A stretch of 64,000 nt of DNA from contig NC_057718.1 in NCBI RefSeq assembly GCF_004010195.1, positions 91,854,298 to 91,918,297 of the forward strand. Reading direction: 5' to 3'. The stretch comes from Chiloscyllium plagiosum. Its lineage: Eukaryota. The first letter of the stretch is position 1, and the number at the start of each line of letters is the position of its first letter. Under the pieces are notes generated by a model. That model was not told where the DNA came from. It saw only the letters and a program-made list of their open reading frames with translations, and made no database searches. Both the position numbers and the translations under genes were made by a program. Positions 1 to 64,000 of this stretch are shown in pieces.

Positions 1-753
1 CTGCTTATTTTCTCAATCTAAATGGAAGTAAGTAATTTGAACCAATAAGTAAGTTGCAACCAATAAATTAACAAGATTCAATTTAACACAGGTACAAATT
101 TAGCAAACTCCTTATTAATCACAGCCCTCCAGTGATGGCACCTTTCAGTTTTCCCCCATCGGCAAACCACCCCCCTCCCCCAACTCTAATCTGATGAGGT
201 TGCTTATTCTACTCCATAATTAATTTCTTCCACAAGGAAGATTAATGTAATAGCAAACCAAATTAATTACTGAAATTGGTTTTTGGAGAGTTAATTCTGG
301 TTTGCTAAAAAAAACGTACTGCTGTGAATTCAACTTTTCAGTGAGAAGTGGTTTGCCACCACTTCAAATAATTCCAAATCAAATTTACTACGATTTTAGC
401 ATACCCATACCAAGACTGTTCCAGACAGGTTTCTGATGTTATGAATCACAAACTCAAGGACATATTCAAACACAAATAAAGATGTTCCTGGGCCACAAAG
501 GATTAATACTTTTAAAATAATCTCGACGGCCAACTGTCTTTTTGTTCGCTTACAATGATATTCATATTGCAATAATAAAGGTTATTCATATCTGATGAGA
601 TTTTCAAATGTAAATTACACAGTGAGCAAAACCAGAATAAGATGCTTCATACAAAATGCTTGCATCATATATTCACAAGTAGAAAACTCACCATACCAAC
701 TAAATTACCCAACACAGAGACAATAAAACATATAAATCAAACTAAAGTAGTAC

Positions 754-912
754 CCAGATCCTCAGGAATTTGTAAGACAGACTGATGTAGTTTCTCATCC
801 AGAAGTGGGGTGGAGTCCTTGGTTTCAGGTTGCATGGAGGAAGTTGATGAAAGAGTGGAGGGATGAGATTGTGCACTGGCTGTTGTCAGCGTCGGAAAGG
901 CAATATCAGAAC
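754..912 (-). CDS. RALGAPA2: RALGAPA2 exon (last in window), GSDIAFPTLTTASAQSHPSTLSSTSSMQPETKDSTPLLDEKLHQSVLQIPEDL
   Basis: polypyrimidine+TACAG acceptor, GT donor; 159 nt, phase 1->1; DEKLHxSVLQ motif of the RalGAP-alpha family. Confidence 0.88.
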
Positions 913-1293
913 CTGTAAGAGGAAATGGGAAAATGTGAATCTTGTGTTTATTTAAATGCCTGGAATAAGTTGACACATGTACAAAATACTTCACACGTCC
1001 AAGTAAATAGTACTTTTACTGGGGATGGAAGTTCCTGCAATATTCTGTGTGACTGGTCGACAGCTTCCTTTTCCAGGGCAAATAAAATTTGTGGGCTCTC
1101 AACAGAAACCTTCTAATAACTCAGAATGTAGCTTGAACTTCTTTCCCTTCTTTGACATTCTCCAACAAAATAATCATCAATTGCAATTCCTATAAATTTC
1201 AAGAACTTAAGTACATTTTTAAAATCTCAAGAAAATTCAACAATAGTCAGGCCTCAATGTTACACCGAACAATTCTGAATAATTAGGCATGAT

Positions 1294-1833
1294 TTAACGT
1301 CACTTGTGGTTCCTCTTGAGATATGTTAGTAACACAAACAACACAAAATCAACCAAGTTGTCTGAGCAGTAAATAGTTCACAATTTGCATTAAATGATGC
1401 TCACAATTGCTGATTTCTCAGAAATAAAATTAAATGTATTATAAATTTGGCAATCCAGATAGTTTTCAAATGCAATCTGAAGAGTTGAATACATAGTCTT
1501 GCTTTAAACTTGTTTTCCAGATTTGGGAACCAGCCTCATTGTTGCTTATTGTTCCACCTTTGTGGGTTTGCTTTCATATCGTGGTGAAGAGAATTGAGTT
1601 CAATGCTACACCTGTGAAATGACTGTAATCATAGTTTTATATGTCACTTCTCTCTTCATAATTTTCAAATGCAATCTGAACAATCTGGATTGCCAAATTC
1701 GTAATGCGTGTAATTTTACTTCTGAAAAATTAGCAATTGTGAGCATAATTTTTGTGAATTGCAAAGACACTCTGTTGGCTTTATGCTGTTTGTGTTACTA
1801 ACACATCTCAAGAGGAACTACAAGGGACTTCAA
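1294..1833. mobile_element. MITE-like palindromic element with about 170-bp imperfect terminal inverted repeats
   Basis: ~1294-1460 is the reverse complement of ~1680-1833 (ttcctcttgagatatgttagtaacacaaaca / tgtttgtgttactaacacatctcaagaggaa). Confidence 0.75.
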
Positions 1834-2049
1834 CAAATGAAAGGAATTCCAGAATTCAATTCCCAAAACATTAAAAGTTCTGCATCAAGACCAACGTAAT
1901 AACACATTTTGATGTTATTCAGGATCATAAATCATAAGCACCAGAAAATTCCCAAAATATGCAGATCTTGTTTAATAAAGACAATATTTTATACTGTCAA
2001 TTAGTAAATGTGCATTGGCATTCTTTAAGCAAATATTTCATAACACTCA

Positions 2050-2870
2050 GTAAAAAAATCTATTCCAAGTCAAAAAGAACAATTCAATGAGAAGGATAAA
2101 TTACATCTGGCTAACAAAGGTGTTCAAGGAGTATTCAATGAAAAAAAAAATTGAGTCATACAAAGTGACATAAAACTACTGGCAGGCTAGAAGACTGGGA
2201 AATTTTACTTTTTGTTTTAAAAACCAGCAGATAACTAAAAAGCTAATAAAAATTGATTAAGAAAGTAAATTGGCAAAAACCTCTCCAGGTTGTAAAAAGT
2301 ATAGCTAAACTGCATGTGGGGTTCTTGAAGAATGAAACTCGGAAACTGATAGTAGGAAAATGACAGATAACTTTAAACAATACTTTGTATCAGTCTTCAT
2401 GGTAGAGCACTGGAAATTTCCCTCAGTAACAGATGAGCAAGGCGCTATTGGGAGGAGAGGTCTTCTAACAGTCACTCTCACAAGGGACAAATATTTGTCA
2501 AACTAATATGACTAAAGGCAGATAGGTGACTAAACCTGATAGTCTGCTTTCAAGAGTTTTAAAGAAAGTCGATGCAGGAATGGTGGAGGCATTGTTTGAA
2601 ATATTCCAGAACTCCCATCGATTTTAAGAGGGTTCCAGCAAAGTTGCTAATGGGATGCCTCTGTTTAGGAAGGAGGCAGACAAAAACCAGGAAACTACAG
2701 GCCAGTTAATCTAACACCTGCTGTTGAGAAAATACCAGTGTCCATTATTATTGAAGAAAAAGTATGCTAAAGTTCTTTCATGGAGAGTTGAGAAAGAGCA
2801 ACTGTTAGATCGAGTATATGTAGATTTCTAATCATCACTGCACAAGATAGGAGCTCAATTATTTACTATC
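2050..2870 (+). mobile_element. Degenerate CR1-type LINE ORF2 fragment
   Basis: Broken motifs such as PGNYRPVNLT (ccaggaaactacaggccagttaatctaaca); boundaries approximate. Confidence 0.75.
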
Positions 2871-2879
2871 TATATTCAC

Positions 2880-3272
2880 TTGGAGGAGGAGCAAAGTGCA
2901 ATTTATCCAGTAGCAACGGAATGTACCATCTACAAGATGCACTGTAGAAATTTGCCAAAGATCCTGAGACAGCATCTCCCCAAATCCATGACCAAATCCA
3001 TTGAGAAGCACAAGGGCAGCAGATCCATGGGAACACCACCACCTGCAAGTTCCCCTGCAAGATACTCAGCACTCTGACTTGAAGATATATTGCCATTCTG
3101 TCATTGCTGCTGAGTCGAAATCCTCAGATTCCCTGTCTGAACAGCATTGCGGTGAGACCTACAGTCCATGGACTGCACTGGTTCAATGGCAGCTCACCAC
3201 TTCTCAGGACATGGATAGGCAATAAATTTTGGCCAGCCAGCACTGCCAATGTCTCACAAGAGAATAAAAAAA
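2880..3272 (+). mobile_element. 3' end of LINE family B
   Basis: Homologous to 29535-30207; tail ggcaataaattttggccagccagc...aataaaaaaa is shared with SINE family B. Confidence 0.75.
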
Positions 3273-4869
3273 ATTACACTGCACTAAAAAGCATTATTTC
3301 AACACTTAACTTATTCCACAATTAATTTAAAAACCTCAATGCAAAATGTAATATACATAAATCCTCAATCTAACAAATAATCTTTCATATTATAAATGTA
3401 TCTTTCAAAGTTCAATTGCCACCATATAAGCTTATTTCATGACCCAACAGAGCACATTCAATTTTAAATCATTATTCTCTTAAAGACTTTGAATTTTGTT
3501 TAGGATTATAAATAATTTCACCACTGAGAAAACAATGAGGAGATAACCACTTTCATTCTCCAGCTTTTTGTGTCATCAGTGAGATTAGACATGATGATTA
3601 CAACAAATAGGAGAACGAGGACAAGAAAATCAATCATTGTCCAATTTTTAAACACAGGTTTTTAACATTTCAGTCACCAATCTATACCATTATTACTAAC
3701 TTCTGACATTTATTTTTCCACTCATTTTTATACAAATGCTGTTCATGCTCCATCGCTTTTATGCTTTGGTAGTTAATTTCTGAATGAACCATTGACAGGA
3801 AAAAGTCATACAGAGAATATTTGATGGTGTAAATAAGGGTGACAGCTATTTAAAATTTAATTGCAATCAACAATATAAATAAAGATTAACATCTACATAT
3901 TGTTCAATATGTTTTCCCCTAACAGATGTCAATTTATTAAATAATGGAGCTATATCAACAAAATTCCAATCTAACATGACAAAGTTCTGATTAAAGAGCT
4001 TTGAAAGGTCATAGTTAAGGCAATTTCCTGACTGGTTTCATTGAAAACTCTGGGATCTTGGGGATATCACATTTTTTAGTACTAATACTTTATCTTATGT
4101 TTTTTTCTTTTCGCAATGTTAAATGTTAATATATCCCACCGCACACAAAGATGAAGGAGAATATCTAAAAATTATATTTCAAGGTTCCATTTAATTTGCA
4201 GATGTGCTGAAGGATTGGAGAACAGTTCCACCATTACAGACTGAAAGATGAATTGTGGCTCCATGTGACATAGTGTCGATACTTAACTTCACATTGATTA
4301 CATTTCTAATTCACAGCAACAAGATCAGTCATAACAGGAGCCACATTTGATCCAATTTTTCCATTGGATTGTACAGGAGACCACAAGAGGACACCAGTCA
4401 ATGAAAAGGTAAAGAATCCAAGCAATGGGAAAATGGCACAAGAAATGGCAAGCATTTTTAAAACTTCCAAGGCACTTGAAAACCTTGGTTGGAAATTTAG
4501 CAGGTACACCTTTGGAGCTGACAGGAGTGCCCTACAAGGTCACCTCAATCCAATTAAGGAAATTGGTCCTCAACTTCACTTAACAAGGACAACTAAGGAC
4601 ATGGTCCTTGACTTCACTTAACAAGGACAATAGTCGTCTTTTACTGCGGCTTTTCCTAGTAATAGCAACTGGGGCAAAAACAAAATCCACTCAACTCCTT
4701 TGGCAACTTCAGCTCTGTTGCAATTCGCATCAAACCCACAATTTTACTGTGACTTCCCTTGTAGGTATACATTCTGTGTTACCAGAACCCACACCCTCCT
4801 TTATCAGTTTTTGACTAGTTTTAAGAATTCTAGTTTTGCTATTATTGTTCAACTTAATCACTGTTATAG

Positions 4870-5255
4870 ACAGTGAGGTTGTGATATTGCCACTGGACTA
4901 GTAATTCAGAGCCTCAGTCTAATGTTCTCGGAACATGTGTTTGAATCTCACGATTGGAGATGGTAAAACTTGAATTCAGTAAAATCTGGAATTAAAAACT
5001 CATATAATGGCGACTATGTAACCACTATTGATTGTCGTTACAACCCATCTGATTCACTGATGTACTTGAAGTAAGGAAATCTGCTGCCCGTACCTAATTT
5101 GGCCTACAAGTAACTCTAGATGCACATCAGTGTGATTGACTCCGAAATTCCTTCTGAAATGGCCTTAATAGCCAATCAGCTCACAGGCAAGGACAGACAG
5201 GCAACAAATGCCAGCCTTATTAGACATACACATGCCACGTATAATAATAAAAAAA
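4870..5255 (+). mobile_element. SINE family B, near full length, A-rich tail
   Basis: tRNA-like head (ggactagtaattcagag...tttgaatctc); body homologous to 6905-7187 and 26905-27235. Confidence 0.75.
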
Positions 5256-6904
5256 ATTTAGACATGTGTAGCTGAATAGCAGCACAAATTAACTTTAAGT
5301 GTTCAATAAGAAGGGATATTATATTGCTCCATGAAGTCTCTTCTTATTAGAACGTTAATTGACAAATACTTTCATTCACTTCAACTCTGTGATCCTGCAC
5401 AGTGTTGGCAAGAGGAAACTCCTACAAAACACGTGGGAAAATGACAGTGTTGTGTACGCCTATCTCAAAATAAATTGGGTGAGTTATCATTGTAATAAAT
5501 GTGAATATAATTATTGTAATCCAATGGTAACTGAGAGCTTGCCCAAAAGAAACTAAGTAGTGAAATCACATTTACAGCAAGTGCACGCAAGCTGGGGTTT
5601 GGAAGACTTTGTACATTAATGAGTAAACAATGAAGCTTTTAAAAAACATTTGCTTTTCATTACATGCTGTGATCCATAGCTGCTTAAGGCTTTCCAATGC
5701 TTTCAAGGCATCCCATGTCATCTGGTCCAAAATAAGAATGGGATTGGGCGAGTGATCACAATACTCACCTCACCATAAGCAGAATAGTTTGATGAGTTAT
5801 GATTGTTCTATTTTTACAAAATAAGTATTTAAAACAGTTCTCTCGTGTAGTAAAGGCTCCAAATGTTTTTTTTCATTGAAAATTTCATTTTCAAAAACCT
5901 TTGTATAATTTATGCCATGGAAGCCGTTAAAGAACAATGCTCACTTCATACAGAAAAAGTTAAAATGTATTTAACAATAATACGATTTTGACCTAATTCC
6001 TTTGACAGTATGCTTATATAAACATTTAACAGAATATTTTGAAAATTTGCTCAAGATATCTAGAAGTCTAATTAGAATCAGCAAAGGACTTTGAATCCGA
6101 AGCTCAAACAGCTAATTCCCGAATGATTTGTTTTATCCACTGTGGATAAGTGACAGGTAATTTGATTTTATATGGCCATGAACAAAAGTATCTAAACATT
6201 ATAACAAGTTCAAATTTCCAAAAAAATATTCATTTTAAACGAATAAGTTTTTTAAAAAACTCACTGTATCACCCTACAATTGCCTCAGACAAAAAAAAAA
6301 CATGAGTTAGCTAATGCGGAAGCAGAAAAATGTGAAATAATCAAGAGACCAGAGAAAGGGTATGGGAGGAAAAGAGAGAGAAGAAAATTAGAAGAGAAAG
6401 AAAAAGGGGACAGAGACAGATTAAAAATGGAAATATTCAAACATGGAATAAACAGATCAACATCAGACAAGACAATTAAAATGGGAAAATAAATGTCAAA
6501 GAAAGGCATTGAAAGGAACTGGGTCTCAGATTTAGGCTGTTCTCTGTAACAAAGATAGGCAAGAAAATGGTAAAGTCCTCATAAACATGCAGGTGCATAT
6601 GTGCACAAAGATACACTTGGAAATGCTGAACAGTGATAAGAACCAAAAATCCCACAAGATTATTCTGCTGAGTAAAGGAACACTGAAGCCAACTGTGTCA
6701 CACTTGGCACTATTTCAACTGAAATCAAGAAACTTAGCTAAAACTGGAACCAAGTCTAAGGTCATCCCCTTATACCTCAACTAATGGATAAATTCACACA
6801 GAACTCTCAGAAAACTATAGTATGCATAAGTTAAGTTCTTCAATCAGAAGGTGCATTGATATTAGTAAATGCAACCTTGGGAACAGGAGCATAGTGATCA
6901 TGCT

Positions 6905-7772
6905 GCTCTCATGGCATTATCATTAGAATATGAATCCAGAAATTCAGCTAATGTTCTGGGCACTTGAGTCTGAATCCCATCAAATTTAAATTCAATAATT
7001 AAAAAATCTGTAATTAAGAACCTACTGACCATTGTTAATTATCAGAAAAACCCATCTGGTTCATTAATGTCCTTCAGGGAAGGAAATTTGTCATCCTCAC
7101 CTTGTCTAGCCTGCGTGTGACTCCGGGCCCCCAGCAATATGGTTGACTCTTAACTGCCCTCTAAAATAGCCTAGCAAGCTGGTCAGTTGTATCAATTGCT
7201 ACAAGAAAGGAATGAAATTGGTTGGAGCACCCATCATCAACCTCGGCACCAGAATAGACAACAGCAGAAACAGCCCTGTTGATCCTGTGAAGTCCTCTGA
7301 TCAACATCTGGAGGCAAGTGCCAAAACTGGGAGAGATGTCTTACGGACTAGTCAAGCAACAGCTTTACATAGTCATACTCTCAGAATCATACAATGTCGC
7401 AGATACCACCATCAGCAGGCCTATCCCACAAACAGGACAGACCAAGCAGAGGTGACGGCACAGTGGTATACAGTCAGGAGGGAATTACGCTCAGAGTCCT
7501 TAACATTGACTCCAATGGCACAAAGTCTCATAGCTTCTGGTTAAACACGAGCACGGAAACCTTCCCTTGGCTGATGATTCAGTACTCCTCCATGTTGAGC
7601 AACACTTGAAGGAAGTACCGAGTATGGCAAGGGCACAAAATGTACTTTAGATGGGGGATTTCAACGTCCACCACCAAGCGGCTGAGCAAACACGACTGAT
7701 TAAACTGGCTGGACCCTAAAGGAGATAGCTGTTAGACTGGGTCTGCAGCAGATGGCGAGAGAACAAGAGGGA
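6905..7772 (+). mobile_element. 5' part of LINE family B: SINE-like leader followed by an APE endonuclease remnant
   Basis: NIWRQVPKLGEMSYGLVKQQLYIVILSESY from 7303, QDRPSRGDGTVVYS, MGDFNVHHQ at 7651. Confidence 0.8.
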
Positions 7773-7848
7773 AAAGCAAAATCATACTTGAATTATATAT
7801 AATCAAATGAAAGCTAAATCATTAAGCCTGGACAACTACATCCCTTAC

Positions 7849-8034
7849 CTGTAAGAGTGGTAGCTTTAGAAGAACTTAATTTATGCCAGGTATATACTTT
7901 ACCTCCATCAATAGCATCAGTAGTTATTGCACCAACTTCTGAATCTTCATCAAATATCTTCCACTGAGTTAACAAGAGCTCTGTTTCGTTGAAACCATTG
8001 AAATCATTGGATGCTTCACTGCTGATACTCTCAC
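7849..8034 (-). CDS. RALGAPA2: RALGAPA2 exon, ESISSEASNDFNGFNETELLLTQWKIFDEDSEVGAITTDAIDGGKVYTWHKLSSSKATTLT(G)
   Basis: TAG acceptor, GTAAGG donor; 186 nt, open, phase 1->1. Confidence 0.88.
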
Positions 8035-9309
8035 CTATGTGTTAGCAGAAGAAAGAGTTTCACCTATGTATAAAGTTGATGACCCACCTAGTCAAATAAA
8101 ATTTCGATTAACCTTTTAAAATCAAAATCATTTTAGATACGTTTTAATTTCACACTTCAAATTATAAGATTATTTTCTTATCAAAACACTTCAACCTGAA
8201 ATTGGATTTACTAAGATTAATTAAATTGTCGTAATGTCCAAATTGTCCTGTTAATAAAATATTAACTATCGCAAAATAGAAAAAAAGAAATCACAAGATA
8301 ACCAGGTCACTCCAAACACATAGCAATGCAACAGAAAAAAAATCCCTTGCCACCCAGTGGTTACATGAATGCCCAACACCTCAGCATTTGCCATCTACTG
8401 TCAACCAGTAATACATTAGGTACTAGGGACCATTTTATGTGCATATTTGAGTAATCTTTCTCAAATTCCTCCTTCCTATATGACAGGTAATTATTGCAGA
8501 ATCTATTTGCTTTTACAGCAGAAGTATTCAGTAATACTACTAGTTGACAAAAAACACGATTCTCCTACAAGTTAATCAGGTTTTTATTTTGCACTTTAGG
8601 GAGAAATAGGAGTGCACTAACTCTCAAAGTGGTCCATAATGCCTGCTGTAAAAGCAGCAAGTAAAAGTGAGGGGAGACAAATAGATATTTCAGCATTGTG
8701 AATTGCTCAAGAGCAACAAATAGCAAAAACCATATAGAAGCCCCACATATATTTTGCAGGACACAGATCTGAAAGTCCGAGAGATGAATCAGCTATAAGG
8801 CAAAGTTTGAAAAAAATAGATTAAAACAACTTTGTATTATGGTCCACTTGCCTGCCTTTCCAACAATAGGCAAAAAAAATTACAATTCTAGTGGTGAGAT
8901 CTTGCCACTAATTGAAAAACATATCTCAAGAACAATGATGCCTTTCCTTTCCTCAAACTGTCCAAGATTTTGTTTTTAAGCTGCTGGCCAAACAAATTCC
9001 CTTAAAAGTTGATAGAATAGGGATTCCTCCATTTAAAACTCAAAGCCACATAGTGAAAAAGCAGTAGTTGAACTTCAATCAAAGGTCAGTTGATCCACAA
9101 GGACCTTCACCCCAGATATAGCAGAAGAATGTAATTTGAAGTTCTTGGATAGGTCTGTATGTGGAAAACATTAATAGTGCACACAGCATATTTTAATGGA
9201 ATTGATTCTCCCCTGCAGGGAGGATACTAGGATTGAAGCTGAAAATCTACCTCAATCAAACCATAATAGAATAATTGCAAATTAAAGTGTCAAAGAGCTC
9301 AAAACTCAC

Positions 9310-9403
9310 TTTTATTTCTCAAGCTGCTTCTTCCTTGATATAACTTATGTGTTTCTGCCTTACTTTCTAGGTCACCAGGGCTACTGCTCCTACGTATCAA
9401 GAT
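9310..9403 (-). CDS. RALGAPA2: RALGAPA2 exon, ILIRRSSSPGDLESKAETHKLYQGRSSLRNK(S)
   Basis: TTGCAG acceptor, GTGAGT donor; 94 nt, phase 0->1; RRSSSP motif. Confidence 0.92.
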
Positions 9404-9723
9404 CTGCAACAAAAATGCAAGTGAAATATTTAAGTTGCTCTAGATTACCGTGAGAAAGGCATTTCCACCAACTAATTTTGCTTCTTGCACATTGCATGTT
9501 ATGATTAACAAAATTCACAAAGTTAAGTTTCCGCACAAAGGTATGTGTTTAAGTATCAACACAACAAAATTAACAAGTTTAAAACATTAATGGTACTTCA
9601 TCAAGAAGGTTGCAACACTTTTATACAAATTATTTCGGAAAAAATAAATTGTCTTGCCTGATCATAACAGTGAAATATTGGTTGATGCATTAACTATTAT
9701 AAGCCTGTCCTATAGCGAGCTTA

Positions 9724-11458
9724 TTAATCTTGGAGATGTGGGCAAACAAGCTCAGGGTCATTAATTGATAGAGAGTTCAGACATGGTAACAGTGTTCTGG
9801 GCAAATGGAAGCTTATCCACCTCAGCTTCAGCAGGATTGAGAGTTGCAGAGTGGAAATGGAGGGGCGGGCACTTTTGGAATGCCGACGGGAATTCTGGAG
9901 TATGTATGGGCTGCTTCTCGAACTGGGCACCATCCTGTCTCCTCGTGAGGAACAGACATCTGGAGTGAGGTCAAGATCACTTATTCCTATCACCTTGCCA
10001 TGGTGCAAAGCACCAATGGCTAAAGCAGTGGTAGACAGATCAAGTGTATTGGATCTGTCTCTCGATAGCAGCTACCAACCTATCCGTGGAGACAGATACA
10101 TACACAATGATTAGACAAATGACATTAGTGGGTTCCTCCAACCATTGATCCAGCTTCCCTAAGTGTCTCTGAAAAACCTGCCTGCTGCTTCTACGTTCAT
10201 TTGCACATTATGATGATGTTATTAATGGCCAAGTCCATGGGTCCTCTCTTAGTTAGAGCTGAGGAGGTGCTCGGTCCCTGGCAGTTATCAGATTTTCTTC
10301 CTTAAAAAACTGCAGTCATGCCAGTGATGTATTCACTGGAATGAGCTGTTGTCTTTAATCAAGCTTAAACACTCACTAAGGGGTCATTATCTGAGCTGAT
10401 GAAGCAGACGGAATCCTCTGAGGACGACTCTTTCCTCAGAAATGGAGGATTTGATGCTCTTATGGACTCTGCTTCCTGAGATAATTTGCTCCTCTTCATT
10501 GCTTTGGGAACTGTGGACAAGTTCTGGAAAATATCTAGAAAATGATCTTCTCCGAAGCTTGGTTTTCAGTTCTGGACTTGTACTATCAAGAAGATTGTCC
10601 TCCTCTGGACTACTTTGGCTGTACAGTAAGATCCCATTTTGAATCTCTAGCCTGCTGCTCTTTTCCAATATTTAATGTAACTGGTCAGCTTACTGCTCTT
10701 TGCTTCTCAGTGCTGTGACTGAGAGATCTCAATTACTTGCTAAACATGTGACTGAGAGATCTCAATTACGTGCCTGGGCCAAACATCAAACCTCTGCTGC
10801 TTCTGGAATTTGAGGAACCCAATAACTCAGTCATCTTATGATTCTGCAACTGTCTGCACATTTCCTGCATCCTCATCCCCATGAAAATGCCTCCACAGCA
10901 ACAGGGCACCTTGTACTCAACCCTCAAGCAGTGCCTTGATGGCACCCACTACACTGGTTTGCAGACTCAGAGAGGACTTTGTTGAAACACCATTCTGATA
11001 TCACCCTAGTAATATCATTATTGACTCAAATTGGCTAAGATGTTGCCATAGAGAAAAAAGCAACAGGCAACCAGCGCCCCCCCCCCCCCCCCCAGGCTCC
11101 TGGGTAATTCACAAAAGGCACATGGCTTGAAGACATAGCCTATTCTCTGCAAACAAAGCAATGTATAAATTCACGTCACTTCAAACAACACACTTGAGCT
11201 GTTCACAATCGACAAAGCGTGCAAGTTCCCCTTTACTTTCTCCACGGCAGTGCTGCAGCCAATGACACACTTGCCAAATTCACACCATTTTCTCAATTGT
11301 TGTGACCATTTCAAATTTGGATTTCTAACATTTGCCCGGATTTGTTTAACAAAAAGCTTTGCCAACACACCAAAATAAAGTTAAGGGCAGATCAATCTTA
11401 AATATTGAATAAAGAGACAAGTGTTTCAAACGTTCACTGTTTTTGTGTATCATCTTAC
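9724..11458 (-). pseudogene. Probable decayed remnant of an ancestral giant RalGAP-alpha exon inside the intron
   Basis: Non-repetitive, Ser-rich broken ORFs on the gene strand (10387-10668, 9724-10071); ends in PRTLLPCLNSLSINDPELVCPHLQD, like the recalled RALGAPA1 long exon. Confidence 0.6.
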
Positions 11459-11559
11459 AACTGGAGCTTCGGTTTCTTTTCCTTCACATTTTCTGTTTTC
11501 AACAGTGGCACTCTTTGAATCAGAATTACTGAAGCTAGCTGAGTGTTCCCTCTTTTGTC
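11459..11559 (-). CDS. RALGAPA2: RALGAPA2 exon, GQKREHSASFSNSDSKSATVENRKCEGKETEAPV
   Basis: TACAG acceptor, GTAAGA donor; 101 nt, phase 1->0, needed to reconcile the phases of neighbouring exons. Confidence 0.85.
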
Positions 11560-11593
11560 CTGTAATAAACACACAATGCATGTGATGTTTAGA

Positions 11594-12035
11594 CAATTGT
11601 TACTTGTGCCATGCATGTATCACCCTCTGTGAAAAACTTATCCCTCAGTTCCTTTATAAATTTTTCCCCTCTCACCTTGAACCTATGTTCTTTAGTTTTG
11701 GACACACCCACCCTAGGAAAAAGACTTTGACTACTCACCCTATCCAGGCCCTCATGATTTTATAAACCTCAATAAGGTCACCCCTCAGCCTCCAATGCTC
11801 CAAGGGAAAAAAGTCTTTCCTTACAGCTCAAACGCTCGAGTCCGGGCAACATCCTTTTATATCTTTTCTGCACTCTCTCAAGTTTAATAATATCCTTCAA
11901 GAAGTGGGGGAGGGTACAAGTGTTAACATTTATAAGGCAACTGGATGGGTATACGAATAGGAAGGATTTAGAGGGCCATGGATCAAATGCTGGCAAATGG
12001 GACAAGAACAGATGTTTCCGTCCTGTTTGACTCTC
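11594..12035. mobile_element. CR1-type LINE 3' fragment with an inversion (11594-11898 minus, 11899-12035 plus)
   Basis: KDIIKLERVQKRYKRMLPGLE on the minus strand; CR1 3' UTR on the plus strand. Confidence 0.75.
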
Positions 12036-12855
12036 CTTTCCAAACTTTATATGCATCTTGTTGATAAAGGAGGTCTTTTAGGTTTACTGGTTTAATACTT
12101 CTGCTCTGTATACAATACCAACTTTTTAAATAAAATCTTGGGACAGCACGCCATTATCTTACATGCAAATGTTTGCAACATTAAAATACACAAAACTCAT
12201 AAATGAAATATATATTGATATGCAAAAAGTCCCATGGCTTGAACACATTTTTGTTTTCAGACAATAGACTCTGACATATAAAGGTTCATAAAAAGTTGTT
12301 GAGAAAACAATGGAGTAAGCTATATTTGTTTTTGAAATAGCTTGTACATTATTCAACCATCTTCAATTGTTTGATCCAGTACATGTAGGCCAAAATATAC
12401 ATTCAAAAGAAATCAGCACTTTTCTAAATATTTCACCAAATGGGTTCTGAGGAAAATGAAGTCAAAGAAATAGCAGACTTTGCACTGGAGATTGATATTT
12501 CCATCCCTTGCAAAGGGCAGATGACTCCTTGCATTTCAACAATGACCCAAGTTCATAAAGTTTGTTGCCAGGAAATTGATGCGAAATTTAATTCCGTTGT
12601 ATAGCACATTACCCCAGCCCCCTGGTAAATCCAACCTAGGAATGACTAATGTTTTATAGTCTTTAGCTAGGAATTTTATTCTTCCAAGGCACGCACTTTC
12701 GATATTTTATGCTGTTGTGATCCCTTAATGCAATCACATCATTTTCACTTTTAGCATCATGTTAATTATAAGTGACATTCAAAAAATCCTACTTTCCCGC
12801 ACAAAAGAAAATCTTAAATGCTGGTGCAGAATGTTTTTGTATTTCTTCACAATAC

Positions 12856-12999
12856 CTTGCATCAGGTCTGAATGCAGTTGTTCAGCAATGTCAGGGGTAC
12901 TGCTGCTGTGGGTGAGCTTTTGTTCTTGATTTAATGTTGAACTAGACATCAATTCTTCTGCGTCTGGTGTAGTTTCAGATTGTTGGAATTCTTCATCTT
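12856..12999 (-). CDS. RALGAPA2: RALGAPA2 exon, EDEEFQQSETTPDAEELMSSSTLNQEQKLTHSSSTPDIAEQLHSDLMQ(G)
   Basis: TAG acceptor, GT donor; 144 nt, phase 1->1; SSSTPDI matches recalled SSSTSDI. Confidence 0.92.
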
Positions 13000-14741
13000 C
13001 TATACGCACATAATAAAATGTGGATAAGTGAAAGCAGAGCTTTTTTTTCTCAAAAATGCTCTTCACAAAAACATTTTGAATTGATATAAAATCTTAGCTC
13101 CTACAAAGCAAAACAACTTCTCATTTCCTTTTTAAATTTCAGACATTTTTGAGGGCATGTCTATTCAAATTCACTGACTAACCTTGTTAAAGCCAATCGG
13201 TACATATCAATGCACCAAATACAATGTCTCAATTTCTTGCATGACAAGGAATTTGTAATGCAATGCAACAAAATATACAAATTGGATTCTATCCTGTGAT
13301 TGCAGGTTTGCTGAAGAAGTGAAAGTGAATCCTAATTCCATTTCCAATCCAAAGCAAAACTTCAAGCCAAACATCCTTGCTTTGAAAAATTAAGCACCAT
13401 GCACAATCTTCACCCCATTGTAACAATACTCAACCAACATGATAATGTTTTGTTTAAAAACAGCAGGAACTCTAAGCTGTATTGGGTTTTTTTTTTAATG
13501 GAGTGCTGTCTTACCAGATTAATGAAATAAAACTAAACACATATAGAAAAATTGCAATCCAAAACACCAGTCCAAAATAAGCTTTATATTAGTGGGTAAC
13601 TTTATGAAAGAAACTATATCATCACACTGCAATTAGGTTTATAAAACATGTTCACATTGCCCTGTGAGAACAACGATTTCAGGTTTCTTTTCATTTTTGT
13701 ATAATGCACATTTGAAGATTCAGTCCATTTCCTAAGGCAATGCCCACTAAATGTAAACTACTGAACTATTTTTGTAAAAGTTTTTGCATATAACACGTAT
13801 CTGATGCATGGACCACAATCATTTTAAAATAGTGCATTTTATGTGTAAAAGTTTTACCCTATAGTAATTATTAAAAATATACTAAAGAGACATGTGGACT
13901 GAGCATTCTTGAACCATCTGGTATTTGTAATCAACAGTTTTCTAACAAGATTAGCTACGTTTAGACTTTAAGCAATGACAAAATGCAACAGAACCTCTGA
14001 TTAAAAAATAAATATTTAAGATTTTTAAAAAATAAAAATTGAATATTAATAAGATTGAATAAAATTACAGAAATACAACTGTGAGCTTAACAGCTATTAA
14101 CATCGAAAAGCTTATAAATCAATTGACAGCAAAGGATTTCCAATCACCGTTTGACAAAAATAAATGGGCCATAACAATTACTGATGTGCAACAACTATCC
14201 ACAGAAGAAAGCCAATTTGTCCAAAAGCAAGATTTCTTAATTCTTTGAGCTAAATTCATTCTCATCTGTAGATGGTGCTTGGGCCTCAATTAATACAATT
14301 TAAGTATCAAACAGGAACCAATTTCATTGTTACTGCTAACGTTCTCTCTCCTGTTAGTTTTGAAGACTCTGAAAAAAGTGTATAACTAAAAGGAATTAGT
14401 CAAAAACAATAGAAGAGCAAATTTTAGCCTTGAAAACACAAGAATGGATTTATTAATAACGGTTTTTCCCTCAGAAAGTATAAGAAATATATGTTTGTCC
14501 TGTGCATTTGTTTATTATAAAGATTAAAATGTCACTGAGGATATTAATTATTAACATTGACCCAAGAGCAGTGTAGCGACATTCAAAAATTATAAATTGG
14601 GTATTGACTAAATATACATTACACACATTTCAGTGAACATTCATCAGTACGCAATACTATAAATGCTAGGTGGAAAGAAACTAAGAATAGAGTGAAGAAA
14701 TTAAGAGATAGTATGAAGAAATACAGCTTTGAGTACAATAC

Positions 14742-14882
14742 CTGACAGTTTCTGAGAAGAGGAGGCATGAGTGATACCAGGTAAGAGAGAGGTCACAGTG
14801 TGAAGCAGCAGAGGCACACTTTTAGTGCTTGGCAAAGCCTCATAAAGATGTACACAGTTGCTGATAGATTGGCTTCGCTTAG
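14742..14882 (-). CDS. RALGAPA2: RALGAPA2 cassette exon, AKRSQSISNCVHLYEALPSTKSVPLLLHTVTSLLPGITHASSSQKLS
   Basis: AG/GT flanks; 141 nt symmetric phase 1->1; resembles a recalled alternative RALGAPA2 exon. Confidence 0.85.
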
Positions 14883-15854
14883 CTTCCAAAGAAATAAAGC
14901 AAGCAAAGAAAATTACAATTGATAAATATATGCATATATTATAAATATATTTTTTATAAAAGCCAAGGATATCACTGTCCTGTTACTGTTCAGCTTCATC
15001 TCCCTACTGATTGTATATCAGTCATTTTAAAAATGCTTACGAATTGAAAATCTATAACACGTGCAGGTGGCACAAGATCAAATACCGTATTTCTTATAAT
15101 GCAGAAAATCTCCTCGTCTGGTTCAGTCCCAGGACGATACACATCAAAGAATGCATTTGTAGGTTTGTGCAGTTTTAACACACTTTGAGGCATGTAAGTA
15201 GACAGGATCAAACAGAGAATTTTGAGTATATATAGTGACATTAAATGAACATCCCAACTTGTTTTACAACTGTTATCAAATAAAAATCTGATACAAGTCA
15301 CAAGAAGAAATTAGTGCAAATGGCTAAATAAAAGTTTTAAGCAGCAAACAAAGGAGGAGAGATGGAAAAGCACGTTTAGCGAGGGAATTCTAGCATTTAA
15401 GACCATGGCAGCTGAAGGTACTATCAGCAGGAGATAGGTAAGCTGAACTTGATGCATTTTAAGATGTAACCACCAGAGATTTGAATGGCTTCAAGTTTAG
15501 AAAAGGTAAAAAAAAAAAATCAGGAAAGTGTCCAGGAATGCCTTCAAATAATCAAGTCCAGAGGTAACAAAAGTCAGTGTACAGTTTTCAGCAGCATATA
15601 AGCTAAGGAAATGGCAGAGATAAGTGATGCAACAGAGACAGAATTACATGCTTAGTGATGGAGGAGATATGTTGTAGGAAGCCCATGTAAGGTGGTGTCA
15701 AAATCAAGGTTCATTGCTTAAGACATTGTGTTATCACATTGGTCAGCCATCAGACTTAAGTTTACTACTGGCTGTCCAAAGAAAACTAACCTAATGTTGT
15801 AAATGAAACCATAAATTTCTAACAGTCATGGCCATGGATCATAACCCCAGATCA

Positions 15855-16285
15855 GAAAGGCTGGATAACTTAGGAGTTTTGTCACTGGAGCGCAGGAGGT
15901 TGAGAAGCTTATGGCCTTATTGAAGTTCATAAAATAATGAGGGGTATAGATAGAATTAGAAGTTGTTTCTTCCTTAAGATGGGGAATTTCAAGACGAGAG
16001 GGCACATTTTTAAGATGAGAGGAGGGAGCTTTTAAAAAGGCCTGAGGAACAAATTATTTATTATTTACACAGAGAATGGTTCACATGTGGAATGAACTTC
16101 CTGAGAAAGTGGTGGACATGGGTACAATTACAATGTTTAAAAGGCATTTGGATAAGCACATGAATAGGAAAGGTTTGGAGGGATATGAAACAGCAGCAGA
16201 CAGGTGGGGCTAGTTTAGTTTGGGATTACGTTCAGCATAGACTGGTTGGACCAAAGGGTCTGTTTCCATGTTGTATGACTCCACG
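15855..16285 (+). mobile_element. CR1-type LINE 3' end
   Basis: Same 3' end (gggtctgtttccatgttgtatgactc) as 46676-48982. Confidence 0.8.
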
Positions 16286-16324
16286 AGACATTGACTCCAC
16301 AATTCAGTGAAATCATGGTTAATC

Positions 16325-17005
16325 TGATAATCCTTAACTCCTATCTTTCCCCATAATCCTTGATTCCTTTACTGATTAAACATCTGTCTATGTAATCCTG
16401 GATTACAGTTTACAACCTACCCCAAACAGCCCTCTATTGGTAAATAATTCCACAGATTTATTACCTGTAGTTCTTTTATCTCTGTTTTAAGTAAACCTTA
16501 CCTTGAGATTATGACCTCTGGTCCTAGCTTCTCCCACAACAGGAAACCACATCTTAGTGTATACGCTGTCAAGACTTCAAAAAGATCTTACATATTTCAA
16601 AACAGTAAATCACATTCTTGTAAACTCTAACAAGAAGCAGCTCAACGTCGCTTCATGAAATATTTCGACACCTAGAATCCACGTCGTGAGCATTCGCTGG
16701 ACTACCTTCAATGCCAGCATATCTTTTCTTTGATAAAGGGACCAAAATTGCATTCTAAGTGTGCCTCATTTTACTCCATTCCCTTTGGGAAAAAAAGGGC
16801 AACATTCCATTCATCTTCTCTATTACTTGCTGAATTAGCCTTTGGGATTTATGCACAAGGTCCCCCTTAATCCATCTGTGGTGCAGCTTCCTAGTCTTTC
16901 TCCATTTAAGTAATATTCAGTTCCTCTACTGTTTCTGACAAAGTGCATTAGCTCAGATTTTCCCACATTATGTACCATCTACCAAATGTTTGGTCACTTA
17001 ATTAA
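16325..17005 (-). mobile_element. Degenerate CR1-type LINE fragment
   Basis: Collinear similarity to 47586-48921; boundaries approximate. Confidence 0.65.
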
Positions 17006-17039
17006 CCTACAGGGAGGTTCCATAGAAAGAAACACAAAC

Positions 17040-17972
17040 CTTGTCCCTTGGAGTATCTCAGACTATAAACACGATGAAAGAAAAGACAACAGTCTGGGCA
17101 ACAGACATTTTTGCATTTTCCCCTTTCAAGCATTCACAAGGACAAAGATTAAACAAGAGTTTGAATCCTGGCCTGTGCATCCTAGGAGGTGCTAATGAGC
17201 ACGGTAACAGGCCAAGGTCTATGTGCATGCTAGAACACTGAGTTGAATGCATGCATACGTGTGCATTGAGGTGCTTGTGCGCACTTGCCTGGGTTTAGGT
17301 GCAAGAGTGCTGCGAGTCTCAGTCAAGAAAAACCCATCAGCGAATCACCCCTGTAATATAGGAAGATCATACTCTGTGCGAGAAGTCAGTTCAGAAGGAA
17401 ACAGGACACAAGAATTTCATGGAACTCAGAAATCCAAAATTATTGAAAGCAAGTGCTCAACTCTCAAAGTTCTGCTCTCAAATATAACAGACTTATCTGC
17501 ATACCTTTCAACTTTTAATTTTAAAAAAATTCTCATCTGCAAACAAATTATCACCGTAACTCACTAGCACACACTTGACGTTTAACCACCTCAGCCCGCA
17601 AAAGCTCAGACAGAATTCAAACACTTAATCCCTAGGTATTCTTGAAAGGCGAAAACACAAACTTATCTCTTGCTGAGACCGTATGTGTGTTATTATTTCG
17701 TTACATTTATTAACTAAAGAGAAAATGTGTTAACTTATGAGGACTTTGATAAATTGGCTGCTTTTAAATAGATTCATCTGGCCTGTGAGAAAGGGGCCAA
17801 GGGGAGAGGATCATTTTTAATTTATGTTGTCACAATCATCCAAGGAAGTGGAGGATTCCAGGTGAATAAAGGTGGTGGGTTTTTTTCACTTTAGCTGGAC
17901 ATCGACAATTTTTAGTATCCTATCTGGAACCATAATAATTTGGGGAATCTCACCTGGGAACTGGTCATAACA
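17040..17972 (+). mobile_element. Possible LTR remnant
   Basis: Ends in gtcataaca like the solo LTRs here; 5' end and TSD not found. Confidence 0.3.
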
Positions 17973-20337
17973 CAACCAAGAGAATCAGCTCAACATCACA
18001 CATCCAATACATTCTTCATTTTTTGCCTAACTAACCAACATTTTGACATTTCACTGTTTATTACCAACATAACTGTATAAAAGTTGTAACTATCAGGAGA
18101 TCAGAAATGACCAGAATGTACACTATATTAAAGTGAAATGTTAGATTTCTTTCTCTCCTTAGTCTTTCATGGGATTCAGGCATCAATGTTAAGGCCAGCA
18201 TTGGTTACACATCCTCATTTGCCCTTAAACAAAGTGGCCATTTCAGAGGGCATTTAAGAATCAACCACATTGTTCGCCTTGGTTAAAGCAAATTGTGGAA
18301 AGTTAATAAATAATCCTGGAATATTTTAAATCAGTGGCTATAATAATAAGCAAATGCAAAAAATCATTTAAGGGGAAATGAAAAACTCAACACTCCACTA
18401 TGATATATAATATTGATGGCATCTATTCAAATAAATTTGTGACACTGATTGTCACAATAACCTAAACACAATCTACACACTGATTACACCTCAAAATATC
18501 TAGCTAGCAAAGTTACTTATACTTTATAAGATATTACAACTATACTTTGTGGTAAAATATTAAAAGTCGGCCATACTCCTAACAAAAGCATTATACTGAA
18601 CTGAAGGTGTGAAGAGATTAAAAATCTCAAAACTTGGCAAGATCATTTTTAGTTAATTATCCATAACTAGCTAAATTCAGAGGAATGTAACAAGTTCAAA
18701 TGACTAATATAGCTTTTGTAATGGAATGTTAGATCTTTTAACCAGAAATTGTACTTTTTGCATTTTCTTCGCCATTTTCTCAATGATGGGGATAAAGAAA
18801 AATTATAGTTGCCATTTGAACTGTGCCAGAAATCTCTCACATAGCAAAACATATTACTGATTCTCACCTCGTGGGAAATCCAATTAGACAAACTATTCAT
18901 CATAAAGGACAGTGGATATAGCAAAAGTCCACTTTATCTCTCTTAAGACACACATGCAGTGTATTTGAAAAGGCACTCATTATTAAAGATGTCCATCTGG
19001 CAAAGCTGTATGCCTTTTGACAACTAATTACATCAAATGACAGTAATAAAAATATCAACACGAAGAATCTTGTTAAAAAGAAGTTTTTAGTCGGTCATTA
19101 TTTATTAAAAAGAACTCAAATGGTTTTACAAATTTGGTCTTAATTGGAAAAAAAGCTAAAGAAATGCAAAAATTATCTAGTGTGAAAACTGAAGGGTTTA
19201 TGAAAAACAAACATGCTAATTACACCAATTTGTTAACTATCAATGGGAATGGATTTGTTTGCCAATAGCTTTGTAGTCCTGTGGAAGCCAGGATTGCACC
19301 TGAGAAAGTGAATATGTACCATCTGCTTGCCCTTTATGTTTAGACTTCACTCTTCAAAAGGAAATTTTAAAAAGTCTACTGTTTCAAGTTCTACAATTAA
19401 TAATAAAAAGATCTCTATGGCTAATAGAGTACACATTTCTCTGTACATTGAACAGCAAACAAAAGGAGGACTTCTATGGATAATTCTGTGTAAGAAATAA
19501 TGACACAACACAGTAGATTGAAAAGAACCTTATGGTCGGTCCACTCTCCTGCAACTAACATAATTTCAAAACCCACGCTATCCAAGTCCAGGTACACTGG
19601 GTGCTTCCACATAGTCTTTTCACTCAGATTCCTTTCAGGCCTGCAATTTAGCAATAACATCCAAATGGACACCAAAAGCTGGGCCTCTTGACAGAAATAG
19701 AGTATAAGCCAAACAACACTTAAGTAGATGTAGCAACACAAGCTATACAACATCATTATATTATGGCAATTAAGGGACGATTATAGAAGCCTAATGAGCA
19801 TGTACTAAACTTCAACGTTCTCCCTTGAATATATATATTTTATTTAAAGTGTTTCAAAAATATCAATTTATGCTTTGTATGGATCAGGTTATTTATCTAT
19901 ATAATTGGAATTCATTCTGCAAATTAATTCCCATCCAGTATAACTAAAAATAGAACTCTAATTATAGTTTATGTTAAACACTTTCAACAGTAAGCTACAA
20001 AGTGAACTTAAAGCAAGAACATCTTGCTGTAGAAGGGCTTACCACATATGGTTCTGCAATTTAAAAATGCCGTTTTGATCATATATTCATCTACATTTCT
20101 GATCAAAATTGTAAATGAGTCACCACTAACTACAAGAAAATGAACTCATGCAGTAATACAAGATGCAAACATAATTAAAAAGAATTACTATTAACATTGA
20201 CTGAAGAATGCAATGTAAAGATCTGAAAGCAATTTACAGAAAAGTAGGAAGTATAAATATGTTCTGTAATATGGTGTGTATGCATGAGGTCACATTTAGA
20301 ATGAACAGAACTATGATGCAGCCCTGTCATACACAAG

Positions 20338-21258
20338 ATTTGGAGATGCCGGTGTTGGACTGGGGCGTACAAAGTTAAAAGTCACACAACACCAGGTTAT
20401 AGTCCAACAGGTTTAATTGGAAGCACGCAGGCTTTCGGAGCGCCGCTCCTTCATCAGATGATTGTAGAGGACACAGAATTTATAGCAAAAATTTACAGTG
20501 CGATGTAACTAAAATTATACATTGAAAAATACCTTGATTGTCTGTTGAGTCTTTCATCTGTTCGAATACCATGATAATTTCATTTCTTTCATGTGTAAAT
20601 CACAAAACCTTTTTTCAAAGTTGCATTCTCAGGTTAGCTGGAAAAACGGGTGTTAGCTAGACAATATATCTAGCTAGACACCTTCAACATATTGTCTAGC
20701 TAACACCCATTCTTACAGCTAACCTGAGAATGCAACTTTTAAAAAAAGGTTTTGTGATTTACACATGAAAGAAATGAAATTATCATGGTATTCGAACAGA
20801 TGAAAGACTCAACAGACAATGAAGGTATTTTTCAATGTATAATTTTAGTTACATCGCACTGTAAATTTTTGCTATAAATTCTGTGCCTTAGAATTGTGTC
20901 CTCTACAATCATCTGATGAAGGAGCGGCGCTCAGAGAACACAGGGGCTAGACACCTTCAACATATTGTCTAGCTAACACCCATTCTTACAGCTAACCTGA
21001 GAATGCAACTTTTAAAAAAAGGTTTTGTGATTTACACATGAAAGAAGTGAAGCTATCATGGTATTCGAAGACTCAACAGACCATCAAGGTATTTTTCAAT
21101 GTATAATTTCAGTTACATCACACTGTAAATTTTTGCTATAAATTCTGTGCCTTACAATTGTGTCCTCCACAATCACCTGAAGGAGCGGCACTCCAAAAGC
21201 TAGTGTGCTTTCAATTAAACGTGTTGGACTATAACCTGGTGTTGTGTGATATTTAACA
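20338..21258. mobile_element. Non-autonomous Penelope-like element: one inverted plus two tandem pseudo-LTR units
   Basis: 14-bp TSD ctgtcatacacaag (20324-37, 21259-72); ~20375-20667 is the reverse complement of units ~20673-20932 and ~20946-21258; each unit has a damaged hammerhead motif. Confidence 0.85.
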
Positions 21259-21460
21259 CTGTCATACACAAGTTGCATGAGAAAATCTGCCTGAGAAAAT
21301 CAGAGGATATGCCCTGTTGGGTGTAGTTGGAATGAAGCCAGAAAATTTATGTTTCATTAATATAGACTAATCAAAATGATGTAGTAGAAGAGAGAAAAGT
21401 AGCAGGAAAATGAAGAAATACAAATTCAGGACAGTGAGCAACATTACTGTCACAAAGTTT

Positions 21461-21787
21461 GGCAGCACGGTGGCACAGTGGTTAGCACTGCTGCCTCACA
21501 GCACCAGAGACCTGGGTTCAATTCCTGCCTCAGGCGACTGTCTGTGTGGAGTTTGCACATTCTCCCCTTGTCTGTGTGGGTTTCCTCCGGGTGCTCCGGT
21601 TTCCTCCCACAGTTCAAAAATGTGCAGGTTAGGTGAATTGGCCATGCGAAATTGCCCATAGTGTTAGGTAAAGGGAGGGGTAAATGTAGGGGAATGGGTC
21701 TGGGTCGGTGGTGGGTCGGTGGGGACTTGTTGGGCTGAAGGGCCTGTTTCCACACTGTAAATAAGTAATCTAAGTAAGTAAGTAAGT
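21461..21787 (+). mobile_element. HE1-like tRNA-derived SINE
   Basis: A box TGGCACAGTGG, B box GGTTCAATTCC, (TAAG)n tail, TSD aaagttt. Confidence 0.9.
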
Positions 21788-22347
21788 AAAGTTTAATAAT
21801 CTTTGAGAAGCTGGTCGAAAGTGATGGGAAGCATTTTATGTATCTCTATAGTAATAATGCATTACAAGAGGGAAGACAACAGATCTAAAGGTAATTTACA
21901 AAGTCAAGGATGTTAAGTAAAAGCTCTTGCAAGAAAAAGATGACGACAATGATTTTGAGGGTACTGGAAGCAAAACATCCTAGTGACAGGTTGACAATAT
22001 GATTAAGGGTTGGTCAATTCTGGGGAGTTCAGGAATAATGAACTAGGTTAGAAAGCAATAAAGGGATGAAGTGGTGGTTTAACGGAGAAAGAGCAAACTG
22101 CACTATGATAGAAGCAGTAGAAGCTAACAAAGTGGGCAGGAAAGTGGTAAGGAAAGGGCCAGTTAAAGGACTTGAAAAAAATTCTGAAAACAAACCAAAC
22201 ATTCAACATCCAGTTACTTGATAATTCTCAAAAAATTTAAAATACCCTATAAAAACAGGCAGAACAATACTTCAAACTGGAGAAATACTTGGCTTCAATC
22301 AAAAAATTATGTAGTTCATGAACAAATTCGGTCTTCAGTGAGCTTAC

Positions 22348-22515
22348 CTGTTGCTTTCTGACGAACAATATTTCTGGCCTTTTCAACTCCAGGGGCACCA
22401 GAGGTAGTTGCACTTCTAAATCGCATATGCTCTTGTGTGCCATCAGTCTGACTCCTCCAACTCAGAGAAAAGGACCTACCTACTGCATTTACTTTACTAA
22501 GATCTTGATGTACAC
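22348..22515 (-). CDS. RALGAPA2: RALGAPA2 exon, [55 protein letters not shown]
   Basis: AG acceptor, GTAAGC donor; 168 nt, phase 1->1; carries the RFRSAT Akt-type motif (22406-22423). Confidence 0.95.
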
Positions 22516-22995
22516 CTTAAAAGTTAATGATGCATAAATAGGTGTTTAGTCCCACATATTGTTAATTTGTCAACATCTTATTGTTAAATAATACATACAG
22601 CATTCCTACACAAGAACTGAGATCACAGAGTTCACAAACGGCTGATAATACATTGAAATGTGAATTTTGGATATTCTTAAAATTAATAAGATAATTTATA
22701 ATCAATTGTATTCGACATACAAGTACACTTTTTCACCTCCATTTTCTACTACGTTTTGAATTGGCTGGATGTGCAGAAGCAAATACAGCAAATGTCAATC
22801 TTCTATGATATGCTGTCAGACACTTTGTCCCCTCCATCATTATTCAGAAACATCAGAATATACTTCCATTCTGACAACACACTGATAACAGGATTAGTAT
22901 ACCTGACCAGACTGATGTTGACATCTGGGCCATATTCCCTCTAATTCTTAAAATCACAGCCCTCCAAACAATTTTAGTTGTCGAAATTTTGTTAC

Positions 22996-23233
22996 CTCTT
23001 CCTCTTTGTTTCTTTTCCTTTTGCTCACTTAGCTTGTCCAGTGGTAAATCATTCATATCCAGGCTGTACACACATCTTGCCAACACCACAGTGAGAGAAT
23101 CCATAATTTTTGCCCATTCAGTAATCAGTTCATTCCAGGTAGTGAGTGAAGAAAGCACAGACAGGAGCTCATCCCATAGTTCCCGTGAGATGTACACACT
23201 TAAATTAGCCCGAATCCAGGCAACAATGAGAGT
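22996..23233 (-). CDS. RALGAPA2: RALGAPA2 exon, [31 protein letters not shown]...[17 protein letters not shown](G)
   Basis: TGCAG acceptor, GTAAC donor; 238 nt, phase 0->1; IRAN, IMDSLT and KEKKQRG fit alpha-2 rather than alpha-1 (recalled IKAN, TMETLT, KQKKHKG). Confidence 0.96.
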
Positions 23234-25668
23234 CTGCAGAAAGAAAAAATAAAGATTTATGATGCTGTAATGAAATCTTTTTAAGTTTGAGTACAAATCC
23301 ACACAAATAAAGCAAAAAATATATACAATATCAAAAGCCTTTATTTTAACCGTGATTGCACATCGGCAAAATAAAGCATAGTAACCCAATCACGATAAAC
23401 TGTCGCAGCACAAATCGCAACTCTATGTTAAAAACCTTGACGTCTAAGCAGCACAAATAACAAACTGTAACAATTCACTCTTAATTTACTTCTTTAAATA
23501 ATGTTTTGAAGTGTGATGCTTGTTATTCAATTTCATGTCAAATATTTACACTTTGATTGAACAAAAATTGAGACAATTAAGCTCTAAATTTCATGTTCTC
23601 ATTGCCATGTTACAAGCAATTAAATCACTTCAAATCTAAACTGGGTCAACACTTTCAGGTGTTGTCATTATACTTGCGTTTGTCGTAAATTCTTGGGTAT
23701 GCGTATATCAGTCGTATAAACTAATCATATAAATTGGTTCTTAATGACATTATTTTATGCAATGAAGATGTGTGACCTCTCTAACTCAGCACTGCATTTT
23801 CTTCCTTGACATTCACGACTGCTTGGATCATTATTACTTTAATATGCTAGTCTCAGCAAAGCTCATGATTCCTTTTTAAGAAGGCTAATATAAATGGACC
23901 ACTGCTCCATTATCCCCACGTAGCCTTTTTCTGTAAGTTTTCCAAAAAAACAAACAATATTAGAAAATATTGTTCCAGTTGTACCCAATAAAGACAAGCT
24001 GAATAACCTACTTACTTCATTTCACCAATAATCTCATTATTCCACACAATTCCCACTTCCTCAACCCCAACATCCAATTCACCTCACATTTATTTTGCAA
24101 AAAAAAAACTGAATTGTGAAATTCAAAATGATGGCAATTGAATTGAATTTCACCCATCCCAGTTGCATCTCTCTCTCTCTGAGACCCTGTTGCTTATTTT
24201 TATTTATTTGTTTTGTTTTAAAGCATAACTTGCCTTTGGATAAAGATAAATCAACTGAATAACTTAAAGCAGAAGATTTTAAAAAATTAAGAAGATAGTG
24301 CAAAGATTTTGTGGAATTGCAAATATGGAATATGGTACAAACGCATCCAAAGCTATGAAGAAAATTCCAACAAACGTCAGCATTCATGATCATTGTTGAG
24401 ATTTCTAGGCAACCCTGGAATGCTTCGAATCAGTTTAAACAAAAACAATATTAAAAACTACAATAATAAAATGAACTTAACAAAATGGCAAAAACGGCAC
24501 ACAGCAAAAGATTAAAATTTGCAGTTTAGAACACTAGAATTCTTCAGAGAAAATCTTACGCCCTGTGCATTTTGCTCTCCCCATCACTTGATGTTTGCTG
24601 CTCTATGGTTAAATTCAGACAGACTGTCATTACATCACAGCTTGTACACAGCAGGAGAGCTGTGAAACCACATACTGGAGGGAAGATCCACACTTTTGAC
24701 TCACTGCCTTGTGTGTTGAAAAGAAGCAAAAAATGCCCAGAGTGAAGAGAGAAATGGCAGAAAAGCAGTAGTCTTTATTGAATGCTAACAAAAATGGCTT
24801 TTGGGCCAGAAGTTAGTTTAGTTCTTGAAGATCAAATACCTTCAAAGGATGTTAACTACAATGTTATGATGCCAGCTGATGGTAATATTGGACTAGTCTG
24901 GTCTAAAAATGAAACCTGGCATGATGGATTAAAAGTTTTATTTTTATTGTTTCGTTACTGGTGGCGATCAGTCATTGGTATCTTTGTGCAAAATATGGGC
25001 AAAGTTCGTTTAACAAAAGAACAAGTTTTAAAAAATGATAAAATAGAGCTATGTTAAATAAAAGTTCAGAAAAAAATTAACAAAAAACAGCAAAAAGAAA
25101 ACCTGAATCCCTTCCGCAGCAATTTCCTTTACAAACACTTCACCCCAGTGAAGTAACAATTCTATTTTAATTGTTTAATTTCTGACTTAATTGACAAGGT
25201 TGCAAATATTCCCCTTCAGGTACTTTCTATACATTCACCAGATATGATCGTCTCCATGAGAAACAAAGTCACTGGCTACCTCACTTACTGTTCTAACAGA
25301 ACTTGAAGAAAAGCCCTGTGTAACACTTAAAACAGTTAAGAACTTTTTTCCACCCAGCTATGAAAGCTCAGACTGTCACAAACCCCTCACACCTCCAACA
25401 CTCCAATGTCTTTCTGTATGCTGCAAAATGTCAACTTGGTAAAGAATTCATCAATTAACTCCCCAGGTAATGTACCTAGTCATTTATTATATAAGTGATG
25501 CTTTTTTTTTTAGAAATTATGGTTGAAAATATTCAAAATGACTTTCTGATCGCTTAAAAGAAACAAGTTACCTTCACGGACTTAAAACCAAAAAACCTAC
25601 TTATCTCAACTATAAAATCCAAATTTCTAAATGATAGTATAAACTTTTATCACAATATACTTGGTAGT

Positions 25669-26395
25669 TGATGTAAGTTTGCTCATTGAGCTGGAAGGTT
25701 TGTTTTCAGACGTTTTATCACCATACTCGGTAACATCATCAGTGAGCCTCTGGTGAAGCATTGATGGTATGGCCTGCTTTTTATTTATGTGTTTAAGTTT
25801 CCTTGAGTTGGTGACAGCATTTCCTGTGACGATGTTATTTCCTGTTCTTTTTCTCAGGGGGTGGTAAATGGGATCCAAGTTGGTGTGTTTGTTGATAAGT
25901 GTTCCGGTTGGAATGCCATGCTTCTAGGAATTCTCGCATGTCTCTCTCTTTGACTTGTCCTATGATGGATGTGTTGTCCCAGTCAAAGTGGTGCCCTTCC
26001 TCAACTGTATGTGAGGATACTAGTGAGAGTGGGTCATGTCTTTTTGAGGCTAGTTGATGTTCATGTATCCTGGTGGCTAGATTTCTGCCTGTTTGTCCAA
26101 TGTAGCGTTTATTACAGTTCTTACAAGGTATTCCAACTGGAACTCCATCAACAAACACATATACTTGGATTCCATTTACCACCCCCTGAGAAAAAGAACA
26201 GGAAATTACAGCACCAACCCAAGTAAACCTAAACACAAATCAAAAGCAGGCCATGCCACCAGTGCTTCACCAGAGGCTCACTGATGATGTTACCTAGTAT
26301 GGTGACAAAACATCCAAAAACAAACCTTTCCAGCTCAATGAGCAAATTTACATCCAGAACCCAATCTGAGTTACAAATCTTCTCAAAGCTTGCTA
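25669..26395. mobile_element. Penelope-like element with GIY-YIG endonuclease fragment and inverted 3' ends
   Basis: IPCKNCNKRYIGQTGRNLATRIHEH...REFLEAWHS on minus; 12-bp TSD atacttggtagt (25657-68, 26396-407). Confidence 0.92.
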
Positions 26396-26904
26396 ATACT
26401 TGGTAGTAATAAAACTGTAGCATTCAGTGTTATGCCAATGTTAACAATGATGAAAATCAAAATCAGACTTTAGAAAGCAACTTGTTTATCAATTTTAATG
26501 CAAAATTCAAGGTCATTTAATAATCAACTCTTTTATTCAATATCCTGCATTTGAAGGTTTCTATTAAATTTCTCAGAGTGGTTTTATTAAATGCAACACC
26601 TAGCAAAAGGAACAACAGATCAACAAAAGCCTTGCTTTTGTACTACCATAGATACTGTCTGTACATTGTTGCATTACTGAATCCTTATACTACACAAAAC
26701 AATACAGTGGAGCCGACTTATAACGAATGTGTACTTATAACAAAGTGTACTTAACACAAAATAAGGTAATACTCAGTTATGATGAAATTATTTGTATATT
26801 ACAAAATCTGACAAGCAACCACTACATTAAAATAATTACTTCAAAAATAATCTGGCCTGTTTATTCAAAATCCACCAATTTTTTAAAATCTTTAATGAAT
26901 TTCC

Positions 26905-27235
26905 CCTGAACTGAATGAATTGCTAGCCATTTTCAAGGGGCAGTTAACAGTCAAACCCTTTCTGTAGGTCTGGAGGCATATGCCAGCCAGACTAGGTAAG
27001 GAGGACAGATTTCCATCCCCAAAATACAGTTGAGAACCAGATTTCGATTTTGTTTTACAACAATCGATGGTAGTTTCATGGTCATCATTACCAAGATTAG
27101 CTTTATATTCCAGATTTTGTTCTCAATTTAAACTCCACCAACTGCTGCAGTAGGATTTAAGTCACGTGCTCAGGACATGATCCCAGGCCTCTGAATTACT
27201 AGTGCAGTGACATTATCACGATACCACCATGTCCC
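26905..27235 (-). mobile_element. SINE family B
   Basis: Reverse-complement similarity to 4870-5255. Confidence 0.7.
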
Positions 27236-28724
27236 CAGTTTTTAAAAATATCCACTAGTTTCAGTTGTAGGAAACAGAAACTTGGAATCAATTATCTTGG
27301 ATAGGATATGGTTTATAGGCAAGTTTGCAGTTTAAACAGAGGCTATAACTCAATGCATCTTGGCTTTTGTGCATACCTTTATCCTCTTTCAATTTCTTGT
27401 GTAGTTTTGTGCCACAGTCATTGACCTCCAAGCAACAAGAATCCTTGTTCTGGTAAAAGCTTCTTAGACCTTATTATCTTGCAGACAGCTCTGGAGAATT
27501 ATTAATTAGCAGCAATCAATTCTGAAAATTACAGATGAATACTTAACTGCCACTGCACAGACACTGCAGTGTCCTCCTATAACTTGCACCAAGGTTTCAG
27601 TTTCCATTACACGGCGTCAGTTTGGTTTTAATTTTCTTAAAAGTGTTAAGTTCAATTTTACTCGTGGGTTTACCTTTTCTATTTCTATGTCAGTTTCACT
27701 TGCAGTTCAGCTTGTTTTGAGGATAATCTCAAAAAACACAAAATTAAACTCTGAAATAGAGATTCCCTCACAAAAGAAATCATTTAACCTATCCCTCCTT
27801 GGACAAAATATCAGTTAGTAATAGGTCAAGAACAAAAATTGAATAGTGGGAATTTTGGTGGGAATGAGATTAAGGAAGTGATCCCATATCTTTCAAACAA
27901 GAAAAGATCAACAAGTGAAGATGATACATGGAAGATAAACTTCAAACAAATGGATGTTCAAGGCTAATTCAGGAGGAGTGTGAGAAAGGTTTGACTTTGT
28001 GAAAGTAGGATTTGGAAGCAGCAACAGATGCTCTGAATGAATGGTCTCTAGCTCAGTACCAAACTAGACCATAAGCTGTTCATACTTATTAGAGTTAAGG
28101 ATATGGGACAGTGGAGAGACATTTAAGGAATTGCACCATCCCAAAATGCTGATAAAGCATTAACGTTTTTAAATTATGGGCTTGATTTTCCAAGTGACAA
28201 TCTGCAAGAAGTGGCCTCACATCTCTGACAGGTGATTGTGATCAAGACCTCAGAAGTGCAGAGTCAGAATTCCGTTCTGACAGTTCCCTCTCATGCAGAG
28301 TTGTCAGAGGAAGGCAAATCACGTCCTCCTTTCATAACAGTCAGCTACCATTTTCTGAAGTTTAAAGATCCAGAATCACCTTTACAGTTGGTTTAAAATG
28401 CTAAGTACACAAGAGAAATGAGAGGTTGGGGGGGGGCAGCAATTTCCTGGATAATTCTTTGGAGTTTGTCGCAAAGATGATTTTGCAGGTTACCCATTTG
28501 CAACTTCCACCTAAACTGGAATAACATCTGCCTCTGTGAATTGCCCGGTGTGTATTTTGACATTAAAAGTTGCTTCAAGAATGTTTGTTATTATTGGCCA
28601 TCAACGATGATATCTTGAAATTATCTTCATTCTCTAAGATGATCTAAAATTGCTGGGCTTTAGAGAAACGGGATTAAGTTTCGTCCAAGTCAACCATATT
28701 TGATGATGGATAGTAAAGCCAGTT

Positions 28725-28847
28725 GTTGTGGTCCTGTTCGCCGAGCTGGGAATTTGTGTTGCAGACGTTTCGTCCGCTGTCTAGGTGACATCCTCAGTGC
28801 TTGGGAGCCTCCTGTGAAGCGCTTCTGTGATGTTTCCTCTGGCATTT
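28725..28847 (-). mobile_element. Short Penelope-like 3' fragment carrying a hammerhead
   Basis: 15-bp TSD atagtaaagccagtt (28710-24, 28848-62); related to the 25669-26395 termini. Confidence 0.85.
28761..28800 (-). ncRNA. Minimal type I hammerhead ribozyme, intact core
   Basis: GCA CUGAGGA U GUC-ACCUAGACAGCG-GAC GAAA C GUC^ UGC; stem I GCA/UGC, stem II GUC/GAC, palindromic ACGU stem III. Confidence 0.8.
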
Positions 28848-28986
28848 ATAGTAAAGCCAGTTTTGTGCCAGGCTCTTTGATGGCTTTCCTCCATGAGCTT
28901 GGGAACAAAACTGGGTTTATACAAAAGGAAACAACCAAGATGGGAGACAAGTCAAAATTGAAGTGCACCCAACACCATGGTATTTA

Positions 28987-29295
28987 GGGCGGCACAGTGG
29001 CACAGTGGTTAGCACTGCTGCCTCACAGCGCCGGAGATCAGGGTTCAATTCCCGCCTCAGGCGACTGACTGTGTGGAGTTTGCACGTTCTCCCCGTGTCT
29101 GCGTGGGTTTCCTCCGGGTGCTCCGGTTTCCTCCCACAGTCCAAAGATGTGCAGGTTAGGTGAATTGGCTATGCTAAATTGCCCGTAGTGTTAGGTTAGG
29201 GGTATGGGTGGGTTGCGCTTCGGCGGGGCGGTGTGGGCTTGTTGGGCCGAAGGGCCTGTTTCCACACTGTAAGTAATCTAATCTAATCTAATCTA
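28987..29295 (+). mobile_element. HE1-like tRNA-derived SINE (young, CpG-rich)
   Basis: A/B boxes; (AATCT)n tail. Confidence 0.9.
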
Positions 29296-29534
29296 TCCAT
29301 CACAACAGTTTGCTTACTCACGTTATTAAATAAATTGCAAGATAAAATGTGTAATAAGCATGAATTCAAATATTTTGGAAATTCGGTGAACCAAAACTGT
29401 AATTTCAATTTCAAGCAATTTTAGGGAATTTCTAATTTGAATCCTTAATAAAATGTAAATTTAATAGAATCAACAAAAAAAATAAATGCATTCATGCTAC
29501 ACTCAGTCATGTCACACAAATAAGAGACAATCTA

Positions 29535-30207
29535 ACCATTGCATCTTGACATTCAATAGTGTTGCCATCACTGAATTCCCCTCTATCAACATAGACCAGA
29601 AACTCCACTGGATTCACTAGTGCCTACAAGAGCAGGTCAGAGGCTTGGAATACTGTGGTGAGTAATTCACTTCATGACTGCTTAAAGCAGTCCATCATCT
29701 ACAAGGCACAAGTAAGGAGTGTGATTGGAACACTGAATGGGTGCAGCTGCAGCAACATTCAAGAAGCTTGAAACTATCCAGGATAGAGCAGTCCATTGAT
29801 TGGCACTGCATCCACAAACACCCACTCCATCTACCACTGATGCTCAGTAACAGTGTGTATTATCTACAAGATGCACTGAAGAAATTCAAAAATCCTCAGA
29901 CAGCACTTTCCCAAACTATGATCACTTCCATCTTGAAGGGCAAAGGCAGCAGATATATGGGAATACTACCACCTTCAAATTCCCTTCCAAGCCATTCACC
30001 ATCCTGACTTAGAAATATATCACAGTTCCTTCACTATTGCTGGATTAAAATTCTGCAATTCCCTTCCTAATGGCATTGTTGATAAACCCACAGCAGGTGG
30101 ACTGCAGTGGTTGAAGGAGGTAGTTTACCACCACCTTCTCAAGGGCAACTAGGGACAGGCAATAAATACTGGCCAGCCAGAGACACCTACAAATGAATTT
30201 TAAAAAT
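29535..30207 (+). mobile_element. 3' part of LINE family B
   Basis: Ends tctcaagggcaactagggacaggcaataaatactggccagccag; homologous to 2880-3272. Confidence 0.75.
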
Positions 30208-30778
30208 TGAAGATATTATCAACCATTTATTCCTGCAATCATGTCATTTGCTTTGAAAGAAATCAACATCCATTATCTTTTTAAATCCAATACCTGCTCA
30301 ACAGAAAACTCAGGAGCGGCAATTTATAATTAGAGACATTGACTGATTAGGAAAGAGCTAATCTAAGTTGGTACCAGACATACTTTGTGGGAGATTTTTC
30401 AATTCACACCAATCCTATAACATCAATAAAGCACTAAAACAAGACAGGATACAACCTAAAATATTGATCTTTTTAAACACCACAGAGAAGGTAAGCTACA
30501 CATTTTCAAACAACACAAGGGCCACAAATAAATCCACAAGAGCCAACGCGGATACCTACCAATACAACATGCATGAATTGGCATGGCATAATCAGCAATT
30601 GAAACTCTTACTGCAGAATTAGTCTGTCAGCTTTTCTTTCCTGGGCTCATACAAAGATATCCAATGATGACTAATCTGCCTTTTTTAAATACAAATTGTT
30701 AACTTATACAGATATATTGTACTGACACAGACACACTGCATAATTCACAAGAAGCTATTGTAATTTTACACATTTTAC

Positions 30779-30890
30779 CCGGAAAAGTAGTCCTGCCATG
30801 TGTTCTGCAAAAATATCCCGGTTGTGCAAATCGTGCTGCTTTGGCATAATTGTTTCAGTGATCTTAAGTAATACACGCAAAAGTTGTTCC
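30779..30890 (-). CDS. RALGAPA2: RALGAPA2 exon, (W)EQLLRVLLKITETIMPKQHDLHNRDIFAEHMAGLLFR
   Basis: TAG acceptor, GTAAAA donor; 112 nt, phase 2->0. Confidence 0.94.
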
Positions 30891-31593
30891 CTATGTGAAA
30901 GTCAAAAAAATCCAGTCATTCAAAAATATACTAAGAATACATCCAAATCAACAACTTTGAAATTTTCCCAATTTCCTGAACAGTTTTCTGAACATTAATG
31001 AACGTGTGAGGAAATGAATTTCCAAATCAGTGGGCAAGGTACCCCATTAGGTGTTAATAGTCATAAATTGGTCTCATTAAAGTCCTGTGCAAAGTAATCA
31101 GTTTACGAAACTAGCTGCTAGAACAGCAATAAATTTCAGGGAATAAGATGAAACAGTTTGGAAACCTTAGCAGTAGAACACGGGACTTCTATTCTTGGAA
31201 ATATCCCAACATTGTAATGCATAAGTTGTGCCAGAAAATTTACATTAGATTGATATTTGTTACATCTTAAGTGTGGCAGGGCAATTGTACTTAAACATGG
31301 TTTGGACGACCAGGTTAACAACACCATTAAATTAATGCTGGATCCGGGGAGTCAGAAAAAAAGAATCATTCCTAAGCTAAAGAAAATCTCCAAACTTCAT
31401 ATCAAATAGAATCAGTTTAAGGTTAAAATATTTATTTTGGCCTAAAGCATATAATAGAAATCAACAGTAGCAAAGTAAAATTACACCAAAATGTCCTACT
31501 ATACATCTGAGGCAAATGTCCACAGATTTACTCTTTCAAAAAAAACATACACATCAGAAAAATATAGACACAGTGCCTGACAGCCAAACTCAC

Positions 31594-31742
31594 CATGTTT
31601 TCTTGCTCATGTTTAATTCCATGATCATGTGCCTGTAGATACTTAATACTGCCTTGCAGACATCAATCTGTTCTTCGAGGATCTTTGAAACATCATTGCA
31701 AGGTTCCAACAAGAATACATTTGCAGAATTGGTCAAAAATAC
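31594..31742 (-). CDS. RALGAPA2: RALGAPA2 exon, [49 protein letters not shown](W)
   Basis: AG acceptor, GTGAGT donor; 149 nt, phase 0->2. Confidence 0.95.
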
Positions 31743-32511
31743 CTTTTAAAAAAAGATGCAAATATTCCTATCAAAATGTACTTCAAGTATGACTCCTCTC
31801 GATAGGAACAATTGATTTCTGTTTAGAATTGTTCTGAAAAGTTGTGATTGCACTATGCATTGATTCACTTCAAAGTGCATTAAAGAAAAATATCAATTGC
31901 ACTGCCTCAAAATCTTTCATAACTTTATACAACTTTTATAAATCTTGCTCCTTGAATATTTCACAACACAAAAGTACTATAAATGTGAAATAAAAATATA
32001 AAATAATTGAAATATTCAGGAGGCCAAACAGTATTATTCTTTTTAAGTAACTCCTTAAGGTTCATAAGATCTTATCAGGACTGGAAGATTAAAGCAATGA
32101 ACAGTTTCAACAAAGCCATAGTGCAAGAATGAGCATATTTCCTGCAGTACAAGAATTGCCCAAGTGGTTGTGGCTTTCAGCAAAGCATTCTGCACATCAT
32201 ATGAAAGCAACTCACTGAGCATTGTAAAGCTTCTTAATAAGAGCTTCTTGATATTTATAATGAAATAAATCACAGCAATACTACAATTGTGGATATATCA
32301 TTGAAAATAAACAAAAGCCATACATTTCATTTTTGGCAGGCGACATTATTGAAAAAGAATCGTTTTCATATTATTGCTGTCAGCAATCAGTTGCAAAAAT
32401 AAAACATTAACATAGATCCAGAAGCAGACCACATATAATGAAAGGGGAACAAAATTATTAAGTGTCACCCTGAAAAGAATCTGCTCATACAAGAACTTAA
32501 CTGACACTCAC

Positions 32512-32646
32512 CTGCAACGTTGATTGAACACCAGCCTGAATATTTGCATTTTCCTCTTCAAAAACACAGCCCCGATTGATGGCATTTGTAAAAGAGTATG
32601 TTCTTCCCCAGCTAGACGTACGCCGATGCCTTGACTGCTGAATGGT
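32512..32646 (-). CDS. RALGAPA2: RALGAPA2 exon, [45 protein letters not shown]
   Basis: AG acceptor, GTGAGT donor; 135 nt, phase 0->0; [10 protein letters not shown] is alpha-2 type. Confidence 0.95.
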
Positions 32647-33829
32647 CTTAAAAGCAGAAAAAGAGATTTTATGTTATATTTATTTTAAGATGTGCAAACC
32701 TCTGAAGATAGCAAACTTCATTTTCAATTTTGTAATTAATCTACCAACACTAAAACAGTCAAAATGTCAATCATTCTATAAATCGCCACTTATCACTGTA
32801 CCATCCAATGAACAGCAAATTTATTTAGATAAATTACAATTGAATAAATCCATACAGTTCCCATAATGCATGAAGTCTGGAGATTTGCCTAGAACACCAT
32901 ATCGTGGTCAGATTTCAGTGTTGAATAATAAGGTCTCAGGCCTTTCTTGTTCAAATGCATTTACTGAGTATCTACTGTTTATAGCTCTTACAAGATGCAA
33001 GCACTAGGCATATAGGGCACACCTGACAAAAAAAAATACAGAAAGAGGGTAAAACTCAAAGCACAAAAATAATGTTCACAGACAGAATCCCTCAAGATAT
33101 ATTAACATAAATGTTAGCTGAAGAATGTAAACTTTATCCTATCAAGCCGCAGGATCTGGGCATCATTGTTGTCCATTCATATTCCCATCAAAAAGGTTTG
33201 TTGGACCATTTCAGAGCGTACTTGAGAGTTAACCACATTACTGTGGGTGTTTACAGCAATGATGGTATCATGGCCACTATTACTGAAACTAGATTTTTAA
33301 ATTCCAAATTTGTATTACTTTTGTGTAAATTCCACGAGCTGCCATCAGACTTGAATCTGTGTTCTCACAGCAGTAAGTCACATCTGGGAATACATCCACA
33401 AATAAATGAAAAATTTACCTCCTTCCATTAATGCCCTGAACAATTTATCATGATTAATATATATTCAAACTGACAAATTTGAAAATATAATCCTGAATTG
33501 ATATCAGTTTTAGAAATCCAGTTTTGCCACCTGGGTGACTTCTACATTAATAGCCATATACCTGTTTTAAAACCATAGATGATTTCACATGACAACTGCA
33601 CTGCAAGTTTCCTTATTTCTTAAACAAGAATTTGGGTACAATTAAATTGGAGTACATACAAGATGGCCTTACAAAAGAAATTGTGTTATTTTAGGAAATA
33701 TTAACCTAATACGTTAAATGATGGCATACAAACTTAATCAAGTGAAATAAATTTCTATACTATTGAATCAAATGGTATTCTGAATGCACAATTCACCATA
33801 GTTCTCAGGAATATAAAGAATAAGAGGAA

Positions 33830-34095
33830 GAATCAACATGCATTTGCATATAGTGCCTGTTTTAAAGTATCAAATGCAGCAGCAGATTTGTAACAAGTTT
33901 CCACAAACAGAAATGCACAAATGAGCAAATAATCTGTTTTTGTGATGTTGACTGAGGGATATTTATCGGCCAGACCATCAGGATAACCTCTTTGCTCTTC
34001 TTCTAAATGGTAGCCATAGAATCATTTGCACCTTTCTAAAAGCTTAGACAGGGCCTCAAAGGGCACCATTTCAAATAGTGCAGCATTCGTTCAGT
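33830..34095 (-). mobile_element. DeuSINE-like (SacSINE1/AmnSINE1-type) ancient SINE fragment
   Basis: Reverse complement resembles the recalled Deu domain (atttatccctcaaccaacatcactaaaacagattat). Confidence 0.6.
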
Positions 34096-34623
34096 AATGC
34101 ATGCATGGATTCTCTGCAAAAACAGATTCTTTACATTTGGTATTGTTCCATCTCACTCTTATAAAAATCTCCACTTTGAACTGCCAAGTTTGGGACTGTT
34201 TCCTTGATTTCTTTTTTGAGGGGAGAAAGGTATCAGAGTATTTCCAAGACATAGAAGCACTTTTTCGCTGCAAAAAGCCACTTTAGCATCAGGTACTATG
34301 AAGCACAAACAAACTGTAGAATATGTTCCTGACACAAGAATGCCTTCAGCCTCCTCTCAGTAGCACATCCATGCTGCATTTATTGAATCAATCATTCTGA
34401 CTCAACTGTAAATCTCCTGGCTGTTCTGCATTAACTTTCACTCCATCGCCTAATGTTTGGATTAAAATGCAAATCCTAGAGAAAAGAGGCTTAACTAATA
34501 CAGATGGGCCAAGAAATCAACAGCTTTGCATTTTTGCTTTACATCAACCAAAAAATCATAAATGGTATGAAAAATAGCAAAATGGTAAATTGCTCCAAGA
34601 TACATTTGAAAATTCTTATTTAC

Positions 34624-34803
34624 CTCTTTACTATCAGTCAGCAATACAGAAAGATGCTCTGTATGGTCGACAACATCATCATCTGTTTCTGACTTTTCTG
34701 GCTCAGCCATAAATGGAGGTTTGTTTTCGTGCAAGATCCATTTGCGATAAACCTTTACCACTTTTTTTATTGCTGATGCTTCGCAAGATGGTAGAAGAAA
34801 ACC
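34624..34803 (-). CDS. RALGAPA2: RALGAPA2 exon, [37 protein letters not shown]...TDSKE
   Basis: TTTTTAG acceptor, GTAAAT donor; 180 nt, phase 0->0. Confidence 0.95.
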
Positions 34804-35520
34804 CTAAAAAGATATACCAATTAGATACACAAGTTCTATTAATAATCACATCAAACAAAATAAATCATCAAATAAATGATAGGAAGCACCTCCAATTGAC
34901 TGGCTTACTAAAATCCTTCCAATCATTTATTAATTGACAAATTAAAATAACATTTTGTAAAACAATTGTTCTTAACAACGGGAGTTTCTTCAAACTAATT
35001 CAAAATGTAAGAAGAAATGGGAGGAGTAATGCAAGCTAAGTGACATGTGGTGATGATGGATCACTCATTTAAGCAGTACTTTTTATATAGTATCATTTTG
35101 CTATGACAGTCGTTATTGGTAACGATTCAACTCATCAAATTTGCCTCAATTCCGATGGAAGTAGCGAAAGTGAAATTTGGCAAAGAATTACACATACAGC
35201 TTTTTTTTAATACTGACTGTTTTATAGAAACAAATCTGCCTGCCTAAGCCATTACCAATTTATGGTATTGAGACTGTTATAGTAATCAGACACTTCAGCA
35301 CATTCTGACATTCTAAACTGGTTTTCAGACATCTCAGTTTGGAAGGACACCTATTGAAGGCAACTCAAAATGAATAGGCCTACCTGATTAAAGTGGCTTC
35401 AGTTCGACATTCCTTCTCTCTGAGCACTAGATCATTGAAATGCCTGATGGAACAAAGTCTATCTACGCTTGTAATATAAATTGGAAAATTGAAACAAACC
35501 TCAATCCAGGCAAACCTTCA

Positions 35521-35775
35521 GTAGTGTCATTTCCTGTGGTGATGTTATTCTAAAAAACAGGAAATGACATTACCCTGGGAAATGACGCCATCAACCTAAG
35601 GAAACCTAAACACATAAATAGAAAGTGGGTCACTAACACCAGTGCTTCACCGGAGGCTCACTGATGATGTTATCTAGTATGGTGATGAAATGTCTGAAAA
35701 TGAACCTTCCAGGTGAGCGAGCAAACTTACATCCAGAACATCAACCTGAGCTACAAATCTTCTCAAAACTCGCTA
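35521..35775 (+). mobile_element. Penelope-like 3' fragment with a short inverted segment
   Basis: Near-identical to 26190-26395. Confidence 0.8.
35658..35697 (+). ncRNA. Minimal hammerhead ribozyme, core intact
   Basis: UCA CUGAUGA U GUUAUC-UAGUAU-GGUGAU GAAA U GUC^ UGA. Confidence 0.7.
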
Positions 35776-35989
35776 ACACACCAGTATATTAATTGCCAAA
35801 CATTTTGACAGATTGAACAATAAGCTTTCAAAGTTCAGGAAAATATCTGGTTGAAATGTTGTCATTAATTTTAACTGTCTGGTCACTTACTGTCGAGGAC
35901 TTTGAGAAAAGAATAGCGCTTCCTAAAAAGCCATTAAACATTCGCACTTTAAAGGGGGGATGAATTTACTTCTGAGCCAGGATCTGGAA

Positions 35990-38770
35990 AGCTCTAATTC
36001 AAACCTACTGGAGTCAAACTTAAAACCCCGCTCAGGAATAAGCAGAATCTAAGTAGATTCCATTGGCCAACTACATAAGCTTGAAAGCAGAGTTAGAAGT
36101 AGTGAACTGGCACACTTGTTCAGGGGATAGATCAATAGAGACACAGTGACAGACATTTAACGGAATATTTCAGAGTACTCAGAATAAACATATTCCTGCT
36201 CTGAAGAAAAATTCTAAACAGAGGATCCACCATCTATGACTAGTTAAGGAAGTTTGGTAGAGAATTAAACTTAAGAGAAAAGCATATAACTGCACAAAGA
36301 TGAGTGGCAGTTCAGATGACTGGTCAGAATTTGAAGAATGATAGAATGACCAAAAGGTTAATCAGGAGGAAGAAATTAGACTATAGGGCAAAGCAAACTA
36401 GGAATGTCAAAACAGATACTAACGGTTTCTGCAGGTAATTAAGTAGAAGAGAAGTAAAGCAAGCACTGGCCTCTAGAAAGTGAGAACAGTGACTTTTTAG
36501 TAAAGAAGGAAACGGTAAGTGAAACTAATTTTGTTGCTGTCTTCACTATAGAAGGTACAAAAAAAATTCCAGTAATATCTATAAATTAGAGGTTAGAAGA
36601 GAGAGAGGAACTTAATGAAACTATCAGGAAGGAAGTAGTACAAAGCAAATTGATGGAGCTGTAAACTGACAAGTCTCCAGGTCCAGATGAACTTCATTCT
36701 AGGGAACAAAAGAGATTGTTAGTGAAGTTAATTATCCAAAAACCCCTATATCCAGGCAAGGTTCCAATATATTGCAAATGAGCAATATTTTAATTGATTG
36801 AAGTAGTGAGGGAGGCAGAAAACAGTGAACAAAAGGTCTGTTAGCTTGATGTCTCCCATGGGAGATGTGATGGAATCAATCACACTTCAAAAAAACTCAA
36901 TGTAATTGGGAAGACTCTGCACGATTTTGTCAAAGGGAAGTCATGCTTAATCAAATTATTCGAGTTCTTGAAGGAGTAACATGCAGGATAAAGAACAGCC
37001 TGTGAACATATTATACTTGGATTTCTAGAAGGCATTTGATAAAATGCCACAAATGTTATTTTGGAAAGTAAAAGCTCATTGTGTTTAGGGAATGCAACAG
37101 GTTACCATGGATAGAAGACTGGCTAACTGACAGAAATCAGAATATGGAAAAATGAGTTTTAGATTGGCAGGATGAAATCAGTCCTGAGGGCTCTGTACTG
37201 GGGTCTCAATTTTTTTTTTACAATTTACATCAATGACTTAGGTGAGTGAAGTCAAGGCATGGCAGCAAAATTTCTAGATGACATTAAAACAAGCAAGAAG
37301 GTACACTGTGAAGAAGACATAAGGAAGTTGCGGGCAAGTATAGGTGGGTTGAGTCAGCAGGCAAAGATCTGGTAGATGGAGTATATGTGTGAAAATGTGA
37401 AGCTTTTCATTTTACCAGAAAGAATAAAAAAAAGTATTAGTTAAATGGCGAACAACTCAATTGCTATGAAGATGTGGTTGTAATATACCTTTAAGAGAGT
37501 AAAAACTAGCAGTGACAGCATCGAGTGTTCTTAATAAGACACACTAACGTGCTCCAGCTACTGGGATACCCCAGTAGCTGGTTGACTGAAAATCACAAAA
37601 CAGATTCAAATTAGGCCAATCAGTTTAAATTATACCCCAAAAAAACCCAAATTCCAATCAAGTTTGAATTGAGTATGTTGACAATCTTAAAAGCCAATGA
37701 CAATCTGATGCTTTGGGGTATAAGACCAGGGAAAATTGAACAGTTAGGAGGAGAACTGCCACCAGACCAAGAGCTGTAGACTGCTAGTCAGAAATCTCAG
37801 AGGTACCTGTCCAGAGTTTGCAGAGAGAAAAACCTCAACTCTGACCTGGAGAGCCAATCTACCAACAAAGATAAAGAGAAGATTTGACCACTGGTTGGTT
37901 TTAAAATTTGAATTTTTCTGTAATTCTTAATTGGGGGGTTTTATCGGACTGGTATTACGGAAGGAGAGGTAAAGATAGGTTACAGAAAGGAGTTGTAAAT
38001 AGTTGTTAGTTAATTATTCTCTGTTATATTTTAAGAAATAAAGTTGTTAATTTTTACTTTAAATAATTCTTGGCCACTCAAATTTTTACAATTACTGCGT
38101 GGGATAAATCTTTTCTATGGTGTTGGTTTTAAATTAAGCAGGAAAGTTTACCCTGTGCTGTAACACAATTCAGTGATGCAGAGAAATGGAAGTGTTCTCT
38201 TTCTAGTTCATGAGTCACAGCAAGTTAATGTGCAGATACAGCATGTTATCGAAGAGGCCTAATGGCACGTTATCCTTTACTATACGAGGGATATTTAAGG
38301 AAGGATATAAATTCAATGAAGGGGGTTGACTAAATTGATATCACTAACACATAGGTTGACTTAGGGTGTACAGGCTAGGCAATTTCAACAGAGAGGGGTG
38401 ACTTGATGTGTGTTTAAGATCCTGAATAAGTTTGATATATTGAGTGTGAAAAGGCCAAAGATCCTCATTTTGTGGGTTTGTCTGGAAACAGGGATATTGT
38501 TTTAAAATTTGGGGTCCCTGTTTCAGATCAGGGATGAGGAGATTTTCTTTCTCAGCTTGTTGGACACATTGGAATGCTCTGCCTCAAAAGGTGGTAGAGG
38601 CAGACCATGAGGTATTTTTAAGACAGAGGTGGATTCCTGTCAGGCAGTGGTTATCAGGGATAGATGGAAATGCAGCATTCAAAACACAGACAGATAAGCC
38701 ATCTTAATGAATGGCAAAGTAGGTTCAAAGGACCAAATGGATTATTCTTACTTCTAGTTTGTATGTTCAT
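35990..38770 (+). mobile_element. Old CR1-type LINE (ORF2 remnant) interrupted by a solo LTR
   Basis: Motifs KSPGPDELH, FVKGKSCL, YLDF*KAFDK, KFLDDIK; sequence resumes after the LTR. Confidence 0.8.
37462..38165 (+). mobile_element. Solo LTR (Gypsy/ERV-type)
   Basis: TG...CA termini (tgctat/gtaaca), 4-bp TSD caat, internal TATAA and AATAAA. Confidence 0.85.
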
Positions 38771-39199
38771 ATCAAGAGTAGGGTTTCATGTAAAAGTCAC
38801 TAGAGAAAACTAGCATTTGCTGAATTCAAGAAGGTCAAAGGGATATAGTTGCATGAGGAGATAATGTTTTTGCAAGTTCTTTAAGATTGTTCAGTCTGAA
38901 TCAAGTTATATTTTTCAATTGAGGCATTTAATAGGGTATTAGAAAATTATTATACAAATAAATAAGATACAAGGACATGGAAAAAGAAAGGCAGGAGAAT
39001 GGCACTAAGTTACAAAGCTCATTTGGAGAGTCGATGCTGACAAAATGGGCCAAATGAACTAAAATGTTTAAGCATTTTCTAAATACTGTATCCAAGCACA
39101 GTACTAGCATGATTGGTCCACTAGAGGGTGTCGTACCTTCATTTAAAACAAGTCCTCATGATTCTACAAGTTGCACACACTTCATGTTGAATCTTGGAA

Positions 39200-40390
39200 A
39201 TCTCTAGAATGTTTTCATTTCTTCATGAATATTAATGATTGTAGCAAATTTTCATATTTCAGCCATTTCCCACATTTTCACTTTCACCCCTTTCCCTACT
39301 CCCAGAACTGCAAGAGTTCCACTTGTCATTCCTTTTCATCCCACCAGCCAAATATCAACCTGTGCTGTTTATATATCCTCCAGGGAGATGCCACAACCAA
39401 ACCAACCACAATCAGCATTCTGAAGAGACCGTCCTCAGCACGAGACACTGTCCTACAATCTTCATCAACACTCATCATCGTTCCATGTAATCATAGAAGA
39501 TGTAACAGCAGCTTTTTCACTACTCCCAACTGTTCAAGGCCCCAAATGTACCTTTTAGTGAACCAGCAGTTTACTTGCACTTATTTCAAGTCAGTACACC
39601 GCACTTGTTTCTCACTATGCAGTCTCATCTACAATGGGGAGACCAAACATGGATTAAATTAATGATAAAACAAAGAATTGCAGATGCTGGAGATCTGCAA
39701 CAAAGAAAAAAACAGAAATTGCTGGAGAAAATCAGCAGGTTTGGCACCATCTGTGGAGAGAAAATAGAGCTTACCATTCTAGGGTCACTTGTCTTGAAAC
39801 ATTAACTGCTTCTCTGCAATTGCTTTGTTACAGATTCAAGGAATATTTACAGAACACTTCCACTCAGTTTAGAAGCATAACTCCACATTTCAAGTTAATT
39901 GCCTTGCTTTCTCACTGACATTTCTGTCCTCGACTTGCTGCAGTTTTCAAAGTTCAATGCAAGCTCAAGAACATCCAAGCCACCTTTCAATTAGGCATTG
40001 GAGTCAGTGAGTTCAACAATTTCCTGTATCCTATTTTGTGTTTTTTTAGCTAAGTGCTGCTTTTAAACGTTTTATTCATAATTTTGCTTTCAAATGAGCT
40101 GTGCATTAGCCTGCCCTGTACTGCAACCATTACCACATTGGTTTTTTTCCATCATATCTTTGTAATTTAGTCCCTTCCGTCCTCTCAGAGACTTGCCCTT
40201 TTGTTTCTTCCCTCCTCTTCCTTTTTACAGCTGCAATTAACTTGTCACATTTCTAACTTCAGTTCTGAACTGGTCATTTTTGACTCAAAACATTAAACTG
40301 GTTTTTCCTTCTACTTATTCTGCCAAACCAAAATGTCTCCAGCATTTTTGTTCCATATCAGATTTCCTGCATCTGCAGTGCTTTACTTTT
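39200..40390 (+). mobile_element. Old Penelope-like element remnant with a nested PLE end at ~39665-39810
   Basis: RVPLVIPFHP linker, YNGETK (degenerate YIG motif), PLE-type 3' end cagcatttttg...gcatctgcagt. Confidence 0.65.
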
Positions 40391-40484
40391 ACATTTCAGG
40401 TTCACCTGGACAAAATACTTTGAACAGAATGATCAAAAAGTAGATGCCCTATAATAGAGTTCCATTTTTTTTAAACTTATTTAT

Positions 40485-40820
40485 GGGTGGCACGGTGGCT
40501 CAGTGGTTAGCACTGCTGCCTCACAGCACCAGAGACCTGGGTTCAATTTCCATCTCGGGCAACTGTCTGCGTGCAGTTTGCACGTTCTCCCCATGTCTGC
40601 GTGGGTTTCCTCAGGGTGCTCTGGTTTCCTCCCACAGTCCAAAGATGTGCAGGTTAGATGAACTGGCCACGCTAAATTGCCTGTAGTGTTAGATGCATTA
40701 GTCAGGGGTGAATATAGTGGAATGGGTCTGGGTGGGTTGCTCTTCAGAGGGTCTGTGTGGACTTGTTGGGACGAAGGGCCTGTTTCCACACTGTAGGGAA
40801 TCTAATCTATTCTAATCTAA
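40485..40820 (+). mobile_element. HE1-like tRNA-derived SINE
   Basis: A/B boxes; AATCT tail. Confidence 0.9.
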
Positions 40821-40981
40821 ATGCACAGATACAGTGATCTTGTGTAATTGTAAAATTCTAGTAGTTTGAGTAGACTATTAAAATATAAACCTGCACCTCA
40901 CAAAGTATGCAATATCCAAATACTCTGGAAAAATAGGACGGGTTTTGTAATTGCAAAGAAACTTTGTGGCTGGTACTTACA

Positions 40982-41970
40982 GTCATAGAGTTATACAGCA
41001 TGGAAACAGACCCTTCAGTCTAACTTGTCCATGCCAATCAGATATACTAAATTAACCTAGTCCCATTTGGCAGCATTTGGCTCATATCCCTCTAAACCAT
41101 TCCTAATCATGTGCCCATCCAGATGCATTTTAAATGTTCTAATTGTAACAGCCTCCACCACTTCTGCTGGCATAAATGCACCACCCTCTGCATGAAAAAG
41201 TTGCTCCTTAGGTCCCTTTTGATTTGTTCCCCTCTCACCTTAAACCTACACCCTCTAGATTTGGACTCACCTACCCTGGGGAAATTCACCCTATCTATGC
41301 CCCTCTATAAGGTCACTTCTTAACCTCCAACACTCCAGGGAAAATAGCCCCAGCCTATTCATCCTCTCCCTGTAATCTTCCAACCACGACCACATCCATG
41401 GAAATCTTTTCTGCACCCTTTCAAGTTTAACAACATTCTTCCTACAGAGGGGGTTGCAGTATTCCAAAAATGGTCAAACCAATGTCTTGTACATCCACAA
41501 CGTGACATTCCAACTCCTCTACTCAATGCACTGGCCAATAAAGGCAAGTGTACCAAAGACCGTTTTCACTACCCTGTCGACCTGTGACTCCACCTTCAAG
41601 GAGCTGTGAACCCCAAGGTCTCTTTGTTCAGCAACATTCCCCAGGACCCTACCATTAAATTTACGTCCTGCTCTAATTTGCAACACCTCATATTTACCTA
41701 AATTAAATTCCATCTGTTACCCCTTTGACTCCACCTTCAAGGAGCTGTGAACCCCAAGGTCTCTTTGTTCAGCAACATTCCCCAGGACCCTACCATTAAA
41801 TTTATGTCCTGCTCTAATTTGCCTTACCAAAATGCAACACCTCATATTTACCTAAATTAAATTCCATCTGTTACCCCTTGGGCCATCTGACCAAGATCCC
41901 ATTGTACTCTGAGATAACCTTCTTCACCATCTATGACACCACTAATTTTGGTATCACTTGCAAACTTACT
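40982..41970 (-). mobile_element. CR1-type LINE 3' region with an internal tandem duplication
   Basis: MEFNLGKYEVL...QRDLGVH; 41585-41725 is duplicated at 41726-41879. Confidence 0.85.
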
Positions 41971-43335
41971 AATGACTGTTTAACTCTGGAAAATTCTCAT
42001 TTCGTTCATCACAAGTGATCTATTTTAATAATTCTGCCAAGAGATGTTCCAGGTGAATGATTCATGTCATGTCTCAGGAAATCTAATGAAAGGGATAGTG
42101 TTATAATATTTCAATCAGACCAGCCCCCTATCTGGTCAGTAAAAATGGATTTGGAAGAATTTACCTAACTTGGAGAACTCTCAATCTTGGTCTAAGACTG
42201 AAAAAAATCACTATACTCACTGCAATGTTTCAGCATTGGTCCTTAACATTTCAAAATTCTTGATGCATACTATTTTAGCTACTTGCACCTTACCTAGGAA
42301 GTAGCACTAAGTACATAACTTAGAAATTGATTCTCACATCTACTGAAGCACGAAGCAAATCAAGCATTCGGTTCTCTTTATTTCAATATAGTTTTTCCTG
42401 GAACAAATCACTAGCCTGTCAACAAAGGCTTTGGCTTGAAAGGTTGCACTTTCCATCAGCATTGCATGACCAAGAGAATTTCCCATAGGCATAAATGAAC
42501 AATTTGCAGTGGGTAACCTGTTTGATCATGTAATGAATGCATCTTCCATGGCCATCAAATCCCATAATCGGATTCAAAGCTAGAACTTCTTGCAAAGGGA
42601 GACTACCTTCTGCACTATAAGACCTCTATCGTATGTATGACTTCCCCTGAAATACAAACATCAGATCATTACAAACAGGTGCACGTCATCACAGTAAAAT
42701 AAGTTCTTAATAGAAGTACGCTGAACACAATTAAGCTTCTCTTCTTCATCATTTCACTCAACGGTTTTAATCACTGGTATCGCTGCCTGACAGTTCTTTG
42801 GAAATTCCATGATTGAATGTGCTTTAAGGCTGTGCTAAAGAGAATTCTGACTTACTGGATACCTAAAAAGTATCTTTTTTTAAATTGAAGAAACCACTCT
42901 CAACATGATTACTTTCCTTGCATTGGTAACAACTCCACAATTATGACGTTTAGACAGAACTGAATAGGTCAATATAATGTTTCCAGTGCGAAAAGGGTTG
43001 AAGCAGTCCTAACAAGCAAAGCTGCTTGACAAAGTTGTAGGAATATGGAAATGCCCTTGAGTGGCATAAAATATTATCATCCTATTCACTGGGTTGCAGA
43101 AAAACCCAGTGCTTGCTTCTGCAGTCAGCACAATTCAAAACCATGCTGAATACAAAGCTTCACAAGAATTATCTACTCCATTTCAGGGATGTCAACATAG
43201 TACTTTACAAAACATTACATATTACTTATCATGCCTATAGAGTTTGCTCTGAGAAAAGACTATCATCCTGTGTTCTTTTGTATACATCTACCCAACAGTG
43301 TTACTTCAGTAAATATCAGGGTGCAGGGAATCTGA

Positions 43336-43576
43336 ATAAAAACCAAAAGAACTGCGGATGCTGTAAACCACAAACAAAAACAGAAGTTGCCAGAAAAGCT
43401 CAGCAGATCTGGCAGAAAACAGAAATCAAAGTTAACGTTTCGGGTCCAGTGACCTTTCCTTTGAATTTCCTCCAGTTCTGAGGACGGGTCTCCGGACCCG
43501 AAATGTTAACTTTGATTATTCTTCACAGATGCTGCCAGACCTGCTGAGCTTTTCCAACAACTTCTGTTTTTGTTGT
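43336..43576. mobile_element. Palindromic mini Penelope-like element
   Basis: 11-bp TSD agggaatctga (43325-35, 43577-87); arms are reverse complements of each other. Confidence 0.85.
43474..43511 (+). ncRNA. Minimal hammerhead ribozyme, core intact
   Basis: AGUU CUGAGGA C GGGUC-UCCG-GACCC GAAA U GUU^ AACU. Confidence 0.75.
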
Positions 43577-45098
43577 AGGGAATCTGATATGTCCATTTTA
43601 CAACAGTTCAATTCTTCTAATCTTTCCAAATTCAGTTATTATATCACCTAACTTAAATATTTATAGAAGATTACACAAATGTGATTATGTCAATCATCTC
43701 ACCCAAAGAGATAATTATTTATTTAACTGCAACGCGCTCTCTCAGACTGGAAATTAATAAACTAACTGAACAAAGGACAAGTAAGTCTAAGTGTAAGACA
43801 GTCTTGAAACTCAAACTTGGAGTATTTTAATTTCTCATGGGCTTCAACCTGCAAAAGCATTTACTGAAAACCATAACACACAACGATCCATACAAACAGA
43901 GTAGTTGCTACCAAAAAATGAGATTTTTGAAGCTTCTCAAATATTATTTTTACCTTACGAATTACAAATTGAACATCCTCTCTGTGCTAAGTTATTCTTC
44001 TTTTAGAAAAGAATGTCAAATCAAAATAAAATCAGTATCCTATGACAAAGCAAATGAATCTTGAATAATTTTATTTACTCTATACGATTTTGGCCTGCAA
44101 GCATAACGTTATTCACAAACTAGTAGTTCTATGGTCATAAAGAATAATGTTCTATATCCAAAGATTAAAGCAAACAATTTGATAAAAATAACATTGAAAT
44201 AAATAAATGAACTCATTTCGGCTCTAACTGCATTGAATTAAAGACACATGAAAAAAAACTCTTTCATTATTTATCACGTTTATGCAGAAGTCTGCATAAT
44301 TTATTACGCTGATTGAATTCAATCAGTATTCGGAACTGAATCTTCAAAACATAATGAATATTTTATTTACAATGCACTTTGAGCAAGATATATTTGTAAA
44401 ATAATTTGTTTACGGCAAGTATGGCTAGTGGTTAAGATACTGGACTAGCAAGGTCACGATTTCAAATCAGAAAACATATTGAACACAAAAAAAAACTCAA
44501 TTTGTGAACGAGTACCAGTAGAAAGAAAAATGACGATGAACCATATATAATTGTTCTAAAAAATCCACCGGTTTATCAAGCCACTTGCAATGGGAACATG
44601 TCACTCCAAACCTCCAAAAAATATTATGGTCTAATTTGATTCCAGTACCACACAACATCCCATCTTTATATGACCACTGGGCAAAGATGGATGAGAAATA
44701 AATATTATCTTGCAAGAATGTAGCCAGAAATGGAGAGGTTAGGCTTTTGTAAAGGGTTACTTTCTAAGAATTGAGATGATGTTTCAACTTGCATTTACTC
44801 CAGTTGATGATCCAAAATTGTTTGATATAGACACTGACAGAGAATTTTCTATTTCACAGCATCTAAATCTCTCGAACACAAAATACAAACCAAGCTTTTA
44901 TCCACAAGCAATTAAGCTTCCATACATATGCAATCTTATCAGACTAATCGTCATTTTGACTGATGTTCACGTGAGGTTGACACTATTTTGGTTACATCTG
45001 AATAATTTCTACAAACCTTCATGTTCTCCCTTTACAATTTAAATCCAATTCATGCTCTTCTTTCCATAACAAACTCCAAATAAACATCTTGGCAAATA

Positions 45099-45239
45099 CA
45101 GAACAACCTCCATTATCCGAACGTCAATTATCCGAATTTCGGATTATCCGAACAAGATCTCAAGGTCCCGTAAAAACGTTATCAGTTATCCGAACAAAAT
45201 CCTCCCACCCATCTCGGTCAGATAATCGAGGTTGTTCTG
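45099..45239. mobile_element. Tc1/mariner-pogo (Tigger-like) MITE, 141 bp
   Basis: TA TSD; 22-bp TIR cagaacaacctc(c/g)attatc(c/t)ga; TTATCCGAA repeated four times. Confidence 0.9.
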
Positions 45240-45439
45240 TACCTAATGAAATCTTTGTTACTAATCAATTCAATTTGTTTTTCCAAACTGCTCGAGTATA
45301 GCAGTGGAGCTCAGTTTATAAACTTCCAGATCTGCCTATAATCTGTTATAACACACAGTATTTATGAAACAATTCAATGCAATTGAAGGCATTTAAATCT
45401 GAATGTAATACTTTTGTTTAAATCTCTGAAAGTCTAAAA

Positions 45440-45925
45440 GCACTGTTTTTCAAACTGCATTTCCTTGCAACAGATTCCAACCTTTTCCCAAGCAGCAGTC
45501 TGAAGTTGAGCCAGTTTGCTTGCAACCTTGGTGTCACACTTAATCCAGACATAAGGTTCCAAGCTCTGACTAGTGTTATCACTAGACCATTTATTTTCAC
45601 ATCCTTAACACTCCAACTTCTTCCCTGCCTCAACTCATCTACTGTTGAAAAGTTGCATTCGGGTTTTCATTACGTTCAGATTATCCTATTCCACACACTA
45701 CTGCCTGATCTCTCATATTCTATCTTCTGCAAACTGAAGTCATCCAAATCGCAACAGCCCACATCTCAGCTTGCAGCAAGTCCCATCCCTCTACCATTCC
45801 AGTGCTTGCTCCATTGGCTCCCAGTCAACTATCCTCTTTATTTGAAAATTCCAATCCATTTTCTCCATGCCCTCACCCTGCCTACTTCTGTAACCTCCTC
45901 CAACCTCAAAATTCTAAGATATCTT
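45440..45925 (+). mobile_element. L2-type LINE fragment
   Basis: NLGVTLNPD and LHWLPV motifs of the L2 ORF2 C-terminus. Confidence 0.7.
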
Positions 45926-46538
45926 TAGACATTTGAACTGATGCTTCCAGTTGTGTAGGCCCCTCGAATACGCGATCCCCGGAATACTGGGTCTCCATAA
46001 TTACAAAATGACATTTTTGCAGCTTATCAAACCTTACTCTAAATTGGGTGCTATGTGCTTCCTACGTTGCAAAAGTAATTACGCTTCATTAAATCCATCG
46101 TCGGCTGGGAAGTACTTTGTCACACCCTTAGAAAAGAAGATGTAAAGTACCATTCACAACCTAAGTTTTCATTATTCACACATAAGGATTCATTAAAAGA
46201 ATACTTAATAAGCATTTTTTTTTATACGAAACAACTTTTAAGTGAAGGTGTTCATTCATTTTATGGAGTTAAATTATTAATGATATGACATTATATATAA
46301 AGGAAATGGCAAAAATTGGATATCAATCCCTTACAGGTTCATTTTGTTGTTAGCTTTCATGGCTGTATAAAAGAGTTCACTTCAATGTCAAAACAAAACT
46401 GCATAGCTCTTCAAGAAAAGAAAGTATAGGTGCATGGCAGTATGTCATGACTTTAAAAATATTTTCTATACAATCAATGCATCAAGTTAACTAATTTCGG
46501 TATGTCAAGAATTAAGTGCAATCAGTTGTCACAATGAT

Positions 46539-46662
46539 TGAAGAAGGGCTTATGCCCGAAACGTCGATTCTCCTGTTCCCTGGATGCTGCCTGACCTGCT
46601 GCGCTTTTCCAGCAACACATTTTCAGCTCTGATCTCCAGCATCTGCAGACCTCACTTTCTCC
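46539..46662 (+). mobile_element. Penelope-like 3' end, truncated inside the hammerhead core
   Basis: tgaagaagggcttatgcccgaaacgtcg is identical to 54133-54160 but lacks core C3. Confidence 0.8.
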
Positions 46663-46675
46663 ACAATCTATTTTA

Positions 46676-48982
46676 ACCCCAGTGCTGAATCCACCTCTGT
46701 TATTTATATAAATGATTTAGATGAGAATATAGAAGGCATTGTTAGTAAGTTTGCAGATGACACCAAAAGTGGTAAGGTGCACAGTCAGCTGAGGTTATCT
46801 AAGATTACAAAGCGATCTTGATCAATTGAGTCAATGGGCTGAGGAGTGGCAGATGGAATTTAATTCGGATAAATGTGAGAACAATGACAGGTCTTTTAAA
46901 AATAATGGTAGGGCCCTGGATGGTGTTGTGGACAGAGACACCTAGGGGTTCAGTAAATCAAAAAAATTATTGTGACTCATAATTCTTTGAAGTTTGAGTC
47001 ACAAAAAGACACAGTGGTTAAGAAGACGCTTAGCACATTTGCCTTCATTGCTCAGCCCTTTGAGTAAAGGAGTTGGAAAGTCATGCTGAAGTTGTACCGC
47101 ATTTTGGTGAGTCCACTCTGTATCCAGTCCTGGTCATCCTGTTATAGGAAGGAAATTATTAAGCTGGAGAGGGTTCAGAAAAGATTTACCCATATGTGGC
47201 CAGAAATAGAGGGTTTGAGTGATAAGGACAGGCTGGGACTTTTTTTCTCCAATGAAGTGTAGGAGGTTGGGTTGACCTTCTGGAGGTTTATAAAATCATG
47301 AGTACAGATAAGGTGAATGGCAGGTGTCTTTTTCTCAAGGTTGGGAAATTTCAAGATCGGGGCATATTTTGTAAGGTGAGAGGAGAAAGATTTTAAAAAG
47401 CCATGAGGGGCAACTTTTTTTAAAAAAACAAGTGGTCTGAGTGTGGAATGAACAGCTGGAGGAAGTAGTGGATGCAGGCACAGTTACAATGTTTAAAATA
47501 CATTTGGATAAGTACACGAATAAGAAATGTCAGGAGGGATATGGGCCAAGTGCAGGCAGGTGGGACTAGTTTAGTTTGGGATTATAAAACCAGAAGACAT
47601 AGGAGTGGATGTAAGGCCATTTGACCCATCGAGTACACTCCACCATTTCATCATGGCTGATGGGCATTTCAATTCCACTTACCCGCACTCTTCCCATAGC
47701 TCTTAAATTCTTCATCTCACAAGGAATTATCAGTCTCTGCCTTGAAGACATTTGATATCCCAGCCTCCAATGCGCTCCGTGGTAATGAATTCCATAGGCC
47801 CACCACTCTCTGGCTGAAGAAATGTCTCCTTATTTCTGTTCTAAATTGACCCCCCTCTAATTCTAAGGATGTGCCCACGTGTCCTAGTCTCTCCACCTTA
47901 CGGAAACAAATTCCCAGCTCCACCCTTTCTAAGCCATATATTATCTTGTAAGTTTCTATTAGATCTCCTCTCAATCTTCTAAACTCTCTGAATACAATTC
48001 CAGGATCCTCAGCCATTCACCGTTTGTTAGGCCTACCATTCCAGGGCTCATCTGCGTGAATCTCTGCTGGACACGCTCCAGTGCCAGTATGTCCTTCCTG
48101 AGGTGTGGGACCGAAAATTTGACACAGTATTCTAAATGGGGCCTAACTAGAGCTTTATAAATTCTCAGAAGCACGTCGCAGCTTTTATATTCCAATCCTC
48201 TTGAGATAAATGACAACATTACATTTGCTTTCTTAATCACAGACTCAACCTGTAAGTCAACCTTTAGAGAATCCTGGATTAGCACTCCCAGATCCCTTTG
48301 TACTTTGGCTTTATGAATTTTTTCACTGTTTAGAAAATAGCCCATGCCTGTATTCTTCGTTTCAAAGAGCAAGACCTCGCACTTGCTCACGCTGAATTTC
48401 ATCAGCCATTTCCTGGACGACTCTCCTAAACTGTCTAAATCTTTCTGCAGCGTCCCGACCTCCTCAGTACAACCTGCCTATCCACCTAACTTTGTATCAT
48501 TGGCGAACTTCGCCAGAATGCCCCCAGTCCCTTCATCCAGATCATTAATATATAAAGTGAACAGCTGCGGCTCCAACATTAAACCCTGTGGGACACCACT
48601 TGTCACCAGCCTACATTCCGAAAAAGAACCTTTTATCCCAACTCTCTGCCTTCTGTCAGACAGCCAATCCCCAATCCATGCCAGTACCTCATTGCAAACA
48701 CCATGGGCTCTCACCTTACTCAGCAGCCTCCCATGAGGGACCTTATCAAAGGCCTTTTCGAAATCTAGATAGATAACATCCACTGGATTTCCCTGGTCTA
48801 ACCTACTTGTTACCTCTTCAAACAGAGGTAACAAAGAATTCCAAAAGGTTTGTCAGGCATGACCTCCCCCTACTAAATCCATGCTGACTTGTTCTAATCC
48901 GAACCTGCACTTCCACTGCCAATTATGATTGGCATGGACTGGTTGGACTGAAGGGTCAGTGTCCATGCTGTATGACTCTATG
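46676..48982 (+). mobile_element. CR1-type LINE 3' part, split by a second CR1 insertion
   Basis: IYINDLDE...SKFADDTK; the 3' UTR resumes at 48922. Confidence 0.85.
47586..48921 (-). mobile_element. Younger CR1-type LINE RT fragment nested in the plus-strand CR1
   Basis: YLDFEKAFDKVPH, SGVPQG, KFANDTK, LVRPHLEYC; flanked by attat (47581-85, 48922-26). Confidence 0.92.
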
Positions 48983-49247
48983 GTAGCCTTTATTGAAAAA
49001 TGTAACAGAAAAGGTATCAAATCAAATGTCTCTGCTGAAATATATCAAAAACGCCATAGTTGAGAAAGTTAAGGCACTCTGGTTATCCATGACTACATCA
49101 CCCTTCACAACATCTGGTGCTTTGCAAACAACTTTGAGAAGAGTTTTAATCATAGTAAAAGTTTATAATTTTTGTTCAGTAGATTGTATATTGCATAGAA
49201 GGCATTGCGTACAATAGATCCGAATTTTTTTTTAATCACGCACTAAC

Positions 49248-49478
49248 CTGGTGAAACACTTCATTGATAAAATTTACATTAGCTTGAGAGGAAAAGAGAA
49301 CTCTCTGAACCATCTCATAGACTGGCTGATATTCTTCTTCAATGCTGCAGAGGCTAGAGGTGCTGAGTCTTCTTTCAGATAGAGTGCTGCTATTGGAGTG
49401 AGATCGATCCTGCTCAGAGGTCCCACTTGCTTCTGATTCAATGGCTTTCTCCTGAGTTGATGGGTTTGCAGTCACTGA
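49248..49478 (-). CDS. RALGAPA2: RALGAPA2 exon, [11 protein letters not shown]...[52 protein letters not shown]
   Basis: CAG acceptor (GAGCAG tandem), GTTAGT donor; 231 nt, phase 0->0. Confidence 0.94.
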
Positions 49479-50624
49479 CTGCTCAGCCAAGAAGAAATAT
49501 TTAAAAAACAGAAATTTAAGAAATGCATCTATTTGCCTCAAATGAAAATTTTTGTCCTGCCAATTATTGTTATCACACCCAGGCACTGTCAACGTCAATG
49601 CAATTTAAATTTATATCAAGTATTTTTGAATGTAATACAGAGATGTAGTCCAGCATTTTTGAACTCCGTCTCAGGCAGTCGACAGATAATTAAGCTCAAT
49701 CTCCAAGGAATTTTCAAGCATAAGTGAAATTTCACATTAGATTATGAACATGATCTCCTGCTAAATACAGTTAATCATTGGTGAAACAGCCAACGTCAAT
49801 TGCATTTTACAGAATGCCACCTATATGTATTGTTCATCATTTAATTAACCAACAAAGCCAAACTTCTCAATCCAGCGCAAAACTATTTGCTGTCAGAGAT
49901 GCTTGGCAGGGAACAAATATAATTTGTATAGATGGGTGCTCCTAGAAAAAGAAAATGCATTTCTTTATGTAGCTGTGCTCTAACTGATAATAGTGAACTT
50001 TTGCCATCTTAAAAATTTGGCAGATTAATTTCCTGCACCGATGATTGTAAATCTCGCAGATCCGAATTCAAGAATTGCTTCCCAGAATAACTCATCGTTT
50101 AAAAAAAAGATATATTTAGGAAACAAGAAAATATTGCATTTACATCAAATTTTAAACACTATTTGAATATCAAGTTTTGAAGCAAAATTTGTATGCCAAA
50201 ACGTGCATTCACTTAGTTGCTCATTTCAAGTAGCTGAAAAGTCTGCAGAGGCCACGAATCAAGGGAGAACATGGGTTAGAAATTCTTTTATTTCTGGTTA
50301 AACAAGCAAAGTAAAATTAAATGTATTACTGGTTCTTTGATAATTAAGGAAGAAACCTATCAAGTTCAGTCAGACATTTATATTACCTTATCTAAAGATC
50401 AGATTAAAACAGAAAACTGTAGGATTGGGTCATGATATTGGCTGAGCAATTTTAAATGTCTGCCAACTGAGTCTTTACAGGATAGTGGAAGCAACATCAC
50501 TGCACTTTGTTCAATATGTGCAGTGCTCAAAGAAACCAAGCATTAGCAGTTTCATGGTTACAACTAGAATTAAAGTACTTAAACATTGCTATATTTCTTA
50601 AGTTATCAAACCATCCAAACGTAC

Positions 50625-50824
50625 CTGGATAATTTTAGGTAGCATCTCTCCACCATTCTTAGTGTTTTGATTTGTGGCAGTGTACTTCTTTTCCAGAAAG
50701 AAGGTCACAAGCCACTTAATAAATGCCACCCGAGCTGCCAAGTACTGGTCCCTTGTACTGTAAATGCTGTCATTATTTCGTGTTACATTGATATATAGTG
50801 GCTTTGGTCTCATCTGAGGAATTT
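50625..50824 (-). CDS. RALGAPA2: RALGAPA2 exon, [48 protein letters not shown]...LPKIIQ
   Basis: AG/GT flanks; 200 nt, phase 1->0; in ORF 50598..50813. Confidence 0.95.
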
Positions 50825-50978
50825 CTGGTTAAGATACATAAAAAGCATCATACTTCTGAACCTTCCATCTTTATCAAGTTTAAAACGATAAAATCAAAAC
50901 AAGATATTTCTAAGTTTTAATACAACATATTGTTCTACAAATTGTTGAGACAACTCACTATTTGAAACATGTTTGTTT

Positions 50979-51625
50979 TGTGATGATACTATGGCTTTAA
51001 GGGGGTGTTTTTGTCCCTTTTTTTAAATGGAGAAAGGTTGAGACAGAGGTGTCAAGCAGCCTGCTCCAAAGCCAATAAAGTAAACTGCTTGAAAGGCCGT
51101 GGGTTTTTTTTAAAGTTAGAACAATAAAAGCAGCCTGAATCGGTGGGGTCAAGCTCCCACAGAACCAGGACTTCTTTGTTGTAGCTTTAGTCTTCATTGG
51201 CAGTTGCTGGGGTCATGAAACTGGGTGAGGAAGCTCTTATTCCTCGCTATTACAGCTAAAAACTGGGGTTCTCTTCCTGATGCTAGAATTGCATGTCAGA
51301 CAAACTATTTTACTGAAATTGTCTTTGCTGAGAGCGTGTTTGTAAGATGTTACTATATTGGAGCAGTTGATTAGTAATAGTTTACATAAAAACTTTGTTA
51401 AGCATTTCAATAGTTACAATTAAGAGCTAATTCTTTTATTTTTATTTTGTCTCTATATTAATTATAGTGCAGGTATGAAGTGTGTTTTATTTCAAACCTG
51501 GTAATTTGACCAATTGAATTGCATCTGAAACACAACACCTTACACTCAGCTGTAAACTAAGAAAAAATTAAGATCTAGACTAGCTCTGTAATATATTCTG
51601 AAGGGGTTTTGTCTAGTCCATAACA
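50979..51625 (+). mobile_element. Solo LTR
   Basis: tgtgatg...cataaca inverted termini; 4-bp TSD gttt. Confidence 0.82.
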
Positions 51626-52138
51626 GTTTCCACAAAGGTTTTCAGTTTTACAACCAGTGAACAATTACTGACACTATTTATAACAAGGATTTAACCTGCA
51701 GCAAACGTGAAGAGCCAAGATCAGTCACCATATAATTCTCTCAATCAATCATGATCAAACGAGAATAAAAACCTTACAATATTACATCTATGTAAGTTCA
51801 CCATTTTGCCATTTGCTATAATGGATCCTGATGTGATTTTGTTTTTAAAAGTTACTTGACATTGTTAGTGGCAATAGAACAGAGTGGAGTGAGCTTAACA
51901 CGTGCATGCTCACTTCTGATAAATCTTCCTTGGAATTTTCATGGATATACCTAACTGGCTAAACTTTTTTGCAGCAATAAAATTTCTATCACTTTTGTGC
52001 TGATACAGTAGTACAATCTACATGGAATTCTAGGACTCACTATTCCCCAAAATCATGGATGAAAAGCTCACACTGGGAAAACAAAACAACTTTCATCCTG
52101 CGTCTATATACAATTATGTTGGCAGCTTTCATGAACTT

Positions 52139-52289
52139 GGCAAAAGTGAGGACTGCAGATGCTGGAAACCAGAGTTTTGATCAGAGTGGTGCTGGAAAAG
52201 CACAGCAGGGCAGGCAGCATCAGAGGAGCAGGAAAATCAACGTTTCGGGCAAAAGCTGGTTTCCAGCATCTGCAGTCCTCACTTTTGCC
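52139..52289. mobile_element. Mini Penelope-like end with perfect ~34-bp inverted arms
   Basis: ggcaaaagtgaggactgcagatgctggaaaccag / ctggtttccagcatctgcagtcctcacttttgcc. Confidence 0.8.
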
Positions 52290-52519
52290 CAGAATGAGAG
52301 GAGTGCAGGTATCTCAGAGGGTTGAAGAATTTAAGGAAATTTTAGTGATAAGACATAGTGAGGTCATGGAAGTTTTTAAAAACAAAAAAAGAATAGCATT
52401 TTGAAATTGACCTGTTGATTAATCAGTAGTCAATGCTAGTCAGAGAGCAAAGTGGTGATGGGTGAATAGGATAGGAATGAATTAGCACAGGAGCTGCAGA
52501 GATAATCTTAAGTTTATCA

Positions 52520-52640
52520 AGGATAGAGTCCAAAACATCGATTTTCCTGCTCCTCAGATGCTACCTGAACTGCTGTGCTTTTCCAGCACCACTCTAATCC
52601 AGAATCTGGTTTCCAGCACCTGCAGTCATTGATTTTACCC
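52520..52640 (+). mobile_element. Penelope-like 3' end
   Basis: Reverse-complement similarity to 52150-52245. Confidence 0.7.
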
Positions 52641-53209
52641 ATTTGAAAGGATAGTAGGTCACAAATCAAGTGAAGTTGCACAGTGGAAATAAGCAGGTGC
52701 AGTATGAAGCTCATCACAGCATCACATATGACACCACTTTTGATAACCAGCTGTTTTATATCAAGAAGTTGCTAGCAAAAGGAATGGATGATGTGGTAAA
52801 ACTGAGTTTGCAGTGGGCACCAAAAATGATGGACTCAATCTATCAAACATTTCCAATACCGAACAACCTAGATGGCCTCCTCTTTCAAAGACCACAATTT
52901 CCCCTCAGACGTGGTTGACGATGCTCTCCACCGCATCTCCTTCACTTCCTGCTCCTCCGCCCTTGACCTCCACCCCTCCAACCGCCACCAGGACAGAACC
53001 CCACTGGTCCTCACCTACTGCCCCACCAACCTCCAGATACATGGTATCATTTCCGCCACCTCCAAACAGACCCCACCACCAAGGATATATTTCCCTCCCC
53101 TCCCCTATCAGCGTTCCGGAAAGACCACTCCCTCCGCGACTCCCTCGTCAGGTCCACACCCCCCACCAACCCAACCTCCACTGCCCGGCACCTTCCCCTG
53201 CAACCGCAA

Positions 53210-54017
53210 NNNNNNNNNNNNNNNNNNNNNNNNNNNNNNNNNNNNNNNNNNNNNNNNNNNNNNNNNNNNNNNNNNNNNNNNNNNNNNNNNNNNNNNNNNN
53301 NNNNNNNNNNNNNNNNNNNNNNNNNNNNNNNNNNNNNNNNNNNNNNNNNNNNNNNNNNNNNNNNNNNNNNNNNNNNNNNNNNNNNNNNNNNNNNNNNNNN
53401 NNNNNNNNNNNNNNNNNNNNNNNNNNNNNNNNNNNNNNNNNNNNNNNNNNNNNNNNNNNNNNNNNNNNNNNNNNNNNNNNNNNNNNNNNNNNNNNNNNNN
53501 NNNNNNNNNNNNNNNNNNNNNNNNNNNNNNNNNNNNNNNNNNNNNNNNNNNNNNNNNNNNNNNNNNNNNNNNNNNNNNNNNNNNNNNNNNNNNNNNNNNN
53601 NNNNNNNNNNNNNNNNNNNNNNNNNNNNNNNNNNNNNNNNNNNNNNNNNNNNNNNNNNNNNNNNNNNNNNNNNNNNNNNNNNNNNNNNNNNNNNNNNNNN
53701 NNNNNNNNNNNNNNNNNNNNNNNNNNNNNNNNNNNNNNNNNNNNNNNNNNNNNNNNNNNNNNNNNNNNNNNNNNNNNNNNNNNNNNNNNNNNNNNNNNNN
53801 NNNNNNNNNNNNNNNNNNNNNNNNNNNNNNNNNNNNNNNNNNNNNNNNNNNNNNNNNNNNNNNNNNNNNNNNNNNNNNNNNNNNNNNNNNNNNNNNNNNN
53901 NNNNNNNNNNNNNNNNNNNNNNNNNNNNNNNNNNNNNNNNNNNNNNNNNNNNNNNNNNNNNNNNNNNNNNNNNNNNNNNNNNNNNNNNNNNNNNNNNNNN
54001 NNNNNNNNNNNNNNNNN
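53210..54017. other. Assembly gap
   Basis: Run of N. Confidence 1.
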
Positions 54018-54127
54018 TGGCCTATCACCCTCACCTTAACCTCCTTCCACCTATCGTATTCCCAATGCCCCTCCCCCAAGTCCCTCCTCCCTACCTTTTA
54101 TCTTGGCCTGCTTGGCACACCCTCCTC

Positions 54128-54163
54128 ATCCCTGAAGAAGGGCTTATGCCCGAAACGTCGATT
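54128..54163 (+). ncRNA. Minimal hammerhead ribozyme, core intact, weak stem I
   Basis: CUGAAGA A GGGC-UUAU-GCCC GAAA C GUC^ GAUU. Confidence 0.75.
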
Positions 54164-54481
54164 CTCCTGTTCCTTTGATGCTGCCTGACCTGCTGCGCTT
54201 TTCCAGCAACCATTTTTAAGCTCCAATTATCTCAGACTACACAATGATGTTTGCCCCAAACAAAATAAGCAACAGAAGCTATTACAGCATTTGCAATACT
54301 GAGTACAAGATTCAGTGTCAAAAGGTATTTGGACTCAAATCAGTCGATAAATAAACTCATGTTTAGTCAAATATTGAGACAAAAGTTGGTGGCATGTTCT
54401 GCTTTACCAGGTTAGTATTAAATCCAGCATTTCTTTATGCATAATTAAATGATTAAGTTTTTAGCAGAATGTTTTACTCAC

Positions 54482-54620
54482 CAAGTACAGGATTGTAAAG
54501 GTTGGTAAATTTTGTGAAGGATGGAAATAAATGGGAAAGGTAGTACTTCTTAAATAAGGCAAAAAGAAACTTGAAGCCACTTTCTTGTTTTTCTTTATTC
54601 TTCCATTCTAAACTTGCAGC
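54482..54620 (-). CDS. RALGAPA2: RALGAPA2 exon (first in window), [46 protein letters not shown]
   Basis: AG acceptor at 54621-22, GTGAG donor at 54477-81; 139 nt, phase 0->1; matches recalled RALGAPA2 [20 protein letters not shown]. Confidence 0.93.
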
Positions 54621-55669
54621 CTTAAAATTTAAAGCAAAACATTAATTCAATAAAACTAGATAATTAAAAAAAAATATTCCAAGTAATGTTTGTGAAATGT
54701 ATATTTAAACACAAGACACTTATTCATTCTTCTAATTTGTCTTTTCTCCCTTTTTAGATCCTTAACACAGTAAGTTGCTAACCATGAAAGATGTCAAACT
54801 GTCACAAACGTCAAAAAGATTCCATGATCATCGTCTCATATTCATCTTCTGAGAAGAAACTTAACTCCCATTCAGTGCATCTAATTCAGTTTACCACCAC
54901 CTTCTGAAGTGCAACTAATAATGGGAAATAAATGCTGGTCCCGCCAGCAAAGCTCACATACCTTGAATAACAAAAGTGTACCAATCTGCTTTGCAACAAC
55001 TTAACCATGCATGTAAAATGTCAAAATAAGATTTTCAAACATACTGGTATCATTATGCAACACTTTTTCTTCTGTTCCAACTTTTATTGTTTTCAGCAAT
55101 ATGTGTCACAATATAAAATGAACATGAAATAAAATGCGAAACTGTGGAGATACTAGGTTTGAAAATCAACAGCGGGTGACCTCAAAATTCACAGTGGGCA
55201 TGTGCCTTCCAGGAATCACTGTCCATCACTCCAGTGATTTGGGAGAAAATTAACTCACGTGCTTGCAAATGACATGCACTACTAGGTCATTATCTAGAGA
55301 ATGTTATATAAATGAACCTTGAAAGTTCATCACAGGTACAAACATTCACTCTTATTCAGGAGAGAACTACTAGCTGCTCCTTCAAGCCTCCTTTCAAAAG
55401 GAAGCATTAAAACAATTTAAACAATACAACTGCTTTCAACTTTTCAAAAGTCCCGTGTACCACAACTGGTCAACAAACACACTGAGGCTAAACAACTATA
55501 CCACTAATGACGATGCACCGCATCTGTCTTAGATTCTGGGACATGAAAATGGTCCAGCACTGGAGTAGAGGAGAGCAGACACGAATGCACAAGCACTTGC
55601 CCAGAACAAATACTGTATGATCGAGACACAGCATATCCAAGTAATAGCTTTGCTTCTAGCCATTCTAAT

Positions 55670-55977
55670 TACTTAGATTACTTAGTGTGGAAACAGGCCC
55701 TTCGGCCCAACAAGTCCACACCGATCCGCCGAAGCGCAACTCACCCAGACCCATTCCCCTATATTTAGCCCTTCACCTAACACAACAGGCAATTTAGCAT
55801 GGCCAATTCACCTAACCTGCTCACATTTTTGGACTGTGGGAGGAAACCAGAGCACCCAGAGGAAACCCATGCAGACACGGGGAGAATGTGCAAACTCCAC
55901 ACAGTCAGTCGACTGAGGCGGGAATTGAACCCGGATCTCTGGCGCTGAGAGGCAGCAGTGCTAACCACTGTGCTGCC
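55670..55977 (-). mobile_element. HE1-like tRNA-derived SINE
   Basis: Reverse complement closely similar to 28987-29295; ctaat on both flanks. Confidence 0.9.
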
Positions 55978-57726
55978 CTAATCTTCCAAATCTACAATTG
56001 CGATTGGAGCATGTCATATTATCTTTGCTTGTTTCCTATGAACCATATAATTTCCTTGATTTTTGCAGAATACACTATTTTTCATTCAACGTCTCACTCT
56101 AGTTTATAAATTTATATGATACAACAAATATTTCCTCAATCATATATTGTCGCAATTTTAAAAATATATTTTATTAAAAATAGATTTTTTAATATTACAA
56201 ATATAAAACAATACAATTCAAAACAGTACAAAAAACAAGTAAAAAGAACCCAACCCGCCCTCATGTACAAATATATTTATGGAAAAATATAGAATTAAAA
56301 AACTATTAAAATAAATAAATATTAACCAGCAACCAACTAATAAATAGTAATAACTCAACTCAGCCAAACAAGACACCCATATGTTCACAGTTGCTCCTGC
56401 CTGGATATTGGACTCGTAAAACGCAATCATTACAGCTGTATAAATGCCCTTGTTAGTGTGGCAAATAATTCTGTCTCCAAGTATTCCAAGAAGGGCTGCC
56501 ATGTCTTTAAAAAAATTCTCAGTTTTGTGGTGTACTATACTTGTGAAAAAATCCAAGGGAATATGCTCCATAACAATCTTCTGCCAACCCAAAAGGCCTG
56601 GGGGTTTTTTGGATACCCAACCTAGCAAGATGTTCTTTCCTGTGCAAAAAGTGAGGATATTGAAAAGGTTTTTCTTATGAGCTTCTGCAGGGAACACACT
56701 GGGGAGGCCCAGAAGAGGAGAGATTGGGTCCTTCTCCATCCTTACATCCAAAATCCTCCCCATTGCACCCGCCACAGCATTCCAGAATGTTTGAAGCCGA
56801 CCATAAGACCAGAGACAATGGGTAAGAGTGACCGTACAGACCTTGCACTTGGGACATGTTGAAGATACCAGTGGTTTAAATTTTGACAAACGGTCCGGAG
56901 GCAAGTGGATCCTGTGGAGAATCTTCAACCGTAAAGCGTGAGTCCTATTGCAAATTCATATCTTTCTTGCGTTTTCCCAAATATCTTTCCATGCCTCTGG
57001 GGAGACTTCAACATCTAGCTCTCTCTCACACACACCCTGCAGAGTTGATCGAACTCATCTGAGGGGACACCCCCAATTGATGATATAAAGAGCCTACAGA
57101 AAGTGTACTTAGCACTGACCACCCTCCTCGATGTCGGATTTATAGGAATCAGTCAAAAACTGGAGTCGTATTTTGAATAAAAGCCGTAACTTGAAAAAAA
57201 ATGGAAGAGGTCCCCATCAGATAGCTCGTATTTCTGTGCTAACTGACCGAGGGACATCATTGTGTCTCCCTCAAATAAATCGCCCATGCAAAACACATCC
57301 CCAGTTGCTCAACATTTGACTCCTGAATCTATTGTCCCCGGTTGAAAACCCAGCATACCCACTAAAGGTGGAAAAGAAGAGTTTTGCCAATATTGCCTTC
57401 CATTTGCCGAATTGCCCTCCATGCTTGAACAGTATTGATAACTACAGGGTGATGGCAATATTCCCTAACTGTCCTCATTTTTCCCAAAAACAGCAAGCTC
57501 ATAAGGGGGCACCTTGCCTGGAAGGCTTCGCTATCTAAATTGAAAGAGGGTTCCCACAAGCCCAGTCACTCACGCAAGATAAAAAACGAGCTTAGTTGGT
57601 AGCTTTCAATGCATGGAAGGCCCATTCCCCCTAGTCTGTGAGGCAGTTGCAGTTTAGCTAATTTAATGAGGGGCTGCTTACGATGCCAAATAAAGGAACT
57701 GAACCAGCCGTTCAGTCTCCTGAATA

Positions 57727-58606
57727 CAGAGGAAACTCGATTATCCGAATACCAATTCTCCAAAAATCGGATTATCCGAGGAAGATCTCGAGGTCCTGAT
57801 AGAAACATTACATCAAAGACGTGTTTTCAACAGTGATCACGTCTTTTGTTTACAGTGATTAAACAGGCACCATCTCCAAATAACTGTCTGCTCGCTCTCT
57901 CTCCCCACACTTTCCCTGGAGTTCTACAGAGAGGTGTGTACTCTAAACAACTCCACCCCTTCCCCAGATAATCTCACCAAAATTGTCTTGTACAGGGCAG
58001 AGGAGGAACCTGCCAAAGTTGCAGTAAAAAGTTGTGTGCGCGCTATTTGAAGCCTTATCCCACAAAGGCAACTGCAACAGTCTTACTGTTGGTACCCAGT
58101 CCAGCTGCCCCAGACAAGGGGGTGAGTGTCTATGGGGTTGGGGANNNNNNNNNNNNNNNNNNNNNNNNNNNNNNNNNNNNNNNNNNNNNNNNNNNNNNNN
58201 NNNNNNNNNNNNNNNNNNNNNNNNNNNNNNNNNNNNNNNNNNNNNNNNNNNNNNNNNNNNNNNNNNNNNNNNNNNNNNNNNNNNNNNNNNNNNNNNNNNN
58301 NNNNNNNNNNNNNNNNNNNNNNNNNNNNNNNNNNNNNNNNNNNNNNNNNNNNNNNNNNNNNNNNNNNNNNNNNNNNNNNNNNNNNNNNNNNNNNNNNNNN
58401 NNNNNNNNNNNNNNNNNNNNNNNNNNNNNNNNNNNNNNNNGGGGCAGGGGGCGGTGTTGTTGTCGGGGACATGTTGCACGGGAGCGGGGCTCGTGCGCTG
58501 TATGCTGCTGCTAGTCTCCTGAACGGGCAGCTGACTTCAAAAGCTCCGAGCCCCAGGGGAAAGGCTTTTGATCAGTTAACCGAATAATTGATTATCCAAA
58601 CAAAAG
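57727..58606. mobile_element. Tigger-like non-autonomous DNA transposon inside the L1, right TIR missing
   Basis: TA+cagaggaaactcgattatccgaa; same family as the 45099 MITE. Confidence 0.7.
58145..58440. other. Assembly gap
   Basis: Run of N. Confidence 1.
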
Positions 58607-60772
58607 GCATCGAGAAAGGGTTCTTGTTCGGGAGTCATGCCCGGGAACTCCAGATCCTTTTTAAAAAAAATCCCATTTTGGCCTGCCCTCCTCAGCCCTC
58701 AGATTGGCATAACAGAGTAAAATCTCTGGAATGCCACATTAATCTTTTGGAGTCACATGTTAGGTTTCCAGATCATTCCCTAATCACCGTAATAGCTTGT
58801 GGGGCACTCCTTTTCCTGGTGAGATATGCAAAGTATTTGCTTGGCCGGTTACCATGCTCACATAACCTTTGCGTTGCAAAGGTAAGCTCCATCTTTGCTG
58901 TCTGCACAGAATTCAATGCAGACCACAGTGCCATAATCCTTTGTAGCTTGACCAACGAGGGCCTATCAAAGTAAGCCTTCTCGGGTGCCTTCAACCATGC
59001 TTCGAGAAGATGTTGCTGCTCACCCTTCTGCCGCTTCTTACTAGCAGAGTAGAAAATAACTCATCCTCTGGCATAGGCTTTCACAGTTTTGCAAAGGACG
59101 GATGGCCTATTAACCGAGCCTGAGTTAATGTCTAGGAATGCCCAAAATTCCCTAGAGAAATGCTCCACAAACTTCTTATCCTTGAGAATAAAGGGATCCA
59201 TTCGCTAGTGCCTCGAACCCACTGTAACATCCTTAATCTTGACCAACAGGTACACTGCAGCATGATCAGAGATGGTAATATTACCAATTGCACAAGATAC
59301 TACTAGGTCTAGGGTTGCCACAGGGATCAGAAAAAAAATCAATCAATCCTGGTGTGACATCTGTGCAGATTGGAAAAACATGTGAAATCCCTGCCTATAG
59401 GGAGGAGACGCCTCCAGACATCCACCAACCCACATTCCACACACAGATCCACTAATTGTTTAGAGGGTATAGAGGGGTCTCTGGGCAACCTGTCTACTGT
59501 GGGATCCATGAGACAATTGAAATCCCTCCCCCCCCTATAATGATACGCCGAGACTCGAGACTGAACAGTATAGAAAACGCATCTACCAAAAATTTGAGGG
59601 GATGAGCTGTGGGGCAATAAACATTTAAAACACCATATTCTTCCCCATTTATCAAGACTTTAAGAATTACAAACCTCCCGTGTGTCTTTAACATATTATA
59701 GTAACTTAAATGGGAGATTCCTCCTAACCAATATAGCCACTCCTCTACTTCTGGTATTAAATAATGAAGAGTAAACCCAATCAAAGCCATTCTGCTGTAG
59801 TTTCAAAGCTCCCTATCATCCAAGTGTGACTCCTGTAACAAAGCAATATCCATCTGCTCCTTTCTAAGACTCAAAAGTACCTTCTTCCTCTTAATTGATG
59901 AGTGACTTCCCTTGATGTTCCAGATACACCATATAATCAAGTCATTAGCCATAACCTTCTGCAGCAACATTTAAATTCCAGAGGAGGAACTCGAACCACA
60001 AATCGCTGTGCCTCAGTGTCACATGATCCATCGAACATAAAAACTATATAAACTAAAACCACTACATTTAACAAACGTACAAAACTATCGAAGATTAAAA
60101 ACAACAAAAACCAAAAAACAAACCAACATATAAAGAGCCAACAGCTCTGAATAGGGGAAATCACCCGGTGCTCAAAAGGGCACATACCTATCCCAAACTG
60201 CCCATAAGTAGGCATTCTAGCTATCCCAACCATTTTCCCTCCTCCTAGCTAGAGCCGCACCGCAAACACAAGCGGAAAAGAAAGTAAATACATCATAGAA
60301 TAGCAATATGAATAAAGAAAAAACATTTTTTAAGGGAAAAAAAGTAAATATCCCACCCATCCTCTGGTATAACTTAACCTAGAAATTGAAAGTACACCTA
60401 TCAACTGCCCCCAAACATAGTTTAAGCCAAATTATTACCAGTAGGAAAAAAAAGGAACTGAAAGCTCCAACTGGACTTCCTTTGCTTTTTAAAAAAAAAT
60501 AAAGACATAGCCAAACAACGCTACTATTTGTACGTAATAAATTGTTCAGATTAGGCTAATTTGTCCACAAAGTGTCTTGCCTTCTCCGATGTGTCAAAGA
60601 GATGTACGGATCCATCCAAGGTTATCCATAGCACCACCGGATGCCTCAGAGAGTAATGAATCCTAAAGCTCTCCCAGTCCTCAACAAAAAGCATGGACCA
60701 GGTTTTTGTTATCAACAAGAATTACTCTTTATTGTAAGTAAATAGACTCTAGCCACACAAAAGTTATGAATG

Positions 60773-60774
<2 letters not shown>

Positions 60775-60808
<34 letters not shown>
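60775..60808. repeat. (AC)n microsatellite
   Basis: Perfect dinucleotide run. Confidence 0.98.
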
Positions 60809-60812
<4 letters not shown>

Positions 60813-62280
60813 CATGGGTGTTGCGGATGGAAGGAAAGTTGTTCATTCGTCTCCGTTGACACAATCTGTTGTGATGGTTCTTGTGCTGATCAGAATGCTG
60901 CTTCTTATTCTTCCTTCTCTGGATGTTTTTACTGGTTTAAAGGTGGGACAGTGGACCAGTTCATGTTTACAGAAAAGTCCCGGAAATGTTAACTACAATT
61001 TAAAGCTGACAACAACTGCTGGAGGGAAATTAAACTGATTTTCTTCAGGCTTTTACTGTGGTGAACACACACAGCTACTGAGCTGGAGATCTGAAAGCTT
61101 CTCCTTATCTTGTTCACAGCCCCTCGACAGTTCCCACATTCATATCATTCAGTTAGAAATGAAAGGTAGTATATATCAAGATATTGATAAATGAATAATG
61201 GATGTTCTATTTTACTGATTTACTTACTGAACATATTTTGTAAAGGACAGAAAAGGTGAGGCACAACAAAAAGACATCCACATTTACATTACATAATACA
61301 TGAATATAGATCAAATGTGTCAGACAATATTATGTTCTGCACCCACTTCAAAACAAAGCAGGGTAAATAGTCATATGGCTCATTTACTATTTGTGGAACC
61401 TTGCTATCTGCAAAGTGGTGCTGTATTTGCCTATTAATGACAATCATTACAAATCAAAAATGATTGCAGAACACTTTTTGAACACCTGAGGACTTGCAGT
61501 ATACTTAATAAAATGTGTTATATCCTCAGGATAAGAAAGCAAAAATAAAAAAAAACTGAGTTTCAGCTTATAATTGCTAATCAGTAACTTTTGCTGGAAA
61601 GTACTTGTGCATGGACATTGGATGGGCCAAGGGAAAGAGTCAAACATTCTATTACCAGCTTTTTGCAGGAAAATTTTATTTATGACTTACTACAATGTCA
61701 CTGTCTATTGAATTGTTTCCTACTAGGAACCAGCACTTTGAACAGCAGAACAGAGAACAGTAACCTAATACACTTTAAAATTCTCTCAACAACACATTTC
61801 CTGAAACAGCAGATGTACAAAATAAAGGACACTTCTACCAATTTGAAGAAGACATTGATTTAGTATATGTCACTGATTGGTAATCCAGGCTCATGTGACA
61901 GGAACATAGGTTCAATCTCACCATTGCAGCACATGGTATTTAACATCAAGTATTAAATCAAGAACATGAAGCTTGACTCAGTCACAGTGACCAACTGCCT
62001 TTGAAATAACCTAATTCACACAAGTTCTTTAGGGAAAGAACTGGTCTCCATGTCTGGTGTATACATTACTCAAACTGTTGATTCTTAATTGGTATCTTGG
62101 GCGGATTAGTGCCTCAGTGGTTAGCACTGCTGCCTCACCGCGCCAGGGACCCGGGTTCGGTTCCAGCCTCGGGCAACTGTCCGTGTGGAGTTTGCACACC
62201 CTCCCAGTGTGTGCGGGGGTTTCCTCTGGGATCTCCGGTTTCCTCCCACAGTCCAAAGATGTGCAGGTTAGGTGAATTGG

Positions 62281-63614
62281 ACTGAAATTATTATCACGTG
62301 TGAAAAGCTTTGCCTTATGAGCAATACAGGCAGATCACAGAGTTAAATAGCATAGATAAGTAAATAATATGTAAACAGCAGTAAAAACAAAAATACAGGT
62401 ACAAGCAAATGTTAAGAGTTTGAGAGTCCATTCAGTATTCTAAAAAGAGTAGGGTAGAAACTGTTATGAAACCGGCTGGTGCACGTGTTCAGGCTTCTGC
62501 ACCTTCTCCCCAATGATAGAGGTTGTAGAAAAGCATTGCCAGGATGAAAGCAAATTACTGCGGATGCTGGAATCTGAAACCAAAAGAGAAAATGCTGGAA
62601 AATCTCAGCAGGTCTGGTAGCATCTGTAAGGAGAGAAAAGAGCTGACGTTTCGAGTCTAACTGATCCTTTGCCATTACTAGGGTGGGATTGATCTTTGTG
62701 AATGCTGGCGGCCTTTCCTTGACAGCAGGCTGGTAGATGGATTCTGTAAATGGGAGGTTGGCCTTTGTGATTGTCCGGGCCGAGTTCACCACTCTGTGTG
62801 ACTGTCTCCGATCCTAAACGGTACAGTTGCCATACCAAGTAGTGACACATCCAGACCGAATGCTCTCAATGGCACACCTATGAAAGTTGGCAAGGGTATT
62901 CACCGTCATGCCAAATTTCCTCAGCTGCCTGAGGAAGAGGAGACGTTGTTGGGCCTTTGTAACCAGTGGGTCCACATGAGGAGTTCAAGAAAGCCTGTTG
63001 TGGATGACCATTCCCAGGAGCTTGACACTCTCCACTCATTCTATCTCTGTGCTCTTAATGTATAAGGGGGCATGAGTAACATCCCACAGAAAGTCAATAA
63101 TGAATTCCTTGGTTTTGCCAGCACTGAGAGCGAGATTGTTCTCAGTGCACCATTTTTCTAGGTCTTCCACCTCCTCAGGTCATCAGCGAACTTGTAAATG
63201 GCATTAGTCTATATTTGGTGACGCAGTCATGGATATACAGTGAGTACAGTAGGAGGCTGAGTACGCGCCCCTGGGGGGCTCCAGCGTTGGGTCTTAGTGA
63301 GGATGAAATATTGTCCCCAATCTTCACTGACTGTGGCCTGTGGGTCAGGAAACAGAGGATCCAGTTGCAGAGAGTGGGGCGAAGTTTGAGATCACTAAGT
63401 TTACTAATCAGTCTCGAGGAGATGATAGTGTTGAAGGCTGAACTGTAGTCAATGAGAAGGATTCTTATGTAGCTGTTCTTGGTGTCAAGATGTTCTAGGG
63501 AGGAGTGCAGGGTAAGTGATACGGCATCTGACGTGGATCTGTTGGTCTGATAGGCAAATTGGAGTGGGTCAAGAGTAGTGGGGAGGCTGGAGTTGATTAA
63601 TGCCATAACTTGCC
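62281..63614 (-). mobile_element. Rex1/Babar-type LINE, RT and 3' fragment
   Basis: LDPLQFAY..RSTSDAV..LIDYSSAFNTI..GAPQG..LYSLYIHDC. Confidence 0.9.
62547..62671 (-). mobile_element. Penelope-like 3' end nested in the Rex1 element
   Basis: ctgcggatgctggaatctg...gacgtttcgagtc (half hammerhead); imperfect flanking duplication cattgccaggatg/cattactagggtg. Confidence 0.75.
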
Positions 63615-64000
63615 GTGAGTTGGCCATGCTAAATTGTCCATAGAGATTGGTGCATTAGTCAGAGGGAAATGGGTTTGGGTGGGTTACTCTTCAGAGGGTC
63701 GGTGTGGACTTGTTGGGCCAAAGGGCCCGTTTCCACACTGGAGGGAATCTAATCTAATCTAATCTTGCCAGGGACACCCGGATCTCATGAAAAAGAACAA
63801 AAAACATCTTTAAAACAGAAACATTTTATATTTATGCAGCACTTCTACAATCTCAAGACGCTCAAAGCACTTCATAACCCATCCAGTACTTTTAAAATAT
63901 AAGACTGAATTTAATGGATTACTGTCATCCAATAAAGGCCTATTCGGATGCACAATGCCCATCAGGTTTAACACTACAAGCTGCCAGTGAAAGGGTGGTG

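Follow-up and report, generated by a model that had tools for sequence, protein, structure and literature searches.

Short motifs resembling the hammerhead core recur along the window, the 64,000-nucleotide stretch of Chiloscyllium plagiosum DNA analysed here. They raise the questions of whether they are true hammerheads, from which elements they descend and whether they act on RALGAPA2, the gene in which they lie. The first-pass annotation had read them as minimal hammerhead ribozymes from at least four Penelope-like element (PLE) families in RALGAPA2 introns.

Hammerhead motifs in the RALGAPA2 window

The window contains 16 hammerhead remnants, which are mostly decayed; all core letters are present in 4/16, and both helices in 2/16. 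The host gene and the four core-complete copies are as follows.

746..54626, − strand: RALGAPA2, 15 exons mapped, residues 220–998 of protein P0189
28761..28800, − strand: F2 minimal hammerhead, all core letters, two stem II mismatches, host-sense
35658..35697, + strand: F1 minimal hammerhead, core and both helices in register, G10.1-U11.1, AUGU, host-antisense
43474..43511, + strand: F5 (likely Neptune-type) minimal hammerhead, core and both helices in register, AUGU, U17, host-antisense
54128..54163, + strand: F4 (assigned to the Neptune type) minimal hammerhead, all core letters, stem I broken, host-antisense

All 12 sites noted earlier exist, at or within a few bases of their positions, but the list was incomplete, missing the copies at 52246−, 52530+, 39786− and 40285+. 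The pairings quoted for stem I (GCA/UGC, UCA/UGA and AGUU/AACU) and stem II (GGAGC/GCUCC, GGGUC/GACCC and GGGC/GCCC) are correct. The four cores described as intact do carry all core letters, but both helices are preserved in register at 35658+ and 43474+ alone; the mismatches of 28761− fall inside stem II, and in 54128+ just one of the first three stem I positions is paired. No motif overlaps any of the 15 mapped exons; 62645− lies upstream of the first of them in the window. Compared to 500 dinucleotide shuffles, the complete core (CUGANGA...GAAA plus NUH) occurs at four sites against a shuffle mean of 0.33 and a maximum of 2; with relaxed helices four sites were observed against a maximum of 1, and with strict helices two against 0. 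None of the 500 shuffles matched the observed count at any of the three stringencies. The hammerhead motifs are real and stand above chance.

Letter for letter, the motifs agree with CUGANGAH G...C GAAA N..NU H, the consensus already in the literature. An extra unpaired base sits between A9 and G10.1 in every motif (10/10 tabulated copies, the other six of the 16 having no registrable 5′ core), and because of this base a motif scan that omits it gave no matches. Search with hammerhead models, as had been suggested, detected nothing in Rfam, either at the gathering threshold or at E≤10, whereas the scan with the bulge finds the sites. The G10.1-C11.1 pair is present in three of the four core-complete copies, the exception being the G-U of 35658+, and helix II among these copies has 4–6 bp, interrupted in 28761−. 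Helix I is short, with 3–4 bp in F1, F2 and F5 and 5 bp in the record L002, and is broken in 54128+. There is no helix III, and the palindrome at 15.1–16.1 reads ACGU in two core-complete copies and AUGU in the other two (35658+ and 43474+). This corrects the earlier rendering of stem III as ACGU/AGCU; within the window AGCU occurs just in the damaged copy at 21177, and it is also found in L001 and L002. In addition, the helices covary between families, with both sides changed in five of six pairs and a paired fraction reached by 0/500 shuffles, in a comparison where two of the six rows are off by one base and the structure derives from the same sequences. A fuzzy scan allowing one or two core mismatches revealed no sixth family and four isolated look-alikes, three of them without the palindrome. 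The candidate at 14647− was dropped, as it has no helices.

Penelope-like families and their insertions

Judged by sequence, the copies appear to fall into five PLE families, two Poseidon-type (F1 and F2) and three Neptune-type (F3, F4 and, likely, F5), where at least four had first been proposed. That they are minimal hammerheads of type I, sitting in remnants of PLE pseudo-LTRs, is supported. The PLE link is direct for F1, F2 and F4, in which an ORF for reverse transcriptase (RT) and C-terminal GIY-YIG endonuclease lies upstream of the motif on the same strand; F3 is tied to PLEs indirectly, and F5 weakly. The further Poseidon-type features are listed below.

25651..26131, − strand: Poseidon-type GIY-YIG endonuclease relic, frameshifted, reading into the hammerhead
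25706..25745, − strand: F1 minimal hammerhead with a G12-to-A change, on the strand of the GIY-YIG relic and downstream of it
26278..26317, + strand: F1 minimal hammerhead within the inverted 5′ repeat, with broken stem I and a G12-to-A change
28722..28852, − strand: F2 insertion, 5′-truncated and tail-less, with a 15-nt target-site duplication (28710–28724 / 28848–28862)

The GIY-YIG relic matches the Pfam GIY-YIG model with E=0.0013, under the curated cut-off, and is 79% identical to Stegostoma P0001; a 12-nt target-site duplication (25657–25668 / 26396–26407) encloses the whole F1 insertion. Another F1 insertion, with tail, surrounds 35658+ (about 35522–35779) and also matches P0001 by tblastn. 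For F2, the frame through 28761− matches the C-terminus of the Chiloscyllium PLE protein P0002 (87% over 23 residues), and in contig loose ends the family sequence extends past both insertion ends, running into ORF beyond the 5′ junction. Both families are in frame with shark PLE RT-endonuclease proteins. The four of these checked (P0001, P0002, P0004 and P0005) lack the CX2-5CxxC linker, which PMC8557442 describes between RT and endonuclease in the Neptune clade and not in Penelope/Poseidon. Contig depth summed over F1 and F2 is 4–5 orders of magnitude above that of unique flanks in two organisms. Among the contig variants, the 40 listed of 224 all fall in unique sequence. Searches with family patterns gave 0 matches each for F4 in viral contigs and for F1/F2 in genome contigs.

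The remaining features are provisionally assigned to Neptune-type families.

20331..21257, no single strand: F3 composite insertion, three damaged motifs
39321..40390, no single strand: old F5-like insertion, endonuclease relic plus decayed remnants 39670–39790 (−) and 40280–40390 (+)
43430..43466, − strand: F5 inverted partner of 43474+, U4 and G5 changed
46538..46664, + strand: F4 short insertion, 5′-truncated at U4, C3 lost
52134..52291, − strand: F4 remnant, motif 3′ half only (G12 at 52246) plus an inverted piece of its own tail
52520..52644, + strand: F4 remnant, decayed motif 3′ half
52851..53207, + strand: Neptune-type RT-to-endonuclease linker relic, upstream of 54128+
62549..62670, − strand: F5-like remnant, motif 3′ half, G12 at 62652

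For F4, tblastn aligned the linker relic with P0014 (82%) and also with P0093, P0104 and P0127, which carry the CX2-5CxxC linker; the link to the motif crosses an 808-nt N gap (53210–54017). This linker is present in L002 and in the proteins matching the F4 and F5 relics, the F4 relic ending at the first Cys, where the N gap begins to interrupt it, and the Neptune assignment calls for caution as Nematis also has the linker and the comparison is one of linkers rather than an RT tree. The F5 link is a weak Neptune-type endonuclease relic (39321–39644, +; tblastn to P0087, 28% identity, E=1.6e-4). The pair 43430−/43474+ is enclosed by a common 11-nt target-site duplication (43325–43335 / 43577–43587). 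The F3 composite has a 14-nt duplication (20324–20337 / 21259–21272), and its motifs are damaged differently: C3 lies at 20457− in a copy with U16.1 changed, the copy at 20913+ is cut in stem II, and the copy at 21176+ has a core deletion and a changed G12. Its ORF link comes via L002 and P0146, records from elsewhere, the latter joining the F3 inverted tail to an endonuclease C-terminus. The F3 motif is identical at 31/37 positions to the one beside the Neptune-type endonuclease in L002, the ungapped 40-nt flanks matching at 11/40 and 6/40. Horizontal transfer between F3 and L001/L002 was rejected; conservation is the simpler reading because blastn aligns only the motif and endonucleases of that type share 43–52%.

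Across families, inverted pairs occur in F1, F3 and F5, and two alternative 3′ ends, placed by eye, are separated by 44 nt in F1, 43 nt in F3, 35 nt in F4 and about 27 nt in F5. Target-site duplications of 11–15 nt flank four of ten insertions tested, against 2/1916 random pairs, and the other six have none above chance length. Six truncated copies start upstream of the cut site and none starts at it. A conserved hairpin downstream of F4/F5 lacks support, since none of its five pairs is changed on both sides, and a splice-acceptor role for the pyrimidine-rich CAG of F5 was set aside, the AG being lost in three of four F4 copies.

Origin of the relics and rival readings

Altogether, we consider it highly probable (roughly 92%) that five PLE families left these minimal type I hammerheads as part of their 3′ pseudo-LTR ends, in truncated and mostly decayed intronic insertions that likely no longer cleave. 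Following PMC11167929, reverse transcription would begin on the element's own RNA, at a point past the hammerhead, and copy through it, which would make the motif the part most often left behind; the template of all copies in the window was probably uncut RNA. If an active element stood in tandem, two cores would pair via the palindrome (ACGU/AGCU) and cleave at H17, probably aided by the element's protein, to trim the precursor. Cleavage as dimers, which the first-pass annotation gave as the accepted view, is weakly supported in the literature: dimer activity is low in PMC4209133, cleavage is helped by protein and can be dispensed with in vitro according to PMC11167929, and one of nine Xenopus dimers is active in bioRxiv 10.64898/2026.07.22.740005. 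For all four core-complete copies, the hammerhead dimer fold lies 11–22 kcal/mol above the best alternative dimer in nearest-neighbour models, which ignore core tertiary energy. No read-end pile-up appeared in 629 RNA reads, a weak test in a fragmented poly(A) single-cell library.

It is possible, though rather less likely than not, that the motif is kept as an RNA structure or coding signal (a protein-binding site, start-codon context or reverse-transcription landmark), with cutting incidental or absent. Every window copy spans the cut site, the families resemble each other in how far the long 3′ end lies from H17 (85–99 nt), and in F1 and F2 the motif overlaps a stop codon and a likely start codon. 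Moreover, hammerhead mutations leave Anolis insertion in vitro unaffected and RNA-seq shows no reads ending at the cut (PMC11167929), and eight of nine Xenopus dimers did not cleave. However, Poseidon and Neptune families retain every catalytic letter as well as the dimer palindrome despite their differing helices, and the Anolis motif does cleave with protein, C3G/G8C giving partial rescue (PMC11167929). A separate non-autonomous class, either non-LTR retrozymes or SINE-like, might instead explain the short copies, many of which have just 110–160 nt and no ORF; retrozymes are reported in one chondrichthyan (bioRxiv 10.64898/2026.07.22.740005), and F3 contains a 273-nt direct repeat, the only one in the window. 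Yet the break of this repeat falls inside stem II and both of its motifs are damaged, so that it forms no working tandem, and no intact retrozyme-like tandem is present. Together with 5′ ends that vary from copy to copy and the F2 sequence that continues into ORF, this makes such a class very unlikely, and truncated PLEs remain the preferred reading.

An effect on the host is more remote still. The core-complete copy at 28761− runs in the host-sense direction, and its junction is also covered by a contig from a related organism, indicating a shared insertion, as might suit a copy co-opted to cut or regulate RALGAPA2 pre-mRNA. But it has a mispaired stem II, the window offers it no partner of its own family, the two copies with intact helices are antisense, and strands split into seven sense and nine antisense. 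Furthermore, no RNA read matched the examined stretch at 99% or more, and motif decay tracks CpG loss, including at G12. We regard co-option as extremely improbable; the relics likely do nothing to RALGAPA2 and teach nothing about it.

Described elements and a proposed Poseidon junction

The arrangement has been known since 2014, and the window copies are what a genome rich in PLEs is expected to hold. The metazoan PLE hammerheads of Cervera & De la Pena 2014 (PMC4209133) share the type I topology, the A9/G10.1 extra base, G10.1-C11.1, a short helix I, a helix II of 4–8 bp and, instead of helix III, a palindrome at 15.2–16.2; there too, one genome holds several families, most copies are single and truncated, and inverted pairs lie 100–700 bp apart. 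They are reported there from fish PLEs (Xena, Poseidon and Neptune) and from lamprey, coelacanth, Xenopus and turtle, with no chondrichthyan in the text and supplement parts searched, and the helix sequences here differ from them as the shark families' own. The non-LTR retrozymes of bioRxiv 10.64898/2026.07.22.740005 also carry hammerheads from PLE pseudo-LTRs in many intronic copies, and that preprint places Neptune and Poseidon PLEs in five vertebrate classes; however, retrozymes are tandem units, whereas the shark copies are dispersed truncated ends. The literature covered gave no shark-specific description beyond this preprint, whose supplements may name species and families. Carpet-shark genomes are hereby confirmed to carry many PLE minimal hammerheads missed by Rfam models, and the five families with covarying helices offer natural variants for assaying the role of PLE hammerheads in vivo.

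Shark Poseidon anatomy is within a few bases of Anolis carolinensis PAc, the only biochemically studied PLE (PMC11167929), whose ribozyme was assayed. Both have an ORF start at the beginning of stem II and an optional tail between two 3′ ends; the cut site lies 26 nt after the AUG in PAc and 28 nt in F1, and the element ends 111–118 nt and 113 nt into the ORF, respectively. Unlike in PAc, the upstream ORF of F1 and F2 crosses the 5′ core, and its stop codon falls at loop II, 8 nt beyond a probable AUG that uses core A9; the terms "stop codon" and "overlap" are absent from the main text of PMC11167929. We tentatively propose, while thinking it unlikely, that this 40-nt hammerhead doubles as a stop-start junction. 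The ORF of the upstream unit would read through CUGANGA to a UAG at loop II, and the AUG of the next unit would be formed by A9, the bulged U and G10.1. Cleavage would then remove the start codon and sever the reverse-transcription start site, making translation, ribozyme folding and template use mutually exclusive. No full-length protein with the predicted A9-AUG N-terminus was found; of 13 retrieved proteins, five (P0002, P0004, P0009, P0012 and P0013) end at the junction. In three of four window copies, the frame set by this AUG stays open as far as the end of the element.

Hammerhead motifs in the window

The hammerhead motifs in the window are real but ordinary: they belong to a known class, and most of them are dead. 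Their anatomy is that of the minimal hammerhead consensus published in PMC4209133. Such motifs are known in Penelope-like elements (PLEs) of teleosts, lamprey, coelacanth, Xenopus and reptiles; PLE-related hammerheads are also described for one chondrichthyan in a 2026 preprint (bioRxiv 10.64898/2026.07.22.740005). A scan for CUGANGA-stem II-GAAA with no extra base after A9 had zero matches in the window; permitting one unpaired base there gave five.

Scan matches (position of C3, strand; all with an unpaired base after A9)
35661, +, CUGANGA-stem II-GAAA
43478, +, CUGANGA-stem II-GAAA
54132, +, CUGANGA-stem II-GAAA
28797, -, CUGANGA-stem II-GAAA
20457, -, CUGANGA-stem II-GAAA

Under the full minimal descriptor, all core letters and the NUH triplet are kept at four sites in the window, two of which also have helices I and II in register; neither count was matched by any of 500 dinucleotide shuffles. 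The first-pass annotation had called four cores intact, which holds for the core letters of all four, but for the helices only at 35658 (+) and 43474 (+), both carrying AUGU instead of ACGU. In the in-register table, which takes in the 10 of 16 copies with a registrable 5' core, stem II at 28761 (-) has two mismatches and stem I at 54128 (+) pairs at one of the first three positions. All 12 sites named earlier proved real and four more had been overlooked; homology searches among the copies yielded 16 remnants in five sequence families (F1, 3; F2, 1; F3, 3; F4, 4; F5, 5). CpG sites are the most frequently damaged, and these losses include a G12-to-A change in three or more copies. An Rfam search of the window gave no hammerhead match, either at the gathering score or at E<=10.

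Duplications of 11-15 nt flank 4 of 10 insertions, whose ends were set by eye, versus 2 of 1916 random pairs. Across the five families and the metagenome contig L002, five of six tested helix pairs are changed on both sides and the paired fraction was matched by 0/500 shuffles, a result that is descriptive only because the structure was drawn from the same sequences and two alignment rows are one base off register.

Poseidon-type and probable Neptune-type families

F1 includes a frameshifted GIY-YIG relic (25651-26131, -) that shares 79% identity with an RT-endonuclease protein of Stegostoma and continues into the same-strand hammerhead; the insertion carries an inverted copy at its 5' end and is bracketed as a whole by a 12-nt duplication. 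F2, with a 15-nt duplication, matches the C-terminus of a second protein family, 61% identical to the first. Both are Poseidon-type, since the CX2-5CxxC linker is absent from both protein families. Contig depth shows that F1 and F2 are very abundant repeats: contigs of two organisms stack on them to a summed depth of 2e5 to 1.2e6 versus 7-12 in unique sequence, a sum that, as the tool warns, is not a copy number.

Among 13 proteins found by searching with the F1 endonuclease, the UAG at loop II is the exact end of five; one continues past it and seven end elsewhere. This UAG lies 8 nt downstream of what is likely the AUG of the next unit, assigned by analogy and from the frame being open in three of four copies. 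The Anolis Poseidon start codon is reported to lie in stem II (PMC11167929), and the main text of that paper does not mention a stop codon; our literature search for a stop-start combination at a PLE hammerhead found nothing. Separately, five carpet-shark gene models (P0003, P0006, P0011, P0012, P0013), covering MAP3K7, CUEDC2, EYA3-like, a si:ch1073-145m9.1 homologue and WBP2-like, terminate in Poseidon endonuclease fragments, which suggests that PLE 3' ends were repeatedly exonised as last exons in carpet sharks, or that these are annotation artefacts.

Among the probable Neptune-type families, the F4 motif lies downstream, across an 808-nt gap, of an ORF relic matching Neptune-type proteins that bear the linker; F3 has no ORF within the window, and F5 has a single, weak endonuclease link. 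The F3 pattern matched two contigs from metagenomes, L001 and L002; in these, the same motif either follows an endonuclease with the linker or sits next to an RT in inverted orientation. The retrieved protein P0146 has an inverted F3 tail fused to its endonuclease end. The L002 and F3 motifs share 31 of 37 bases, with no blastn alignment of their flanks. The PLE in these contigs is Neptune-type and looks non-shark, yet its hammerhead (L001:966-1001, L002:1330-1365), in which stem I has 5 bp, hardly differs from that of shark F3, although the endonucleases have only about half of their residues in common. F4 and F5 share sequence downstream of the motif. This conserved stretch follows different hammerheads and holds a hairpin of 5 bp that shows no covariation. 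In F5 copies there are, in addition, splice-acceptor-like, pyrimidine-rich CAG sites.

Conserved downstream stretch of F4/F5
43500-43578, +
46558-46664, +
62549-62652, -

Truncation, templates and cleavage

In the probable Neptune-type families, the element end lies 96-99 or 55-71 nt past the cut site H17. Five copies from these families (46538, 52246, 52530, 62652, 39786) start within the motif; local alignment puts their 5' ends 9-26 nt upstream of H17, as though reverse transcription had stalled at stem II. Six truncated copies have their start upstream of H17, and no copy starts at the cut site itself. The shark copies are consistent with the Anolis Poseidon scheme, for which PMC11167929 reports that reverse transcription begins at two internal sites past the hammerhead and mainly uses uncut RNA as template, and that the ribozyme needs the protein in order to cleave but is not itself needed for insertion in vitro. 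Together, Anolis-like starts, family end distances and truncation points would make the motif the part of the element most often left behind.

Extrapolating from PMC4209133, which reports low activity, the palindrome would let two cores of a live tandem element pair with each other and so trim the precursor. For the window copies, the hammerhead dimer is computed to be 11-22 kcal/mol less stable than the best alternative, and the window holds no partner of the same family for the sole host-sense copy with a complete core. One single-cell RNA run (~2% of the run) gave 629 reads on F1/F2, none at 99% identity and most element-sense, provided library orientation is the usual one; they showed no read-end pile-up, such a library being poorly suited to showing cleavage.

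Host gene and other repeats

Fifteen RALGAPA2 exons were mapped on the minus strand, and no hammerhead motif overlaps any of them. The exon at 22982-23230 (-) has a PDB match to human RALGAPA2 and is identical across 79 aa to RALGAPA2 of Chiloscyllium punctatum and Heptranchias perlo; named matches among the best 120 of 1190, with proteins >2000 aa left out, are alpha-2 or unassigned. By orientation, seven remnants share the sense of the host gene; the other nine are antisense and include both copies with intact helices. The PLE proteins most similar to the window sequence come from carpet sharks.

LINE relics lie at 47717-48852 (-), 56218-59802 (-) and 63175-63654 (-), with Pfam RVT_1 in the RT fragments at 48481-48852 and 63178-63654; the long decayed stretch around the second N gap is presumably L1-like. 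The short repeats at 45095-45168 (+), 57723-57796 (+) and 1294-1833, which contain TTATCCGAA motifs internally along with a nested inverted repeat, are possibly DNA-transposon or MITE ends. An abundant SINE-like repeat of 300-350 nt has several copies, one starting ~135 nt from the F2 insertion.

SINE-like repeat copies
21461-21770
28988-29294
40486-40818
55684-55973
62100-62314
63616-63765
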